Assembly (NCBI GenBank): GCA_963733675.1
Contig: CAVTET010000015.1
Location: 1 to 64,000 of the forward strand
DNA: 64,000 bases
Direction: 5' to 3'
From: an uncultured Methanosarcinaceae archaeon
Lineage (GTDB): Archaea > Halobacteriota > Methanosarcinia > Methanosarcinales > Methanosarcinaceae
Shown: piece by piece, positions 1 through 64,000 of the stretch
Position numbering within the stretch: position 1 is the stretch's first letter
Layout of the letters: each line of letters opens with the position of its first letter
Made by a program: the position numbers and the translations under genes
Notes under the pieces: model-generated
Database searches by the model: none
What the model saw: the letters and a program-made list of their open reading frames with translations, nothing else
What the model was told of the DNA's origin: nothing

Positions 1-296
1 TCATGATTTGAAAGGCAAATTGGATAAAGGAGAGAAAATAGTAATTCTTGATGTGAGAGACAAGAAAAAAATGGGATAAAGGACATATAAATGGAGCTAA
101 ACACATCTACGTTGGTTATCTGAAAGATAAACTGGATGAAGTTCCAAAAGATAGGCCTGTAATTGTTTATTGTGGCACTGCTCGGAGTGCTAATTTAGCG
201 GCTTCAATTTTGAAAAAGAATGGCTATGGTAAAGTATACAATGTCCTTGGAGGTATGACCGCATGGAAGAACGCTGGATATGATGTGGTAAAATGA
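1..296 (+). pseudogene. 3' end of a rhodanese-domain protein (probably an MBL-fold/rhodanese fusion), frameshifted
   Basis: Reads ...ILDVRD then, after a frameshift in the A-run at about 62-71, WDKGHINGAKHIYVG...VIVYCGT...VYNVLGGMTAW to TGA at 294-296; these are typical rhodanese motifs. Confidence 0.75.
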
Positions 297-626
297 GCAA
301 AATTTACTTTAGAATGTTTAATTATAGTCTCTAACTCGATGAATTCTACTTTTTATCACTGAATTGGACGTTTCCTTTCATTTTTTGAAAAGGAAAATGA
401 TTTTGATACTCCCCCTGGATTAATATTTGGAAAGATTTTTTTCCAAATAATCTCTTGAGTGCTTAAATCCCAATCTTCGCCTTTTAAGCACATAACTTCA
501 ATTTTTTTAATAGCTGATTTTACTTCTTCCATCTAGATAAGATCAAAAAATTCAGTGGCATTTTTACGATATAAATTCCGATGCTATTATATTTCTTCCA
601 AGAAAATATGTAATGGAGGATTTTAC

Positions 627-1084
627 ATGAGACTCGTCGATTATAAGAAAATAATGATTGCAACCGATGGCTCGGATTGCTCCAAGCTGGCTATTGACAA
701 AGGGATAGAGCTTGCTCGATTAAGTGGGGGAACAGTTTATGCAGTCTATGTGATATGGACAGCCTACTTATCTTCCGAGGGGTGAAATTGGGGATTTGAT
801 ACATAGAGGAATTGAAAAGCCAAGGGCAACAGGCTGTAGATTATATAAAAGATTAGGAGAGGTAAAAGGAATCAACGTAGAATCTGTCCTGCTTGAAGGA
901 AATCCCTCAGACGAGTTTTCTGAACCGGTATGTCGATGAGGAAAAAATGGATATTGTTATTATGGGCACCCTTGGAAAGACAGGATTAGACAGGATACTT
1001 CTGGGTAGTGTTGCAGGAAATCTGGTTCGTCACTCGAAGGTTCCTGTTATGGTTGTGAGGGAAAAGTGTGAGCCACAAGATTGA
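627..1084 (+). pseudogene. Universal stress protein (UspA family), disrupted
   Basis: N-terminal YKKIMIATDGS and C-terminal IMGTLGKTGLDRILLGSVAGNLVRHSKVPVMVVR are separated by stops and frameshifts at about 783-900; GGAGG RBS before ATG 627. Confidence 0.85.
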
Positions 1085-1099
1085 TCTAAAATAAACTGC

Positions 1100-1190
1100 A
1101 GAAGAACTCGGTAAACCCCAAAATTTCGTTCTATGTTTATAAATAATATATAAAATTACTCGTTAAAATCAGAGATTTATTGAAACCTCC
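1100..1190. mobile_element. MITE copy A (about 89 bp, IS5-type terminal inverted repeats)
   Basis: Degenerate TIRs gaagaactcggtaaacccc / agagatttattgaaacctc; the internal sequence aligns by eye with the copies at 22155-22243 and 13888-13984. Confidence 0.65.
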
Positions 1191-1405
1191 ATTATTTCTT
1201 TTTCTTATATTTTCTGTTTATGTTTGTGGTTTAGGTTAATTAGCTTCAGGTATTCCAGTAGTTACATATGCTCTAGGGATCCTATGAGTTCTATGAGCTC
1301 TACAAGTTATTGACCAGCAATTTTTTCTTTTTTCGGATGGAACTTAGGGAATTCAGAATTTTTCGCACAAAAACATCGATCTTAAAATATCATTTTAAAT
1401 ATATA

Positions 1406-1490
1406 GAGGATTTCAATAAACTCCTGATTTCATAAGCCTTGAATAACATATATGAGTACTTGATAAATTAAGGTGTTTATTGAGATCCGT
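1406..1490. mobile_element. MITE copy B
   Basis: TIRs gaggatttcaataaactcc / ggtgtttattgagatccgt spanning about 85 bp. Confidence 0.65.
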
Positions 1491-1744
1491 TTTAAGCCAC
1501 AATATACACTTTTCCCTTATTAATTAAAACTACTCTAAAAATAATAGTTTTGGGATAAAATTATTATTAAAACATCATTAATATCAAAATAATTTTAGAT
1601 TACTCTCCAATACTCAAATGTATAAGGATTTGTCTGAATTTTTGAGAACAAATCTAACAACTAAGAACAATACATAACTAAAAAAATGAGTAAATAATAC
1701 AGGTATATTAAGAAGTATATTTAAATAAGTAAGAAGGGAAGCAT

Positions 1745-2102
1745 TTGATCCAACTGAAAAGAATTTACGAACAATCCTCAGATAAAGATGGATTAAGGGT
1801 ACTAGTGGATAAGCTCTGGCCTAGAGGACTTCAAAAAATGAAGTCCGGCTTGACATCTGGCTAAAGGAAATAGCTCCTGATGAAGAGCTTAGAAAATGGT
1901 TTTCCCATGATCCTGATAAGTGGAAAAGTTGGGGAAACGCTTTATTTAAAGAACTGGAGCAGAAAATGAAGGAGTTGTACAAAAACTTGATTGAAAAAGG
2001 AAAGAAACTCATTTGACTCTGCTCTATGCTGCAAAGAATGAACGTTTCAATAACGCCATAGCTTTAAAGGAGTATATAGAATCTAGATTAAAGAAACTAT
2101 AG
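1745..2102 (+). pseudogene. DUF488/YeaO family protein, frameshifted
   Basis: Fragments [43 protein letters not shown] and TLLYAAKNERFNNAIALKEY lie in different frames. Confidence 0.8.
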
Positions 2103-2286
2103 CTATAAAAGATTAAATTGAACACAAAAACTGTATTTGATGGATAGCTGCAAGACGCGAACAGATTAATCCTGTACTTTTAATCATTTTAGATAATTTC
2201 GATAAACTTTTCCATCGTGATACAATATACCTGCCCGTAGAAAAACTAATAGAACGGGGATACAAATTGATAAATGGAGTGGAAAG

Positions 2287-3229
2287 GTGAAAAAGGATCA
2301 GTTGAAGCAAATTAAAGTTCTCGCTTTCGGAGAGGCTCTTTTTGATATAATTAAAGGTTCAGCTCATCTTGGAGGTGCTCCCCTTAACATTGCAGCCCAC
2401 CTTGCAAAATTGGGAGCAAAACCGACTGTAATAACAGCAATCGGAAAAGATGAGCTCGGTAAAGTTCTCCTTACCAGAACTGAAAAAATGGGAATTGACA
2501 CTTCATACATTTTAGTCGATAAAAAAAGACCAACTGGAACTGTTACTGTCAAATTGGAAGATGAGGGAATTCCTATATTCACTATCAATGAAGAGGTAGC
2601 CTGGGATGCAATCACTCTAGATGAAGAAAAATTTAAGGCGCTTGCAGGAAAGGAATGGGATGCCTTCTATTTCGGAACGCTTGCTCAAAGGTCGGAAAAA
2701 CAGGAAAACACTTAAAAGGCTGCTTTCAGAAATAAAGACAAACAATTTCTTCTACGATGTTAATCTGAGAGTTGGCTTCTACACAAAGAGATGGATATTA
2801 TCTTCTCTTGAACACTGCACGATTCTCAAAATGAATGAAGAAGAAGCTGCGACAATTTCTGACTTTCTTTTTGGCATCGTACACTCCTGTGATGCTCTCT
2901 GTCGCCTACTTACAGAAGAGTACCCTAAAATATCCTTAATTTGCATAACACAGGGACCTAAAGGAGCTGTAGCTTACAATAAGGGCGTCTACGAGGAAAT
3001 CAAAATCACTCCAATAGAAGTAGCGGATACAGTCGGAGCAGGTGATGCTTTTTCCGCAGGTTTCCTTTATACATATCTTTCAGGATACGGAGTTTCAAAA
3101 GCCACTTTAATTGCCAGTATTCTCGGAACCTACGTCGCATCAAAGACTGGTTCTGTGCCTGAATATTCCGAAAAACTCATAAAAGAATTAGAACTATTCT
3201 TTATGAAGGAATTAGAACTTATTTTATGA
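2287..3229 (+). pseudogene. PfkB-family carbohydrate kinase (fructokinase-like), split by one frameshift near 2700
   Basis: ORF 2287-2715 has FGEALFD and GGAPLNIA; ORF 2621-3229 has DVNLR and the DTVGAGDAF signature. Confidence 0.85.
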
Positions 3230-3369
3230 AGGCCTTATCGCAAAGTTAATATTAAGACAAACTCTAAAAAAATGAGAAAAATAATATTCAGATAAGCTCT
3301 TAGAGGAAAGGAAGAGCAAACCTTCTGAATTATCCAACGTAAATCAGTAGTTATTTTTCCGCTTTTTAA

Positions 3370-5781
3370 TTACCTGCCCAGTTTATTTTCCGTCTCCAGG
3401 ACTTTAAGGGTGATTTTCATAACCGAATCTGGATTTAGTGAAATGGAATCGATCCCCAGTTTTATAAGAAACTCCGCAATTTCAGGATAGTCACTTGGAG
3501 CCTGTCCGCATATCCCGCTATGCCTTCCATTTCTTTTTGCTCCCTGTACAGCCATTGCCATTATTTTCATAACCCCAGGATCCCGTTCATCGAATTCTGC
3601 GGCAAGAAGTTCGGAGTCTCTATCAACGCCGAGGGTCAGTTGGGTCAGGTCATTTGAGCCTATGGAAAAACCATCAAAGAATTCGCTTAATTCGTCGATA
3701 AGAAGAACGTTATTTGGAATTTCGCACATAACATAGACTTGTAGCCCATTTTCTCCTCTCTTTAGTCCGTTTTTTTCCATCTCAGCAATCACTTTCTGTG
3801 CCTCTTCAATTGTCCTACAGAAGGGAATCATAAGAATGAGATTTCGAAGCCCCATTTCATCCCGGACCTTTTTCATAGCCCTGCACTCAAGGGCAAAACC
3901 TTCCCTATAACGATCATCAAAATAACGAGAAGCCCCCCTGAAACCTATCATGGGATTATTTTCCACCATTTCAAAATAGATGCCTCCAAGAAGGCTGGCA
4001 TACTCGTTAGTTTTGAAATCGCTCATACGGACTACAACAGGTTTCGGATAAAAAGCCGCAACAATAGTTCCAACTCCTTGGGCAAGACGTTCAACAAAAT
4101 ATTCCTCTTTATCATAACCTCTTGTAAGTTGTTCGATTTCCCGAAGGACTTTAGGGTCTTTGACCCTTTCAGGGTGTACGAGAGCCATTGGATGGATTTT
4201 GATATAGCTTGTAATGATGAATTCTAGCCTCGCAAGCCCAATTCCGTCGTTGGGGATCATGGAAAAAGCAAAAGCTTCCTCAGGATTTCCAAGATTCATC
4301 ATAATCTCGGTTTTTGGGCGTTTAAGATCTTTTAAACTCAGAGTATCTTTATGGAAAGGAAGAATACCATCGTATACAATACCGTCCTCTCCTTCCGCGC
4401 AGCTTACTGTAATTTCCCTGCCTGTATCGAGCACCTCGGTTGCATTGCCTGCTCCTACGACTGCGGGAATTCCAAGTTCCCGGCTTACAATAGCAGCATG
4501 ACAAGTCCGGCCTCCTTTGTTTGTGACAATTGCAGCTGCAGTTTTCATGACAGGCTCCCAATCTGGAGTCGTTGTGTCCGCAATCAGGATTTCTCCTGGT
4601 TTAAAAGAGGGCAGATCCGAAACATCAGGAATCACACGAGCCTTTCCGGAAGCAATTTTGTCTCCTACACTCCTGCCTTTTGCAAGAATTCCAGATCTTT
4701 TTTCAAGTACATAGGTTTCCAGAATTTCTTTGCTTTTCTGAGATTGGACAGTTTCTGGCCTTGCCTGGACTATGAATAGTTCCCCTGTTATGCCATCCTT
4801 TGCCCATTCGATGTCCATTGGACGTGGTTCTCCATATTTATTGGAGTAGTGACCTTCGATAGTAATCGCATATCCTGTAAGTTCAAGCACTTCTTCGTCA
4901 TCAATACAGAAGCGGAGCTTCTCAGCTTCAGGAACTTCTACGTTTCGAGTGAGCACTTTGGAGTCTCCGCGACCGTAGATCATCTTGATCTCTTTGTTTC
5001 CCACCTTTTTTTGAATAATCGGCTGATATCCTTCCTTGAAAGTCGGCTTGAAGACATAGAACTCATCTGGATTAACCTGGCCCTGTACGATATTTTCTCC
5101 AAGTCCGTATGCACCTGTAATGAAAACCACTTCCCTGAATCCTGTTTCCGTATCCAGAGTGAAAATAACGCCGCTTGAGGCTAGATCTGACCTGACCATT
5201 TTCATAATCCCTATCGAGAGTCCTACTTTGAAATGATCATAGTTGTTTGTTACGCGGTAGGAAATAGCTCTGTCAGTGAAGAGTGAGGCAAAACAACGTG
5301 AGCAGGCATCCCTAAGACCTGGATAACCCCTTATATTTAGGTAAGTTTCCTGTTGGCCAGCAAAAGAAGCAGTTGGGAGATCCTCAGCAGTTGCCGAACT
5401 CCGTACAGCTACATCCGTATCGTCCCCATACTGCTCACATAAGCTATCATATCCAGTTTTGATTTCTTCCCAAAGATCGTCAGGAATTCCTGCCCCAAGG
5501 ATCAGGTCTCTAGCGATCTTCCCCCTTTTGGATAGGTCAGCGACGTTAGCAATATCAAGACCTTTCATTGCTTTTTTGAGCTTTTCTAGAATTCCCCCAG
5601 CTTTGAGGGTGTGCCAGTAAGCTTCAGCAGTTACCGAGAAGCCGTTTGGGATTTTAACCCCCTTCGAAGTAAGCTCCCTGTACATTTCTCCAAGAGAAGC
5701 ATTCTTTCCACCCACAAGCGGAACATCATCAATCGTAGTCTCTTCAAACCAGCGGATATACTTGCTTTTATTATCAGACAT
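3370..5781 (-). CDS. ppsA: Phosphoenolpyruvate synthase
   Basis: Intact ORF with VGGKNASLGEM, AVRSSATAED, GGRTCHAAIVSRE (phospho-His) and FSIGSNDLTQ; start placed at ATG 5781 after a GGGGG/GGAG RBS. Confidence 0.97.
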   Translation of the reverse strand: MSDNKSKYIRWFEETTIDDVPLVGGKNASLGEMYRELTSKGVKIPNGFSVTAEAYWHTLKAGGILEKLKKAMKGLDIANVADLSKRGKIARDLILGAGIPDDLWEEIKTGYDSLCEQYGDDTDVAVRSSATAEDLPTASFAGQQETYLNIRGYPGLRDACSRCFASLFTDRAISYRVTNNYDHFKVGLSIGIMKMVRSDLASSGVIFTLDTETGFREVVFITGAYGLGENIVQGQVNPDEFYVFKPTFKEGYQPIIQKKVGNKEIKMIYGRGDSKVLTRNVEVPEAEKLRFCIDDEEVLELTGYAITIEGHYSNKYGEPRPMDIEWAKDGITGELFIVQARPETVQSQKSKEILETYVLEKRSGILAKGRSVGDKIASGKARVIPDVSDLPSFKPGEILIADTTTPDWEPVMKTAAAIVTNKGGRTCHAAIVSRELGIPAVVGAGNATEVLDTGREITVSCAEGEDGIVYDGILPFHKDTLSLKDLKRPKTEIMMNLGNPEEAFAFSMIPNDGIGLARLEFIITSYIKIHPMALVHPERVKDPKVLREIEQLTRGYDKEEYFVERLAQGVGTIVAAFYPKPVVVRMSDFKTNEYASLLGGIYFEMVENNPMIGFRGASRYFDDRYREGFALECRAMKKVRDEMGLRNLILMIPFCRTIEEAQKVIAEMEKNGLKRGENGLQVYVMCEIPNNVLLIDELSEFFDGFSIGSNDLTQLTLGVDRDSELLAAEFDERDPGVMKIMAMAVQGAKRNGRHSGICGQAPSDYPEIAEFLIKLGIDSISLNPDSVMKITLKVLETENKLGR

Positions 5782-6599
5782 TCTCCATGAATCCCCCTTA
5801 AAATTAATTATATACGAAATAAACGATAACATATACATTTAAGATTTCATACATTAGTTTAGAAATTCTCCAAATCAGTACAGGATATTCTTGAGTGAAA
5901 AAGCTCCACTTGCAATTTATGCATCGATGACAGAAATGAGTTTCCTCTATCCACGTTATTTCAGTTTGGTGGTTATGGATAATTATTCTCGTTCAGATGC
6001 AGTTTGTCTCATAGTTTACAAAAAAACCTCCAATTTCCTCTATTACCTTTTCGCTTGCAATAACTAACACTCTGTTTCCAACAAATCCTGAACGAGTTCT
6101 ATTTTCGGTCATATTTTCTGCGCTATCTAAAGCAAATCATGAGTTTAGTTACCTTCACCTCAGCCATAGTTGCGAAATCTGTATAGTACCTCAAAGGCCA
6201 GGAACTAACTTAAACAGTTCATCGTCGACGCCACTGTGAAGCATGCATAGAATGATCCCTGGAATCTTCCAGTAATTTATCGATATCTTTGTCGATGCTT
6301 AACGTTCAGAGATTTAATGTTCTCAATGCAAAAAAAATAGGTTTATTGAAATTCTCTCTTTTAAATTAGGACTTTTATCTGAATCTCAAATTCCGTATAA
6401 AATTTGTTCTGGAAAGAATTCCTACAAGCGAGCCCTTATATCAATAACCATAGATCTCTAAATATTTTCAGAGAAAATCAGTTTCAGGGTTCACTAGATA
6501 GCGCATTGGAAGAAAGAGTATGACATATTTTGTCATATATCCAAAAACATATATGCACAATGCTCAGAATAGGGAATACACTAGACAAATTTCGAGTTA

Positions 6600-6985
6600 T
6601 TCCCCTCAAATATAGGGTACCCAGTGTGCTTTTTCTCAAACATAAACCGGATCAAATCTTTCAGGCTCATGGAAAGACTAACAGCGATAACATCTTTTTT
6701 CATGATAACCTTGACCGAATATTTTTGGGAGCTATCTCGACCTTAGTGGATCGTTCCTCTTAAGATGCTCCACATAAATAAAGTGATCAATTAGAGTAAA
6801 AAAGAGATTTCCAACAAGAATTCCAAAAATTGCCATGAGAAAAGCAAAAAATTTTCTGACAGAAACTGCACTCTAAGTAGCTTTTACATAGAAAATTTTC
6901 CTGGCGTAAAAAGAACGAAGCACCCTGCTCCCCATCATAGGAAATACAGGCATCAAGTTAAAGATCCTGCGCACTATATTCCTAT
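6600..6985 (-). pseudogene. Internal fragment of an M50 (site-2) metalloprotease with CBS domain
   Basis: Minus strand reads FNLMPVFP/DGSRVLRSFYAR...AFLMAIFGIL...IMKKDVIAVS...FMFEKKHTGYP with frameshifts; NxxPxxPxDG-like motif followed by a CBS repeat. Confidence 0.7.
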
Positions 6986-7632
6986 ATCAAAAAATCCATA
7001 GTATAAAAATTAATCTAATTTTCAATTAATAATAGTGGGAAGATAGGCAAATAAATATATAAATATGTGTACATTTGCGGAATGTTGGATGAGCTTCTAA
7101 CGGAAATGAAAAAGTAAACTAACAAATGCAAAAATCAAGTTCAAGAATTAGATCTTGAGCAAATTAAAGTATTTGAAGTAAGGTTCAATTTTGTTGTCAT
7201 GAAAGGCGTTGAAGAAAATTCATCTTTTCCAAACCTCCAAAGCAAGGAGAAAACTGTGCAAATTCCAAACAACTATTATTATGCTTACTACAAAAAATAA
7301 CATGGAAGAAATCCAACCCTAATTCAATTTGCAGAATCGTTTATCCAAGGAGTCCGAAATACGAAGCAAAGGCGTAGATTTGGAACTGACCCCTGGGATA
7401 CTAAATATTCAACAGTTAAGCATTCATAATACCTACAAGGGGAAATATGAGGAAGGATACATATATAATTATGATTTTTTTTCCCCATTAATGGGGGACC
7501 CTATCGTCAATGCTAGGTAAATTGGATGAACCAATGTATATATAATTCATTAAGGAACTCTGAAAGCAAGATGATTCAAAGAGCGAGAAAAATGCAAGTT
7601 TAACTGAGTAACTAAAAAAAGGAAGGTCACAA

Positions 7633-7980
7633 ATGAAGGGAATCAATCACGATAGGCTATCTATCTTCGTCCTTTGCCTTCTTATCCCTACTTTTCGTTA
7701 TCTTCATATTTCAATTTATGAACTCACACAGGTTTTCCTGTTTTGGATAATAGGCACGCTATATTTGTCTCCGGATTTAGATGCCAGATACTCCCAATCT
7801 AAATTAAGAATTGGACCTTTTAGATATTTATTCATTTTCACAAAACATAGAGGTTTTATGCACAACCCGATTTTCTGGATATTTATTTGTGCGATAATGG
7901 GATACTTTGGATATTTGGGTGCAGGACTTGGAATTTTAGGGTCAGGATTGGTTCATATTATATCTGACTATGTGTTTTAA
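7633..7980 (+). CDS. Putative metal-binding membrane protein (DUF2227-like)
   Basis: N-terminal HD, LSPDLD, HRGFMH and terminal HIISD motifs; hydrophobic segments; GGAAGG RBS. Confidence 0.6.
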   Translation: MKGINHDRLSIFVLCLLIPTFRYLHISIYELTQVFLFWIIGTLYLSPDLDARYSQSKLRIGPFRYLFIFTKHRGFMHNPIFWIFICAIMGYFGYLGAGLGILGSGLVHIISDYVF

Positions 7981-8005
7981 TTGGAACAGTAAATTGCCAC
8001 TTTTC

Positions 8006-8086
8006 TTATATTTTCCCCATCAGGAAGAAGCATCGAGCCATTAAAGTAATCAATGCCTTGAATTCATCATCTATAATCAGATCCAT
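8006..8086 (-). pseudogene. N-terminal stub resembling viral ParB-like proteins
   Basis: MDLIIDDEFKALI after a GGGGGA RBS, then similarity is lost and a stop follows after 26 aa. Confidence 0.35.
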
Positions 8087-8914
8087 CAACAGTCCCCCCA
8101 GTAACTTCATAAAATTGATTTTGGCGATACATTGCTATTTTTTCAATTTGGTTATAAAATTTCATGTTAATGAACCCGTTTTACTTTTGTTTGATTTTTA
8201 GTCCATAATGGGAATAGTCCTCATAAAATATAATTATTTTTATATTTTTAAGATGACTCAAAATCTGAAATGTGAGTTAACTGGAAACCTCAATCTTATT
8301 CACATGTCGGGACTTTTAAAATTGTAAGGCTCTTTCTCAATTAAAAATCGATATTAGAAGGATTTAGTTGATTTTACCTATGTGTTTCTTATCATTTTTC
8401 CTTTTCGACTAGTAAGTAATCTGTCAAATACTCTATTAAACTCTGGAACGTTCGAGTTTTGAAACATATAGACAGAAAAAATAAAAATTATTAAAACTAT
8501 TAGTACTTATGCATATGAGGTATAAAATTAAGGCTAAAGGGACCAAATGGAATCGTTTATAATGATTAAGCTACTGCTTTTTACTTGACTTTAAAAGGTA
8601 TATTTGATGATTGAAGAAAAGTGCACAACTCTAAAAAAAATCTGAAAAAATCTCCAATTGGCATATAATATTTTGATGATATAACTATGTAAGCTGCCAA
8701 AGGGTCGCAAGACATTTGTATATGGAAAAGTGATTGCCAATAATGAGAGTAAACTAATAACCGCAACGTATACGCCGGAAAAAATTGATAAACCAGTATC
8801 ATCCTTGGACGAAGACATAAAATAGATAATCTAATTCGAAGCGTAAGAATTCTGGAAAAGCATCATAAATCCTAAAGAAACCTCAAAATAAACTGAAAGC
8901 CGGTGGAAAAAAGC

Positions 8915-10887
8915 ATGACAAGACACATAGTCCTAGGCAATCAGTCCTTCCTCATAAATATAGACAGATTGTTCCCGGTAAGGGATATATATTACCCCCA
9001 CGTAGGCCAGGAAAATCACCTTATGGGGCATGCCCAACGGATAGGAATCTTTACTGACGGCAGGCTTTCTTGGGTCAATGAGGAAAGCTGGGAAAAGAAT
9101 CTTGCTTATAAAAACGATACCTTCGTCACCGAAAACCGAGCCGTAAACAGGGAGAAGAATATCGAACTCCTTCTGGAGGAGAACGTCTACCGCGAAGCCA
9201 ATATCTTTATCCGGAAAATAACTGTGAAAAACCTGCAGGAAAGGTCAAGGGAAGTCCGGCTTTTCTTTAATAACGATTTTCACTTGTACGGAGATGGAAT
9301 AGGGGACACCGCAGTGTACCAGATGGACCACAATGTCATAGTGCATTACAAAAGGTCCAGATATTTCCTGGTTGGTGTCCTCAAATCGAACATAACAGAG
9401 GATATCGTCACAGATATCGACGACTACGCCATAGGCCAGGCTGAAAATAGGGGCTTTCGAGGTACCTATGTGGACGCCGAAGACGGTGTTCTGTCAAAAA
9501 ACCCCATCGCTCAGGCTTCAGTAGACTCAACGGTGGGAGTAAGCCTGCAGATTCCAGGAAATTCCTCAAAGGTTGTGTACTATTACATGACCGCCGGAAA
9601 AGACTTTCAGGAAGTCTATCCCCTCAATAACCTGATCATGGACGAAGGCCCAGAAAGTCTTCTGGAGCGTACTGAGGAGTGCCAGATATCCTGGGTAAAC
9701 CAGGCAAGCACTGATCTTCGGGCCTTGGGCCCAGGCTTATAGCTCTCTATAAGCGCTCCCTCCTGATAATAAAGACCCAGACAGATGCAGGTGGAGCCAT
9801 AATAGCTGCAAATGACTCTGATACCCTGCAGTTTAACCGGGACACCTACAGTTATATGTGGCCCAGAGATGGAGCTCTTGTTTCGATTGCCATGATAAAA
9901 GCAGGCTTTCCAGAGTTCACAAAACCCTTTTTCAGGTTATGTAAAGATGTGCTTTGGTGGGCTGGATGCCTGTTGCACAAGTATAACCCCGACGGGATTC
10001 TGGGAAGCAGCTGGCACCCCTGGATAGATTATGGACAGCCACCCCTTCCGATTCAGGAAGATGAGACGTCTCTCGTCATCCATGCCCTGTGGAAATATTA
10101 CGAGGCTACCGGAGGACCTTGAGTTTGTAAAAGAACTCTATGAGCCCCTGGTAAAGAAAGCCATTTTTTCTTAGACGGCTACAATTACCCTAACGACATC
10201 CCGGTAGAGAGCTACGACCTGTGGGAAGAACGGAGAGGCATCTTTACTTTCATGGTCTCTGCGGTTTACAGAGGGTTTCTCTCAGGAGAAGAACTCGGCC
10301 GCCTTTTAAATGATGAGGAAATCTGCAGAATCTGTCAGATCCGTTATTCCAAGCTCAAGCAGGTGATCATAAACGAGCTTTATGACATCGAAAGAAACAT
10401 TTTTCTCCGTGGCATCAGATACGAAGACCACGACACAAACTGGAAAATAATAGACAGTACTGCTGACAGCAGTGTTTACTGGATCTTTGAGTTCGACCTG
10501 TTGCCCGCAGATGATCCCCGTGTAGTCAGGACAATTCAGAACCTGGAGGAAAAACTTTGGGTCCCTGGAAAGAGGGGAATGGCAAGATATGAAACTGACC
10601 CCTACCACAGGAAGACAGACCTGGTCACAGGTAACCCCTGGCTCATATGCACCCTTTGGCTTGCAAAGTGGTATGTCGCAAAAGCAAAAGAAAACAGGGA
10701 TCTAGAAAAAGCCCTCGAGCTGATCAACTGGGTTGCAGACTGCTCCCTTGAGACCGGGATTATGCCTGAACAGATACATCCCTTCACAGAAGAGTCACTC
10801 TCTGTAGCCCCTCTGACCTGGAGCCATGCAGAATTTGTGGATACAATTACGCGCTACCAGGAAAAGAAAGCGCAACTGAAGGTTTAA
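8915..10887 (+). pseudogene. Glycoside hydrolase family 15 (glucoamylase/trehalase-like), split into three ORFs
   Basis: Motifs GAIIAAND, Y.WPRDG, QEDET, YDLWEER, PEQ and PLTWSHA; frameshifts near 9740 and 10120-10165. Confidence 0.9.
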
Positions 10888-11011
10888 AAGTTAAATAAAA
10901 ATAATTAAGTTAATTTTAAGACGAATCCAAGTTATATTAATGAATAAATTAGGACTTGAATAAGAATGAAATTGGGAAGAGAAACAGAAGACAAACGGGA
11001 GGTGAGCAAAC

Positions 11012-11125
11012 TTGCCGGAGAAAGAAACAGTAGAAAGAAAGAAGTTCTCATGTCCTGTGTGCCAGATGACTTTTGCAACAAAAGAAGAGTATGAAAAGCA
11101 TAAGATAGAAAAACATAACAGATGA
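11012..11125 (+). CDS. Small C2H2 zinc-finger protein (37 aa)
   Basis: TTG start after a GGGAGGTGA RBS; MPEKETVERKKFSCPVCQMTFATKEEYEKHKIEKHNR fits F-x-C-x2-C-x3-F-x8-H-x4-H. Confidence 0.75.
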   Translation: MPEKETVERKKFSCPVCQMTFATKEEYEKHKIEKHNR

Positions 11126-11522
11126 AATGATAAGTTGCAGATTTAGAATACAGTTAAACGGAAAAAGGTGTTTGAGAAAGGAACTTGGAATAATAGGGAT
11201 TTGTAAAATATGGGGAAATATTGCCCTTTAATGCAAGTAAAAGGAGATAATAGTCATCAGAAAAGCAACGATATCAAAACTCTATATCATCGTTTCTTTG
11301 TAAAATAAGTTTGTTTGACAACAAGCCATTAGTTGGGAATGTGATTTGATTTAAGGAAATCTATTGAGTACACTCCGATTCCCAAAATCAATAAGTAAGA
11401 CCCGAGGCATACTCCATACTTTAAGGTGGGGTGGCCACATTCAATTTGCTTTAACACCGTTAATAAGAAAGTTTCCATCTCCGTAGCATGGTGCAGGATA
11501 TTCGACTAAAAGGAACAGTTAA

Positions 11523-11611
11523 GAGGATTTTGATAAATCCCATTTTTATGGTTGATTTTTTATAACTGATTTATAAGTAATTTGTGAACTTAGAGGTTTA
11601 TCGAAATTCTC
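11523..11611. mobile_element. MITE copy C with TTAA target-site duplication
   Basis: TIRs gaggattttgataaatccc / gaggtttatcgaaattctc; TTAA on both flanks (11519-11522 and 11612-11615). Confidence 0.75.
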
Positions 11612-11669
11612 TTAAGCTTCTTTAAATAAACGACCATAAAATTTTAAAAGAAACAAAAATTCGGCTTTT

Positions 11670-13099
11670 TCAATCTTCAAGCCCAATTTTTTTCAGGAAA
11701 TGGTGATAGTGTTCCAGTGGCATTCGCGAGTAGAAGACTCTGGTTACAACCTCACTCAGTGAGGGATGGATGTACATACCGCGCATTATTGGTTCTGCAC
11801 TTCTTGATTCCGTATACATAAGAGAGATTATCTGATGAATAAGGATTGAGGCATGAGACCCTATAATATATGCTCCGAGAATCTTCTCTTCCTCTTCATA
11901 TAGAATTACCTTTACAAAGTAGTCCTTTATCTCCATGGCCCTGCCCTTTGCAGTATCCTCAAAGAGTTTGAGACCTATGAACACTCTATCTTTCCCATAT
12001 TTTTTTATGGCTTTCTGCTCCCCCATACCTACCCCTGCAATCTCAGGATAGGAAAAGACTGCATGCGGTATGGCATGGTAGTCTACCTTCACTTTTTCTT
12101 TCAGGATGGCATTAAGGTAAACTATTCCTGACTCATAGTTTCCAACGTGCTTGAACAGATAATTTCCATTTGCATCTCCAAAAGCCCAGATATTTGGCTG
12201 GGACGTTTCAAGATATTCATTTACTCGAATCCAGCCCTGTAAGTCTGTTTTGATTTCGGCCTTTTCAGGATGGAGGATGTCGGTATTTGGAACTCTGCCT
12301 GTTGCCACGAGGATTTCATCTGCAGTAACCTTGACCTCTTCTCTCGAATTTTGTTCCTTTGCAACAATGATCTTCTGCCCGTTATCTTCTTTTCTAACTT
12401 CTATGGCTTCATAATTCGTAAGGATCTTTATGTACTCCGACATTTTTATCCCGGCAAGTTTGGAGATTTCAGGCTCTTCCTGAGGAAGAAACCTGGAGTT
12501 TCTTCCGATGATCGTGACCTCAGCCCCCATAGCCTCAAAAAAATGGCCATACTCGACTGCAATATAACTCCCTCCAAGAATGGCTAGACTTCGGGGGCAT
12601 TCATTTAACTGGAGAACAGTATCGCTTGTGAGATAACCAGCTTCTTCAAGCCCTTCAACAGGCGGGATTTCAGACCTTGAGCCCGTACACAGGAAAATCA
12701 TCTTCGAATAAAGCGTTTTATCCCCCACTTTTAGAGTATAAGGAGAAATGAATTCAGCAATGTCATGATAATAGTCAAGGTACAGGTTTTCGGTTAATAC
12801 ATTCCTCCTCGCTTCTATGCATTCCCATATTTTTCCCCTCATCCTCTCCATGATCGCAAGGAAATCAATGTCCTTTATCTCAGCCATTATCCCAAAAAGA
12901 GATGCAGTTCCCAGTTCCCTGATGAGTTCTGCAGAGTAGAGTAATATTTTTGAAGGAATACACCCCCAGTGAGGCAGATTCCTCCTGGTTCGTCTTTATC
13001 GATAACAGCAATTTTCATTTCCGGATTTGAATCGATGATAAGATCTAGGTAGTTCATTGCAGAACCTGTGCCTATCATAATCAGATCGTAATTTTCCAT
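11670..13099 (-). pseudogene. lpdA: Dihydrolipoamide dehydrogenase-like flavoprotein disulfide reductase, frameshifted
   Basis: YDLIMIGTG then GGICLT, with a frameshift inside the CxxxxC motif (CIPSK follows in another frame); later ILGGSYIAVE, AFGD and HPSLSE. Confidence 0.85.
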
Positions 13100-13887
13100 T
13101 CTTGCCCCTCACAGTAAATACAAAATTGATTTATTAAGATTCTATTTATTATTCCAGTATATTTAAGACCCGATACTCTTAGCCAGATTGGGTAAATTCA
13201 ATGCTGAGTTCACCCTACTTACAAGATAAAAAATTATATGTTATATAATCGTCAATTTATTTAGATTAAGAGATAAAATTGAATTGGAAAGATAAAATGG
13301 ATCTCAAAAAAGCAATAAAAATAGGATTTGCTTGCTCAATTCTTTGTTTAATGGGATTATGTTTCGTAGGGTTCGCAATTGCAGTAGATAGCGGACCTTG
13401 TTATTATGATTAGAAATGATATGCGACATCTCATATAGGCTAATATACGACTGCCTCATAAGGTTATGAATATATAGTTAGAACTTGATATCTTCAAAAC
13501 GATGGTGGTCAAAGTATAAACAACAAGTCCAAGCGATAGGAATTTGATTGCAGATGGACTCAAGTATGAACATGATACCAGTATGTTTGATAATTCTATT
13601 GGCTATCAATATATAGAAATTGTTAAAGGTAGGAATATAGAAACAAAAATAGTATACCGTGTTAAAGGAAAGCCGACAAATATTCATTTATAATTTGATG
13701 GAATCTGGGATATAGGTCCGACTTTTAAAGAGATTAACCATTACGTGAATCGAACTTCACTGTAATTGGTTTGAGAAACTGCAGCTCATGTACTTCAAAA
13801 TGACAAAGTACTTCTCTTTTACAGAGCCGATATATTATTTTCAATCTCAATTGATTGGGATGGAATCATGAATTTTGGGTGATTTTT

Positions 13888-13984
13888 GGGGATATTTGAT
13901 AGCTAGAGCCCACCCATACTCTATTATGTTATCATAAATAGTATAGAAGTGACTCGTGAAAATCAAATATTTATTGAAATCCTC
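13888..13984. mobile_element. MITE copy D (left end degenerate)
   Basis: ataaatagtatagaagtgactcgtgaaaatca followed by tttattgaaatcctc matches the copies at 1100 and 22155. Confidence 0.6.
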
Positions 13985-14029
13985 AACGATTTTATATAAC
14001 AGAGTTACAGCTAACATATGTTATCGGTT

Positions 14030-16180
14030 TCATTCTATCATAAATCTTGTAAAACTTCCATATGCTTCTAAAATTTCTTCTAAGGAGAATGAAATCTCGA
14101 AATCTTTTCCTCTGATTTCCAGGACATCGCCTCCTACCTTGCCGATTACAGTACAAGGTACAGCCTCTAGGATTTCCTTCACAGCTTCTGGCTCGGCTGT
14201 AGCAAGCAAAGCTCTTGCGGGTGATTCTGAAAACAAAAGCTCATCAGCCTTCATTTCTCCAATTTTACTCAGATCTATCTTTGCACAGAATTTTTTGCAC
14301 ATCCTTGCGAGTCCAACACCGATTCCTCCTAAGGAAATGTCATGAGCCGAACTGAGTTTTCCACTCTTAGCAGTTTTGATTATAGCTTTTATTATTTCAG
14401 GGGCGTTTTTTGGGACTGAAGGCACTTTTCCTGTGTTATTAACTCCTAAACAGGCATAATACTCAGAACCTCCCATTTCTGGGGTTGTTTCTCCCACTAG
14501 GATAATTGTATCCCCGGATTTTACAAAGAACCCTGATGGAAGAGAAGTTTCGAGATCTACTTTCCCCATCATCCCTATTGAGGGAGTAGGGGGAATTGAA
14601 GTTCTGAACTCATCGCTTTCGTTGTAAAGAGACACATTTCCTCCTACTATCGGAATAGAAAGTTCCCTAGCCCCATCTCCAAGGCCAGATACAGCGCTTT
14701 TGAATTGCCAGTAAACTTCTGGACTTTCAGGGTTCCCAAAGTTCAGACAATTTACAATGGCGAGTCCCTCTGCACCTTTCACTGCAAGGTTCATAGCATT
14801 TTCGATTATTGCCGTTTTTCCTCCCGAATAAGGATCAAGAAGTGTAGCTCTGGGTTGGCAGCCACAGGAGAGTACGATTCCTTTTTTAGATGTAATCCTA
14901 AGTACTCCCGAGTCTTCTCCGGGTTTGGCAACTGTTCTCAACTGAATCTCATGGTCATATTGTTTGTAGATCCATTCTTTTGAGGAGATGTTATGTGAGG
15001 ACAAGACTTCCAGAAAAATTGTCTTTAAATCTTCCGGAGTTTCATATTTTTTGCTCTCTCCTTCCATCTCAAGAACAGGAGCCTGGGAAGATTTCTCACA
15101 GGTAGGAGCTCCTCCAGTCAAAAAATATATCGGTAGATCTGCAACGATTTCTCCTCTAAACTCAACAATATACCTGGGTTCTTCTGTCAGGTATCCCACT
15201 ACAGCTCCATTAAGGTCATATTTCTCTGCCAGATAAAGTACGTCATCAACATTTTCAGGGGATACTTCAAAGAGCATACGTTCCTGAGACTCGGAAAGCA
15301 ATATTTCATAGGGTTTCATGTCGAGTTCTCTCTGAGGTACGGCATCTGTAATAATATGGACTCCTAAACCTCCCTTTGCAGCCAACTCCGAACTTGCTCC
15401 ACCCAAGCCTGCAGCTCCAAGATCCTTGCAGGATTTTATATAGCCATTTTCTATGGCTTCCAGGGTCATTTCTATAAGAAGTTTTTCTGAATATGGATCT
15501 CCGATCTGGACACTGGGACGGTCTTCGGACTCTGCTGATTTACAGAGATCTCTGGAAGCAAAGGAAGCTCCACAAAGCCCATCTTTTCCAGTGCTTGAGC
15601 CTGCAAGTACAAGCTTGTTTCCAGCTTTTTGTGAGCTAGAAGTTATGATATTTTTCTCCTTACCCAGTCCTACTGCAATTACATTCACCAATGGATTCCC
15701 ACGATATCTACTGTCAAAGAAAGTCTCACCGTTGACTACAGGCACTCCTATACAATTTCCATACCCTGCAATTCCCTTAATGATCTGCTCGAAAAAGAAG
15801 ACATTTTTTTGGGTGTCTAGAGACCCAAGGTAGAGAGGGTCCATAAGGGCTATAGGGCGAGCTCCCATGGAAATTATATCCCTTACAATGCCTCCTACAC
15901 CGGTAGCTGCTCCGTTGTAGGGGTCAACATATGAAGGATGGTTGTGACTTTCCATACCGATTGCTAGCACATATCCATCTTCGAATCTAATTACTGCGGC
16001 ATCGTCTCCGGGGCCGATAATCACGTTTTTTCCCTTAGTAGTAAAGGTTTTTAGGAGAGGGGCACTTGAGCGGTAGGAACAGTGTTCGCTCCACATATTT
16101 AAAAAACAACCCTGTTCTACCAGGGTAGGCTCTCTCCCGAGTTCTTTTATAATGATCTTCAGATCTTCTTCAGGTAACAT
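14030..16180 (-). CDS. purL: Phosphoribosylformylglycinamidine synthase subunit PurL
   Basis: Intact 716 aa with [37 protein letters not shown] and NCLNFGNP. Confidence 0.97.
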
Positions 16181-16564
16181 TGCATTGCCTCTGATTCTTT
16201 GAGCATTTCTTTAATCCCGGACATTGTTCGTGAGTTATTGATAAAATATGAAAAATGAGTATATTTCACATTTTTTGGGAAAATGTAGAGAGAATCTCAT
16301 AGCTACAATTTTCAAAAACTCATGAACACAACAGAATTATAAAGCCTCGGTTTTTTTTCTGATAATCATTCTCTGAAAGTTCAGAGTTTTTAGTTAGCTT
16401 TAATAGACTATCCCGACATAAGGGATAAGAATTAGATAAATATTTCTTTGCTACCCGGATTGCTCTTCATGAGTACGCAGTCTTTATCCTTAAGCTCGAG
16501 GGGAAGAATTTATAAATTTACAGCTTTAGTATATTCTTTCATGTTTACCATGGTAATGATATTG

Positions 16565-17419
16565 GGTTCAGTTGCAAAAACTTCAACAAAATATGTAAAT
16601 CTATAAGTAATTAATAAAAATCAAAATATTCCAGAAAAATGTACTAACATTATAAAGCTATACCAAATAATTGATTAATGTATTTGACTTCATTAAGAAC
16701 AGAGTAATTTAGATCGATTACTTGTCCTTTTTTGATCATATTTATAGCTTCAATTCCTTTTAAGGTTTTATTAGCAGATCGAAAAGACTGAAATCCTAAC
16801 ATTGGATTAACGATTCTCTTTATAGATCTGTGATCTTGTTCTATAATGTTATTCAAATACTTAATTTGTCTAATTTCAACATTTTTAGGTAGTATTTTAT
16901 CATTTTTCAGTTTATCTATAGCAGGTGGATAAGCTGGATTCTTATCAACGGTTATTAATCTTGGAATTTGATTATGATTAGAACTCAAAGCTTTCTTAAA
17001 GAATCTCTTCGCTGCCTTTCTATCTCGTTTTGAACTTAACATGAAATCAATTGTATCTCCATTTGAGTCAACTGCTCGGTAAAAATATTTCCATTTACCT
17101 TTTACTTTGATATAGGTTTCATCAACTCTCCACGAATCATTTGTTGGTCTTAAATGTCTTCTTATCTTCTTTTCTAGTTCAGGGGAATATTGATGTACCC
17201 ATCTCATGATTGTTGTATGGTCGACTTTTACTCCCCTTTCTGCCATCATTTCCTTTAAATTTCTATAACTTAATGCATATTTTAAGTACCATCTTACATT
17301 CAATAAGATAATTTCCCCTTCATAATGCTTCCATTTAAAGGAATTAGATAGCATGTTACTATCTTTGGTTTTCTTTTTATTCTATTGTATCATTAGAAAG
17401 GATTTTTTGCAACGGAACC
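16565..17419 (-). mobile_element. IS6-family insertion sequence, copy 1 (855 bp)
   Basis: IRs GGTTCAGTTGCAAAAA and GGTTCCGTTGCAAAAA; flanks TGATATTG and TTTATAAG do not match. Confidence 0.95.
16650..17354 (-). CDS. IS6-family DDE transposase
   Basis: 234 aa with WRVDETY, YRAVD, TVDK and NNIIEQDHR. Confidence 0.95.
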   Translation of the reverse strand: MLSNSFKWKHYEGEIILLNVRWYLKYALSYRNLKEMMAERGVKVDHTTIMRWVHQYSPELEKKIRRHLRPTNDSWRVDETYIKVKGKWKYFYRAVDSNGDTIDFMLSSKRDRKAAKRFFKKALSSNHNQIPRLITVDKNPAYPPAIDKLKNDKILPKNVEIRQIKYLNNIIEQDHRSIKRIVNPMLGFQSFRSANKTLKGIEAINMIKKGQVIDLNYSVLNEVKYINQLFGIAL

Positions 17420-17462
17420 TTTATAAGCATATGACAAAATTATGGAGTTTATTGAAATCCTC
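17420..17462. mobile_element. Half MITE abutting IS6 copy 1
   Basis: Right TIR ggagtttattgaaatcctc preceded by sequence resembling 11571-11592; no left half on the other side of the IS6. Confidence 0.55.
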
Positions 17463-17920
17463 TAAAGCATTATGAAATTCTTTATAGCGATAATTTGCTC
17501 CATCAAGTAAAAGTATTATAGCAACGATATTACATAATTTATAAGTAAGACAACAAACTGGCTGTGTTTATACTAAACTTCTTCATCATGCTCGATGGCT
17601 ACATTTCCTTAAATAATTTGCATGATATTTTTTGATTTGTAGAACTGGTTTCGGAACTAACGAGATTCCAAAATAGTATTTTAATGTAAGGATATAGATA
17701 GATTTAGAACTTATTAAGAAATATTATCTAATTGTTGAAGTGCTAGTAAGACTACATATAAAGAAACAACATATTGAATACCTGTCTTAAAAGTGGTGAA
17801 AATCACCTTCAAACGATTTGTATAAGATGACACATAATATGGGTGCATGCAGCGCATGAGACAGAGCTGACACAAATTTGTTTATATTTCAGGATGCAGT
17901 TATAATAAAGATGATTAAAA

Positions 17921-18175
17921 ATGAAATTAGATAATATAATACGTTGTTTCATAATAGCTTGTCTCATATTAATTATAGCAGTACTTATAGAGGCAGCTTA
18001 TTTTGGATTAAATCAAAAGAACACTTATTACATCAATAACACAGTTTATTCTATTACTGCTCCATTTGTCAATAATTTTTCAGATATATGCAGCCAACAA
18101 AATATAATAATACTTGCTATAATATTTACCATTAGTTTCATGATAACCTTAAATCTGATCTCAAAAAGAGAATAA
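17921..18175 (+). CDS. Hypothetical small membrane protein (two hydrophobic segments)
   Basis: 84-aa ATG-started ORF with N- and C-terminal hydrophobic stretches. Confidence 0.4.
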   Translation: MKLDNIIRCFIIACLILIIAVLIEAAYFGLNQKNTYYINNTVYSITAPFVNNFSDICSQQNIIILAIIFTISFMITLNLISKRE

Positions 18176-19060
18176 TCTCAAAAATGCGTGGCTAAAAACA
18201 AGTTTATAAATTGCAGCCATAATTTGACAACGATGATTTTTAGGTTCCAATCCTCAAATTATTAAATTTGGATAGAGGTACCCAGTCTTACGTATGGCAT
18301 AAAATTAAAATTCATTACTATTCTTTCATAGAGTTAGTCCTGTAAAAGGCAATCGTTATCCGTACTATAGCCCCAAACTTTTTTTTGTAATAATTCACAA
18401 AAAAAGATAGTACATGATCCAGTACTTTTAGATTGCTCGCAGTTAAAACAATCTTTAGGCTTCATATTCCCCCAATAGGCAATGTTAAATTTATAACTCA
18501 ATCAGTAACTTTTGTATCAATCATTCGAATGTTTCACCATTTTAAACTCCAATCTTCATTTAGTGACTTTTGCTGCGAAGTAGTGTTGTATACTTTAAGA
18601 TTTGTTATTTTCACAATATGTCCTTAATAACATATATATAAATTTATATAACCACACATTGATGCACATAAATACACATGGATTCACATCATACCATAAA
18701 ATATAATTCAAATAGATCTACAATTTCAACAAATTGCATAGATATGCACTATAAACAACCATCTTAGATGTAAAATTCATCAAAATTTTTATAGAGAAAC
18801 TTGCAGTGATATGTTTGTAATCTCTATAAACTCTAGAATTTGTCGCCACAAATGTTGAAGTTGATTACTGATGCTGATACTTTTTCATAATTTTCAAGAC
18901 GTACTTCGTAAAAATTAAGTTGAGTTACTTCCTGAAGCTAGTCAATTCTTTGTCTTAAAGCAGCATCTTTAAGGTTAGCTTAAATTATTTGAGGACAAAC
19001 AAGTCCTTCAATTGCAAAGTGATCAAAGTACTGGGAATATATGTGGAAGTAACTGTTAGT

Positions 19061-19151
19061 GGAACTTAAACAATTGAAAAAAATCGTTTATATATCTATT
19101 ATATACAATTTATATGAATATTACATATTTTAGGGGTCTATCGAGATCCTC
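19061..19151. mobile_element. Probable MITE copy (right TIR clear, left degenerate)
   Basis: ggggtctatcgagatcctc at 19133-19151. Confidence 0.4.
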
Positions 19152-19798
19152 TGTAAACTATATCCTTTGATGGCATTGAAAATAAAAAAAGTGTTATAAG
19201 GATATCAGAAGCTATCCTTAAAATCAAAGAACAGTGGGCCTGAAAAAGGAAAAATTGGCAAAATATAGACATTGCCAAGAAAAATATGAATCTGAATCCC
19301 GCGGAAAAAAGAAATCAATCGAAATCCTCTATAATTAAAAATAGGATTATCTGGAAAAATTTTTATTTTTGGTATATTTTTACCTTAGATCGTTGGTTGC
19401 ATATTCAAGAGAATTGGTGGAAGGTGCTGCAACATGAAACAAAATATTATGCTCTTTTTGATAGCGATAGGTTGCTTCATCAGATAAAGTAATTATATCA
19501 ACTATACTGCATAATTTCGAAGATACAGACAGTAAACTGGCTTTGTTTATACAATAAGTAAAATCATTCTTCGTTATGCTAATCAATGACTTAATTACCG
19601 TATTAATTTTCTTGATATTTCCCTCATTTGTATAAATGGTTTCGGAACTGATGATATTTGAAAACACTGATACTCTTCTGATTTATAGAACTGATTCCAG
19701 AACTAACTAAATTCTGAAATGCTATAATTGCAGGAAAGCACTGGGAAAGCCAGATGATATCCTGAAAAGTCCACTAAAAAGAAAAATAGAATATAAGT

Positions 19799-20728
19799 TT
19801 AGGGATCAGACATAGTGTCAAAGAGCCCTGCTACGAATTCTGCCAGTTTCTTGCTTTTCTCAGTTGAGGTCATAAGGATGTCGGCACGATATGCACGGCA
19901 TCCAAGCTTCTCAAATGCGAATTCATCTGTCAGGTCACTTTCATCGAAAACAATAATGTCAAGAAAATCTTGATAATACTCAACAACTCCCATAGATGAA
20001 ACCTCGAGCCCACAGGCCTGCATCAGCTTTCCAGCAGGTCCGCTTACTGGGGAATTACCAATAATGGGGCTTACGGCCACAACTTTCTTCTTTTTCAGTA
20101 AACTTTTCATTCCGGGCAACGAGATAATTGGACCTATACTCGTAATTGGGTTACTTGGCCCTATGAGAACATTATCATCATTTTCAAGGGCTTCAAGTAC
20201 TTTTGGAGAAATTGAAGCTTCTGAGACTCCCCTTATATCGACTCCCATTACATCGGGTTTACCATGTTTTCCAACCCAGAAGTCCTGAAAATGCATAATT
20301 CCTTCAAAAGTTTCTACATAAGTTGATACAGGATCATTAGACATGGACAAAATCTGTGCATTAATTCCAAAAATGGAAGCGAGTTTTAGAGTTGCCTCTG
20401 TGAGGGATACTCCATTTCTGACAAGATTCGAGCGAATAATATGGGTCGCACGATCTCTATCACCAATTTTCATTCTTTCCGGGACTCCGAGTTCTCTCAT
20501 CCGCTCATAAGTCTCAAATGAGTCGTTATTTATTCCCCACCATTTTTTTCTGTCAATCTGATCTGAGAATAGGTAGAGCACAGTATCTACATCAGGAGAT
20601 ATTAAGTTTCCCGAAACCCATAGGTCTTCGCCAGTATTTACAACAATGGTCAGTTCCTCTGGTGGGAGGATTTCCTTAAGTCCGTCAAGAAGTTTTGGGG
20701 TTCCAGTGCCGCCTGAAAATATGATCAC
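19799..20728 (-). CDS. cofD: 2-phospho-L-lactate transferase (F420 biosynthesis)
   Basis: SGGTGTPKL, VNTGED, SPDVDTV, GDRDRATH, HFQDFWV and GPSNPITSIGP. Confidence 0.95.
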   Translation of the reverse strand: MIIFSGGTGTPKLLDGLKEILPPEELTIVVNTGEDLWVSGNLISPDVDTVLYLFSDQIDRKKWWGINNDSFETYERMRELGVPERMKIGDRDRATHIIRSNLVRNGVSLTEATLKLASIFGINAQILSMSNDPVSTYVETFEGIMHFQDFWVGKHGKPDVMGVDIRGVSEASISPKVLEALENDDNVLIGPSNPITSIGPIISLPGMKSLLKKKKVVAVSPIIGNSPVSGPAGKLMQACGLEVSSMGVVEYYQDFLDIIVFDESDLTDEFAFEKLGCRAYRADILMTSTEKSKKLAEFVAGLFDTMSDP

Positions 20729-20841
20729 TATAATTCCTTTTTCTGGTTTTTTTCCAATTTAGGGTAGAAGGTATTTCTGTAAATTTTGCAGTACCATAGT
20801 GATAGTAACAGCGATATATAATGGCGTCTGTCTAAATAATA

Positions 20842-22038
20842 ATGAAGGTTGTCCTTGACCCAATACATGGTTACATTGAACTGGATGATTTTGTCCAGGA
20901 ACTTCTTTCCACTCCTCAGATGCAGCGCCTAAGAAGAATCAGGCAGCTTGGTTTTTCAAACCTTGTCTATCCCGGAGCTAATCATAATCGCTTTGAACAT
21001 TCTCTTGGAACAATGAACCTTGCCTCTATGCTAATCAAGAATCTTGACTCAATTGAAGATGACAAAAAAACTGAGATAAAAATCGCATCACTTTTGCATG
21101 ATATTGGACATGGACCTTTTTCCCATGTTACAGAAAATATTATTGACAAGTACACACGACATAGGCATGATGATCTAAAGGAAATACTGGTAAAAGGGGA
21201 AATAGGAGAAATATTGAAAAAATGGGGTTTTTCTCCAAAAACTCTTGCAAAACACATCAAAGGGGAAACTTCTCTAGGCCAGATTATTAGCAGTGAGATT
21301 GATGTAGACAAAATGGATTATCTTGTCCGAGATGCTCATTACACAGGCGTCGCTTTCGGAGTAGTGGATTACAACCGTCTGATTAATCAGTTGGATTTTT
21401 ACGAAGACAGGCTCGTTGTAGAACATGGAGGTTTGAAAGCTGCTGAATCACTCCTTGTTTCACGTTTTTGGATGAACACATCTGTTTACTATCACCATGT
21501 AACCAGAATCTCGGAATCAATGTGCTCTAAAGCAGTTGAGTATATGATAGAAAACCAGGAGCTTGATCCTTCGAAACTTAGACAAATTGATGACATAGAT
21601 CTTGTTGCAGCCATGAGAAATGCCACAGGATATGCAGGGGAAATTGCCAGATTGCTAGATGCCCGTAAACTCTATAAAAGGGCACTATATGTAGGGTTGG
21701 AAGATGTAGAAAAAGGTGTACTTAAACACCGCGACAAAATTCAGAGAGCGGAAAACGAAATTGCAGAACATGCAGGGGTTGATCCTCAATACGTGCTTGT
21801 GGATATTCCTAAAACACCTGAAATGTTAGAAATGCGGGCGATGATAAAGACTGACCATAGAATGATCCCACTTAATGAGGCTTCTCATTTCGTATCAATT
21901 CTTCAAGAAGCCCATATGGAAAACTGGAGAATGGGGGTATATAGCCCTAAAGAACACTCTAAAGTTGTGGGAAAGGCCGCAAAAGATTACTTTGAGGTTA
22001 AGAAATCCACAAAACAATTTAAACTGACTGATCTATGA
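20842..22038 (+). CDS. HD-domain phosphohydrolase (dNTP triphosphohydrolase/SAMHD1-like)
   Basis: DPIHG, QRLRRIRQLG, HNRFEHSLG, LLHDIGHGPFSH and DVDKMDYLVRD. Confidence 0.92.
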   Translation: MKVVLDPIHGYIELDDFVQELLSTPQMQRLRRIRQLGFSNLVYPGANHNRFEHSLGTMNLASMLIKNLDSIEDDKKTEIKIASLLHDIGHGPFSHVTENIIDKYTRHRHDDLKEILVKGEIGEILKKWGFSPKTLAKHIKGETSLGQIISSEIDVDKMDYLVRDAHYTGVAFGVVDYNRLINQLDFYEDRLVVEHGGLKAAESLLVSRFWMNTSVYYHHVTRISESMCSKAVEYMIENQELDPSKLRQIDDIDLVAAMRNATGYAGEIARLLDARKLYKRALYVGLEDVEKGVLKHRDKIQRAENEIAEHAGVDPQYVLVDIPKTPEMLEMRAMIKTDHRMIPLNEASHFVSILQEAHMENWRMGVYSPKEHSKVVGKAAKDYFEVKKSTKQFKLTDL

Positions 22039-22055
22039 GATAAATCAAATTGAGT

Positions 22056-22830
22056 ACTTCCACCTCAACTTAAAGGATGTAGCATCCTTCAGGCAACCTT
22101 TTCAGTTTGTTAAAACTCAGAAATCATTGATTCTTGTTTGACCACTTTTCATTATAGGATTTCGACAAATCCCTAAATCTCGTTCTGTTTTTATAAATGG
22201 TATATATTTGACTCGTGAAAATCAGGGGTTTATCTAGATCTTCTTTAATCTAGGTTATCTAAATTCTGCTGTCGGTTTCCCCCCATATCTATGAATATAG
22301 TTTTTATTATGCTAGCAGGCACACCTTCAACAGATTAATCAAAATTGCTACTTGATCATAGACTTTCATATAAATGTCGTTTTTTCAGTCAAGGATGAAG
22401 TTTAGAAAGTCTGTAAGAACTACCTTCTTTCAAGTATTGAACTACAGTTGATAGATATTTGCTTGCATTGGATTCTAGGAAATAAATGAACATGATCTTT
22501 TACCATTTCCAAAGTATGAATTTTGTATATTTGTTTCATAAAAATAATATAAATGGCAGTACTTTTTAATTCAATTATTATAGAGTATGTTTTCTCGATA
22601 CGTAGGTACTAAAACTATGTGGTAGGTGATCTGATTATAGCCATGGATAAAGTTGTTTGATTCCAACGCTTGTCACATTTCGGTCAGAGATGTGACACAT
22701 TTCTTACAATGTTCCAAAAAAAACTTATTTTAAGAAGAAGCGATGATTTAGAGGGTTAAACTAAAACAAAAAAAGTGAGGAGTCACTTCATCCCCTTACC
22801 TAAAGGAAGGGGTATTTATGATCTTCCGCA
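22056..22830 (-). mobile_element. tnpA: Degraded IS200-family element (tnpA relic) with terminal hairpins
   Basis: Minus-strand fragments GYNQITYHIVLVP, DHVHLF and VQYLKEGSSYRL.KLHP; hairpins catccccttacctaaaggaagggg near 22790 and aaggatgtagcatcctt near 22075. Confidence 0.7.
22155..22243. mobile_element. MITE copy E, nested in the IS200 relic
   Basis: TIRs taggatttcgacaaatccc / ggggtttatctagatcttc, 89 bp. Confidence 0.7.
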
Positions 22831-22974
22831 TTCCATAAGTAATAAACAAAAACTAGGAATTTTTCAAGCAGAGTTCAAAACTTTAAGAGACGTAGATTAA
22901 TGGACTTCTAACAAAATATATAACAAGCATAATTAATCATAGAATCAAAAGCTAGAGATGCTGGTGTAGGAATT

Positions 22975-23349
22975 TTGTTTTGGATTAAACGTAATGTAGG
23001 AAGTATTGAAATAGTACTTAATGCAAAGAAGATTGGGAATGACTACCTTGTGACTCTTACAGGAGGTAGGGATCATGTCGGAGCTGTTGCCATAGGTTTT
23101 TTTGATGAAAAAAGCCAAAGAGCAAGCTCTTCGGTGATAACAATACCTGGCCATAGGGAAGAGCAGCTTGCCCTGAAAAGTGCAAGACAGGTTAGCATAG
23201 CCACGAAGAAAACAACTATATTTATTGCTGGTATCCATAAGGATAATATCAACCATGAGGATATCAAAAATATAGTTTCAGTCGCATGTGAAATGGTAGA
23301 AGATTTGATCACTTACGTGAAAAGACAAAAACTAACAGGACGAAACTGA
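22975..23349 (+). CDS. LpdD-like prenylated-flavin chaperone
   Basis: TGGRDHVGAVA, PGHRE and AGIH motifs; stop overlaps the ubiX start. Confidence 0.65.
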   Translation: MFWIKRNVGSIEIVLNAKKIGNDYLVTLTGGRDHVGAVAIGFFDEKSQRASSSVITIPGHREEQLALKSARQVSIATKKTTIFIAGIHKDNINHEDIKNIVSVACEMVEDLITYVKRQKLTGRN

Positions 23350-23912
23350 TGGTAGAAATAACGGTGGGAATTAGCGGAGCTTCAGGGGTTCGGTATGGAA
23401 TCCGCCTTCTTGAAATATTGGCGGAAAAAGGGATTAAAACTCACCTGATTTTGACCGATGTTGCAATTCAGATAATAGAACTCGAAACTGATTACACTCC
23501 CTCAGCGGTGTTAAAGCTTGCAACCTGGAATTATTCCCCTAAAGACTTTTCAGCTCCGGTAGCAAGCGGCTCTTATAGGGTAGCAGGAATGGTTATTGCT
23601 CCCTGCAGCATGAAAACTCTTGGTGCAGTAGCAAACGGGATATCTGATAATCTTCTTACGAGGGCCGCAGAAGTTTGTCTTAAAGAAGAGAGGAAGCTTA
23701 TTTTAATGACTAGAGAAACTCCGCTTAGTCTCCCACATCTTGAAAATATGCTTCAGGCCAAAAAGGCAGGAGCAAGCATTCTTCCAGCCTGTCCAGGCTT
23801 CTATTCAAAGCCTAAAACCCTCGAAGATCTAATAGATATAATGGTAGGAAGAGCTCTTGACATTCTGGGGATCGAAAACTGTATTTATCAGCGATGGGGT
23901 GAAGGCAAATAA
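23349..23912 (+). CDS. ubiX: Flavin prenyltransferase UbiX
   Basis: GISGASG, ASGS, APCSMKTL, RAAEV.LKE.R.L and RETPL. Confidence 0.95.
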   Translation: MVEITVGISGASGVRYGIRLLEILAEKGIKTHLILTDVAIQIIELETDYTPSAVLKLATWNYSPKDFSAPVASGSYRVAGMVIAPCSMKTLGAVANGISDNLLTRAAEVCLKEERKLILMTRETPLSLPHLENMLQAKKAGASILPACPGFYSKPKTLEDLIDIMVGRALDILGIENCIYQRWGEGK

Positions 23913-23999
23913 ATTATGGGAAAAATAACTTCTGGAAAAATCTAGAAATTGGAATACTTCACTAACCCGTAATCGATGGTTTCAAAAATAGATTTACTT

Positions 24000-24618
24000 C
24001 TTATAGCCTAATTAAATGATGATTGTAAGTATATATGTTCTTTTTAAATGTGTACTTCATTTCATCGTTTTTGATTTATTTTCTTGAGGTTTATCCATTT
24101 TTGCATACCCCATAACTAAATGAATAAAAGTAGCGTCTTGAATCAGTCTCTTTTTCATTTTCAAACAAGGCAATTAAGTTGGCTTTTCAATTATCACCAT
24201 ATTTATTTCTTCTTTGCAGTTATCAACAATTCTTTTTCTGAATGATCAGACTGTTGTACTTTTTGGCATGTACTCAGGAAAACCAAGAAATTTCTCTAAT
24301 TAAATTCGATAAATACTTTGTTTCTCAAGTTCAAAATCGTCATGCCATTTATGTGAACCAATCATTTTAATCATAAAGATTATCTCAGGTTTAAGTCTCT
24401 TCATTAAGCTGTTTTGTTCAAAGACATGGATGAAAAATGATACGAACAGATCTCCAATCAATTAAAAAAATCAATTTCAGCAAGTTTGGATCCAACTGAC
24501 TAAAATGTTTGTATTCTTCTTTAAGAGTAAACTCATTAAAAGTTTTCATTAGTAAAAATTAATGTTCAGGATTTAAACTAGCCAATATTCAAATGTATAG
24601 GATTTTATCGAAATCCTC
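24000..24618 (-). mobile_element. IS5-family transposase relic with left TIR
   Basis: TIR ggattttatcgaaatcctc at 24600-24618; minus strand MKTFNEFTLKEEYK..SVGSKLAEIDFLIDW, and later FLGFPEYMP. Confidence 0.75.
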
Positions 24619-25441
24619 TCTAACTATAAAATAGTGTAAACTAGTAATAGATATTTGGATCAAAATCGGATTGTAGAACCTTAAATTGTGAAGACAGTTA
24701 GTGGAAAATTATATATATGACAATCTCATATGGGCTCCTGCTATGGAGCTGACTATTCATGAAAAACATTTGTTACTTCTCAGATAGCACATGTTCATAG
24801 AATGGCTGAGTTTATAATTGGTACTTGCAGATCCAGGCATTGTTGTAATGGTGGTGGACAATGTATGACTAAGAGAGATATCCCCTTTAAAAAGCTCTAC
24901 ACTGCAGTTGGTAAACTCTTCACAGTAATGGTTTTAGCCTTTTGCAGAACCCGCATTGCACACTACTTTTCAAGCCAGGAAAAACAGATATAGAAGGCGC
25001 TTATGCTGCAAATATAATTATTGACAGTTATTCGGTTGTTTGTTAGGTTTTCCCATAGAACTCTTAGATGTCATTTTAAAGTTATATAAATCACTGGCAA
25101 GCTATAACCAATAAGAGAGCCATCTAAATGGCTGATTTCATCAATAAAAACTTTAAGAAGTGGCGTTTTTCAGGAAATGTTTAAATACACGAGAATGACG
25201 TGGTTGACAACAATGTGAAGAGATTAAATTGATGCATGTCCGAGAAGGGCCAGATAAGTTATATTGCAAGAGAGGGGAGAGAAAAAGCAACAATCTCAGT
25301 CAGAAATACAGCAAAACATGCTTGAAGATGAAGCCTTTTGTAGGGTTTTAATTCTTACTCTCAGACTTTATCTAATAAATGCCGGTAATAATTTTGATCT
25401 ATAATTTATAAACACTTGTAAAGTAAATAGGAGGTGGAAAT

Positions 25442-26150
25442 ATGGAGAACGAATCCAAAAAAAAAATAAATGAGAGTATCTTTTTTTTGAGCGAAATGGT
25501 GGGGACAAAAATAATTCTCAACGGCAAAAAAATAGGGAAATTATTAGACCTCATTATAATTGAAAAGGACAAGGTAGCAGAGGCCACACACATCGTGGTA
25601 AGTAGACCGTTTGGCTATCCCTCATTAATGGTACCTTGGGGCAATGTCAGTTCATTCGATGAAATGACTATCAATATAAGTCTCGATAATGTGGAAAAAT
25701 TCGCCTGCAAAGTTCCTGTGGGATTTATCCTTCTTAAGGATTATGTTCTAGATAAGAAAATTCAAGATATAGAAGGTACAGATGTTAAAGTTGTATACGA
25801 TATAAAGATGGTACTAAGGAAAAACAAACTCTATGTCACCGATGTGGATCCATCTGAAAATGCGCTATTTCGGAGGTTGGGTCTTGAGAAATTTGTGAAT
25901 TTGATCCACAGGAAATACGACAAAAGTAAGAACATGCTCATCCCCTGGTTCTATGTTCAAGCCCTTCCTCCAAATATTGGAAGTTTTACCGGCGATGTAA
26001 AGTTAAATATATTGAAGGAGAAACTGAACTATCTTCCACCTGTGGACATTGCAGAAATTCTGGAATAGTTTGGTCACTCGCAAGGGCTGACTGTCATCAA
26101 TCAGCTAGCTGCAGAAAATGCTTATGATACCTTAAAGGAATTGGCCTTAA
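25442..26150 (+). pseudogene. PRC-barrel/MgtE N-terminal domain protein, truncated
   Basis: FLSEMVG..KIGKLLDL, VLDKKIQDIEG..VVYDIKM and PVDIAEILE, then a premature TAG at 26066-26068; the expected CBS part is missing. Confidence 0.65.
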
Positions 26151-27205
26151 TATGTAAAGTTAGATTCTCATAGTCTTAGAGTGAAAATTCAGTCAGTTTT
26201 CATAATTTCACATAAAGTTATTAGGACTGTTTTGTTCTTCCCATATTTTATGGCCCACCTGAAGTTAGGATCTAAGTTCGTCGCTGCAATCACTACTGCC
26301 ATTTAGTTGAAATGAAAATCCAACTATTTTTTACCTATTTTACAATTGGCGACTTTTCCACTACGTCTTTTTTTTTCTATAAAAAAACACAAATTGTATT
26401 TGCTCAGTATTTCACAGCATTTTAGAGTTGTTCGATTCTTTTATGTCCTTATTTCACAATGAATGCAATATAATTTGTTTGTTGTTCAGCCATACAATTC
26501 GATAAATATTTTAAATTAAAAAAAACGAGTGTTATAAAAATGATTTTCTTCCCCCCACATAGCTGCATTTTAACAAAAATTAAAATATTGTGACAATCCG
26601 ATTTGTTGTTAAATAAAATATATTTATAAAGTTAACAAGTTGATTTAATATATAACTACTATAACTACCTATATTGTTTACATCTATAGATTGTCATTAT
26701 TTGGAAATTAATTAATGTTTATTTCATAAAATAATAAAGATATTATTTATTCTGTAACCCTGCAAAATGTCCAGGAAATTGTATGAAAGATCTGTAATCT
26801 CCCATTATAACAGTAAGCTTTTACTACTGTCGTAGCTGTCAATGCTATATACAATATCATAAGTCTGATAGCAATTAGCTTCTTAGACATGATACTTATT
26901 ATATAATCCTAAGTTAAAAATTTTTAGCAAAATAAATATGTTAATTATCATATATCCATTGATGAAATTTATAATGTTCGTTTTGGTATATAATTGGGTG
27001 TATAGTTAGCATAGTTTCGCTAAAGCTCTAGATTAATCTAATCTCGAAATATATTTTAGAATGACCCACTGTAACCCAATGAAACTGATAAATCCTGGTT
27101 TTTGTGATGAATAAAAGCTGCACTTTTAAGAATCATACCAATAATCCTTTGCATATAGGTAATTGATCGTTAGTAATATATTCATATAATGACATTTTGG
27201 GAAAT

Positions 27206-28384
27206 ATGAAAGCATGCATCATGTGTGGTGGTACCGGAACAAGGCTTAGACCACTGACTTTTAAATATCCTAAACCGAGCATACCGATCATAAATATACC
27301 ATCCGTTTTACATTTGATAGAGCATCTATCGCGAGAAGGTTTCAATGAAATAATTATTACACTTGGATATATGGGAGAGCACATAGAAGAACAGCTTGGA
27401 GATGGGCATATATTCGGGGTGCATATAGATTACGTTTATGAGAAAGAAAAGCTTGGAACTGCAGGAGGGGTTAAAAATGCCGAAAAATATTTAAAAAATG
27501 AACCATTTATCGTGGTTGGTGGGGACCATGTCCTTGACCTGAATCTTAGAGAGATGTACCGTTTCCATGAAGCTAACGATGCTCAAGTGACCATAGGTCT
27601 TCTGTCGATTGATGACCCAAGAGAGTTTGGAATTGTAGATATGGATATTAACAACCGGATCCATCGTTTCTTGGAAAAACCGACGACAGGTCAGATATTT
27701 AGCAATCTTGCGAGTACAGGCATCTATATTTGCACTCCTTCTATTTTTGAATGGATACCTGAAAACAAAAAGTACGATTTTGCAAAAGATCTCTTTCCAT
27801 CCATGCTTGCAGCCAATGTAAAAATTCACGGAATGCTTGTTAGGGGAAAATGGACTGATGTGGGAAGTTCAGCGGCTTATAGACAAGCACAGCGCTGGAT
27901 GCTTGATGAACTTCCAGGAACAACAATTGAAGGGAATTTCACAACCAGAAATGCTAGAATACGAGGTCCTCTATCTATCGGACACAATGTATCGGTAGGT
28001 TCCAATTCTTCACTTGTAGGACCAATAGCCATCGGAAAAAAAACAACAATAGGAAAGAATGTCCTTATTGGACCTTACAGTGTTATAGGCTCAAATTGCA
28101 CGATTGGTAACTATGCAAAGATTTTTTCATCTTCTCTTTTTGATAATGTGAACATAGGGAAATATTCGAATATTTCGGGAGCTGTGGTGGCAGATGAAAC
28201 AATTGTAGGAGATAATTGTTACCTTGAAAATGGAACTTTAATCGGGCATAAAGTTGTTGTAGGGAACAATTCTATCATCCATTCGGGAGTCAAAGTCTGG
28301 CCGGAAATAAAGATAGATCAGAACTCAAGCATAAAAGAAACTTTAATCAACTCTGATTATGACATTAATTGTGAAAGTTCCTGA
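27206..28384 (+). CDS. NDP-sugar synthase (mannose-1-phosphate guanylyltransferase-like) with hexapeptide-repeat tail
   Basis: CGGTGTRLRPLT..PKP, LGTAGG, FLEKP and WTDVG; C-terminal left-handed beta-helix repeats. Confidence 0.92.
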   Translation: MKACIMCGGTGTRLRPLTFKYPKPSIPIINIPSVLHLIEHLSREGFNEIIITLGYMGEHIEEQLGDGHIFGVHIDYVYEKEKLGTAGGVKNAEKYLKNEPFIVVGGDHVLDLNLREMYRFHEANDAQVTIGLLSIDDPREFGIVDMDINNRIHRFLEKPTTGQIFSNLASTGIYICTPSIFEWIPENKKYDFAKDLFPSMLAANVKIHGMLVRGKWTDVGSSAAYRQAQRWMLDELPGTTIEGNFTTRNARIRGPLSIGHNVSVGSNSSLVGPIAIGKKTTIGKNVLIGPYSVIGSNCTIGNYAKIFSSSLFDNVNIGKYSNISGAVVADETIVGDNCYLENGTLIGHKVVVGNNSIIHSGVKVWPEIKIDQNSSIKETLINSDYDINCESS

Positions 28385-28808
28385 GATATAGGCCTTAACG
28401 AATCGAAACTGGAATAAAGGTTAAAGTGAATATCAAATGAGGAATATAATAATTAATTATATATCACATAGTCACAAGATTATATGCAGAAATTGTCCCG
28501 GATACGTATACGAGTCAATTTTGGATTCATAAATTGAATTTTTCAGAACAAGATAAACTTTTAGGAATCCAAATTAATTTTTTCATATTCTGCGGCTTTT
28601 ACAGGCTTTGAATATTTTTTAGTTAATAGAAAAACTCGTACCCTAATTTTTTTTGAGATTATTCTCTTATTTTTTAATATACAACTAATTTAATGAAAAA
28701 TTTTTGAAAATGATTCTGGAAATATTTTTTTAACAAAGTAGACATACCCTGAGACGGCAAATTTATCAGGGTTCTAGCTTCAATTCATTCCTTTTTTTGC
28801 TAATGACC

Positions 28809-30425
28809 TCAATGTAGAAAGTGACGCATACCTGTGAAAATCATGGCAACTCCCAGAAGATTTGCTGTAGCTATAACTTCACGGTCCCGGATTGATCCTC
28901 CAGGAGAAATTATATAGCGAATGTTATTTTCTGCTGCATGGATTATACTGTCATCAAATGGGAAAAAAGCATCAGAAGCCATAACACATTCAGACATAGT
29001 CTTCTGGCAATACTCCTGAAAGGATATATCCGGTTTATTTCGTCCATAGATTACCCTCAGATTTTCTATAGCCTTTGTGGCTGCAAGTTTGCGAATTGAG
29101 TCAACCCTATTCGGCTGACCTGCACCTATAGACAGTACCATGAAAAATCCTGGATTATATTCGTGAGCAAGGACTATTGCATTGGATTTGGTTGCTTTAC
29201 AGGCTTTAAGGCAAAATTTTGAGAGAGAATTTTTGGATTCAGGATAAGGAATGTCGGTTACTGACTCCCATTTTTCATAGAGTCCGGTGTCGCGGCTTTG
29301 CTTGAGCATGCCACCGATTATATATTTATATGTGTACTTAGTCCCTAAATCTTTTCTGAGCTCCGGCAGCTTTAGGAGTCTCAAATTTTCACTTTTGTTT
29401 TTAAGGTATTCAAAGGCATCTGGATTAAAGTCAGGAGCAAGAATAATCTCCACAAATTTTTCATTCAAAATAGTAGCACTTTCCAGGTCAAAAATTTCAT
29501 TCGTGCAGATTATACTTCCGTAAGCTGAAATTGGGTCTCCATCCCAAGCAGCGTTAAGAGCTTGAATAAGTGTGTTTCCAGTAGCAAGTCCGCAGGGATT
29601 ATTATGTTTCACGATTGCCACTGCTGGGAAGGCGTTTCCAAGTTCTATGACAGTCTGAAGGGCATTGTCGGCATCAACATAATTGTTATAGGATAGTTCC
29701 TTTCCATGTAGCTGAGTGGCTTTTGCTAGGCTAGGACCTTTAATTTTTGGTTCCTTGTAGAAGTAGGCTTCTTGGTGCCAGTTTTCTCCATAGCGAAGTT
29801 TCACACCGTCAGTAAACTTCAGGTGGAGTACGTTTTCTCCGAGCAATGTACTGCTCAGGTAAGAATCGATAACAGCATCATAATCAGCAGTGTGCCTAAA
29901 GGCCTTGACCGCAAGGGCAGCTCGGGTCGCATCAGAGACTACCCCATTTGAGCGTAATTCTTTAAGGATGTGTCCGTAATCTGCTGGATCGGAGAGTACA
30001 GTCACAGAACGGTAGTTCTTGGCTGCAGAACGAAGAAGTGTTGGACCTCCAATGTCTATATTTTCGATGGCTTCTTCCAGTTCCACACCCCTTTTTGATG
30101 CCGTCATCTCAAAGGGATAAAGGTTTACAGCTATAAGATCAATAAGTGAGATATCTTCTTTTACAGCCTCTGCTATCTGTTCCTTGCTGTCCCGTAGACA
30201 TAAAAGCCCACCATGAATTTTTGGATGAAGAGTCTTGACTCTCCCTCCCATCATTTCTGGATAGCCTGTTACTTCCGAAACATCGATAATTCCAATGCCT
30301 GCGCCGCGTAGAATTTTTGCTGTTCCGCCTGTTGAAATGATCTTCACACCAAGTGATTCAAGCCCGCGTGCGAATTCTGCAATTCCTGTTTTATCTGAGA
30401 CGCTGAGCAATGCTCTTTTTACCAA
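28809..30425 (-). CDS. purH: Bifunctional AICAR transformylase/IMP cyclohydrolase
   Basis: ALLSVSDKTG, STGGTA, GRVKTLHP, IDIGGP, LRYGEN, KHNNPCG and ASDAFFPF. Confidence 0.97.
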   Translation of the reverse strand: MVKRALLSVSDKTGIAEFARGLESLGVKIISTGGTAKILRGAGIGIIDVSEVTGYPEMMGGRVKTLHPKIHGGLLCLRDSKEQIAEAVKEDISLIDLIAVNLYPFEMTASKRGVELEEAIENIDIGGPTLLRSAAKNYRSVTVLSDPADYGHILKELRSNGVVSDATRAALAVKAFRHTADYDAVIDSYLSSTLLGENVLHLKFTDGVKLRYGENWHQEAYFYKEPKIKGPSLAKATQLHGKELSYNNYVDADNALQTVIELGNAFPAVAIVKHNNPCGLATGNTLIQALNAAWDGDPISAYGSIICTNEIFDLESATILNEKFVEIILAPDFNPDAFEYLKNKSENLRLLKLPELRKDLGTKYTYKYIIGGMLKQSRDTGLYEKWESVTDIPYPESKNSLSKFCLKACKATKSNAIVLAHEYNPGFFMVLSIGAGQPNRVDSIRKLAATKAIENLRVIYGRNKPDISFQEYCQKTMSECVMASDAFFPFDDSIIHAAENNIRYIISPGGSIRDREVIATANLLGVAMIFTGMRHFLH

Positions 30426-30566
30426 AAAATCACCAATATAAATAATTTAAAAATTATTAGCTATAAAACTTCTGGTTTACACATTATTTAATCATAATGT
30501 AAATTTTTTCCTGAGAAAATTGGACTTTGGAACACCATATTTGGTTTTTTTTTAGTTGGATTTATC

Positions 30567-31000
30567 GGTTCTGTAGTAATCCTTAATTTAATTCAAATTA
30601 TTTTTACTATCATTTATATTTACATTATAGGCTGTCCGTTTAAATTTCACTTATTTGATTTGATTATGGAACTTTCTATTTCGAAGTACTCTCTAAACTT
30701 CCTTTTGAAAACAAAGAACTTTGTCTTAGTCATATTTCTTTGATTGTATTTTAATATTATCAAAGATTTAATCTAGCTGTCTTCTATATTTCCCAAAATT
30801 TTCTTTCCCTTTCTTTTTTATACAGGTCTGGTTAGTCTGCTTTTTCGGAAGCGTATCCTTTATCCGTCACACACTATTAAGATTTTCTTTTATCCTATTT
30901 GATTGTCTTATCAGAGAATTTGCATGTTTGATTTCGATATATTTTTTTGACTAATTTTACATTCTTAATACTAACTTTTTAGCTTTTTGGATTGATATTG
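30567..31000 (-). mobile_element. IS5-family transposase relic (second type)
   Basis: Minus-strand fragments KHANSLIRQS, DKGY and YNQRN...FKRKF; end motif ggttctgtagtaatcc at 30567. Confidence 0.55.
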
Positions 31001-31369
31001 AAATTTTCAAGGAACTCCTTCGTAGCTTCCCTGTTTTGCGGGAATAATAATAACTGTCTCAGAACTTGTAATTCCGGCTATATTAATTGCCGTAAAATAG
31101 ATTATTTATACATGTGAGTAAAAAACGTTAGAGTTTTTGATAAAAGAAGGTTAAACAGATATGAGAGAATTCTGGATACAAACTTTTGATGAGTAGTGAA
31201 ATTGGGAGTCTTATTAAGATCTAGTTTTTATTCTATTTATCGTTCATTAGGTCAATAAATTATAAAAAAAATCGTGATATTCTGTACTAATATATTCATT
31301 CAACAAAATCTGAACAAGAAGTTGATGCTGGGTATAAACATGTTCGGAATATTTGCCGGAATAAATTTC

Positions 31370-31514
31370 ACAAGTTTATCTGCAACTAACTGAAGAAGTG
31401 TATATTTATCTTGAAGAGCAAAATCAATAAGATTTTTCATGAATAAAAAAAACTCAATGTTAAGTGATTTAAACTCTCCAAAACTCAAATGTATAAGAGT
31501 TTATCGAAATTCTC
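31370..31514 (-). mobile_element. Left end of an IS5-family element (TIR plus transposase N-terminus)
   Basis: TIR agagtttatcgaaattctc at 31496-31514; MKNLIDFALQDKYTLLQLVADKL parallels the relic at 24000-24618. Confidence 0.7.
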
Positions 31515-31689
31515 TACAATAACCTCAGTTTTCTTTGTTAACTCAAAAATTAATTTCGAAAGTAATTTTTCACTATAAATAATAGGGTTTTTGTACTCTA
31601 ATGCTAGAATAAAGGAAAAACTAATAAAGGAGTAAAAGTTCAATTTGATATAGATTCCATTAATCAAAAATCAGGTAAAAGGTAAAAAT

Positions 31690-32973
31690 ATGGTTTCAAA
31701 GGACCTTCCCTTCACCAAAGAGAAAATTCTTGAAATAATTAAAAAGCATCCTACTCCTTTTCATATCTATGATGAAAAAGCTATTCTGGAAAATGCCAGA
31801 AAAATGAAAGCAGCCTTCGGGAAAGTTTCAGGCTTCAAGGAGTTTTTTGCCGTAAAAGCTCTCCCAAACCCCTTTATTCTCAAAATTCTCAAGAAAGAAG
31901 GTTTCGGTGTGGATTGCAGTTCTCTGCCTGAGTTAATCCTTGCTGAAAAAGTGGGACTAATTGGTGAAGATATTATGTTCAGCTCAAACGACACTCCTTT
32001 CGAAGAGTTTATAAAAGCGAGAGATATTGGGGCCTATATTAACCTTGATGATATAAACCATGTTGATTATCTGAAAAAATATGCCGGACTTCCGAAAGTT
32101 ATCTGCTTCAGGTACAATCCAGGTCCTCTTAAAAGAGGAAATCTCATCATAGGAAAACCGGAAGAGGCAAAATATGGACTTACGAGAGACCAGCTTTTTG
32201 AAGGCTACCGCATACTCAGAGATAGGGGAGTTAAGCGTTTTGGAATGCATACGATGGTTGCCTCGAACGAGCTAGACCCTGATTATTTTGTGGAAACCGC
32301 AAGAATACTTTTTGAACTCATAGTTGAAATCTCAAAGGAATTAGATATAACTTTTGAATTTGTGAACCTTGGTGGCGGCATAGGAATTCCCTATCTGCCA
32401 AATCAGGATCCAGTCTCCTTTGAAACTGTGGCTGAAGGTGTCAACGAATCCTATGCTTCCATAATCACTGCAAACGGACTATCTCCACTCAAAGTCTTCC
32501 TGGAATGTGGCCGAGTTATCACAGGTCCCTATGGCTATCTTATTTCCCAGGTAAGGCATCTCAAACATACTTATAAAGATTATGTTGGAATGGACTCTTG
32601 TATGGCAAACTTGATGCGCCCTGGAATATACGGAGCCTATCATCATATAACCGTTCTAGGTAAAGAAAAGGAAGATGCTATCCATAAGTATGATGTAACT
32701 GGTTCTCTATGCGAAAATAATGATAAGTTCGCTGTCGATAGGCTCCTTCCTGAGATCGAAATTGGTGATATCCTTGCAATTCACGATGCTGGAGCTCACG
32801 GGCACTCCATGGGTTTCAATTACAACGGAAAACTCAGGTCTGCTGAACTTCTTTTAAGAGTAGATGGTAGCGTTGTGCAGATAAGGAGATCTGAAACTAT
32901 TGAAGATTATTTTGCAACTCTTGATTTCGAAGCCCTGAATAATTTCAAGGTAGATGTTGGTTTGTTAGAATAG
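31690..32973 (+). CDS. lysA: Diaminopimelate decarboxylase
   Basis: TPFHIYDE, FAVKA (PLP Lys), NLGGG, ECGR, GSLCENND and GAHGHSMGFNYN. Confidence 0.95.
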   Translation: MVSKDLPFTKEKILEIIKKHPTPFHIYDEKAILENARKMKAAFGKVSGFKEFFAVKALPNPFILKILKKEGFGVDCSSLPELILAEKVGLIGEDIMFSSNDTPFEEFIKARDIGAYINLDDINHVDYLKKYAGLPKVICFRYNPGPLKRGNLIIGKPEEAKYGLTRDQLFEGYRILRDRGVKRFGMHTMVASNELDPDYFVETARILFELIVEISKELDITFEFVNLGGGIGIPYLPNQDPVSFETVAEGVNESYASIITANGLSPLKVFLECGRVITGPYGYLISQVRHLKHTYKDYVGMDSCMANLMRPGIYGAYHHITVLGKEKEDAIHKYDVTGSLCENNDKFAVDRLLPEIEIGDILAIHDAGAHGHSMGFNYNGKLRSAELLLRVDGSVVQIRRSETIEDYFATLDFEALNNFKVDVGLLE

Positions 32974-33465
32974 GACTATATAACAAAATGGTTTTATTAT
33001 ATATATTTTTATAAATATGTCAAATTTAAATACTAATACAGTTAATCGGGGTCAAAAATTCACTAATAAAACTGAATCAATTATTTTTTTTGCCAATATT
33101 TAGGATTAGTTAGTTCCAGGAGTTGCGAAAAACCTTCGAAAGGGTTCTCTTTATGTTTTATCCAAAAGAAGGAAAAGTACTCGTTTTCATAATATTGATC
33201 AATAACTGATGGATAAGAGCAAAAGTACAAAAATTACTTTTAATTTATGAATTATTAATTTTAATTTCTAAATTTTTAATGTGGATTTTTAATCAAAAAG
33301 ATGTTTTTCACTTTAATGCTTAAAGAGATATCCATGGCTACATCTGTATCTATAATTTTTAAACAAAAAGCTGTAGCTACTGCAGAACAAAGAATAAGGT
33401 TCTCGATGCAGATATTTGTTGCTGCTGCAGATTCTACGAAAATAACTGGGTCATATACTTTTTAT

Positions 33466-34320
33466 GGTTCCGTTGCAAAAAATCCTTTCTAATGATACAA
33501 TAGAATAAAAAGAAAACCAAAGATAGTAACATGCTATCTAATTCCTTTAAATGGAAGCATTATGAAGGGGAAATTATCTTATTGAATGTAAGATGGTACT
33601 TAAAATATGCATTAAGTTATAGAAATTTAAAGGAAATGATGGCAGAAAGGGGAGTAAAAGTCGACCATACAACAATCATGAGATGGGTACATCAATATTC
33701 CCCTGAAATAGAAAAGAAGATAAGAAGACATTTAAGACCAACAAATGATTCGTGGAGAGTTGATGAAACCTATATCAAAGTAAAAGGTAAATGGAAATAT
33801 TTTTACCGAGCAGTTGACTCAAATGGAGAAACAATCGATTTCATGTTAAGTTCAAAACGAGATAGAAAGGCAGCGAAGAGATTCTTTAAGAAAGCTTTAA
33901 GTTCTAATCATAATCAAATTCCAAGATTAATAACCGTTGATAAGAATCCAGCTTATCCACCTGCTATAGATAAACTAAAAATTGATAAAATACTACCTAA
34001 AAACGTAGGCATTCGACAAATCAAGTATTTGAATAACATTATAGAACAAGATCACAGATCTATAAAGAGAATCGTTAATCCAATGTTAGGATTTCAGTCT
34101 TTTCGATCTGCTAATAAGACTTTAAAAGGAATTGAAGCTATAAATATGATCAAAAAAGGACAAGTAATCGATTTAAATTACTCTGTTCTTAATGAAGTCA
34201 AATACATTAATCACTTGTTTGGTATAGCTTTATAATGTTAGTACATTTTCCTTGAATATTTTGATTTTTATTAATCACTTATAGATTTACATATTTTGTT
34301 GAAGTTTTTGCAACGGAACC
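33466..34320 (+). mobile_element. IS6-family insertion sequence, copy 2 (855 bp) with 8-bp TSD
   Basis: Perfect 16-bp IRs GGTTCCGTTGCAAAAA; CTTTTTAT duplicated at 33458-33465 and 34321-34328. Confidence 0.97.
33531..34235 (+). CDS. IS6-family DDE transposase
   Basis: 234 aa; five amino-acid differences from copy 1. Confidence 0.95.
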   Translation: MLSNSFKWKHYEGEIILLNVRWYLKYALSYRNLKEMMAERGVKVDHTTIMRWVHQYSPEIEKKIRRHLRPTNDSWRVDETYIKVKGKWKYFYRAVDSNGETIDFMLSSKRDRKAAKRFFKKALSSNHNQIPRLITVDKNPAYPPAIDKLKIDKILPKNVGIRQIKYLNNIIEQDHRSIKRIVNPMLGFQSFRSANKTLKGIEAINMIKKGQVIDLNYSVLNEVKYINHLFGIAL

Positions 34321-34759
34321 CTTTTTATTATATGACTTACGAATTTGAAGTTCCTAAAGATTAAAACTATTTATAAATATAATTATTTAAAAAAGTTGTA
34401 AGAATGGATAAAGTCATGTCGATAAATCTACCCAGATGTACTTGCTTGATAATATCATTTTAATTATTGCTAAGTCTATCGTTTTTTAGCTACGGAAGCT
34501 TATAATATTCTTCTTCCACAATCAATGCTCATCAACATTATTATTTTACTCGTATCATTCAAAAGTAACTCTCTATACAGATCATTTATTCTTATCTATA
34601 ATGTCGATGAATTCAATCGATTTGCTGTGTTGCCTCGGATGCGAGAAAATGATATTTCTGTGCCATTTTCTGGATATAAATAAACTATTCAAATTTAAAT
34701 ATTTTCATTTGCTTATATTAGTCTTTTTCTTCATGGTTTCCTTTATCTTCAGAGTAGTT

Positions 34760-34980
34760 TTTAATCAAATCGGAAGTAGTTCATCCCAATGGTTCAAATA
34801 TAACCTCCATAATTACACAGTTCACCATCTAATAAATGTTTTTTAACTTCAGAGTGTTCTTTAAAGATTTTGTTTGCTGTAATACTTTTTATAATATTCA
34901 TCAACCTTAATGGGAAATATTTTGGTTCAACCAACGAAAAGATGTACATAATAACATATTGCTTATTGTAGAACAATCAA
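34760..34980 (-). mobile_element. IS200-family tnpA relic
   Basis: EPKYFPLRLMNIIKSITANKIFKEHSEVKKHL.DGE...GGYI resembles the TnpA C-terminal half. Confidence 0.65.
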
Positions 34981-36197
34981 AACTATACTTTTATCAATTT
35001 TAAAGCATATATATTTCAAATAGATGATAATGCTAATATCCCAATGAAATTTTTCCAGATATTTCAAGCAAAACGATTTGACATCTTATTCTCTTTATAC
35101 AATATTTTTTATACGTAGTTCTAGTTTTATAATGCAAAGGTAGCTTAAAATAGATATCAACTGTTTAATAAAAGTTATTGGGAAAGTTCCTATCCCCTTA
35201 GCAATTTTTGTGGTATTTAATTAAAATAAGTTTGGATCTTGATATCTTGAACAGTCATAAAGCTGATTACAATATAAAAAACTTTATGATATGACCAATA
35301 ATTATCTACTTAGTATGTACTTACACTCTAAGACAATAAAAAGAAACATAGAAGAATATGGTGTCAATGTGAGTGTGAATGTAGCAGGTCTACTGTGCAT
35401 ATAGTGGAATGAGAATTCCTTCTAGGTTTGTAAGTCAGTGTCATTCTTGATTACTTATCAAGGATCATTATTCCCCAGTAAAGAATACGTTAATTATAAC
35501 ATGTAAATCACGGTTTGGTGATAGACCGAGTTTTTCATAGAGCATTGGGGATATCAATGGAGAAATTAATAATGGATCAGGAAAGGAATTAGGGGCATAC
35601 AGAATTAAATAAGGATGATTCATTAGACAGCGAGTTCAAGATGTAAATGAAAAATTTTGGATTAAGCTAATAATTGCAAGGTGAAGACACCATCAGAAAA
35701 TCAAAATAATTGAGAAATGGTCCCATACATTGAGCCTTGAAGATTAAAAGAACTTAAATCACTAGAAAATGCTTATTGAATAGATTGTTAGTGGAAGTAA
35801 AATCTTAGATATGAATTAGATATTTTTGTTTGTGAGAATATGAAGAAATTGAAAAGAGTTTCGAAGCAAAATTGTTTTTGGATTAAAACCTCACTCACAT
35901 TTCCTAAATCCTCTATTATATACTTATGAATTTTTGAGTTTTCATTCGTAGATAAAGAAAGCGTGTATAGAGGTGGAAAAAGTAGGAAATTTCAAAACCG
36001 TTTGATCGCAAAGTTCTTATATGATTTGATTTGTATTGATAAGTCCATAGCAAATATGCTAGTCAAGTATCCCAGTTAATGTATTAATATATAATAAGGA
36101 CAATTAAGCTACTTTTAAGTATGCTTTTGCTTTGATAAATTCAAAAGATCATGATCTCCATGATTTTAAAATTTCAATAAAAGGATGAGGTTTTAAT

Positions 36198-36575
36198 ATG
36201 AGATGGCAAGGTAGCTCCAGAAGAAAAGTGACCGGTGGGAAAGTTATTGTCGCTCGCGGGAAGCGTAAGTTTGAAATGGGTCGCGAATCTGCGGATACCC
36301 GCATAAGTGAAATAAAACGAAAAAATGTTCCGGTAATGGGAGGCAATAGGAAGGTTAGGCTTCTCCAATGTAATGTTGCAAACATAACCAATCAGAAAAA
36401 CGGAAAGACAGTTTCTGCTACTATTGAAACAGTTGTCGACAACGCTGCAAACAAACACTATGTAAGGCGTAACATCCTAACAAAAGGCTCTGTCATAAGG
36501 ACTCCTATAGGAACTGCGAGAGTTACGAGCAGACCAGGGCAAGATGGAGTTGTAAATGCTGTATTGATTGAGTGA
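36198..36575 (+). CDS. rps8e: 30S ribosomal protein S8e
   Basis: [35 protein letters not shown] and TSRPGQDG. Confidence 0.97.
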
Positions 36576-36645
36576 TTTTGTAGAACTCAACATTGAAGGC
36601 GAGGATTTTTTGGTGATTTTTTTCACCGTTGTGCCGGGGATCAAT

Positions 36646-37137
36646 ATGGAAGAACAGATTAGACACATACTGGAAATTCTCGAAAATGATGCTCGAGCAA
36701 GTCCGGAAGAAATTGCAGCCCTGATAGATATGTCTCCACAGGAAGTTTCCCAGACGATAGCAAAACTTGAGGAAACAGGAGTTATCCGGCACTACAAAAC
36801 CATCGTTAATTGGGACATTGTTGGGGAAAATTATGTTTATGCTGTGATTGAACTGAAGGTTACTCTCGAGCGTAGCCAGGGTTATCAGGCAATTGCAGAA
36901 AGGATTTATAAATTTCCGGAAGTAAGGTCTGTCAGACTATTATCTGGGGACTATGATATATCTCTTACTGTCCGAGGGAAGTCGATGAAAGATGTTGCTT
37001 TTTTCGTGGCAGAAAAAATTGCAACTCTTGATCAGGTAAAGAGTACGTCAACTCACTTTGTGCTGAAGACATATAAAGAAGATGGGGTTATCCTCCACGA
37101 ACCTGAGACGATCAAAAGGCTCCCAGTTTCATTTTAA
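36646..37137 (+). CDS. Lrp/AsnC-family transcriptional regulator
   Basis: HTH ILEILENDAR..EEIA..LEETGVI and RAM domain LLSGDYD; start placed at MEEQ. Confidence 0.92.
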   Translation: MEEQIRHILEILENDARASPEEIAALIDMSPQEVSQTIAKLEETGVIRHYKTIVNWDIVGENYVYAVIELKVTLERSQGYQAIAERIYKFPEVRSVRLLSGDYDISLTVRGKSMKDVAFFVAEKIATLDQVKSTSTHFVLKTYKEDGVILHEPETIKRLPVSF

Positions 37138-37216
37138 TAAGAAACAGCTTAAAGCCTGCTCCTCTTCAGTTTTACTTTTACATCCTGCTAATATAATTTT
37201 TCAAAGGGGTGCTTGA

Positions 37217-38398
37217 TTGAGACTTCCATGCGATTCTTCAAAATTTATTGCGGAAGCTGTTAAGAATATCCCACCTTCAGGAATACGGCGTTTTTTTGAT
37301 ATGGTTTCCGGACTTGAAGACATAATCTCCCTTGGAGTAGGAGAACCTGATTTCGTCACTCCTTGGCACATTCGTGAGATGTGCATCCATTCTCTGGAAA
37401 AAGGGCAGACTTCTTATACGTCAAACTATGGGCTTCCGGAACTCAGAGATGAACTTACCAGGACCTATTACAAACGTTACGGCTTGGACTATGATCCTGC
37501 ATCAGAGATATTGATCACTTCAGGTGTAAGCGAAGCCCTGGATATAGCGATCAGGGCAGTAGTAAACCCGGGGGATGAGGTTATTGTGGTCCAGCCCTCT
37601 TATGTAGCATATGTCCCATCGGTTATTCTGGCAGGAGGCAAGCCTGTAATTGTTCGAACTTATATGGATGATGATTTTAGCCTGACTGCGGAAGCACTCA
37701 AGCCTGCAATAACGAATAAGACTAAGGCAATAATTCTCAACTTCCCTAATAATCCCACAGGAGCAATCATGACACAAGAAGGGCTTGAGGATGTTGCTGA
37801 TCTAGTTGTTGGTAATGATCTGTTTGTTATCTCGGATGAGGTATACGAGTGCCTGACTTATGATGGACGCCACGTACCAGTCTCTTCTTTGGAGGGTATG
37901 AAGGACAGGACTGTTATGCTGAATGGATTATCCAAATCTCATGCAATGACAGGGTTTAGGTTAGGTTTTGCAATGGGCTCCTCGGAGATCATACATTCAA
38001 TGACGATGATTCACCAGTACTGCATGCTTTGCGCTCCCATAACTGCTCAAGTGGGAGCCATTGAAGCTCTTCGAAATGGTAAAGAGGAGATGGAGCGGAT
38101 GGTCAGGGAATATGACCGGCGCAGACACTTTATCGTCACCGGCTTTAATAAGATAGGGCTTAAGTGCCTTAAGCCCAAAGGTGCATTCTACGCTTTTCCT
38201 TATATGGGGGATACCGGACTTTCTTCTTCTGAGTTTGCTGAGCGTCTTCTGGACAAAAAGAAGGTTGTCACGATTCCAGGAGATGTTTTTGGTGAAGCAG
38301 GGGAAGGTTTCCTTCGATGCGCTTATGCAGCATCAATGAATGATCTTAAAAAAGCAATTGAGAGAATGGGAGATTTCGTAGACGGATTAAAAAAGTGA
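37217..38398 (+). CDS. Class I/II PLP-dependent aminotransferase (aspartate aminotransferase-like)
   Basis: SLGVGEPDF, NFPNNPTG, SDEVY and SKSHAMTGFRLG. Confidence 0.93.
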   Translation: MRLPCDSSKFIAEAVKNIPPSGIRRFFDMVSGLEDIISLGVGEPDFVTPWHIREMCIHSLEKGQTSYTSNYGLPELRDELTRTYYKRYGLDYDPASEILITSGVSEALDIAIRAVVNPGDEVIVVQPSYVAYVPSVILAGGKPVIVRTYMDDDFSLTAEALKPAITNKTKAIILNFPNNPTGAIMTQEGLEDVADLVVGNDLFVISDEVYECLTYDGRHVPVSSLEGMKDRTVMLNGLSKSHAMTGFRLGFAMGSSEIIHSMTMIHQYCMLCAPITAQVGAIEALRNGKEEMERMVREYDRRRHFIVTGFNKIGLKCLKPKGAFYAFPYMGDTGLSSSEFAERLLDKKKVVTIPGDVFGEAGEGFLRCAYAASMNDLKKAIERMGDFVDGLKK

Positions 38399-38520
38399 AT
38401 TCATCTGAGCTTCTATCAGTCTGCCTTTGCTATTTTCCACTTTTAGAATAAATTTTTCCTCATCCATTCTCAGATTGGGTTACTTGCTTAGTCATCTATT
38501 ATTTTCAATCAGCTCGTTCA

Positions 38521-38930
38521 TCAGATTCTACCATGCATCAAATATTTTTCGTCATCATCTGATGTTTGTTCTTTCAACGGATCGATAAAAATTGACACTT
38601 TGCTATAAACTCCCCTCAAAATATCTTTTTTCAGTTCAGGCTGAAGCTTGAAGAGTCTGTAAAGCTTATCTTTTTCGAGTATTGAACTACCTTTGATAGA
38701 GATTACTTGAATGGAATTCCAGAATAAATGAACGTGATATATTACTATTTCCACAGTATGAATTTCGTAGTTTGGCATGTGCAAAATAGTTTGAAGATAG
38801 GCATACAAACCCTTCAAATTCGTTCATTGCATAATGTATTGTACAGATACTTAGGCACCTATACTATAGGTGATCTTACCATAGCTAGAATAGGGCTATT
38901 GATCCCAATACTTATCAAATTCCTGTCATA
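38521..38930 (-). mobile_element. IS200-family tnpA relic (similar to the one at 22.3-22.7 kb)
   Basis: YGKITY..VPKY, EIHTVEIVIYHVHLF and YRLFKLQPELKK. Confidence 0.65.
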
Positions 38931-38968
38931 GGGGACACTACTTCTGATATCATAGTGGATGGCCGTCT

Positions 38969-39853
38969 TTATTCCAATTCCCTAGCTAATAATAACTCAA
39001 TTCTAGTAGATGAAAGATCGCACTCCGTATCATGTTCATGAAAATGTTTGCCCTTGTGGGTGTGCAAATGCTCATGAACAAGCTTGCTGTGAATGTGCAT
39101 GTGCTCATGAATCAGATTTGAGTCCAGAAGAAGTTCCAAGTTATTGAGAACCTTTTCCACATCATCGTCCACCACAACTCTATGTTCTTCGCCCATGACT
39201 ATGGCTCTTTTGCTAATTTGCTCTACAAGTTCCAAGTCATGAGTAGCAGTAATTATCGTCTTGCCTGCATCCCCTAACTCTTGTAATAGCTCTGTAAGCC
39301 AGAGTTGGGTTCTAGGGTCCAATCCGGCTGTGGGCTCATCCAATAGAAGAACATCCGGGTTGCTAGCCAGAACAGTGGCTATGCACACCTTTTTTTTTTC
39401 ACCTCCACTTAGAGTGTGAGGGGATCTATCTTTAAGCTTAGTGATCCCTATCATTTCCATGACTTCCAAAACTCTGGTTTTTACTTCTCCCGGAGTAAGG
39501 TTAAGTTGCATCGGTCCAAATGCAATCTCCTCGAAGACCGTAGGTGAAAAGAGCTGTACATCTGAGTTCTGAAAGACAAGTCCTACTCTTGTCCGGAAAT
39601 AGGATCTAAATTCATTATCCTCAATAGTATTGAAAACCTCTTCAGATATCTTAGTATCAAAGGCATGGAATTCCCCAACTGTTGGATATATGAGCCCATC
39701 TAAAATGGCTAACAGAGTCGATTTGCCACTGCCATTTGAGCCAATTATAGATATCTGCTCGTTTTGGTTCACTTTGAAGCAGATATCTTTTAAGGCGTTT
39801 ATCCTTCCTGCATATGAATATGATACATTCCTTAAGTCAAAGATCATTTCCAT
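38969..39853 (-). CDS. cbiO: Co/Ni ECF transporter ATPase with His-rich tail
   Basis: GSNGSGKST, FQN, LSGGEKK, LLLDEP and THD; tail HEHMHIHSKLVHEHLHTH. Confidence 0.9.
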   Translation of the reverse strand: MEMIFDLRNVSYSYAGRINALKDICFKVNQNEQISIIGSNGSGKSTLLAILDGLIYPTVGEFHAFDTKISEEVFNTIEDNEFRSYFRTRVGLVFQNSDVQLFSPTVFEEIAFGPMQLNLTPGEVKTRVLEVMEMIGITKLKDRSPHTLSGGEKKKVCIATVLASNPDVLLLDEPTAGLDPRTQLWLTELLQELGDAGKTIITATHDLELVEQISKRAIVMGEEHRVVVDDDVEKVLNNLELLLDSNLIHEHMHIHSKLVHEHLHTHKGKHFHEHDTECDLSSTRIELLLARELE

Positions 39854-39860
39854 ATTCTTA

Positions 39861-40796
39861 TCACCTAATAATGTTCTGGGATATCAACACCATTATTATG
39901 CTTAGGGATATCGCCGTTGCACCTACGATATAATCTCGTTTGTGAATTCTGAACTCCTGCATTACCTTAACATCTCCATTGAAGCCCCTGGATATCATAG
40001 CCATATGAACTTTTTCGCTAATATCCATAGATCGTATAAGCGTGTAACCTATGCGTCCGCCAACCCATTTCTGCTCTTCTAACATGCCTCCAGCCTTTAT
40101 GGTCCTTGCTTTTTTGGCAAAATGCATATCTCGGACTAAATCCATCAAAAGGAAGATGTACCTGTTGGTCATCTCCAGCGTGAAAACATATATCTTCGGC
40201 ACGCCCACCGTTCGCAGAGACTTATAAAGAATCTGCTGTGGTGTGGTCAGAAAGAGCAAGACTATGGCAGAAACACACGTTGCAACACGCATAATAAATA
40301 TACTTGCTGCATATACACCTTGTCTGGTGATATATACGCTTTCTGGTAGTGTAAGTGATCCCACGTGGTTATTAGGGCCTAAATAAGCTAATGTAATTAA
40401 TGGATCACCTGGGAAGAAAATGTTGAAAATCATAGGTATGATGATGATGCCTGCAAAGATGGGGATAAAGAGCCAAACCCGTTTGATGAAAAATAAGATA
40501 TTGATTTTACTGAGATATGCAAGCAACAACGTGAATGTATAAATCAAAACCAGTAATTTCAAGTCTTTGATCAAACTTGTTGCGAATATTGCGGTCATAA
40601 TGGAAAGCAACTTGACCCTCGGATCCAAGCTCTGCAGAAAACCTTTTCTTCTGGAGAATCCCTCCGATATAAAAGCTTCCTCAATAAAACCTAAGATCCC
40701 ACCAATTGTGTTCTCTATGAATCCTTTCTTGCCATGATGAACAGCAAAGCACCCGCAAGGTTCTACTATCACTTCTTTCATCCAGTCCTGGATCAT
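39861..40796 (-). CDS. cbiQ: Co/Ni ECF transporter T component
   Basis: LDPRVKL, RYIFLL and AMISRGF motifs; multiple TM helices. Confidence 0.9.
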   Translation of the reverse strand: MIQDWMKEVIVEPCGCFAVHHGKKGFIENTIGGILGFIEEAFISEGFSRRKGFLQSLDPRVKLLSIMTAIFATSLIKDLKLLVLIYTFTLLLAYLSKINILFFIKRVWLFIPIFAGIIIIPMIFNIFFPGDPLITLAYLGPNNHVGSLTLPESVYITRQGVYAASIFIMRVATCVSAIVLLFLTTPQQILYKSLRTVGVPKIYVFTLEMTNRYIFLLMDLVRDMHFAKKARTIKAGGMLEEQKWVGGRIGYTLIRSMDISEKVHMAMISRGFNGDVKVMQEFRIHKRDYIVGATAISLSIIMVLISQNIIR

Positions 40797-40834
40797 AATG
40801 CCTCCAGTAAAAATAAATAAAGATCATCGGTTTG

Positions 40835-41115
40835 TTAGTCGTTGACTGCTTTCTTGCCAGTGAAGTATAAGATATCTATAATACATAGTAAGCCTATTAC
40901 AGCTGCTATAATATATCCGATAACTTTATGGAAGTCAGGAATAAGATGGTATGAGAATAACACATTCAATAGATTTGAAAGCTTTTCTAATCCAGATGAC
41001 AAAAAACCTGCCTTGCCTAGCGCTTTCTTACACATCCTTCATATACAATACCTGTACGCAAATACACACCAAAACAAGTAGTGGAGATATTTTAGATTCC
41101 ATAGTTTTCATTTTC
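40835..41115 (-). pseudogene. Second, degraded PDGLE/NikN-like accessory subunit
   Basis: GLEKLS..L...FSY..P....IGYIIAAVIG parallels the upstream copy; 5' part is frameshifted. Confidence 0.55.
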
Positions 41116-41483
41116 ATTTCCAAATAAATCCAAATTTTGATCATGGTGATCCTCAACGCAATGGTGCTCGAGTTTTTAACCACCTTCTTTCCTATGAAAT
41201 ACAAGAGACTACCACCAACTATTATGCCTACTAATGCAGACAAGATGTATCCTGCTGAAGATACGATTCGCGAATCCCCGCCGCCAGGAAATGAATAATC
41301 CTGCATTGGAGCATTCCATAATCCCGAGAGCTCCTTCAACCCATGGGGCACAAACCCAATTCTATCCTTAAGCTCATCTGGCCCCCATTCACCATAGGCA
41401 GTGCCTGCAGCAAGCAGGCCTAGAGGCGCAAAAATTATAAGTAATACCAGGCCAATGGATAAGTTCCTTATCAGTATATCCAT
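41028..41483 (-). CDS. PDGLE-domain (NikN/CbiN-like) accessory protein, probably with an extended C-terminus
   Basis: PLGLLAAGTAYGEWG..EL and WNAPMQDYSFPG..GYILSALVG. Confidence 0.7.
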   Translation of the reverse strand: MDILIRNLSIGLVLLIIFAPLGLLAAGTAYGEWGPDELKDRIGFVPHGLKELSGLWNAPMQDYSFPGGGDSRIVSSAGYILSALVGIIVGGSLLYFIGKKVVKNSSTIALRITMIKIWIYLEMKMKTMESKISPLLVLVCICVQVLYMKDV

Positions 41484-41492
41484 ATTCTCGCC

Positions 41493-41607
41493 TCAGATTG
41501 TGACTCAGGTCATCATTTCGTTCATTTCCACCTTTGTTTTCTCTCCGTAAAATACGGATGTATCTGTTCTCTGGATATAGGCAAAAATAATTGCTGTAAT
41601 CAGTGCC
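41493..41607 (-). pseudogene. cbiM: C-terminal stub of the CbiM/NikM S-component
   Basis: ALITAIIFAYIQRTD... sits directly upstream of the PDGLE gene; upstream of 41607 the sequence turns AT-rich and non-coding. Confidence 0.6.
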
Positions 41608-42496
41608 TAAGAATTCTAAATAAAAACATGTGTTAAATTTTGACGCATATTTTTAACAGTTAAATATTTGATGCGATTAATTTTTCAGTTAGATAATATA
41701 TAAGTCCTAGAATATTTTTACAAATCTAGATTATCAAGTATTACATATGCATCAGTTTATATTACTTTTTTGGATAAATTTTAATTTTATTCTTAAGTAA
41801 AGCTTCATTCACATCTTATATGGATCCATAGGTACTTTGTATCATGGAGTCGAAATCTAAATTGCAGTGATAATTGAGTCCATGATGAAGAACAAGAGGC
41901 TTTTACAGATTCTCGAATAAAGTAAATCTCATAAGGATAGATTAGTAACATCAGATTAGAAGGAAAGTATTTGATAATGCAAATTTGGTTCAATCGAAAA
42001 TAATGTACTTGTTAGATTTCTCAACTACTTGATATTGACATGTGCGTTTCCGACACAAATGTTACTGTATGTTAAAGCAAAATTACATCATGCAGAAGAG
42101 TAACAAAGTGATGAAATTTATAATATAGCTTCTTATCACACATGTTGGAAGTAGGTGTTATATGAAGATTGGTCCGACTTTTTTGAGATTCTTCTTTTCC
42201 TTTCCTACTTATATTCAATTAGTTTAAAAACAATAACCATTCAAAGACTTAAGTTCTTGAAGTACAAAATTAAGCTCAATATATTTTTCGATTAAATTCA
42301 CATTTTAGATAGTTAATGGTTTAATGTGTATTGATTTCGCAATTCCACTGCATAAGTCTTAAATATTACCAAATCTCTAACCACGACGTAAATTTCATTT
42401 GCTGTGGTTAGATTTTATAATACTCTTGTTTGTTTCTGAGAAGGCCGAGTTGTTTTCCCAAAAAGTTCAAAAACTAGAAGCTTTATGAGGAATTTA

Positions 42497-43284
42497 ACTG
42501 GGTTCGACGAAGTCATAATCACACGAGCAATTTTTGATGAGTATTCAAAAACCTTCCTGACCACACAGATATCGGCGTGGCACTTGTAGAAGGGGAGCCT
42601 GCAAATCTGGTGGCCGCAAAATATCTGGCAGAGGGGGGGGTAGAAGTCGCTATTTATGAAAAGAAGATACCTTTTGAGGGTTGGTATGTGGGGCTGGTGG
42701 CGTGATATTCCCACGCATAGTTAGAGTTGTGCAGGAAGAGGCTCGCTGCATGCTGGACGACTTCTGGATTTATATAGGGAATACCACCCAGGGTATTATG
42801 TGGCAAACTCAGTTGAATCAGTCGGAAAGCTAAATGCAGGTGCAACTTCAGCAGGGGCTGAAGTCTTTAACCTTGTGAATTTTGAGGACGTTATGATCCA
42901 GGAAAATGATCAGATTACTGGCATAGTGACCAATTGGGGACCTGTTGCAGAAAAGCACCTGCAAGTGGATCCTCTCATGATCAGCACAAAACTCGTAATA
43001 GACGTAACAGGGTACGATGCAGCTGTCAGCAACACGATTCTCCAAAAAATACCAAACTCAAAAATAGGGAAATTGGGGATGTTTGGGAGAAACCCATGTG
43101 ATCAGAGATTGGCTAGCACCTTACTGTTAATGCAACTCAGGAGATCTAGCCGGGTCTGATTGTTACGGGAATGGCCGCGAATGCAGCAACCTACGTTCCA
43201 AGAATGGGGTCTATCCCTGGAGTGCTGCTCCTTTCAGGTAAAAAATCTGTAAATATTGCTCTAAATAGGCTAACATGTCTTTAA
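42497..43284 (+). pseudogene. thi4: Thiazole biosynthesis enzyme Thi4, multiply disrupted
   Basis: DEVIITRAIFDEYSKTFL, PANLVAAKYLA, VANSVESVGKL, NWGPV, VDPLMI, GMAANAA and PRMG, with several frameshifts and stops. Confidence 0.88.
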
Positions 43285-43650
43285 AAACTCCAACTCTGAC
43301 CTCATATATGGTTTATAAATCAATTTTGTGCATTTATGATGCTGAAAAACATAAAATTTCTTTTACTCTAACTTTTCCAAAAATTGAGATGTCAATGTTC
43401 TCTAATTTTAGCTAAAACTGAGGAAATGCATCGATTTTACTTTAAAAATTGTGCATCCATGAGAGTTAGATCAATTGTATTGTCATAAAAAGGATTTATT
43501 CAGATACTTCAAAAAGAGCAGGGTATTTCTCTTTGAGTAATGCATGAATAGATTTATCTAGCTTTGTTTTATAGAGTGATTTCACTTCAGAAATTTGTTC
43601 AATTATACGATTTTTAGCTTGTATAAGGTCAGCAGCCTGTGTTCACAAAA

Positions 43651-44934
43651 TCAAATATTCTCAAGATCTCCACAAGCTAAGGCATCGAGTGCCATTTCAA
43701 TAACGCCAACGATAAAGTTCAAATCGTCTTGTGAAACGCAATATGGTGGCAACATATAGATCGTTTGCCCTATAGGTCGTAACAACACACCTTGCGCCAG
43801 GAAATAGCGATAAAGCTTCGGTGCAACGTCAGACAAATATCCTTGTCGAACATCGCATACTTCCAACGCCATAATTGTGCCGATATGCCGCAAATTTTCG
43901 ATATCCTTGCGCGCCGCCAACCGCGGCAGCAAAGCGGCTTGATGGTCATGCAACGTCTTTATGCGCTCTGCCACATTATCCTCTTCCCATAGATCAATCG
44001 AGGCGCAAGCTGCGGCGCAGGCCAACGGATTTCCTGTAAAAGAAGTTGAATGGAAGAAAGCTTTGGCGCGGTTCGTGCTGTAAAATGCCTGATAAATATC
44101 TTCAGTTGCTAACGTTGCAGCCATAGGCAAACAACCGTTGGTAAGGCCTTTAGATAAACATACAATGTCCGGTTCTATATGCGCCTGTTCGCAGGCAAAG
44201 CGTGTCCCTGTGCGTCCCCATCCAGTCATGACTTCATCGGCAATAAAAATCACACCGTAGCTCCGACATAAAGCGTACAGCGAGCGCAACGTCGCAGCGC
44301 TGTAAATCCGCATTCCGGCAGCACCTAGAACAAGTGGTTCGACAATCAATGCGGCGATATCGTTCGCTTGCTTTATGAGCAGCTTCTCGAAGGCCTCTAC
44401 AGTCAAATGTTCGCGACCAGTTTCAGGAAAAGGCAGGCGATGTACATTGAACAGAAACTTTTCATAGGGTGCGCTGAAAATGCCGCGCGAGCCCACTGAC
44501 ATCGCACCGAAAGTATCTCCGTGATACGCATGCTCAAGCGTCACAATGCCCCCTCGCGTTTTGTCTTTGTGCGCCCAGTATCCCAACGCCATTTTCAAGG
44601 CAACTTCAACTGCCGTCGAACCGCTGTCGGAATAGAAAACACGCGTCAAATTGGGCGGTGTGAGCCCCACTAATTTCTCCGCCAATCTTTCAGCGGGTTC
44701 ATGCGTGAATCCAGCAAAGATAATTTGGTCTAGTTTTGCGGCCTGTTCCTGCACAGCTGCGACTATCTTTGGACTATTATGCCCGTGAATATTTACCCAC
44801 CACGAAGAAATAGCGTCGACAATCCGCCGTCCATCCTTGGCATAAAGATAAGCACCTTCGGCGCGGTCGATAAAAACAGAATCCGGTAATAATGCATGTT
44901 GAGTAAAGGGATGCCAAATTGGAGAATGAGTCAT
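43651..44934 (-). CDS. bioA: Adenosylmethionine-8-amino-7-oxononanoate aminotransferase (DAPA synthase)
   Basis: IWHPFTQ, DAISSWW, DSGSTAVEVALK, YHGDT, IADEVMTGWGRTG and SKGLT; ATGA overlap with the bioD stop places the start at 44934. Confidence 0.95.
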   Translation of the reverse strand: MTHSPIWHPFTQHALLPDSVFIDRAEGAYLYAKDGRRIVDAISSWWVNIHGHNSPKIVAAVQEQAAKLDQIIFAGFTHEPAERLAEKLVGLTPPNLTRVFYSDSGSTAVEVALKMALGYWAHKDKTRGGIVTLEHAYHGDTFGAMSVGSRGIFSAPYEKFLFNVHRLPFPETGREHLTVEAFEKLLIKQANDIAALIVEPLVLGAAGMRIYSAATLRSLYALCRSYGVIFIADEVMTGWGRTGTRFACEQAHIEPDIVCLSKGLTNGCLPMAATLATEDIYQAFYSTNRAKAFFHSTSFTGNPLACAAACASIDLWEEDNVAERIKTLHDHQAALLPRLAARKDIENLRHIGTIMALEVCDVRQGYLSDVAPKLYRYFLAQGVLLRPIGQTIYMLPPYCVSQDDLNFIVGVIEMALDALACGDLENI

Positions 44935-45551
44935 GCAAAATCCTCTTTCCGAAATCTCTGCGCAAAAACGGCCAACAATGTGGCACGGTCGATGACATCC
45001 AGATGCGGGACGTGACCGAGAACGAGCGCGCCGGAAAAATCGGCAATCGTACACATAGTATCGGGATTATCCTCACCGATAAAAATCAGCCCGTGCAAAG
45101 TCATGTCTCGTTGGCGCAAGGCCTCAACGGATAATAACGTATGATTGATCGTTCCAAGCCCCGTATGCGCACATAAAACAACCGGCGCAGCCCACGCCTT
45201 GAAAACATCTATCTGTAATTTCCGGCGGGTTACCGGAACCATAAGCCCGCCAACGCCTTCGACAATCAAAGTCCCGTTCACCTTGGGCAAAGAAAACGAG
45301 CCTATTTCAATGCCATCCAGTTCGGCTGCACGATGCGGTGAGAGCGGACGCGATAGAATATAGCGTTCCGGCAGAAATCGGTCATTGGACAATCCGGTCA
45401 ACGCCTGTAAACGCTGTGTATCCGTGCCGTCTTCGATGCCGGACTGGAGAGGCTTCCAGTATTGTGCATCCAGTGTGACAGTCAGCATAGCAGCAACGGT
45501 AGTTTTGCCAATACCAGTATCTGTGCCGCTGATGATAAAGGACTTCGTCAT
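44931..45551 (-). CDS. bioD: Dethiobiotin synthase
   Basis: SGTDTGIGKT, WKPLQSG, SPHRAA, VEGVGG and LGTINHTLLS; ATGA overlap with bioF. Confidence 0.95.
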   Translation of the reverse strand: MTKSFIISGTDTGIGKTTVAAMLTVTLDAQYWKPLQSGIEDGTDTQRLQALTGLSNDRFLPERYILSRPLSPHRAAELDGIEIGSFSLPKVNGTLIVEGVGGLMVPVTRRKLQIDVFKAWAAPVVLCAHTGLGTINHTLLSVEALRQRDMTLHGLIFIGEDNPDTMCTIADFSGALVLGHVPHLDVIDRATLLAVFAQRFRKEDFA

Positions 45552-46675
45552 AGGCCAACACCGGACGGCAAAAGACGTTCAAAAGCCTGTGCAAAATTTT
45601 CTATATCCTGCACCGTCAGCCCCACATTCAATGACAAGCGCAAACGCGCTGTGCCTTCGGGAACTGTAGGGGGGCGTATTGCGCGAATGTCGAATCCTTG
45701 CGCCTGTAGGTTCTTTGCCAGAGCGAGCGCTGCGGCATCTTCACCAATGATAATCGGTACAATCTGGCTTTTAACGGCAAGAGTGGGAATCCGTCGAGCC
45801 ACAAGCGCTTTTAGCGCAGCAAGTCGTTCGCGCCTTTCCGGTTCATCACGCACTAATTCCAACGCGCGTTTAACCAAAACCGCCTGCAAAGGCATTGGCG
45901 CAGTACTATAGATAAAAGGTCGTGCGGAGTTGATGAGATAGTCGATGATATTCTCATTCGCGCAAACAAGTGCGCCTGCGACCCCTAGCGCCTTACCGCA
46001 AGTATGCAGCGAAATCAGCCGGTCGTGCGCTAATCCTTCGGTTTCGCCGCGTCCTGTCGCGCCGGAAACACCCGTGCCATGCGCTTCGTCAACGACCAGA
46101 ATCGCATCGTATTTTTCTGCAAGCATGAGAAGGTCGCGTACCGGCGCGAGGTCTCCGTCCATGCTGTAAATGGATTCAACCAAAATCCATTTATTACATT
46201 CTGCGCCGACTGGCTTCTCAAGCGCATCTTCAAAAGCTTCCAGATTGTTATGAGGAATCTTGACCTTCCTGCATTGAGCCGCATGCAGCCCATCGCGCAT
46301 ACTAGCATGACACAAGGCATCGAAAATCGCGACATCGTTACGCTTGACCATCGTTGTAATCAGGGCGTAATTCGCCTGAAACCCGTTGGCAAAAAACAAA
46401 GTTCGAGGGCATCCATAATAGGCGGAGGCAAAATATTCCAGTTCTTCATGTGCCTGTCTGTGCCCGCGTAAAAGCCGCGAGGCTGTCGCGCCGATTTCTA
46501 TACCACCCTGCAACGCTTCAATTGCCGCCTGTCGTAAAGCGGGATGTGTAGAAAGGCCGAGATAATCATTCGACGAAAAATCAATTCCTGCAGGGAGGTG
46601 GAGCGAACGATAACGCCCCATGGCCTTCAGACGATCGAGATCAGGCGCGAAGTTTTTCACAATGAAGCCCCTCAT
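45548..46675 (-). CDS. bioF: 8-amino-7-oxononanoate synthase
   Basis: DFSSNDYLGL, ESIYSMDGD, VDEAHGTG, TCGKALG and AIRPPTVP..TARLRLS; the start may be GTG 46660. Confidence 0.95.
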   Translation of the reverse strand: MRGFIVKNFAPDLDRLKAMGRYRSLHLPAGIDFSSNDYLGLSTHPALRQAAIEALQGGIEIGATASRLLRGHRQAHEELEYFASAYYGCPRTLFFANGFQANYALITTMVKRNDVAIFDALCHASMRDGLHAAQCRKVKIPHNNLEAFEDALEKPVGAECNKWILVESIYSMDGDLAPVRDLLMLAEKYDAILVVDEAHGTGVSGATGRGETEGLAHDRLISLHTCGKALGVAGALVCANENIIDYLINSARPFIYSTAPMPLQAVLVKRALELVRDEPERRERLAALKALVARRIPTLAVKSQIVPIIIGEDAAALALAKNLQAQGFDIRAIRPPTVPEGTARLRLSLNVGLTVQDIENFAQAFERLLPSGVGL

Positions 46676-46880
46676 AACATTTTTTATTCGGCGCGCGAGC
46701 CTTCAATCCCAGTGCCGTTATTAATCGATGATCCTCACTGATACCGAGGTTAAGCATGGTTAGTAGTTTGTCGCCGGTGAAAATCGATGTGGATTCTGCC
46801 AGAAACGCCAGAGCCTGCGCCTTGCGGCCGATTTTAATGCTGCCCGCTGAAGAATGCATCATTTCCTTCGGCACCAGATT
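46641..46880 (-). pseudogene. bioB: C-terminal remnant of biotin synthase
   Basis: SAG...QALAFLAESTSIFTGDKLLT.LN...ED..LITALGL matches the BioB C-terminus (canonical RLSAGR..QALCF.AGANSIF.GDKLLT.PN); the radical-SAM domain is absent. Confidence 0.8.
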
Positions 46881-46931
46881 TTTTGTTTGGTTAAATACTT
46901 GTTTTTCCATTTGTCTATACTCCAAACTGTT

Positions 46932-47400
46932 TTATAATAACAGATTCTCCGCCTTATCTCCTTTAGTTTCGACAACCATTCCCTTTGAAACCCAGCCGAA
47001 TGCATTGTTTGGATCAAGCATCAAGCCTTTATCTAAATAACCTTGTACGTCGTCATTTTTACTTTCTATTATACCTAACACTATGCCTTTCCAGACGTTG
47101 TACGTTGAACTATTAGGGTTTAATAAAAGTGCATGGTCAATTGCTGCGTCAGCTTCATTCGTTTTAAATTCTTGAGATAAAGCCATCCCTATTTGTGTTC
47201 AGAACCACGATCAGATCTTGAATATATTTCCATTTTGGAACCAATGCACTAGTAGCGCAGTTGCAGACATAGGATAAAAAGACAGAAAATTAAATAAACT
47301 CCAGCAGCTTACATTTCGCCTATTCAGCTTTATTGCAGATATCATATGTGATTCAACATCATTAAAATTTGCCTTTATTTGAGCCTTTAAAATCGTTGTA
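46932..47400 (-). pseudogene. TPR-repeat protein fragments
   Basis: AIDHALLLNPNSS..WKG and DKGLMLDPNNAFGWVSKG repeats, broken by stops. Confidence 0.55.
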
Positions 47401-47409
47401 TATATGAAT

Positions 47410-47960
47410 CTATTATATATTATCGAATCTCTCACATATTCGATATCATATGTAAGAGATATATACCTTGAATTTCCGAGCCTTTTACTTTCTTTTCATG
47501 GATCAGTTGCTTGTCATTAAAATCAGTCAGCCTTCAGGATATATTTCTCTCACTGGTTAGAGACTCACCTAAGATTTTATAGATCATTTTGTAGACCTCA
47601 TAGATTATTCCGGTAGTTGGTAGAGACTTCAATTTTTCAGATTTTATCATTTGGTGACAGAGGTATATTGCAATTATTGGAATCTTATCACGCTTTGAGA
47701 ACTTAACAATCATTTCCAGAGTCGCAGTATTTGTTATTTCCATATCTACAAGATCAATATGAGTTTTTGTAATCCTTAGCTAGAGTATAAATACGCGATA
47801 CCGTTCTCAAGCTCTTGCTATCAATGTGCTTACAGACATGTTGGACAGATTTAGGAAATAGCCGGAGGAGTAACCTATAACACAAGCTTAGGCTATAATA
47901 AATCACAGTTCATTTTTCCTTCAAGTGCAGATTCTGCATAAGGGCAGAAAAAAGAGTCTC
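47410..47960 (-). pseudogene. Cdc6/Orc1-like winged-helix relic
   Basis: TTGIIYEVYKMIYKILGE....ERNIS*RLTD.....I.....KRLGNSRYISL resembles the Cdc6 C-terminal domain. Confidence 0.45.
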
Positions 47961-48249
47961 TAATGTATTTAAAATAAGTTTTTAATTGCACACAACTGCC
48001 TAAAAAAATTTTGTAGAACATGACTACATTATTATGATTCTTCTTGAAAATCTATTTTCATCAGAAATCACTTTTGAGGCGTTTTTGAAAGTTCATTATT
48101 AGGACCCAATTTTAGGGTATTTTAAGAAGCATATAATCAAATTGATGACCATATCAGAGCGTATTAAATGACCAATCTCATTGTATACAAACTGATCATT
48201 AACTAGCATTGGTATTAAGTCAAAAAAATACAAAAAGTGTTCTTTTTAT

Positions 48250-48640
48250 GTTAGATGATAGTTCATCAATAGTGAATTGACGTTTAGGTCCCATCTGCTG
48301 AGATCTACACTGGCTGCGTTGAACAATCATAGTGAAAGGATCCATTGTAAACAGATCGTTTCCCATCAGAAAAAAGTACAAGCTGATCAAGCGTTTCCGC
48401 TCCCAGGTACCTATCTGACTATGAACTGTTGCATCCCCTATTTTCTTATGATTGCCTTTGTTTCTCCCAACTCTTCCCCAGGTATATCCAGGCTAGTTAC
48501 AAGAGCTTTAACACCTTCATTTTCAGCTTTTGCTATTGTACTATGATATCATCTGAAGCCGGAGTGATAGCTCCTGGAATTTTAAACAGAAGTACTTTAT
48601 TTTCAATTCCCGCCAAACTAAAGATACAGATGCTGTAGAA
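48250..48640 (-). pseudogene. NfeD-family membrane protease N-terminal fragment
   Basis: IPGAITPASDDII..IAKAENEGVKALVTSLDIPG..L.ETK...VPGSGNA*SA with stops and frameshifts. Confidence 0.7.
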
Positions 48641-49397
48641 TGAGTATTGAGCAAGCTGAATCTCTTTCAAATGGTTGGACAAGTTAAAGGGTGGTGAAAC
48701 TTTAATCAACCATGACTTATATTAGGAAAAATGAAGATTCTTTTGAGTTTTCGCTAACTAAACTTGCTAACTAGGGCACAAAAATCTAGAAATAAGATGG
48801 AAAATTCAGTCGTTTTCCAGTTTTTAGGCCATGCTCTGACCTACTGATAAAACACTCTAATGTAAAGAATATTAAATGTTTGAGGCACCCAATTTTAGAG
48901 TCTTATTTCTCTAAAGTGTTGAACGAATATTATTAGGAAATTAGATTCTTCGGTTTTAATGCTTTTATACATGGATTGTTTCTCGAATTGATTTTATATT
49001 TAATACGTATATAATCGAAAGAAACCATTTTATTCCTATAGTTACAAGAACAGATGAGAAAAACATACTCCATAAAAACTAATTCTTTCAACCTAATATT
49101 TTTATCCATGGTCAATATTATAAATCAAAATCACTAGCCTTTGGACTAAGTTATTTGTTTTTTCTGTATTGGTCTCTGAGACAAACAATAAAACAAATAT
49201 TATAAAATTCAATGCTATGAGTGTGCTTTTCGAATTTTGCCCTATAATTTAAGGGTTTTACCGACTTTTGCAATGTTATATTGTGTGCAACAAAGTATAA
49301 ATTTAATCTATACTTCTGAAGTTGGATGTTCATTGGAGCATCTAAGAAAGGATCAAGGGCTATAGGCCGAATCACAAAAAAGGATAGCTACATAAAA

Positions 49398-50180
49398 TTA
49401 ATCGGTTAAGCCACAATTGAGATACATAAATAAGGGGCATTGAGAAGGGGTTGAAGATGCGATAGATTGATATAACTGTATCATTTCGCTCAGTTCGCCA
49501 ATCCCAATTTGTTCTCCATTACTCAACAAAAGCACTTTATCGCAAAAACGCTGTATTGTACTCAAATAATGGCTGACATAAACGACTGTTTTGTCCATTT
49601 CCCTGTATCCTTCGTAAATTTCAAAGAATTTTCTCTGAAAATCAAGGCCGCCTATGGCAAGGACTTCGTCCAGTCGAAGAATTTTCGGTTCTATTGAACT
49701 GCTGTTGAAAATGCCAGCCTTACTATCATTCCACTGGAAAAATTTTTGGTATTTGTATCCTTGAAAAGGGTTAATCCCCCAAACTCAAGAATATTGTCTA
49801 TTCGGCTATCTACCTCGCTGTCAGAAAATCCCACAATAGCTCCATAAATTTTTATATTCTCTTTTGCGGTCAAATAGGGTTGAAAACCTATCCCTAGCTC
49901 CAAAAATGAAGTTATTTTTCCGTTTAACGTTATTTTGTCTTTTGTTGGACGGATAGTATTTGCAATGACTTTTAGAAGAGTACTTTTTCCACTTCCATTA
50001 TGACCTATAACTCCGATTCACTCTCCTTTCTTGACTGTGAAGTTTGTGTCTTGTAATGCGGTAGATGATGTGTATCCTATTTTACTATCCAGCAGTCCAT
50101 ATAAAGCCTCAAATAACGTATTTTTTTTCGTGAGGGATCTTGTAATTTATCCATATGTTTTTTGCTTCAATTATATCCAT
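49398..50180 (-). pseudogene. Wzt/TagH-like polysaccharide export ABC ATPase, disrupted
   Basis: GHNGSGKSTLL, LELGIGFQP.LTAKEN, FSSGMIVRLAFS, LDEVLAIG and VSH spread over several frames. Confidence 0.85.
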
Positions 50181-50185
50181 AATAA

Positions 50186-50952
50186 TTAAACCTCTTCTGC
50201 AAATCCAGGTTCAAGATTAATAAAAATCAAATATCCAATAACTAACATCATAAGAGACGAAGCTAAACAGTAGATAAGGTATGAGGAAGAAACGGTTGTA
50301 TTGTACAACAACGACTCTCTGGAGATCAAAATTATTCTTGCCATTGGACTCAAAAGTAATAAATTTTTAAGTTCACCTTGATAAGTCGATAAATTAATTC
50401 AAATTCCACTCGCAAAAAAGCCAGCCTGAAGAATAACTGCCCAGCTATACTGGATATTTCTATAGTATGTATTGAGTGCTCCTAAAGCAAGGGAAGTACC
50501 AAATACGAGTACAAATATGTTCACGAAAATGAAGGGAAAATAAATAATGATCGATGTTGGTGTCAATCCCGAAGACGCCATGAAAGCACCAAACACCCCA
50601 AGTTCAAGCACAGCCATATTAAAGCAGTTATAGACTAACTGAAAATCAATATTTCTCTTGGGATATATACCTGTCTGACCAGTCCTGATTTGCTGATTAT
50701 GCTTGACGGGCCCATTGAAGTGCTTTTTGTGAAAAAATCCCACAAGACAATGCCAAGAAGAAGGAACAAATGGTAATTTTTCTGAGTACTTGGATACACA
50801 TCTACAAATATAATATATAGTACCATTAACATTAGTAATGGCTCCAGCAAGGACCAGAAAAATCCAAGGACTGAGTTTTTATATCATACATTGAACTCGC
50901 TTACTGCTAGTCTTTTTACAAGACAACGATATTTACACAAATTTTTGATCAT
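50186..50952 (-). pseudogene. Wzm-like polysaccharide export ABC permease, disrupted
   Basis: YKNSVLGFFWSLLEPLLM, VYIPRE, YRNIQY.W...LQAGFF and EPGFAEEV, with frameshifts. Confidence 0.85.
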
Positions 50953-50959
50953 ACACTGA

Positions 50960-51420
50960 TTACATCTTTCGTTTTCCTAATAAATTCTGATGGATCAAAA
51001 CGTTTTGCTCTTCGCATACCTGAATTCTTGTATTTCTCAGGATCTTTCGAGACAACTTATTGGTCTGACGATACTTTCTATGTTTGCTTCAACTAGCAAC
51101 CCTGTTTCTTCATCAATCATACTTTCAAGGTAGCCACCTTCTCTAACTGCTACCATGGGTTTTCCTGTATCCATAGGTTCAATAGGTGTCATTCCAAAAT
51201 TCTCATTCTTTTAGTGTTAATGTGACCTATACAGGTGGCATAAACTCAAGTAATTTTCCTAGCAAACATTGCCCATGAGCGTTACGTTTTCCAGGAGCTC
51301 CGTAATTAACTTAGATGCATAGCGTGATGCATGATCTCCTGCTTCATAGCCACCGACAATAAGCAATTTTTGATCTGGCTTTTTCTGAAAACTTCGATCT
51401 GTAGCATGTAACTGTTGTGC
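50960..51420 (-). pseudogene. Glycosyltransferase family 4 C-terminal fragment
   Basis: ENFGMTPIEPM..GKPMVAVREGGYLESMIDEETGLLV (E-x7-E motif), frameshifted. Confidence 0.7.
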
Positions 51421-51680
51421 ATTTCATGAGGTTTTCTTTGTCATTGATGAGTTACCAAGTTCTTTGTTTCATCTTCCTTCTAATTTTAATATTTTTTTAC
51501 TTAGTTATACTGGATACATTATTATCTATTGTTCTATTTAAGTATCTTTAATTAATTATCTTATTATATTATATTATAGGCATGTTTTATATAATTTAAC
51601 ATAACAAAAATAATTCAATATAATTTTCCATTGTTATAATTATATTAACTTATATCATTAATGTATCTCGTGGGATATTA

Positions 51681-52976
51681 ATGAAAAAAATAGCATATAA
51701 TAATTCACTTACAGGGCACAAAACCCTAAAAATTTTAAGGATAGCCACTCTAGTACTTTTAATACTAATGAGTATCGCAGGTGCAACACCATCTACAAAT
51801 ATTATATTTGTTACTAATGGTTCATCATTTTCACCGGTTATTACAGTTACGGGTAATCCCACCATTCAATGGATATTTGGTGATGGTTCAACATCTAATT
51901 CTACGTCTCCTGTTGTAAATTTTAGTTCAGCGAGGACAAGAGTAAACACTTTAGTAATAACACCATGGAGTGCAGTAACTAAAATCAATATAGGTTATGA
52001 TGGTTCAGATGGCGGTGTAACTCCAAGTTCGAATACAATAGCATATCTCACAAAACAGAATGTAATAGATGTTAGTGGTTTAGAAAATGTTGCACCATAC
52101 CTCCAAGTATGGGCATCTAGTCATAATCCAATAACTTCGCTGGATTTCAGTAATTTCACTGCGCTGGATACAATTGAGTGTTTTTATTGTACGTCATTGG
52201 CTACTATCGGACTCCATAACGTTCCATCTCTGACTAGGCTTTGCCTTGAACATTGTAACATTTCTTATCTGAATCTATCAGAAGTTCCTTCTCTGGCTGA
52301 CCTTCGTGGAGCACGTCAGGGAAGCTCAACATATATAATAAATTGGGGTACTACAGGGACTAATATATGGCATATATGTGTAAGAGATAACGCACAGATG
52401 ACCAACACATTACCATTAAGTCAGTTTCCACTCTTGAGACAGTTTTACAATTGGAACGATAATCAAAAAGGTACTCTACACCCAATTTCAACAAATTTAA
52501 AAAATGTTGAATCATCCAATAATCATTATAGTGCTGCTGTCTTTTCTGGCTGTTTTCCTGCTGGTAGAAATGCTGTTGTGAATATTTATGATAACAATCT
52601 CACAAGTTTAGATATTTCTAATGATCCTGGGCTGACTAATCTAGATGCTCATAATAACTATTTGAATCAAGAAGCTATTGACAGAACACTTCAAACTTTA
52701 GATTCCTATAAAACTAAAAATGGTCATTTAGATTTAACTGGAAATGCTGCATCATCGATTATAGGAATAGAACATGCAAATAATTTAACTACTAGGGGAT
52801 GGAATATTCGAATTTCATCAAAAAATAATCTCCAGTTGCTCCTTGTGCAATGTCAAAATCGTTGGGGAAGTTACCCTTACTATCCACTTCACAGACCAGA
52901 GCACGGGCACAATTACATATGGAAAATGGATATTTTGGGCTGGTGTGACTTCCACTTTAAAGAATATATCTCATAA
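51681..52976 (+). CDS. Secreted leucine-rich-repeat surface protein; C-terminal PKD domain frameshifted (continues to about 53069)
   Basis: Signal peptide, WIFGDGS PKD-like motif and LxxLxx repeats (LTSLDISNDPGLTNLDAHNN); out-of-frame FTDQSTG..KW...LTVVN after about 52840. Confidence 0.7.
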   Translation: MKKIAYNNSLTGHKTLKILRIATLVLLILMSIAGATPSTNIIFVTNGSSFSPVITVTGNPTIQWIFGDGSTSNSTSPVVNFSSARTRVNTLVITPWSAVTKINIGYDGSDGGVTPSSNTIAYLTKQNVIDVSGLENVAPYLQVWASSHNPITSLDFSNFTALDTIECFYCTSLATIGLHNVPSLTRLCLEHCNISYLNLSEVPSLADLRGARQGSSTYIINWGTTGTNIWHICVRDNAQMTNTLPLSQFPLLRQFYNWNDNQKGTLHPISTNLKNVESSNNHYSAAVFSGCFPAGRNAVVNIYDNNLTSLDISNDPGLTNLDAHNNYLNQEAIDRTLQTLDSYKTKNGHLDLTGNAASSIIGIEHANNLTTRGWNIRISSKNNLQLLLVQCQNRWGSYPYYPLHRPEHGHNYIWKMDILGWCDFHFKEYIS

Positions 52977-53432
52977 GTTTACAAAAGTAGGGAAGTTAAG
53001 GTGGTTTTGACAGTTGTTAATGGGGTGGGAAGTAGTTTGAAATATCAATTTGTGACAGTTACAAAATAGAGGGATTAATGCCCCTTTTATTTTTATGGAT
53101 AAACTCTGTGAGTTTACAATCTTTTTTTGCACCCAGACTCTGAATCTTCATATTTTTGCTATCGAGTTCTCACACAAAGAATATTGGCATATTTGTGGAA
53201 TTCAAAACGGACAAATCAATCCTATTTACTGAGTATTTGTATCATATCGAGATATTTATCCTACAGATTACATATAATATAAATGTTATCAACTATCCGA
53301 ACCCATTAAAAATAAATAAATATTTAGCGATGCACAATATGGCTTTCACAACATAAATGGATAAACTGAAAGATCTTCATATGTATATCTGCCTAAGATA
53401 AAGTGAGTGCCTATCAAACTTGAAAAATCTGT

Positions 53433-53525
53433 TTTGTAGAAAACCTATATAAATGAGCTTCAACATGGCAATAATAGTGAAGTAATATATATTAGGCTAT
53501 TAAGTCCAAATTAATCGAGAATGTT
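53433..53525. repeat. Dispersed repeat shared with 61717-61808 (probable IS end)
   Basis: Exact 20-mer TTTGTAGAAAACCTATATAA, then agcttcaa and aggc.attaagt.caaattaat at similar spacing. Confidence 0.65.
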
Positions 53526-53949
53526 GTTTAAGAGGACTTCGACTGATCCGAAAAAACTTGTCGTAAAGCGGTTCTCTGAAATATAAAAAGATTATGCGTA
53601 TCAGAAATATAAATAGATTAAGTGTCTGAGAACTCGTGGATTAAGATAATAACTATTTAATCAAAAGATTTGTGGTTAAGTGACTTCTCATTAATTTAAA
53701 TGGAAATTTATTAACATAGATTAAACAGAAATATAATGTGAAAAGCAACTTTTCTAAATTGTTTTTGCAAATATTTTTTCGATGGAAAATATATCTCCAA
53801 TGTTTCCTCTATCCAAAAATAATGTAAATGGCCAAGTAAACTCCACTGCACTTCTATTACGTCACGTCCACCATCCGAAGGAGAAGAGATTAAGTTAAAT
53901 TAATTTTGCCATATTTTAAGCAAGGAAAGAAAATTTTAAAAAAAATATT

Positions 53950-54650
53950 TAGAAGTAGCAAAAGATATCTCGATGTTGGCTGTGCCTATGGAGGATTCCT
54001 AGAGGTCTTTCCCGAATAGGGTTTAGATGCTTCAGGTATTGAGATAGATGAAACGCTGGCAAAATATGGAGCTTTACTACACCAGGATAGGTAAATGGTA
54101 GCTTGCTGGAATAACAGGGTTCTTTTTTCATTTAACAAGCTCTATTGGTGCTTTTGTTCTTTTGCCTTTACTTTATGAAGGTCTCATGCCGTTGCTAAAC
54201 GAAAATAAGGATTTAAAGAGTTTTAAAAAATTCAGGGGCAAAATACTGCCTCTATTTTGTCTCTCATTAATTCCTCTTGGCATAATTTTTTTCATGATCT
54301 TTGGTCTATCTAACTGGAGACTTTCTGGCTTTTGAATTGGTCAGGTAATATGGCAAATATATTTTGCAAACCCTCTAGAGATTCTTATCAAAGGTTTCCA
54401 CGAAACTCTTTACTCAGTCTTTGGGCAACTTTTGCTACTATTTTTATTTTCATTTTCATATTGTTTTACAGAAAAATCAGATTTTCTTACTTTTTGTTTG
54501 GTATGTACTCTATTTTTTTCCATTTTCTACTGGACTTATGTCTATACCCAGATATATTCTAGTTATTTTCCCTATTTACATTCTTTTTTTAGAAATTACC
54601 TTCAAGCACATTTCAGAAAATCTTATTACGCTGAGTTTCGCTATTCGTTA
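53950..54650 (+). pseudogene. Chimeric relic: SAM-methyltransferase fragment joined to a membrane mannosyltransferase (GT-C) fragment
   Basis: KRYLDVGCAYGGFL...GIEID, followed by LIPLG, YLTGDFLAF and STGLMSIPRYILVIFPIY. Confidence 0.5.
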
Positions 54651-54840
54651 AGTTTTTAAGATAGTAGTCTAGACTAGCGATTCTTGATTGATATGTAAGT
54701 AAGAAGCTTTGAAAAATTTTAACTAGTTTTAGTTAATATGACTTTAATTATTATTTGTAGTTTATAATTTGGAGTCTAAATGTACATTAGTTAGGAAATA
54801 ACGTAATTGACCCTATGTTTCAACAGAAAATTTGTGTTAG

Positions 54841-55182
54841 TCACATATTAAACACCATCACACCAACCAAAATTAAAAGTACTGCAAATGCTTTACTAGA
54901 GTCGATCTTTTTCCGAAGCACAAGCTTGGATAAAATTAGAATTAGAACGAATTTTAGCGAAGTACTTGCGTAAAACAAATTTAGTGGGATATCCTTAAGA
55001 GTATAAACTGTGAGGAGAGTTGTTAGCACATACAGGCTAAAGGCGATGAGTGTATATGGATTTACGTAAGACATATTACATTTTTTCATATTAGCTTTGT
55101 TTGCTCCCACTTTTAACAATACTTGACTAAATCCTGTAAATATGATCACTGAAACCAAGAATACCATTGAAAGATCAGTCAT
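54841..55182 (-). CDS. EamA/SMR-type small membrane transporter (ArnE/ArnF-like flippase subunit)
   Basis: 113 aa, four TM helices, SQVLLKVG and LILVGV motifs. Confidence 0.7.
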   Translation of the reverse strand: MTDLSMVFLVSVIIFTGFSQVLLKVGANKANMKKCNMSYVNPYTLIAFSLYVLTTLLTVYTLKDIPLNLFYASTSLKFVLILILSKLVLRKKIDSSKAFAVLLILVGVMVFNM

Positions 55183-55560
55183 GCTTCTTCCTCGAGACTG
55201 TGAGACAGCACCAAAATTCCTAATGATATCAAGATTAGTCCTAATATGTTATTCATAGTAATTTGCTCTTTGAACAAGATTGCAGAAGAAATCAATATCA
55301 CAAAGTTAATTAAACTTACAAATGGATATGTATAGGAGAGGGGATAATGTATCAATGTCTGTTGCCAAACAATTGCCTGTAAAATAAGAAATATTAACGA
55401 AAGAAGATAAAAATGTTAGTAACTGTAATGAATAGGGAAGAGTCTTTTACTGTCATTGCAGAATATTTCCCGCAAATTTCACTGGCTGCCTGAAGAAAGA
55501 CTGGAAAAATTATCAGACTAAAATAAAAGAATAGCTCTGTTTCAGATCTGTTTTGTTTCA
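55179..55560 (-). pseudogene. Partner EamA/SMR-type subunit, frameshifted
   Basis: QAIVWQQTLIHYPLSYTYPFVSL...LFKEQIT..NILGL; frameshift near 55420. Confidence 0.6.
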
Positions 55561-55584
55561 GTAATCAATTCACAAGGTTTACCA

Positions 55585-56302
55585 TCATTCATTTTAAATT
55601 GCTTGTTTAAATCCCGTTGCAGACGAAATATTTGTGAGCCCATATCTAAAATATCCTTTCTGAAACTTACTTTAGTAGTGCCTCCCGGTTCCACATTACC
55701 GGGAATTCTTTCACTTTATATCCTTGGTACTGTGCAAGAACAAAAAGTTCGGTATCAAAAAATCAGTGTTGATCCCTAACTTTGTCAATCAAATTAAACA
55801 ATGAATCTCTTCTAAACGCTTTAAATCCACATTGATGGTCATATAAATTTGAGTGTAATAAGGTTCTTATCAAAAAATTGAACTCTCGGTTAGCTAAGTT
55901 TCTTTTTAAAAGTCTTTTTACTTTACTTTGAGGCATTATTCTGGAGCCTGTCGCGAAATCATATCCTTCTACTGATATTGACTCGATGAGATCCTTCAGA
56001 TAATTCATATCAGTTGCAAGATCCACATCAATGTAACAAAGTACTTCACCTGACGCGGATTTGAAAGTGTTAGTTAAGGCTCTGCCGCGTCCTTGGTACG
56101 AATCTAAGTGAAGATGCCGTACATAGTTATATTTTTTAGTATTTTTATTAGCAATCTTATCAGTTCCATCACTGTTCCCATCCTCTGCTACAACAATCTC
56201 AAAAGATGACGTAATTTTTTTCAGGTTTTTTGTAGTTTGGTTTACTGTTTCTTCTAATCTAACAGCTTCATTATATGCCGGTAATATCAATGAGACTTGC
56301 AT
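55585..56302 (-). pseudogene. GT2 dolichyl-phosphate glycosyltransferase, nonsense-disrupted
   Basis: ILPAYNE, EDG, DVD and DHQCGFKAF; TGA replaces the Trp in HW.FDTE at 55763. Confidence 0.8.
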
Positions 56303-57434
56303 AATATTAACGTCCTTCACATACGAAATACTATTTTATATTTTGTATTAAATATATATATAGCTATATATATTTGTTATACACAGTTCTTCAGCTTTAG
56401 CATTTAATGTATTATCGTGCACAAGATCGCGGTAGAGGATATCTTCGGTGCCTAGATGTTGAATGTTGAATAAATTGTTAATTCGCATCCAGTAATAGTA
56501 ATTCTCACATCCAAAAGTGAAAAGGTCATAATCCCCGATGATCTTACCAGCAAGGCCCCAGTACATAAAACAGGAACCTATAAAATTATCATTTTTCTCA
56601 TTTAGTTTCTCTATAAGGTTCTGTTGCAAAAATTAACTATTATTGAAATCAAAGTTCATTATGAATTGGAGAGGAAAATACTGTTGATGCTGCACATACC
56701 AACAATATCTAAATTATTTAAGGAAGGTATTATTTTTATTTTCACTTGAACATAATTTATAATGTAATGCATGTGCAACAATGAAGTAGTGAAAGGTTTC
56801 TACTGTTCAGAGTAATTGAAATGGTTTCCTATTCTCTGATGAAGTATGAGTGCTTTTTAGCAATCTCCTATATGATGACAGAGTACTACGAGTTCGTTTA
56901 AGATTATTGCAACAGATGGGTTTTGCGGCTTCAGAACATGTTCGCAAATATCAAGTGCTCTTTATAAAGCTCTTGTTTCCTATTATCCTAACTAAGCGTC
57001 GATTCAATCTGATAGTAGCATCTCGATATCCTGGATAAAGTTATTTTACTAAAATAGATTTATTTTTCTTAAATTCAAACAAAAAAATCACTTATAATTT
57101 CAGCCGAAATTGGTAAAATGCATAGATTTAGACCCAAAAAAAACTATGCATAGAATTATTCAGTATGTACTAAGTATAAAAACAGTAGAAGTAAACAGAA
57201 AATAAAGAAATTATGCTGAAAGAAAAATTAGATCAATGATTGCTTCTCAAGTTAAAAGCCAGAAAAATTATTCAATTGCTGTAAAACAAGTATTTTTGGC
57301 TTAATAATTCTTAAGATTGTTAATTTTATATATAGATTTGTATATTAATAAATTGTCACAAATCAAGCACGAAAATTAGAAAAAGCAATTATACTTTAGA
57401 ACATTTTTGAGATATGACTTTCGACACTTTCATA

Positions 57435-58298
57435 TTAGATATTATAAATACTAAACGCTAATGTTTGGCTAATTGAGTTGGATAATATTTTTTTTATTTG
57501 CATATCGAATGAGTAGAGCATCGATGCGAATAACATTAATATAATGACAAAGCAAAACGGGTTATACACCCAATATTTGATCAGGGGCACATGTATTAGG
57601 TATGCATAGAAGCTTAAATTACTCAACCATCTGATCAATGCTGACTGATTTACTATATGGGGATAAAAATCTATTTTAATAATGTATATGCCCAATCCAA
57701 ATTCGAAGACACGACACAGCGGAAACCATTCAGCAGGTCTATCCATGCCAAAATTATTGAATTCATTAAAAATAATCCGTGAAAACAAACTTATGAAAAA
57801 TAAACTTATTATCGTTAAATGTGGCTTTTTTTTGAATAGATAATCCAATATTGGGTATATTAGATAAAGGCATATTATGAGGCCAATAAACCAGAAAGCA
57901 TAATTTAGAGGGCCATTAAAATCGGCTAAATATGCCTGAAAACCAGTAATTAGCTCAATACAATTCCTAAAATTAAATTGCAGAAGTGTACTGGAAAAGA
58001 CTATACAAAGAATTATTGCCGTCCAATATGCAGGATATATACGCAAAAATCTTTTTATATAAAATTTCAGAATGTCACCTATATTATTTATTTTAGTGTT
58101 TTGGGCAAGGCTTGCACCACTCGCGAATAAAAAAAGAGCCACGCCTAAAATTCCCATATCAAGAAAGATCACTTTTGGGATAATAATATAAAAAAGGAAA
58201 TTTTTCCACTGATATGTCGCTACGACGTGTTCCCAAACAACAAGAATGATGCCAATGAGTTTGAGCAGGTCGATAAATAACAATCTTTCTTTTGCCAA
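57435..58298 (-). CDS. Acyltransferase family 3 (O-acetyltransferase-like) membrane protein
   Basis: IDLLK..GIILVV..H, GVALFLFASG, KRFLRIYPAYW, WFIG and SFYAYLIH. Confidence 0.85.
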   Translation of the reverse strand: MAKERLLFIDLLKLIGIILVVWEHVVATYQWKNFLFYIIIPKVIFLDMGILGVALFLFASGASLAQNTKINNIGDILKFYIKRFLRIYPAYWTAIILCIVFSSTLLQFNFRNCIELITGFQAYLADFNGPLNYAFWFIGLIICLYLIYPILDYLFKKKPHLTIISLFFISLFSRIIFNEFNNFGMDRPAEWFPLCRVFEFGLGIYIIKIDFYPHIVNQSALIRWLSNLSFYAYLIHVPLIKYWVYNPFCFVIILMLFASMLYSFDMQIKKILSNSISQTLAFSIYNI

Positions 58299-59469
58299 AC
58301 ATTTCCACTCATATAATTTTTAATTATTTATATTGATAGTCTAGACATAATTTTGATAATTTATATACTGAATTAAAATATTGCATATATGATATATTAA
58401 GTTCCATTAATATTATTCAGGTTCATGCCGAAAGATCTTTGATCACATATGTTAAATTAGTTGTAAAGCGACTTAACTGTTGAAATAAATGACATAATTA
58501 AATCAAGTACAATTATACAAAAATTTTATTGTGTGAATGATTTTGCACTTCAAGCCAATTATTTTTTCAACTATTATTTTTATTATATGTGGTAATTCCC
58601 CTTAGCAACTTCTGAGCACGTTCGAGTGAAAATATTATGCGCCTATGTGGGCTAAGGGATATTGAATAAGGAGATTATTACAAAAAATTATTATTTTGAT
58701 ACGCTTTTCTACTTCATATCTAGTTTATTAGTGGATTATCCAAAATATATTAAAGCTGTGGAATGATTGCGCTTACAGCCTAAACTAGTCCTTTTCAAAG
58801 TAACATATCTAAGGAACCAATTACTAAAATTTTTTTATAAATACATTCAGAAATATATTTGATAATCAAACAATTTTAGCGTGATGAATGCTTTCAATTT
58901 GTTAGGCTATTATAATAGTAGATTTATTTAGTAATTAGTTGACTAGTTTTCACTAATTACAGACGTTTTATTTGAATTAATAGATTTATTCGGTATTATT
59001 TAGCAATTTTAATGAAAAAAGCTAATTAATTTTGGGATTTATGTATCAATTTATAGTGAAAATTGGTATTTATTTGAGAATTAATTTTGACGAAAATGGG
59101 TAATTTGGTACTGTTTTAGAGAATCAAAAAAAATTTGAACTTTAAGTCCAAAAAACCAGTTTAACAGCAAGAATTATAGCTTGATTGTAGCATGTAAAGG
59201 TGAATTTTTATTGCGCAAGTGACTGAGAATGGGTTTACCCACCGTTAAATTATCTAATGATTGAAATATTTGTTTTGAGTTAACCGTTTGATGGCCTACA
59301 TTCTTATGGATTGGGTTGATAGGGTTATTACTTTTTTCATCTAACAATCTCAAGGCGGATGAATTATAATTGCTTGGAACAAACTATCGATATCATCGAT
59401 AAATTTTTAAGTTAATAAATATAAAATAGTATAGAATGTATCGGAATTATGTAAATAATAACCTCATGG

Positions 59470-60336
59470 ATGCGATCAAGGGTGACTAAGGAAAAATTGC
59501 TCGCATTCGACTTGCTCAGGATCATAAGTATCATTCTTATTGTCTTCAGTCACGTTGCATTTCGTAAAAACTGGATTCCGTGGAATCAGTTCCCAGTACT
59601 CTTCAATATTTTTGAATTAAACGTCGGGAAGATTGGAGTTTATATTTTTTTGTTCATAAGTGGCGCTATGCTTCAATACAATTATAACAAGATAAAGGAT
59701 ATCAGCGATCTGAAATTATTTTATATGAAGCGTCTTATGAGAATCTACCCAGCTATTTGGATAACGATAATTTTCGTATTAATATTTCACCCTGAATTAT
59801 TTAATGAGCCAATTAATTTATTCTGGGGCTTTACAGGGTTCACAGCATTCGTTGGTCAGTGGAGTGGTATAGTCCCAGGCTCTTCCAACTGGTTTGTTGG
59901 TTTAATCGTCATACTTTACTTGTTATTTCCATTATTGTCACATTTAATTCAAAAGCTTCCTCACGTGTGGATTATAGTTTTCGCTCTAATTTCCTTTAGT
60001 TTATGCTTTTATTTTCATACCCATAACCTAGAGATGCTAGGGGTGGGCACATGCGGATGGTTCCCCTTTGCACACCTTTTCGAGTTCGCTCTTGGCATTT
60101 ACGTCGTCCAGCTTAAACTTTACCCAAAAATCAAGCATAAATCAGACATTATTACGTTTTTAAGCGAACTTACCTTTCCCATATTTCTTATACATGGACT
60201 ATTGCTTCCGCTTTCGGTGTCTAATATTCCAATGTTTGCATTTGGTTCATTATTCCTTGCTACAATGATTTACCTAATGGACAGACAGATCCAAAAAATA
60301 TTAAAATGGAATTTTAAAATTCAGTTGTCTATTTAA
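59470..60336 (+). CDS. Acyltransferase family 3 membrane protein (paralog)
   Basis: FDLLRIISIILIVFSH, GVYIFLFISG, KRLMRIYPAIW, WFVG and TFPIFLIH. Confidence 0.85.
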   Translation: MRSRVTKEKLLAFDLLRIISIILIVFSHVAFRKNWIPWNQFPVLFNIFELNVGKIGVYIFLFISGAMLQYNYNKIKDISDLKLFYMKRLMRIYPAIWITIIFVLIFHPELFNEPINLFWGFTGFTAFVGQWSGIVPGSSNWFVGLIVILYLLFPLLSHLIQKLPHVWIIVFALISFSLCFYFHTHNLEMLGVGTCGWFPFAHLFEFALGIYVVQLKLYPKIKHKSDIITFLSELTFPIFLIHGLLLPLSVSNIPMFAFGSLFLATMIYLMDRQIQKILKWNFKIQLSI

Positions 60337-60429
60337 TTCCCATTACTAAAATTTTTAATATCAAAAAGAATAGAGAAGGTAATATCTGAACTAACTTTGC
60401 ATTAACTTGAGACATCAACTAAATGGATT

Positions 60430-61209
60430 TATGCAGTTGTAGATTGCCGTGATATGCTTATCTAGCAGGTTGTCGAAATATTTATGGATGGTTAACTAGT
60501 AGTGATCGTTGCAAATGAGTATCGAATTGACGCATTCTGATACATGCAAATAGGACTTTTCTTGGTTACCATCGCCCAGAATCTCCAGTTGGGTATGATT
60601 TCCTCTCAGCTTTCTGATAAAATCAACAATAATCCCATGAGTGCTAAGAGGGCCGACAATGTTTGCAAAACGAAAAATCCATGCTTGCATATCAAAGGTG
60701 TGAGAGTATGAGGTAATAAGAGCTTCATAAGCAAGTTTGGAAGCGCCGTACAGTGGGAATAAGGGCGCTGTAATCCTCTGGAATGGGCATTATCTGTGCC
60801 TCTCCATAAATTGTAGAGGTGGAAGTAAATACAACCTTTTTAACGTTGTTTCTCCTCATAGCTTCCAGAAGATTGTAGGTTGCCAAAATGTTCTGATCGA
60901 AATGTATTTTAGTAACTGAAGCCCCAAGTCTTACATCTGGATTCGCAGCTACATGACAAACTAGTTCAATGTCTCTGCAGGCTCTTTCTATCATTTCATT
61001 GTCAAGAATGTCTCCTTTTATAATGTGAAATCAGTTTTTTCAAGATGTTTCTCTATAAATCCAATTTTTCCTGAACTCAGATTATCAAAAATAATAATTC
61101 TGTTATCTTCTATAAGATGATCCACCAGGTGGCTTCCTATAAAACCGGCTCCTCCTGTCACAAGTATGTTATTTTTTGTAGCATTGGAAATATCTAGATA
61201 ATGGTCCAT
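60430..61209 (-). pseudogene. NAD-dependent epimerase/dehydratase, frameshifted and truncated
   Basis: [37 protein letters not shown] and RFANIVGP in three frames. Confidence 0.88.
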
Positions 61210-61368
61210 TTCTCATTGATCAATTTTGCACCTTTTTCAGGTCCTAAAAAATTTATTGCTTCAACTTTCTGTGTTTGACTAGTAAATGTTCGAAAAATTA
61301 GGATACTACAAATAACACATACTTAAAATTCTAATTGTGACAGTTAAATAAAAATTTATGTTATTAGT

Positions 61369-61712
61369 CTTGTCTTATCGACCAAAATGCAAACAAAACT
61401 TAGAATATATGAAATCACTCCTAACGACAATATATGATTTCATATAGGGATTATTTTACTATTGAAAATCTATATAAGCAGCTCCATCTGTCCTTCATTT
61501 TAGGTCAGCACAAAACTAGAGGAATCGACTTTAATTCCCTAATCAAAGCTTTACTAAGCTATAAGCTTACAGAGAATTTCAGTATATATCACCTCCATAA
61601 ATGGATCAGCCAGAATGAAGTCCTAGAATTTTCCGGTCTTGAGAAATCTAATGAAAGGCTTCGATATAGAACCCCCCAAATTTTTGGGAGCAAAAAAGAA
61701 TAAATGATTTTT
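61369..61712 (+). mobile_element. IS1634-family transposase 5' relic
   Basis: End motif ttgtcttatcga, MQTKLRIYEITPNDNI and HKTRGIDFNSLIKALLSYKLTENFS; stops at the repeat at 61717. Confidence 0.65.
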
Positions 61713-61716
61713 GAGC

Positions 61717-61808
61717 TTTGTAGAAAACCTATATAAGTCAGCTTCAAGAGACTGAAGATAAATAAGTAAAAAGATCTCAGGCCATTAAGTTCAAATTAAT
61801 GGGAATTC
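61717..61808. repeat. Dispersed repeat shared with 53433-53525
   Basis: Same exact 20-mer and downstream blocks as the partner copy. Confidence 0.65.
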
Positions 61809-62849
61809 TTTAATTTTAGTAATCCAGCTTCTACGGGAACAATACCGTCTGAGGAGGTCTGACTAGCTGTTGACGACTCTACTAATTGCACTACCTAACA
61901 AACCCGCTGAACTTTATGCTGTGTCATATGTAATGTTGATTTGAACTAATATCAAGTTTTCATTAGTTTTTAGCTGATATATGTACAATGTATATGCCAG
62001 ATACGCTAGCGATATATACAATATTGATATCGGCATGCATCTTTACAATATTTTAAATTATACTTACTGCTCTGACTTTTCTCGATAAAATCGGATTATC
62101 GAATGTTGAATTGCCATATAGTCCCAATCACACTGATATTAGCCCAACGTGCGAATATAGTGTGCTGAACCAACGTAGATAGACGTAGTAGACGGTTCCC
62201 CACATTGGTTTTCATGATATTTATATTCTCATATAAATTTAAGTTGCGTCTTGGTTTGCTTAAGGTTCCCATTTTCCTTTTCTGGGAGAGAATACATCAT
62301 TAGTCACAAATTAATATACTTCATATGATGAAAGTGTTAAACAGGATTACATATAAATGATTAGTTTTCCGATGAAAAACTTCGGTATCAAATTAAAGTT
62401 TTTCATACTTCATACATATGGCAACGATTCATGAGGGTTTGTGATGAAAAGGAAAAAATTAAATATGTTATTTTTTAGTATAAATTTGGAGGAGTTTAGA
62501 CTTTTATGACGCTCTCTATAATGGATGTATATGAAAGTCAAGCATCTTATCCACATGTAAACTGAGACGGATTTAAAGAGGAATTGTTTGAATAAGAAAT
62601 ACGGAGTTGGATCCAAAAAAGATTAAGAATAGAAGGAAATAACTACTTAACCGATGTTCGGTATCTAACTTTTTAGATAAATATTCAACCTACCAAAAAC
62701 AGTTCATTTATATTGATTTTGACGTAATGAATATGCTTAATCACTAACTGATGACAAAAAACATAACCACTAACTGCCAGTTAAATGAAATAAACTCACT
62801 GAAATTTGCCAATTAAATCTTAGTAAAAACAATTGTTTATATTGTTTGG

Positions 62850-64000
62850 CTAAGTTTGAATAGTTACTTTTTTAGAATATTTAAAGCAATTTTGACCTAA
62901 TATTTTACTTTCTCTTTCGTTGTTTGCAAGAAATTCCAAACACGCTTCAGCTTCCAATGCACCACAATAATATAGGCCACAGTTTCCTTTTGTGCAGATA
63001 CTTTTCAAAATATCATTCATTTCTGGAACTAGAATAGGAAACTTATTATTAAAAGCTATATTTAGCTCATCTTCACCTATCTTTGGATCAACTACCCATA
63101 AAATTTTGACTCTTTTTAACTGATCATCTTGGAGCCATTCGGCCATTATAAAGCGGGAATTTAGTTCTGGATTTTTATTTAAAAAATAAGCCATCGCCTG
63201 AGTACATCTAGAATCAAAATTTTTGCCGACACATGCGATTACCATTTCTTCATCGCGCTGGAGTTCAAATTCAGAATTTTTTAAGTTGTAAATATCAACT
63301 ATTTTTTTAACTTGATTCCCTAATGTATTATTTGCAATTTTATTATGTGCAAACTCTCCAAAAATTGTTATTTTCTCCGGATGTAACACAAAATCTGACA
63401 TTTTTTGGGCAAGGTCTTTCGGATTTCCCGGTTCAAAAAGCGATCCTGTTTTTCCATCTTCGATGAGTTCTGGGATTCCACCTGAATTTGAACCAATAAC
63501 CGGAATTTTTGATGCCATTGCTTCTGTTATTGTTACAGGCTGGTTTTCAGGCCAAATAGATGGAAGAATGAGGACATCTGTATTACGATAAGCATTACCA
63601 ATATCATCAATTCTACCCCAAAAGGAAACGATATTGTTAAGTCTCATATTTTTAACTTTAGTCTTAAGATTCTCCATCAATTCTCCTTTGCCTATAAGAT
63701 TAACAGAAACGCAATTCAGATTTTTAAGGTATGCCAATGCCTCAATTAGCACATCGATACCTTTATGTTTGCCAAAATATCCGATGAAAGTAAATCTAAT
63801 TCTTTTGTCATCAGGAACGGTTGAAAAATTCGAAAATTTTTGGACATCAACCCCATTCCATATAACATGCATTTTATCTTCAGGTATACCAGCCAAATAA
63901 TAATTATTTGCAAGGTATTGACTTGGAGATATAAACTCATCTACATCTCTAAAAATGAATTTAAAAAAATCTTGCCTGATTCTCATGGGAATATTTCTGT
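62850..64000 (-). CDS. Glycosyltransferase family 4 (5' end beyond the window)
   Basis: VIWNGVD, HKGID, LPSIWPENQPVTITEAMAS and GGIPELI; the frame is open to the window edge. Confidence 0.85.
   Translation of the reverse strand, partial: RNIPMRIRQDFFKFIFRDVDEFISPSQYLANNYYLAGIPEDKMHVIWNGVDVQKFSNFSTVPDDKRIRFTFIGYFGKHKGIDVLIEALAYLKNLNCVSVNLIGKGELMENLKTKVKNMRLNNIVSFWGRIDDIGNAYRNTDVLILPSIWPENQPVTITEAMASKIPVIGSNSGGIPELIEDGKTGSLFEPGNPKDLAQKMSDFVLHPEKITIFGEFAHNKIANNTLGNQVKKIVDIYNLKNSEFELQRDEEMVIACVGKNFDSRCTQAMAYFLNKNPELNSRFIMAEWLQDDQLKRVKILWVVDPKIGEDELNIAFNNKFPILVPEMNDILKSICTKGNCGLYYCGALEAEACLEFLANNERESKILGQNCFKYSKKVTIQT

Follow-up and report, generated by a model that had tools for sequence, protein, structure and literature searches.

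Sodalis glossinidius and Mycobacterium leprae are bacteria that became host-restricted recently and whose genomes are at an early stage of reduction, with about half of the DNA coding and about a thousand pseudogenes. The genome sampled here, from a methane-producing archaeon of the genus Methanosarcina, resembles them in having about half of its DNA in long ORFs, hundreds of gene relics, proliferated insertion sequences (IS), raised dN/dS, a shift towards AT, and selective survival of essential genes. Unlike them, it carries no sign of a host, is unreduced at 3.9 Mb, has intact mismatch repair, and shares its state with several other species. Among methanogens, ciliate endosymbionts are described in Methanocorpusculum, Methanobrevibacter and Methanobacterium (Lind 2018 and Beinart 2018, cited in PMC12662959; bioRxiv 10.64898/2026.05.13.724943). 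As far as the excerpts of these sources go, many pseudogenes were found in two of three sequenced cases, as here, although these are other genera, mostly H2 users taken from inside protists, with genomes that in some cases have changed little, whereas the DNA studied here was recovered from bulk soil and peat metagenomes. In the excerpted text of PMC4143802 and PMC4649490, the free-living cyanobacterium Trichodesmium erythraeum IMS101 has about 60% of its DNA coding. The present lineage resembles it in being apparently free-living, in a coding density far below that of relatives, and in its many repeats and mobile elements, but is an archaeon of anoxic soil.

The window, i.e., the whole 64-kb stretch analysed here, stands on contig C15 of the assembly G000 (92% completeness, 2.7% contamination). 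G045, G059, G063 and G046 denote other genomes of its clade, C1 to C15 contigs of this assembly, and X1, X3 and X9 public runs. These genomes are metagenome bins, and G000 includes redundant contig ends and at least one region unsupported by reads. ORF density, taken as the share of DNA in ORFs of at least 100 aa with no gene finder and with small genes and RNA genes uncounted, is 48% in the window and 52.9% in G000. Normal density in the rest of the genome, which the sequence-only reading had named as evidence against erosion, was not observed, the values being equally low (41–60%) over 44 windows of 80 kb. Stretches from three sister species have densities of 57.5, 39.6 and 53.0%, in contrast to 64.8–81.3% in eleven stretches, samples of 80–400 kb rather than whole genomes, from ten other species of the genus. 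The gap persists at all ORF cut-offs from 50 to 150 aa. The ten control species bear the same genus label as G000, their purL and purH proteins are 80–91% identical to its own, and their spacers are already longer than those of most prokaryotes, with 65–81% of the DNA in long ORFs; the clade differs from them in its 40–58% and in a GC content of 34–36.5% versus 38.5–44.7%. Since the three sister species lie in the range of 40–58%, the whole clade is affected, and since at least three sister species with about 90% DNA identity have the same architecture, the state is old and stable.

Gaps of more than 1 kb between ORFs make up 31% of G000, compared with 5–8% in four control stretches. Outside long ORFs there are 314 relic-like segments per Mb, versus 137 per Mb in one control. 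Of the non-ORF DNA, one fifth can be recognised as dead coding sequence and one quarter consists of repeats, while about two thirds has neither protein similarity nor repeats. The window itself contains about 17 broken or stub cellular genes, four dead mobile-element genes and about 26 intact genes, so that the earlier figure of about 20 broken genes was approximately right. In the broken genes, neighbouring ORF pieces align to consecutive stretches of one Pfam model each. Beyond the contig start, which is treated separately below, they are:

8903..10887, plus strand: GH15 glucoamylase-like gene; three 1-nt indels (~9717, 10114, 10164-10170), Pfam matching the C-terminal piece only
11670..13099, minus strand: pyridine nucleotide-disulphide oxidoreductase (lpdA-like) gene; 1-nt deletion at 12968, Pyr_redox_2 N-terminus in a separate ORF
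41496..41606, minus strand: cbiM stub; reduced to the last ~39 residues, which share 77% identity with the C-terminal end of a CbiM-family ORF on C1
42577..43249, plus strand: thi4 gene; four indels and two stops, Thi4 profile 94-187 of 235
43499..43639, minus strand: pentapeptide-repeat protein gene stub, in a spacer
46641..46925, minus strand: bioB stub; BATS-domain end only (profile 28-88 of 88, E 1.9e-5)
48286..48632, minus strand: nfeD stub; matches a 443-aa NfeD-family ORF on C6
49359..50850, minus strand: wzt (ABC ATPase) and wzm (ABC-2 permease) genes; several indels and stops
51049..51393, minus strand: group-1 glycosyltransferase (GT1) gene relic; 3 stops
55608..56320, minus strand: truncated family-2 glycosyltransferase (GT2) gene; 185 aa versus 484-583 aa in other species
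60406..61209, minus strand: NAD-dependent epimerase gene; three ORF pieces, 8 stops relative to its paralogue

An M50 stub, also claimed earlier, was not found in the window, while those of cbiM and nfeD were confirmed. Uninterrupted paralogous matches exist for lpdA-like (C5:22374-23801, 80% identical) and for thi4 (C4, spanning 1-177 of 223 residues), and an intact cluster on C6 holds wzt and wzm copies with 35–55% identity. The sister genomes contain intact versions of five window genes (USP, DUF488, pfkB, GH15 and lpdA-like); for GH15 this is a 661-aa ORF and for lpdA-like a 476-aa ORF, both in G059, and the lpdA-like copy of G045 is broken at different places. The window's thi4, wzt and wzm ORFs are shorter than their sister counterparts, of which thi4 and wzm are N-terminally short themselves. 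The long core genes had been described as flawless, and they are open, as are further genes:

3370..5838, minus strand: ppsA (PEP synthase type), intact, 822 aa
14030..16180, minus strand: purL, intact, 716 aa
28809..30425, minus strand: purH, intact, 538 aa
31690..32973, plus strand: lysA-type decarboxylase, intact, 427 aa
38969..41483, minus strand: cbiO, cbiQ and a PDGLE-domain gene, all open
43651..46675, minus strand: bioA-bioD-bioF island, intact, GC ~51%

The bioA-bioD-bioF island is retained in four sister genomes at 88–93% identity. The breaks that sister genomes show in ppsA, lysA and cbiO could be assembly errors.

Breaks within the first 20 kb of the window were compared with contigs from public runs. 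Those of X1 match the window with 0 differences over 7035-11534, 11602-13013 and 12984-16434, and a contig of X3, from a separate study, does so over 9509-10515. More than 9 kb is thus reproduced exactly, including four indel lesions. The GH15 breaks (X1 contig 7035-11534, X3 contig 9509-10515) and the lpdA-like break (X1 contig 11602-13013) recur letter for letter. The only breaks that vanished on comparison with the runs were those at the contig start, where the assembly holds three versions of the same region:

1..5930, no strand: assembly-redundant contig-start region; versions on C15 (the window), C14:17221-20466 and C5:338073-343999
555..1084, plus strand: universal stress protein (USP) gene, broken in the window version only; two ORFs match the Usp profile at 2-39 and 96-141 of 141
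1745..2087, plus strand: DUF488 gene (Pfam DUF488), broken in the window version only
2287..3229, plus strand: pfkB-family sugar kinase gene; 2-nt deletion at ~2698 and 1-nt insertion at 3198, PfkB profile 31-135 and 146-296 of 302

Window 1-5930 shares 97.4% identity with C5 and 98.5% with C14, the mismatches being clustered in small dense patches. USP is an intact 174-aa ORF on both C5 and C14, and all four public runs compared have the C5/C14 letters at 757-805, which contradicts its break in the window. DUF488 is intact on C5, C14 and C12; the corresponding 118-aa ORF of G059 matches the window in three frames with one stop, and the contigs of X1, X3 and X9 lack 1923-2000. The pfkB gene is intact on C5 (306 aa) and in G045, G059 and G063, and its break is missing from X1, the best-matching run, whose contig over 2000-3325 shows 19 letter differences and 6 gap letters relative to the window, precisely the numbers obtained with the C5 version. 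The runs carry the intact version that C5 also holds for all three genes, and the breaks in the first 3.3 kb are an assembly variant not to be counted. Several contig ends of G000 overlap one another.

The spacers, which had been said to be full of relics, hold the cbiM, nfeD, pentapeptide, GT1 and GT2 stubs together with transposase remains. The mobile elements of the window are:

16566..17419, minus strand: IS6-family insertion sequence, copy 1; 234-aa transposase (DDE_Tnp_IS240, E 6e-49)
19377..19595, minus strand: DDE_Tnp_1 (IS4-type) transposase gene relic
22302..22753, minus strand: IS200-type Y1 transposase gene relic, containing stops
33466..34320, plus strand: IS6-family insertion sequence, copy 2; recent insertion, 16-bp inverted ends, 8-bp target duplication CTTTTTAT
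35332..35832, plus strand: IS605 OrfB / integrase-type gene, old relic with 14 stops

The two flanks of copy 1 lie on different contigs in G059, and the empty site of copy 2 is seen in G045, in agreement with the IS activity noted earlier. Elements of the IS6 family (IS26/IS240 type) produce an 8-bp target duplication, and the window element conforms to this family in its single DDE_Tnp_IS240 transposase gene, its length of about 855 bp, its 16-bp inverted ends and its 8-bp duplication. It differs in a copy number unusually high for a single archaeal genome: G000 has 115 copies of at least 700 bp, all of one element and 82–98% identical, while five complete genomes of the genus outside the clade have 0–2 weak partial matches each. 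At least one further copy exists for 35% of G000, and at least five copies for 10%. Many of the repeat families are short (120–800 bp), dispersed and ORF-free.

With the same reference ORFs, broken loci number 13/182 and 12/151 in G000 versus 6/190 and 8/193 between two other species, an excess over distant references that is only about twofold and marginal (pooled Fisher p = 0.03). Within the clade the count is 32/223 versus 16/450 in a control trio (p = 1.5e-6), and overall broken conserved genes are roughly two to three times as frequent in G000 as in the controls, although in every comparison many of the calls concern ORFs of 100–200 aa that may not be genes. Pooled dN/dS is 0.15–0.20 in the clade (79 genes) versus 0.083–0.087 (174 genes), for pairs that differ threefold in dS (0.2 vs 0.7). 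In the two genes that were matched, it is 0.148 versus 0.05–0.07 (purL) and 0.22–0.235 versus 0.04–0.05 (purH), so that the clade exceeds the control pairs two- to fivefold. Low density, pseudogene excess, raised dN/dS and IS proliferation bear out the erosion pattern of the sequence-only reading: most of the erosion is genuine, and it extends well outside the window. The inference of a host-restricted or endosymbiotic lifestyle in that reading is not supported.

Life inside a host, e.g., anaerobic peat protists, with early reductive evolution, an IS bloom and pseudogenes, would account for the low ORF density, IS proliferation, pseudogene excess, raised dN/dS and low GC. The loss of catabolic genes also fits this reading, the failure of a search to find Cas1 would suit a sheltered life, and pseudogene-rich endosymbiotic methanogens are on record (Lind et al. 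2018, cited in the excerpted text of PMC12662959). However, Methanosarcina is not among the eight ciliate-endosymbiont methanogen genera given in that excerpt. The runs holding this DNA, among those listed, are 20 bulk metagenomes from 13 studies (8 from soil, 9 from peat, 1 from wetland and 2 unspecified); a soil or peat label is compatible with a protist host. The contig depth of about 11–13 in one run of 2.26 billion letters represents a considerable proportion for an endosymbiont. A genome of 3.9 Mb at 92% completeness, open MutS and MutL, and the same state, with orthologous spacers, in three or more sister species at about 10% divergence also argue against host restriction, which we regard as improbable. 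We think it just as doubtful that the erosion is mostly technical, arising from a mixed-strain bin, consensus errors at contig ends or leftover indels that chop ORFs. Such an origin explains the contig start, where dense patches of mismatch set window 1-3300 apart from all four runs and the same assembly has an intact version, and it draws on the overlapping contig ends, the completeness and contamination values, and sister bins that are 73–92% complete, some with broken housekeeping genes. It does not explain why exactly reproduced sequence includes four indel lesions, why GC is 30.8% outside ORFs but 40.2% within them, when chopped coding sequence would not be so distinct, or why long genes are flawless while several others bear 3 to 8 lesions each. 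In-frame stops are mixed (TAA 27, TAG 13, TGA 13), no reassignment of a stop codon restores the broken ORFs, and four separate assemblies are equally low in ORF density.

The non-coding fraction might instead be kept as useful regulatory or small-RNA space, as proposed for Trichodesmium, with the pseudogenes as a side issue. In favor of this, the spacers are orthologous and have retained their length among clade species, and the 60% coding DNA of that free-living cyanobacterium (excerpts of PMC4143802 and PMC4649490) provides a precedent. Between clade species, however, spacers change faster than ORFs (87% versus 93% identity) and have some 20 times more indels (13–15 versus 0.7 gap openings per kb), no Rfam family reached threshold in the window, and dead coding sequence and repeats occupy one fifth and one quarter of the non-ORF DNA, respectively. 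We therefore consider retention for function rather unlikely.

In our judgment the window is probably representative of a degraded and repeat-rich genome organisation common to a small peat and wet-soil clade of the genus; as the likeliest reading we favor a lineage that lives freely, experiences weak purifying selection and bears a heavy mobile-element load. Of 59 genomes of the genus, 55 encode MtaB, mostly in three copies; in the clade, G000, G045 and G063 lack it, G059 has it split and G046 has one copy. MtmB occurs in 44 of the 59 and in none of the five clade genomes; mtaB and mtmB are thus missing or decaying. McrA and acetate kinase are open. That the losses include the methanol and monomethylamine methyltransferases, catabolic hallmarks of Methanosarcina, suggests a diet that has narrowed but retained acetate use. 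We propose that purifying selection in the clade would be weak because the effective population is small or the niche has narrowed, and that this could let one IS6-family element and numerous short repeats without coding capacity multiply while non-essential genes gained frameshifts, stops and truncations. Because dead DNA would be removed slowly, AT-rich spacers and gene relics may have accumulated until long ORFs made up about half of the genome, whereas essential genes would remain intact, since their loss is lethal.

The window is the initial 64 kb of a 74.9-kb contig (C15) of the assembly GCA_963733675.1 (G000), which comprises 3.92 Mb in 15 contigs (C1 to C15), with a GC content of 35.7%, a completeness of 92.2% and a contamination of 2.7%. 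This genome shares its genus with 58 others, and its purL protein is 80-84% identical to that of 18 of them. The closest relative is the sister genome G045 (DNA identity 93-97% over the window), followed by G059, G063 and G046 (about 87-92%), and these five genomes are referred to here as the clade. The 400-kb stretches of two distant species contain just purL and purH from the window. Within the assembly, C3:1-15688, the whole of C14, C5:338073-345907 and C15:1-5930 overlap as contig ends at 97-99.9% identity, as do C2/C13 and C8/C9/C10. Because C14 joins the start of C3 either to the end of C5 or to the start of C15, the G000 bin contains alternative paths, i.e., strain variants or an unresolved 6-kb repeat.

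Open reading frames (ORFs) of at least 100 amino acids, whose share of the DNA serves here as a proxy for coding density distinct from gene-finder output, account for 48% of the window and for 52.9% of G000, with values of 41-60% in every one of 44 windows of 80 kb across the genome. Three stretches from the sister genomes have a cover of 57.5, 39.6 and 53.0% (GC 34-36.5%), as against 64.8-81.3% (median 74.4%) in eleven stretches of 80-400 kb from ten other species, and this gap holds for cut-offs from 50 to 150 amino acids. The median spacing between long ORFs is 545 bp in G000 versus 202-250 bp in the controls, gaps of more than 1 kb make up 31% of the genome versus 5-8%, and the GC content is 40.2% in ORFs and 30.8% in the remainder. 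The sequence-only reading had seen the window as part of a selectively eroding genome, and low ORF cover does extend genome-wide; the window is not exceptional, and low ORF density is a feature of the clade. Stop-codon reassignment, for example by wide pyrrolysine read-through, was ruled out as the cause, since it does not restore the ORFs: with TAG or TGA read as sense, the cover of a 264-kb contig rises from 51.7% to only 56.6% or 58.9%. The in-frame stops at broken loci are 27 TAA, 13 TAG and 13 TGA. In the non-ORF DNA of G000, relic-like segments make up 20% and repeats 25%, and 66% falls into neither class.

The sister genomes have 91 ORFs of at least 80 amino acids with a match in the window, where 68 of them are intact, 22 broken and one partial. 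The split genes are found in the ORF lists as adjacent pieces which fit consecutive parts of a single Pfam model, and the lesions can be placed by alignment to the sister genomes.

Broken genes and IS6-family copies in the window (positions of the window; Pfam cover; lesions)
555-1084, USP gene: pieces cover 2-39 and 96-141 of the 141-position model
1745-2087, DUF488 gene: broken
2287-3229, pfkB: pieces cover PfkB model 31-135 and 146-296 of 302; a 2-nt deletion and a 1-nt insertion
8903-10887, GH15 gene: Pfam match to the C-terminal part alone; three 1-nt indels
11670-13099, lpdA-like gene: Pyr_redox_2 match with the N-terminus in a separate ORF; one 1-nt deletion
thi4: Thi4 model 94-187 of 235; four indels
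wzt/wzm: five indels
NAD-epimerase: three pieces
bioB: end of the BATS domain as the sole remnant
16566-17419, minus strand: IS6-family element, copy 1
33466-34320, plus strand: IS6-family element, copy 2

The spacers of the window contain stubs of cbiM, nfeD, a pentapeptide protein, one GT1 and one GT2, together with remnants of transposase genes of the IS200, IS4 and IS605 types. Of the isolated stubs named from the sequence alone, those of cbiM and nfeD were recovered, and an M50 stub was not found in the window. The earlier figure of about 20 broken genes is a fair one, since the tally comes to about 17 degraded cellular genes and four dead mobile-element genes, next to about 26 open genes. 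The long core ORFs described as flawless (ppsA, purL, purH and lysA) are indeed all open. In sister bins (among them G045, G059 and G063), ppsA is spread over two or three ORFs, lysA is split in G063 and cbiO in G059, all three genes being intact in G000; these splits reflect either independent decay or assembly errors in the sisters. The genes bioA, bioD and bioF (window 43651-46925) form an intact island with a GC content of about 51% in a 36% GC genome, which adjoins the bioB stub, is kept in four sister genomes at 88-93% identity, and looks like an old transfer from bacteria. A segment of about 690 bp (window 13221-13910) is a dispersed repeat, present on several contigs per sister genome at 87-92% identity, with a weak match to a DUF4352 protein and full of stops. 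A search of the window against Rfam gave no match.

Whether the lesions would vanish against independent data was examined over window 1-20000 with contigs from four public metagenome runs belonging to four studies. Contigs from run X1 match window 7035-11534, 11602-13013 and 12984-16434 with no differences, and a contig from run X3 matches 9509-10515 with none. All three GH15 indels thereby recur in contigs of two studies, and X1 also has the lpdA-like one. A contig from X9, a third study, differs over window 9470-10348 in 21 letters and three gaps, the same number of gaps as there are GH15 indels, and may be the intact GH15 allele of a related strain. At the contig start, all four runs have other letters at 757-805 (inside USP), contigs from three runs skip 1923-2000 (inside DUF488), and the X1 contig over 2000-3325 differs in 19 letters and six gap letters. 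Within the assembly, window 1-5930 is in fact present in triplicate: besides C15, it occurs at the C14 end and close to that of C5. In the C5 version, the USP (174 aa), DUF488 (118 aa) and pfkB (306 aa) genes are all intact; over 2000-3325 it is separated from the window by exactly 19 substitutions and six gap letters, and its differences lie in dense patches separated by long identical stretches. Since the runs disagree with the window there and an intact version is present on C5, the USP, DUF488 and pfkB breaks are a variant of the contig start, due to either an error in the consensus or a rare strain, and are not to be counted, while the GH15 and lpdA-like breaks stand. The pfkB deletion may exist in some strain, as the C14 version has it too.

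Decay across the genome was assessed with 959 reference ORFs of at least 120 amino acids, taken from nine stretches of eight other species and matched at 55% identity or more; antisense shadow ORFs and stops in false N-terminal extensions were filtered out, and the same rules were applied to the controls. The 331 conserved loci identified in G000 divide into 277 intact, 26 broken, 14 partial and 14 short ones. With the same references and rules, 13 of 182 and 12 of 151 loci are broken in G000, compared with 6 of 190 and 8 of 193 between two other species (pooled p = 0.03). Clade references give 13 broken among 113 loci in G000, and the reverse comparison gives 2 of 38 in G059, 10 of 31 in G046 and 7 of 41 in G063; a control trio with comparable divergence at the protein level yields 3/120, 2/105, 6/120 and 5/105. 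Pooled, the clade has 32 of 223 loci broken versus 16 of 450 in the trio (p = 1.5e-6), and the rates in G000 and the clade are about two to three times those of the controls. Because the reciprocal comparisons each reveal broken loci, every clade genome has its own set of lesions. Segments with protein-level similarity outside long ORFs number 1230 in G000 (314 per Mb) versus 137 per Mb in a control stretch with better reference cover; since the control baseline probably consists of true small genes, we estimate the excess of relics in G000 at the order of several hundred.

The decayed conserved loci include a FilR1-type regulator, a Y-family polymerase, a K+ channel, an aldehyde dehydrogenase and two transporters. 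The MetRS gene (G000:C3:474424-476520) has seven stops, all in the part matching the C-terminal tRNA_bind domain, and its catalytic and anticodon parts are open. Redundancy of duplicated genes was ruled out as a general explanation, as an uninterrupted paralogue was found for only 4 of 40 broken or partial loci; within the window, paralogues do exist for the lpdA-like gene, thi4, wzt/wzm, USP, DUF488 and pfkB. Loss of mismatch repair as the cause of decay was likewise rejected, because MutS and MutL, the two repair genes examined, lie in open frames of 950 and 652 amino acids, respectively, with no stops. In non-ORF DNA, the small indels polarised to the G000 branch comprise 27 deletions and 8 insertions, almost always of 1-2 bp and too few to establish a deletion bias.

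When G000 is aligned with its sisters, identity is 93% in ORFs and 87% in orthologous spacers, and gap openings number 0.7 and 13-15 per kb, respectively; the evolution of the spacers looks close to neutral. The pooled dN/dS is 0.147-0.204 in the clade (79 genes, dS 0.21-0.28) versus 0.083-0.087 in a control species pair (174 genes, dS 0.71-0.76). For purL (0.148 versus 0.05-0.07) and purH (0.22-0.235 versus 0.04-0.05), the only two genes matched between the sets, the ratio is two to five times higher in the clade, at a threefold difference in dS between the pairs. Selection in the clade is likely to be relaxed, a grading which takes account of the unequal divergence that weakens the dN/dS comparison.

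The activity of insertion sequences (IS) invoked in the sequence-only reading is borne out by an IS6-family element of about 855 bp, present in G000 in 115 copies of 700 bp or more (82-98% identity). Its sole gene is a 234-aa transposase ORF (DDE_Tnp_IS240, E value 6e-49, profile 2-139 of 139). Copy 2 ends in inverted repeats of 16 bp and is bordered on both sides by an 8-bp target duplication, CTTTTTAT, which occurs once in the empty site of G045, indicating a recent insertion. Five complete genomes of other species have just 0-2 weak partial matches to the element. Copies 1 and 2 flank a 16-kb segment in inverted orientation, and the distance from purL to purH is 14 kb in G000 and 43-45 kb in three other species, the two genes being on separate contigs in G059, which points to a rearrangement mediated by the IS. 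At 75% identity or more, 35% of G000 DNA has one or more further copies and 10% has five or more, partly owing to redundant contig ends, and many repeat families of 120-800 bp are without an ORF. A search for the Cas1 family was negative in G000 and positive in a control genome of the genus.

McrA and acetate kinase are open in G000. Of the 59 genus genomes, 55 have MtaB, mostly in three copies. In the clade, G000, G045 and G063 are without it, in G059 it is divided between two frames (C19:109133-110505), and G046 has a single copy (C15:4708-6078). MtmB occurs in 44 of the 59 genomes and in none of the five clade genomes. With mtaB missing, split or single and mtmB absent, the clade is, on its gene content, predicted to be shedding methylotrophic methanogenesis. 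Outside the clade, G009 (99% complete, 2.9 Mb) is also without mtaB and mtmB.

The erosion syndrome is real except at the contig start, genome-wide, and common to the clade. In its low ORF density, its many pseudogenes and the proliferation of IS elements in G000, it is like the early reductive evolution seen in host-restricted symbionts, and the sequence-only reading had proposed such a host-restricted or endosymbiotic lifestyle. However, genome sizes in the genus span 2.3-5.8 Mb, so that G000, at 3.92 Mb and 92% completeness, is not smaller than its free-living relatives, mismatch repair is kept, and there is no sign of a host. DNA of window 1-10000 was found, among the matches listed, in 20 runs from 13 studies. 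Eight of these runs are labelled soil, nine peat, one wetland and two simply metagenome, and none is labelled host-associated, although bulk samples may contain protist hosts. The eight methanogen genera given as ciliate endosymbionts in a section of PMC12662959 do not include Methanosarcina. On these grounds, host restriction is quite unlikely, and the lifestyle proposed from the sequence alone is not upheld.

That most of the apparent erosion is an artefact is doubtful to the same degree: the breaks at the contig start are of that kind or come from a rare strain, and those in GH15 recur in a second study. A function for the non-coding DNA is unlikely as well, if a little less so; the evolution of the orthologous spacers looks close to neutral. 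We consider it reasonably probable that drift or a narrowing of the niche, together with a burden of mobile elements, acts in a free-living methanogen of peat and soil, since there is no size reduction, repair loss or host sign and since a free-living cyanobacterium with about 60% coding DNA is on record in a part of PMC4143802. The bolder proposal, that early host restriction, with an IS bloom and many pseudogenes, has been caught here for the first time in this genus and in a large-genome archaeon, is very improbable. Were host restriction true, an anaerobic protist living in peat could be the host, and a narrowing of diet, with methanol and methylamine use lost, would together with relaxed selection be its earliest genomic signs. 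In the main texts of the open-access literature, no description of such a clade was found, and no statement on the coding density of the genus was found in PMC4455057 and PMC7289037.

The clade is widespread in methane-emitting peat and wet soils. If whole-genome annotation confirms the low density, it would, to our knowledge, rank among the most gene-poor archaeal genomes known. In that case, the clade would also serve as an archaeal test case for the roles of drift, mobile elements and slow DNA loss in shaping genome architecture outside symbiosis. Moreover, the decay of the methanol and methylamine methyltransferases predicts a substrate range narrower than that assumed for the genus, which bears on how such sequences are read in surveys of the methane cycle.

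What the first reader, a model, noticed from the sequence alone, without database searches (positions are those of the whole stretch)
43651..46880. Intact bacterial biotin cluster (bioB'-bioF-bioD-bioA) inside an eroding archaeal genome
Seen in the sequence: three full-length ORFs keep their catalytic motifs and are coupled by ATGA overlaps (45548-45551, 44931-44934). They are GC-rich (34/60 GC at 45601-45660 versus 18/60 at 43381-43440), and every neighbour on both sides is a pseudogene. Established: the order bioB-F-D-A is that of the alphaproteobacterial bioBFDAZ operon, and biotin operons move laterally among insect endosymbionts, where they support nutritional symbiosis. Inference: this is a bacteria-to-archaea transfer kept under selection while the host genome decays, possibly a vitamin-supplying trait of a host-associated methanogen.
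Basis: partly seen in the sequence, partly recalled or inferred. Interest (0 to 1): 0.9.

Follow-up and report, generated by a model that had tools for sequence, protein, structure and literature searches.

The report
Borrowed bacterial biotin genes in Methanosarcina
A soil methane-producing archaeon whose genome is decaying carries three intact biotin-synthesis genes taken from an alphaproteobacterium, and a fourth taken separately from a Firmicute, which together look like a patchwork vitamin pathway.

Summary
bioF (45548-46675), bioD (44931-45551) and bioA (43651-44934) are full-length on the minus strand and joined by ATGA overlaps. A 63-residue C-terminal bioB remnant precedes them. They form a GC-0.50 island between broken genes.

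The host is a divergent Methanosarcina with about 50% ORF cover, GC 0.353 and 111 copies of one IS element.

All three proteins nest within Alphaproteobacteria; the nearest named relative is Asticcacaulis, at 73% for BioA. Only 6 of 177 family genomes hold the cluster, and these six form one subclade.

The junctions recur in independent assemblies and in contigs from another study, so this is not a chimera.

Pairwise dN/dS is 0.12-0.20, the same as housekeeping purL in these genomes. However, 3 of the 6 genomes have at least one broken gene.

New here: the only intact bioB in the genome lies elsewhere and is itself foreign. It is Bacillota-like (up to 73%), absent from 5 of 5 complete Methanosarcina genomes, and followed by a bioD stump. 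Two acquired clusters therefore decayed reciprocally into one chimeric pathway.

The pimeloyl source is unidentified. The host-associated, vitamin-supplying reading has no support, because the sequence comes from soil metagenomes.

Verdict: a real and fairly old inter-domain transfer, probably functional, of moderate interest.

The parts
43651..44934 (-). bioA, adenosylmethionine-8-amino-7-oxononanoate transaminase, 427 aa, intact
   Evidence: NF004624 571.6 bits (cut-off 494) and TIGR00508 541.1 bits (cut-off 405). It nests in a bacterial clade with 100/96 and 100/97 support.
44931..45551 (-). bioD, dethiobiotin synthase, 206 aa, intact; ATGA overlaps on both sides
   Evidence: TIGR00347 111.7 bits (cut-off 83.3). 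Overlaps checked. Sister to the metagenome contigs L108/L111.
45548..46675 (-). bioF, 8-amino-7-oxononanoate synthase, 375 aa, intact
   Evidence: TIGR00858 356.6 bits over profile 24-364 of 365, below the cut-off of 426.45, as are its bacterial relatives. The best solved structures are all AONS, and the lysine motif aligns.
46701..46892 (-). bioB' remnant: only the last ~63 residues of a biotin synthase, with no radical-SAM part
   Evidence: TIGR00433 profile positions 245-307 of 307, 29-30 bits against a cut-off of 225. It diverges at 0.19-0.26 per site among context-A genomes, against 0.04-0.15 in the flanks.
43640..43650 (-). Shared 3' tail after the bioA stop (T-run); the last bases common to all six genomes and the downstream limit of the foreign DNA
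   Evidence: Alignment of six genomes; blastn limits at 43640.
46893..46931 (.). AT-rich spacer at the upstream junction, shared only by the four context-A genomes
   Evidence: Alignment. Contigs of runs X3 and X4 run across it without a difference (records 24 and 32).
42800..43159 (+). Flanking Thi4 (thiazole synthase) pseudogene fragment
   Evidence: PF01946 positions 94-187 of 235, E 5.3e-18. This flank is shared with G019, G067 and G055.
49458..51393 (-). Flanking block of three broken genes, whose orthologues are 358, 255 and 242 aa and intact in G049 and G068
   Evidence: 78-81% DNA identity to four Methanosarcina genomes. tblastn shows each gene split over 2-3 frames; five of the seven pieces carry 1-3 stops.

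Best explanation
A DNA segment carrying bioB-bioF-bioD-bioA entered the stem lineage of one Methanosarcina subclade. It came from an alphaproteobacterium related to the Asticcacaulis-containing BioA clade. Six genomes of that subclade are held here.

The same lineage separately acquired a Bacillota-type bioB with an adjacent bioD. Redundant copies then decayed reciprocally:
- the alphaproteobacterial bioB shrank to a 63-residue stump;
- the bioD beside the Bacillota-type bioB shrank to an N-terminal stump.

What remains is one working copy of each of the last four steps: BioF (pimeloyl thioester + alanine to KAPA), BioA (to DAPA), BioD (to dethiobiotin) and, from the other locus, BioB (to biotin). 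The product would serve the intact BirA and the biotin-carrying carboxylase subunit.

Shown: the origins, the junctions, gene integrity, purifying selection and the reciprocal stumps.

Inferred: that the four enzymes act together, and that they are transcribed from archaeal signals in the AT-rich flank.

Inferred with recall: that the pimeloyl unit comes from 2-oxosuberate of the coenzyme B pathway rather than from bioC/H, bioW or bioZ.

The pathway is now being lost in some sister lineages.
For: Origin. BioA is 53-59% identical to named Hyphomicrobiales and Sphingomonadales. It is 73-74% identical to Asticcacaulis sp. and to an alphaproteobacterial MAG. The careful tree places the Methanosarcina rows (100/96) inside that bacterial clade, while other archaeal BioA sit across branches of 2.4 and 1.3 changes per site. 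BioF and BioD trees give the same sisters, L108/L111. Identities to L108-L111 are 71-74%, 68-71% and 71-74%.

Foreignness. GC3 is 0.47-0.54, against 0.35-0.46 in host genes and 0.71-0.81 in the relatives. The cluster is in 6 of 177 family genomes. BioA passes the cut-off in 4 of 401 sampled genomes of the phylum.

Real DNA. Four assemblies share both junctions and two share another pair. Contigs from a different study bridge both junctions with 0 differences and even depth.

Age. The six genomes have PurL 91-96% identical to each other and at most 84% to the rest of the genus. bioFDA dS ranks the pairs as purL dS does.

Constraint. Concatenated dN/dS is 0.12-0.20 in all 15 pairs, against 0.15-0.24 for purL in the same genomes.

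Second locus. bioB at G000:C4:291115-292017 scores 388.9 bits and is intact. None of 5 complete Methanosarcina genomes has a BioB over the cut-off. The nearest named relatives are Bacillota, at 64-73%. Its dN/dS is 0.14-0.19. A bioD N-terminal stump follows it in 5 of 6 genomes.

Demand for biotin. BirA is intact and an oadA/PycB-type subunit is intact at 795 bits.

Pimeloyl route. A passage of PMC3087415 names 2-oxosuberate as a coenzyme B intermediate.
Against: No direct evidence of expression or activity exists. The RNA-library contigs are only 90-95% alike, they also cover the flanking pseudogenes, and one carries the frameshifts of a broken copy.

Three of the 6 genomes have a broken gene: G055 bioF has a 73-bp deletion, G067 bioD has a stop at codon 40, and all three genes are broken in G019.

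G000 keeps an intact BioY transporter, so uptake could suffice.

No known pimeloyl-thioester route was found. bioW is absent in 0 of 5 genomes searched, and bioC and bioH are below their cut-offs. bioZ was not tested.

BioF scores under its curated cut-off.

The link from 2-oxosuberate to biotin is recalled, not seen in a call.

The cluster sits in two different genomic contexts that the gene tree does not separate, which is unexplained.
Confidence: 0.6

Rival explanations
1. Relic in transit. The cluster was useful in the ancestor, is no longer needed in G000, and is intact only because disabling mutations have not yet hit it.
For: Half of the sister genomes (3 of 6) already carry disabling lesions. 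BioY uptake is intact in G000. bioB' has already decayed. Pairwise dN/dS averages over long shared history and cannot see recent relaxation.
Against: About 3.0 kb of uninterrupted frame sits in a genome where ORFs of 100 aa or more cover only 0.495, and only 0.07-0.17 right beside it. dN/dS of the closest pair, G000-G055, is still 0.16. The partner bioB is intact in G000 and in four of the five sister genomes (split at a contig start in G055) and is under dN/dS 0.14-0.19.
Confidence: 0.2
2. Partial use. The three enzymes make dethiobiotin, or salvage KAPA/DAPA from the surroundings, and do not form a full de novo pathway.
For: No recognised pimeloyl-thioester genes were found. Five other Methanosarcinaceae genomes keep an orphan BioB with no BioD or BioA over the cut-offs, which shows that partial biotin gene sets persist in this family.
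Against: BioF, whose only known role is the first committed step from a pimeloyl thioester, is as constrained as BioD and BioA, with dN/dS 0.09-0.20. Methanogens make C7/C8 2-oxo-diacids for coenzyme B (passage of PMC3087415).
Confidence: 0.1
3. One reading: a vitamin-supplying trait of a host-associated (insect or animal) methanogen.
For: IS expansion, pseudogene load and an AT shift resemble early host restriction in bacteria. That resemblance is recalled knowledge.
Against: The runs that hold the sequence at 99% or more, and that were laid, are labelled soil metagenomes. None of the 20 listed runs is labelled as an animal. The genome is 3.9 Mb with intact methanogenesis and purine genes. 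The cluster is being lost in sister lineages.
Confidence: 0.07
4. Artefact: bacterial DNA joined to archaeal DNA by misassembly or binning.
For: There is a GC jump at both ends, and the genome is a 15-contig assembly with 2.66% estimated contamination.
Against: The same junctions occur in G055, G019 and G067, and another pair in G064 and G066. Identical contigs in runs of another study cross both junctions at even depth. The contig carries Methanosarcina housekeeping genes.
Confidence: 0.01
5. Vertically inherited archaeal biotin genes.
For: Some archaea have bioA, bioD and bioW: Methanocaldococcus rings in the controls, and three genomes of family f31 have BioA.
Against: The cluster is absent from 171 of 177 family genomes. 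The f31 BioA are separated from it by very long branches. The nearest sequences are bacterial.
Confidence: 0.01

Closest known systems
Alphaproteobacterial bioB-bioF-bioD-bioA(-bioZ) operon (Mesorhizobium, Rhizobium, Brucella, Hyphomicrobium type)
   Same: Same gene order and tight coupling. Of 160 bacterial loci, 131 have collinear bioF-D-A, and at least 66 of the 117 with enough upstream DNA have a bioB C-terminus directly upstream. All three proteins nest among Alphaproteobacteria.
   Different: bioB is a 63-residue stump, and nothing follows bioA, since the junction lies 13-15 nt after its stop. The recipient is an archaeon, and GC3 has drifted halfway to the host value. The closest relatives (L108-L111, 68-74%) have bioF-D-A with no adjacent bioB or bioZ. 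The role of bioZ is recalled.
   Same: A whole biotin gene block arrives by lateral transfer in a genome that is otherwise losing genes.
   Different: Those transfers are bacterium to bacterium, inside animal hosts, and carry a complete six-gene set (recalled). Here the transfer is between domains, the set is incomplete and is completed from a second donor, and the samples are soil. No sequence comparison with those operons was made.
Bacterium-to-Methanosarcina gene transfer in general (for example clostridial ackA-pta; recalled)
   Same: Methanosarcina takes up bacterial metabolic genes that then evolve under selection. One of the two donors here is also Bacillota-like.
   Different: The transfer is restricted to a six-genome subclade, not the whole genus. 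It concerns a cofactor pathway assembled from two donors with reciprocal loss of the redundant genes.
Native archaeal biotin genes (Methanocaldococcus jannaschii bioW, bioA, bioD, bioB)
   Same: Shows that methanogens can run the BioF-A-D-B chemistry. The controls ring for bioA, bioD, bioW and bioB.
   Different: This genome has no bioW. Its bio genes are not related to the other archaeal BioA sampled.

Membership tests
BioA (TIGR00508 / NF004624) | Whole-protein score over the curated cut-off, with a full-length match | tested here: met
   571.6 bits against 494, and 541.1 against 405; residues 3-418 of 427.
BioD (TIGR00347) | Score over the cut-off; N-terminal P-loop | tested here: met
   111.7 bits against 83.3. 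GTDTGIGKT is seen in the translation; its role is recalled.
BioF (TIGR00858, 8-amino-7-oxononanoate synthase) | Score over the curated cut-off | tested here: not met
   356.6 bits against 426.45. The two closest bacterial BioF, which sit in bioF-D-A clusters, score 346 and 366, so the shortfall belongs to this subfamily and not to decay.
BioF (TIGR00858, 8-amino-7-oxononanoate synthase) | Best family among the alpha-oxoamine synthases, full-length match, PLP lysine, operon context | tested here: met
   bioF is the top hit by 115 bits over Kbl, with profile 24-364 of 365. The top 8 solved structures are AONS and the T-x-G-K lysine aligns. The gene is coupled to bioD and bioA.
BioB (TIGR00433), window copy | Radical-SAM core and a full-length match over the cut-off | tested here: not met
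   Only profile positions 245-307 of 307 remain, at 29-30 bits against 225. This is a remnant, not a member in working order.
BioB (TIGR00433), copy at G000:C4:291115-292017 | Full-length match over the cut-off, no stops | tested here: met
   388.9 bits, profile positions 2-306, no stops.
Alphaproteobacterial bioBFDAZ operon | Gene order B-F-D-A and alphaproteobacterial ancestry of the proteins | tested here: met
   Order; ancestry.
Alphaproteobacterial bioBFDAZ operon | bioZ downstream of bioA | tested here: not met
   Foreign DNA ends 13-15 nt after the bioA stop in all six genomes. No bioZ search of the genome was made.
Complete biotin pathway from a pimeloyl thioester | A recognised source of pimeloyl-CoA or pimeloyl-ACP (bioW, bioC+bioH or bioZ) | tested here: not met
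   bioW was found in 0 of 5 genomes. bioC scores 61 bits at best against 185, and bioH 62.7 against 207. bioZ was not tested.
Nutritional-symbiont biotin provisioning | Association with a eukaryotic host | not testable with these tools
   Run labels give soil metagenomes only. No host information is available.

The most novel reading that the evidence does not exclude
A soil and peat Methanosarcina lineage in symbiont-like genome decay has built a chimeric biotin pathway from two bacterial phyla by reciprocal loss of the redundant genes. The decay shows as 111 IS copies, about half the usual ORF cover, and relaxed selection even on purL. The pathway would be fed from the methanogen-specific coenzyme B intermediate 2-oxosuberate, so no bacterial pimelate module was needed. 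The acquisitions would mark a shift to a biotin-poor, partner-bound niche, for example inside anaerobic soil protists. The current losses in sister lineages would mark later changes of partner or supply.
Probability: 0.12. Interest if true: 0.8.

Novelty: new member of a known kind. Interest (0 to 1): 0.55.

Why it matters
Bacterial genes in Methanosarcina are not news, and neither are wandering biotin operons. Three things make this case worth keeping.

1. It is a dated, replicated example of a vitamin pathway assembled in an archaeon from two bacterial donors. The discarded duplicate of each donor set is still visible as a stump, so the order of events can be read directly.

2. It sits in an archaeal lineage with the marks of early reductive evolution: IS bloom, pseudogenes and an AT shift. 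My four literature searches found no such case described for Methanosarcina.

3. Six genomes show the pathway at different stages (three intact, two with one lesion, one fully broken). That gives a natural series for asking when a methanogen needs its own biotin.

It also raises a testable biochemical point: whether a bacterial BioF can be fed from the coenzyme B branch.

Tried and rejected

The AU test of 'all archaeal BioA form one clade' did not finish and was dropped. The claim rests instead on branch lengths and support.

A class-wide sample of Alphaproteobacteria found 1 of 401 genomes at E <= 1e-175, at 63% identity, in an unpublished genome, G578.

Pfam found nothing for 8 of the 10 short flank ORFs. 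These include the TPR-looking piece at 46932-47186 and the fragments at 49398-49903, which were later placed by comparison with G049.

They missed the 75-83% relatives seen, and the listing of cluster members gave no organism names for these.

RNA evidence is inconclusive. Both RNA runs are contigs 90-95% alike, they also cover the flanks, and depth cannot rank genes. Parts without RNA cover are not evidence.

Small un-laid shares in peat and permafrost metagenomes (X9-X15, X17, X19, X20) are not used as habitat evidence.

BioY, bioB and bioFDA status do not form a clean either/or pattern across the six genomes. The 'not found' results in G055 and G067 come from genomes that are 73% and 79% complete.

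The count of broken orthologues (14 of 67 recognisable, out of 138 sampled ORFs) has no control genome and is descriptive only.

No trace of the context-B locus remains at the syntenic place in G000.

Four literature searches found no paper on this lineage or transfer (listings and abstracts seen). One passage set of PMC3087415 was read. The link from 2-oxosuberate to biotin, the bioZ role, the endosymbiont biotin operons and the ackA-pta transfer are recalled. Supplements were not opened.

Not used: structure prediction, complex prediction, RNA-family tools and the search of protein representatives.


Full report
**What is there**

On the minus strand of the window lie bioF (45548-46675, 375 aa), bioD (44931-45551, 206 aa) and bioA (43651-44934, 427 aa).

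- NCBIfam places BioA and BioD above their curated cut-offs.
- NCBIfam places BioF on nearly the full bioF profile but at 356.6 bits, under the 426.45 cut-off.
- The two closest bacterial BioF, which sit in bioF-D-A clusters, also score under it, at 346 and 366 bits. The shortfall is therefore a trait of this subfamily.
- The best solved structures are all 8-amino-7-oxononanoate synthases, and the lysine motif aligns.
- Upstream, 46701-46892 encodes only the last 63 or so residues of a biotin synthase.
- The block is a GC 0.49-0.52 island in surroundings of 0.34-0.40.

**The host and its state**

The window is the first 64 kb of a 74.9-kb contig in a 3.92-Mb, 15-contig genome with GC 0.357.

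Its PurL is 79-84% identical to proteins named Methanosarcina, and McrA is intact. The window also carries intact PEP synthase, PurL, PurH and LysA.

The genome is decaying:
- ORFs of 100 aa or more cover 0.495 of 43 sampled 20-kb windows. In twelve windows from three complete genomes of the genus the figure is 0.72-0.73, and GC is 0.353 against about 0.41.
- One 855-bp IS6-like element has 111 copies of 800 bp or more.
- Of 67 recognisable orthologues of sampled Methanosarcina ORFs, 14 are broken (no control).

Beside the cluster:
- Window 42800-43159 is a Thi4 fragment.
- Window 49458-51393 holds three genes that are intact in G049 and G068 but are split by stops and frameshifts here.
- CbiQ and CbiO, about 3 kb away, are intact. 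'Every neighbour' therefore overstates the case.

**Not an artefact**

The same DNA, flanks included, occurs in five other genomes of the genus.

- G055, G019 and G067 share both junctions with the window (context A).
- G064 and G066 share a different pair (context B). There the N-terminus of a KaiC-like gene is fused in frame to a shorter bioB'.
- In all six genomes the foreign DNA ends 13-15 nt after the bioA stop.
- Contigs of two soil-metagenome runs from a study other than the likely source cross both junctions. They show no difference and even depth (records 19, 24, 25, 32).

**Where it came from**

BioA identities to bacteria:
- 53-59% to named Hyphomicrobiales and Sphingomonadales;
- 73-74% to an Asticcacaulis species and an alphaproteobacterial MAG;
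- 75-83% to unnamed metagenome proteins.

In the careful tree the Methanosarcina rows form a clade (100/96). With P0006 and P0008 as sisters (100/97), it sits several nodes deep in that bacterial group. The only other archaeal BioA found in a 401-genome sample of the phylum lie across branches of 2.4 and 1.3 changes per site.

BioF and BioD trees give the same nearest relatives, the high-GC contigs L108, L111 and L109. Identities to the L108-L111 contigs are 68-74% for all three proteins. The three genes therefore came together.

Those closest relatives have bioF-D-A with no adjacent bioB or bioZ. At least 66 of 117 more distant alphaproteobacterial loci have bioB directly upstream.

GC3 of the cluster (0.47-0.54) lies between that of the relatives (0.71-0.81) and that of host genes (0.35-0.46). 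This fits long residence in the host.

**Distribution and age**

BioA of this type is in 6 of 177 genomes of the family, all in one genus. BioD over the cut-off is in 5 of 59 genomes of the genus, plus a broken copy in G019.

The six genomes are a subclade. Their PurL is 91-96% identical to the window's, against at most 84% for all other members.

Within the subclade, purL dS is 0.14-0.29. Towards other Methanosarcina it is about 1.3-1.7. bioFDA dS (0.20-0.41) ranks the pairs in the same order. The transfer therefore predates the subclade's radiation and the cluster has been inherited since.

**Selection and decay**

Concatenated pairwise dN/dS is 0.12-0.20 in all 15 pairs. This is the same as purL in these genomes (0.15-0.24), which is itself relaxed compared with 0.06-0.08 between and towards ordinary Methanosarcina.

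Only G000, G064 and G066 have all three genes intact:
- G055 has a 73-bp deletion in bioF.
- G067 has a stop at codon 40 of bioD.
- G019 has lesions in all three genes.

The three G019-type bioD indels reappear in an independent RNA-library contig. They are therefore real and not assembly errors.

**The second locus**

The window's bioB is dead, but the genome has an intact bioB at C4:291115-292017 (388.9 bits) and a pseudogene copy at C4:702066.

This is not a standard Methanosarcina gene:
- None of 5 complete genomes of the genus has a BioB over the cut-off.
- Its nearest named relatives are Bacillota, at 64-73%.
- The five other Methanosarcinaceae genomes with a BioB have one that is only 44-47% identical.

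It is intact in four of the five sister genomes; in G055 it is split at the start of a contig and has an in-frame TGA. It is under dN/dS 0.14-0.19.

Directly after it, overlapping its stop, lies the N-terminal stump of a bioD in 5 of the 6 genomes.

So each acquired set lost exactly the gene that the other set still provides. This is the strongest argument that the four survivors work together.

BirA and a biotin-carrying oadA/PycB-type subunit are intact.

**Gaps**

- The source of the pimeloyl thioester is unknown. There is no bioW, and no bioC or bioH over the cut-offs. bioZ was not tested.
- Methanogens make 2-oxosuberate for coenzyme B (passage of PMC3087415). That it can feed biotin synthesis is recalled from older biochemical work and was not checked here.
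- BioY is intact in G000, G064 and G019, and is a pseudogene in G066. Uptake therefore remains an alternative in G000.
- Expression is not shown.

**Unexplained**

Contexts A and B do not follow the gene tree ((G000,G055),G064),(G019,G067),G066. However, a clade of the two B genomes is not rejected (p-AU 0.076).

The Bacillota-type bioB shows that ancestral duplicates were sorted differently among these lineages. G064's intact copy is 93.5% identical to G000's pseudogene copy, against 87.6% between G000's own intact copy and that pseudogene.

Three explanations stay open: duplication followed by differential loss, IS-mediated movement (an IS copy lies 540 bp from bioA in G066), and exchange between lineages.

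**Ecology**

The runs that hold the stretch, and that were laid, are labelled soil metagenomes. A peat metatranscriptome holds relatives that are 90-95% alike.

Nothing indicates an animal host. A protist host cannot be excluded with these tools.

**Verdict**

The transfer and its alphaproteobacterial source are supported, and purifying selection is supported for most of the cluster's history.

The 'host-associated vitamin supplier' reading is unsupported.

The finding is better described as one half of a two-donor, reciprocally pruned biotin pathway in a decaying soil Methanosarcina lineage. That pathway is now being lost in half of the known relatives.

It is a new member of a known kind (bacterium-to-Methanosarcina metabolic gene transfer, mobile biotin genes), with an unusually legible history.

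Noticed in passing
window 16565-17420 and 33466-34332; genome-wide in G000: An 855-bp IS6-like element with a 234-aa ORF has 111 copies of 800 bp or more in the 3.92-Mb genome. One copy lies 540 bp from bioA in G066 (L104 6918-7785).
   Followed up: partly
whole genome G000 and sister genomes G019, G064, G066: ORFs of 100 aa or more cover 0.495 (G000) and 0.48-0.63 (sisters), against 0.72-0.73 in three complete Methanosarcina. GC is about 0.35 against 0.41. purL dN/dS is 0.15-0.24 inside the subclade, against 0.06-0.08 between and towards ordinary Methanosarcina. This looks like an archaeal lineage in early reductive evolution. I found no description of it in four literature searches.
   Followed up: partly
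G000:C4:291115-292017 and C4:702066-702968; L260 (G064): The Bacillota-type bioB exists as two paralogues. G000 keeps one intact and the other as a pseudogene with 3 stops. G064's intact copy is 93.5% identical to G000's pseudogene copy, while G000's own intact copy is only 87.6% identical to that pseudogene. The paralogues were retained reciprocally.
   Followed up: partly
L107 11374-11673 (G064) and L104 11326-11715 (G066): In two sister genomes the bioB' stump is fused in frame to the N-terminal ~55 residues (Walker A region) of a KaiC-like gene. The join lies where the two sequences resemble each other.
   Followed up: partly
window 49458-51393: Three adjacent genes are intact in G049 and G068 (358 aa, a 255-aa membrane protein and a 242-aa ATPase-like protein) but are broken here by frameshifts and stops.
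   Followed up: yes
window 11670-12887: The dihydrolipoyl dehydrogenase-like ORF matches profile positions 73-474 of 474 only, so about 70 N-terminal residues are missing or lie in another frame.
   Followed up: no
G051, G068, G083, G087, G088 (loci L271-L275): Five other Methanosarcinaceae genomes have a BioB over the cut-off that is only 44-47% identical to the one here, and no BioD or BioA over the cut-offs. These are orphan biotin synthases of separate origin.
   Followed up: no
about 20 genomes of the genus, for example G013:C1:4023500-4024582: The ~33%-identical aminotransferase paralogue hit by BioA shows one in-frame TGA inside the match in many Methanosarcina genomes, but none in G000. 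The cause was not examined.
   Followed up: no
window 45199, 45398, 45434 (run X18): A contig from a peat RNA library carries the same three bioD indels as the broken G019 copy (table 4). Either the pseudogene is transcribed or DNA was carried over into the library.
   Followed up: no
G066:C11:35346-35768 (L254): The BioY biotin transporter is a pseudogene with 6 stops in G066, one of the three genomes whose bioF-D-A are all intact.
   Followed up: no
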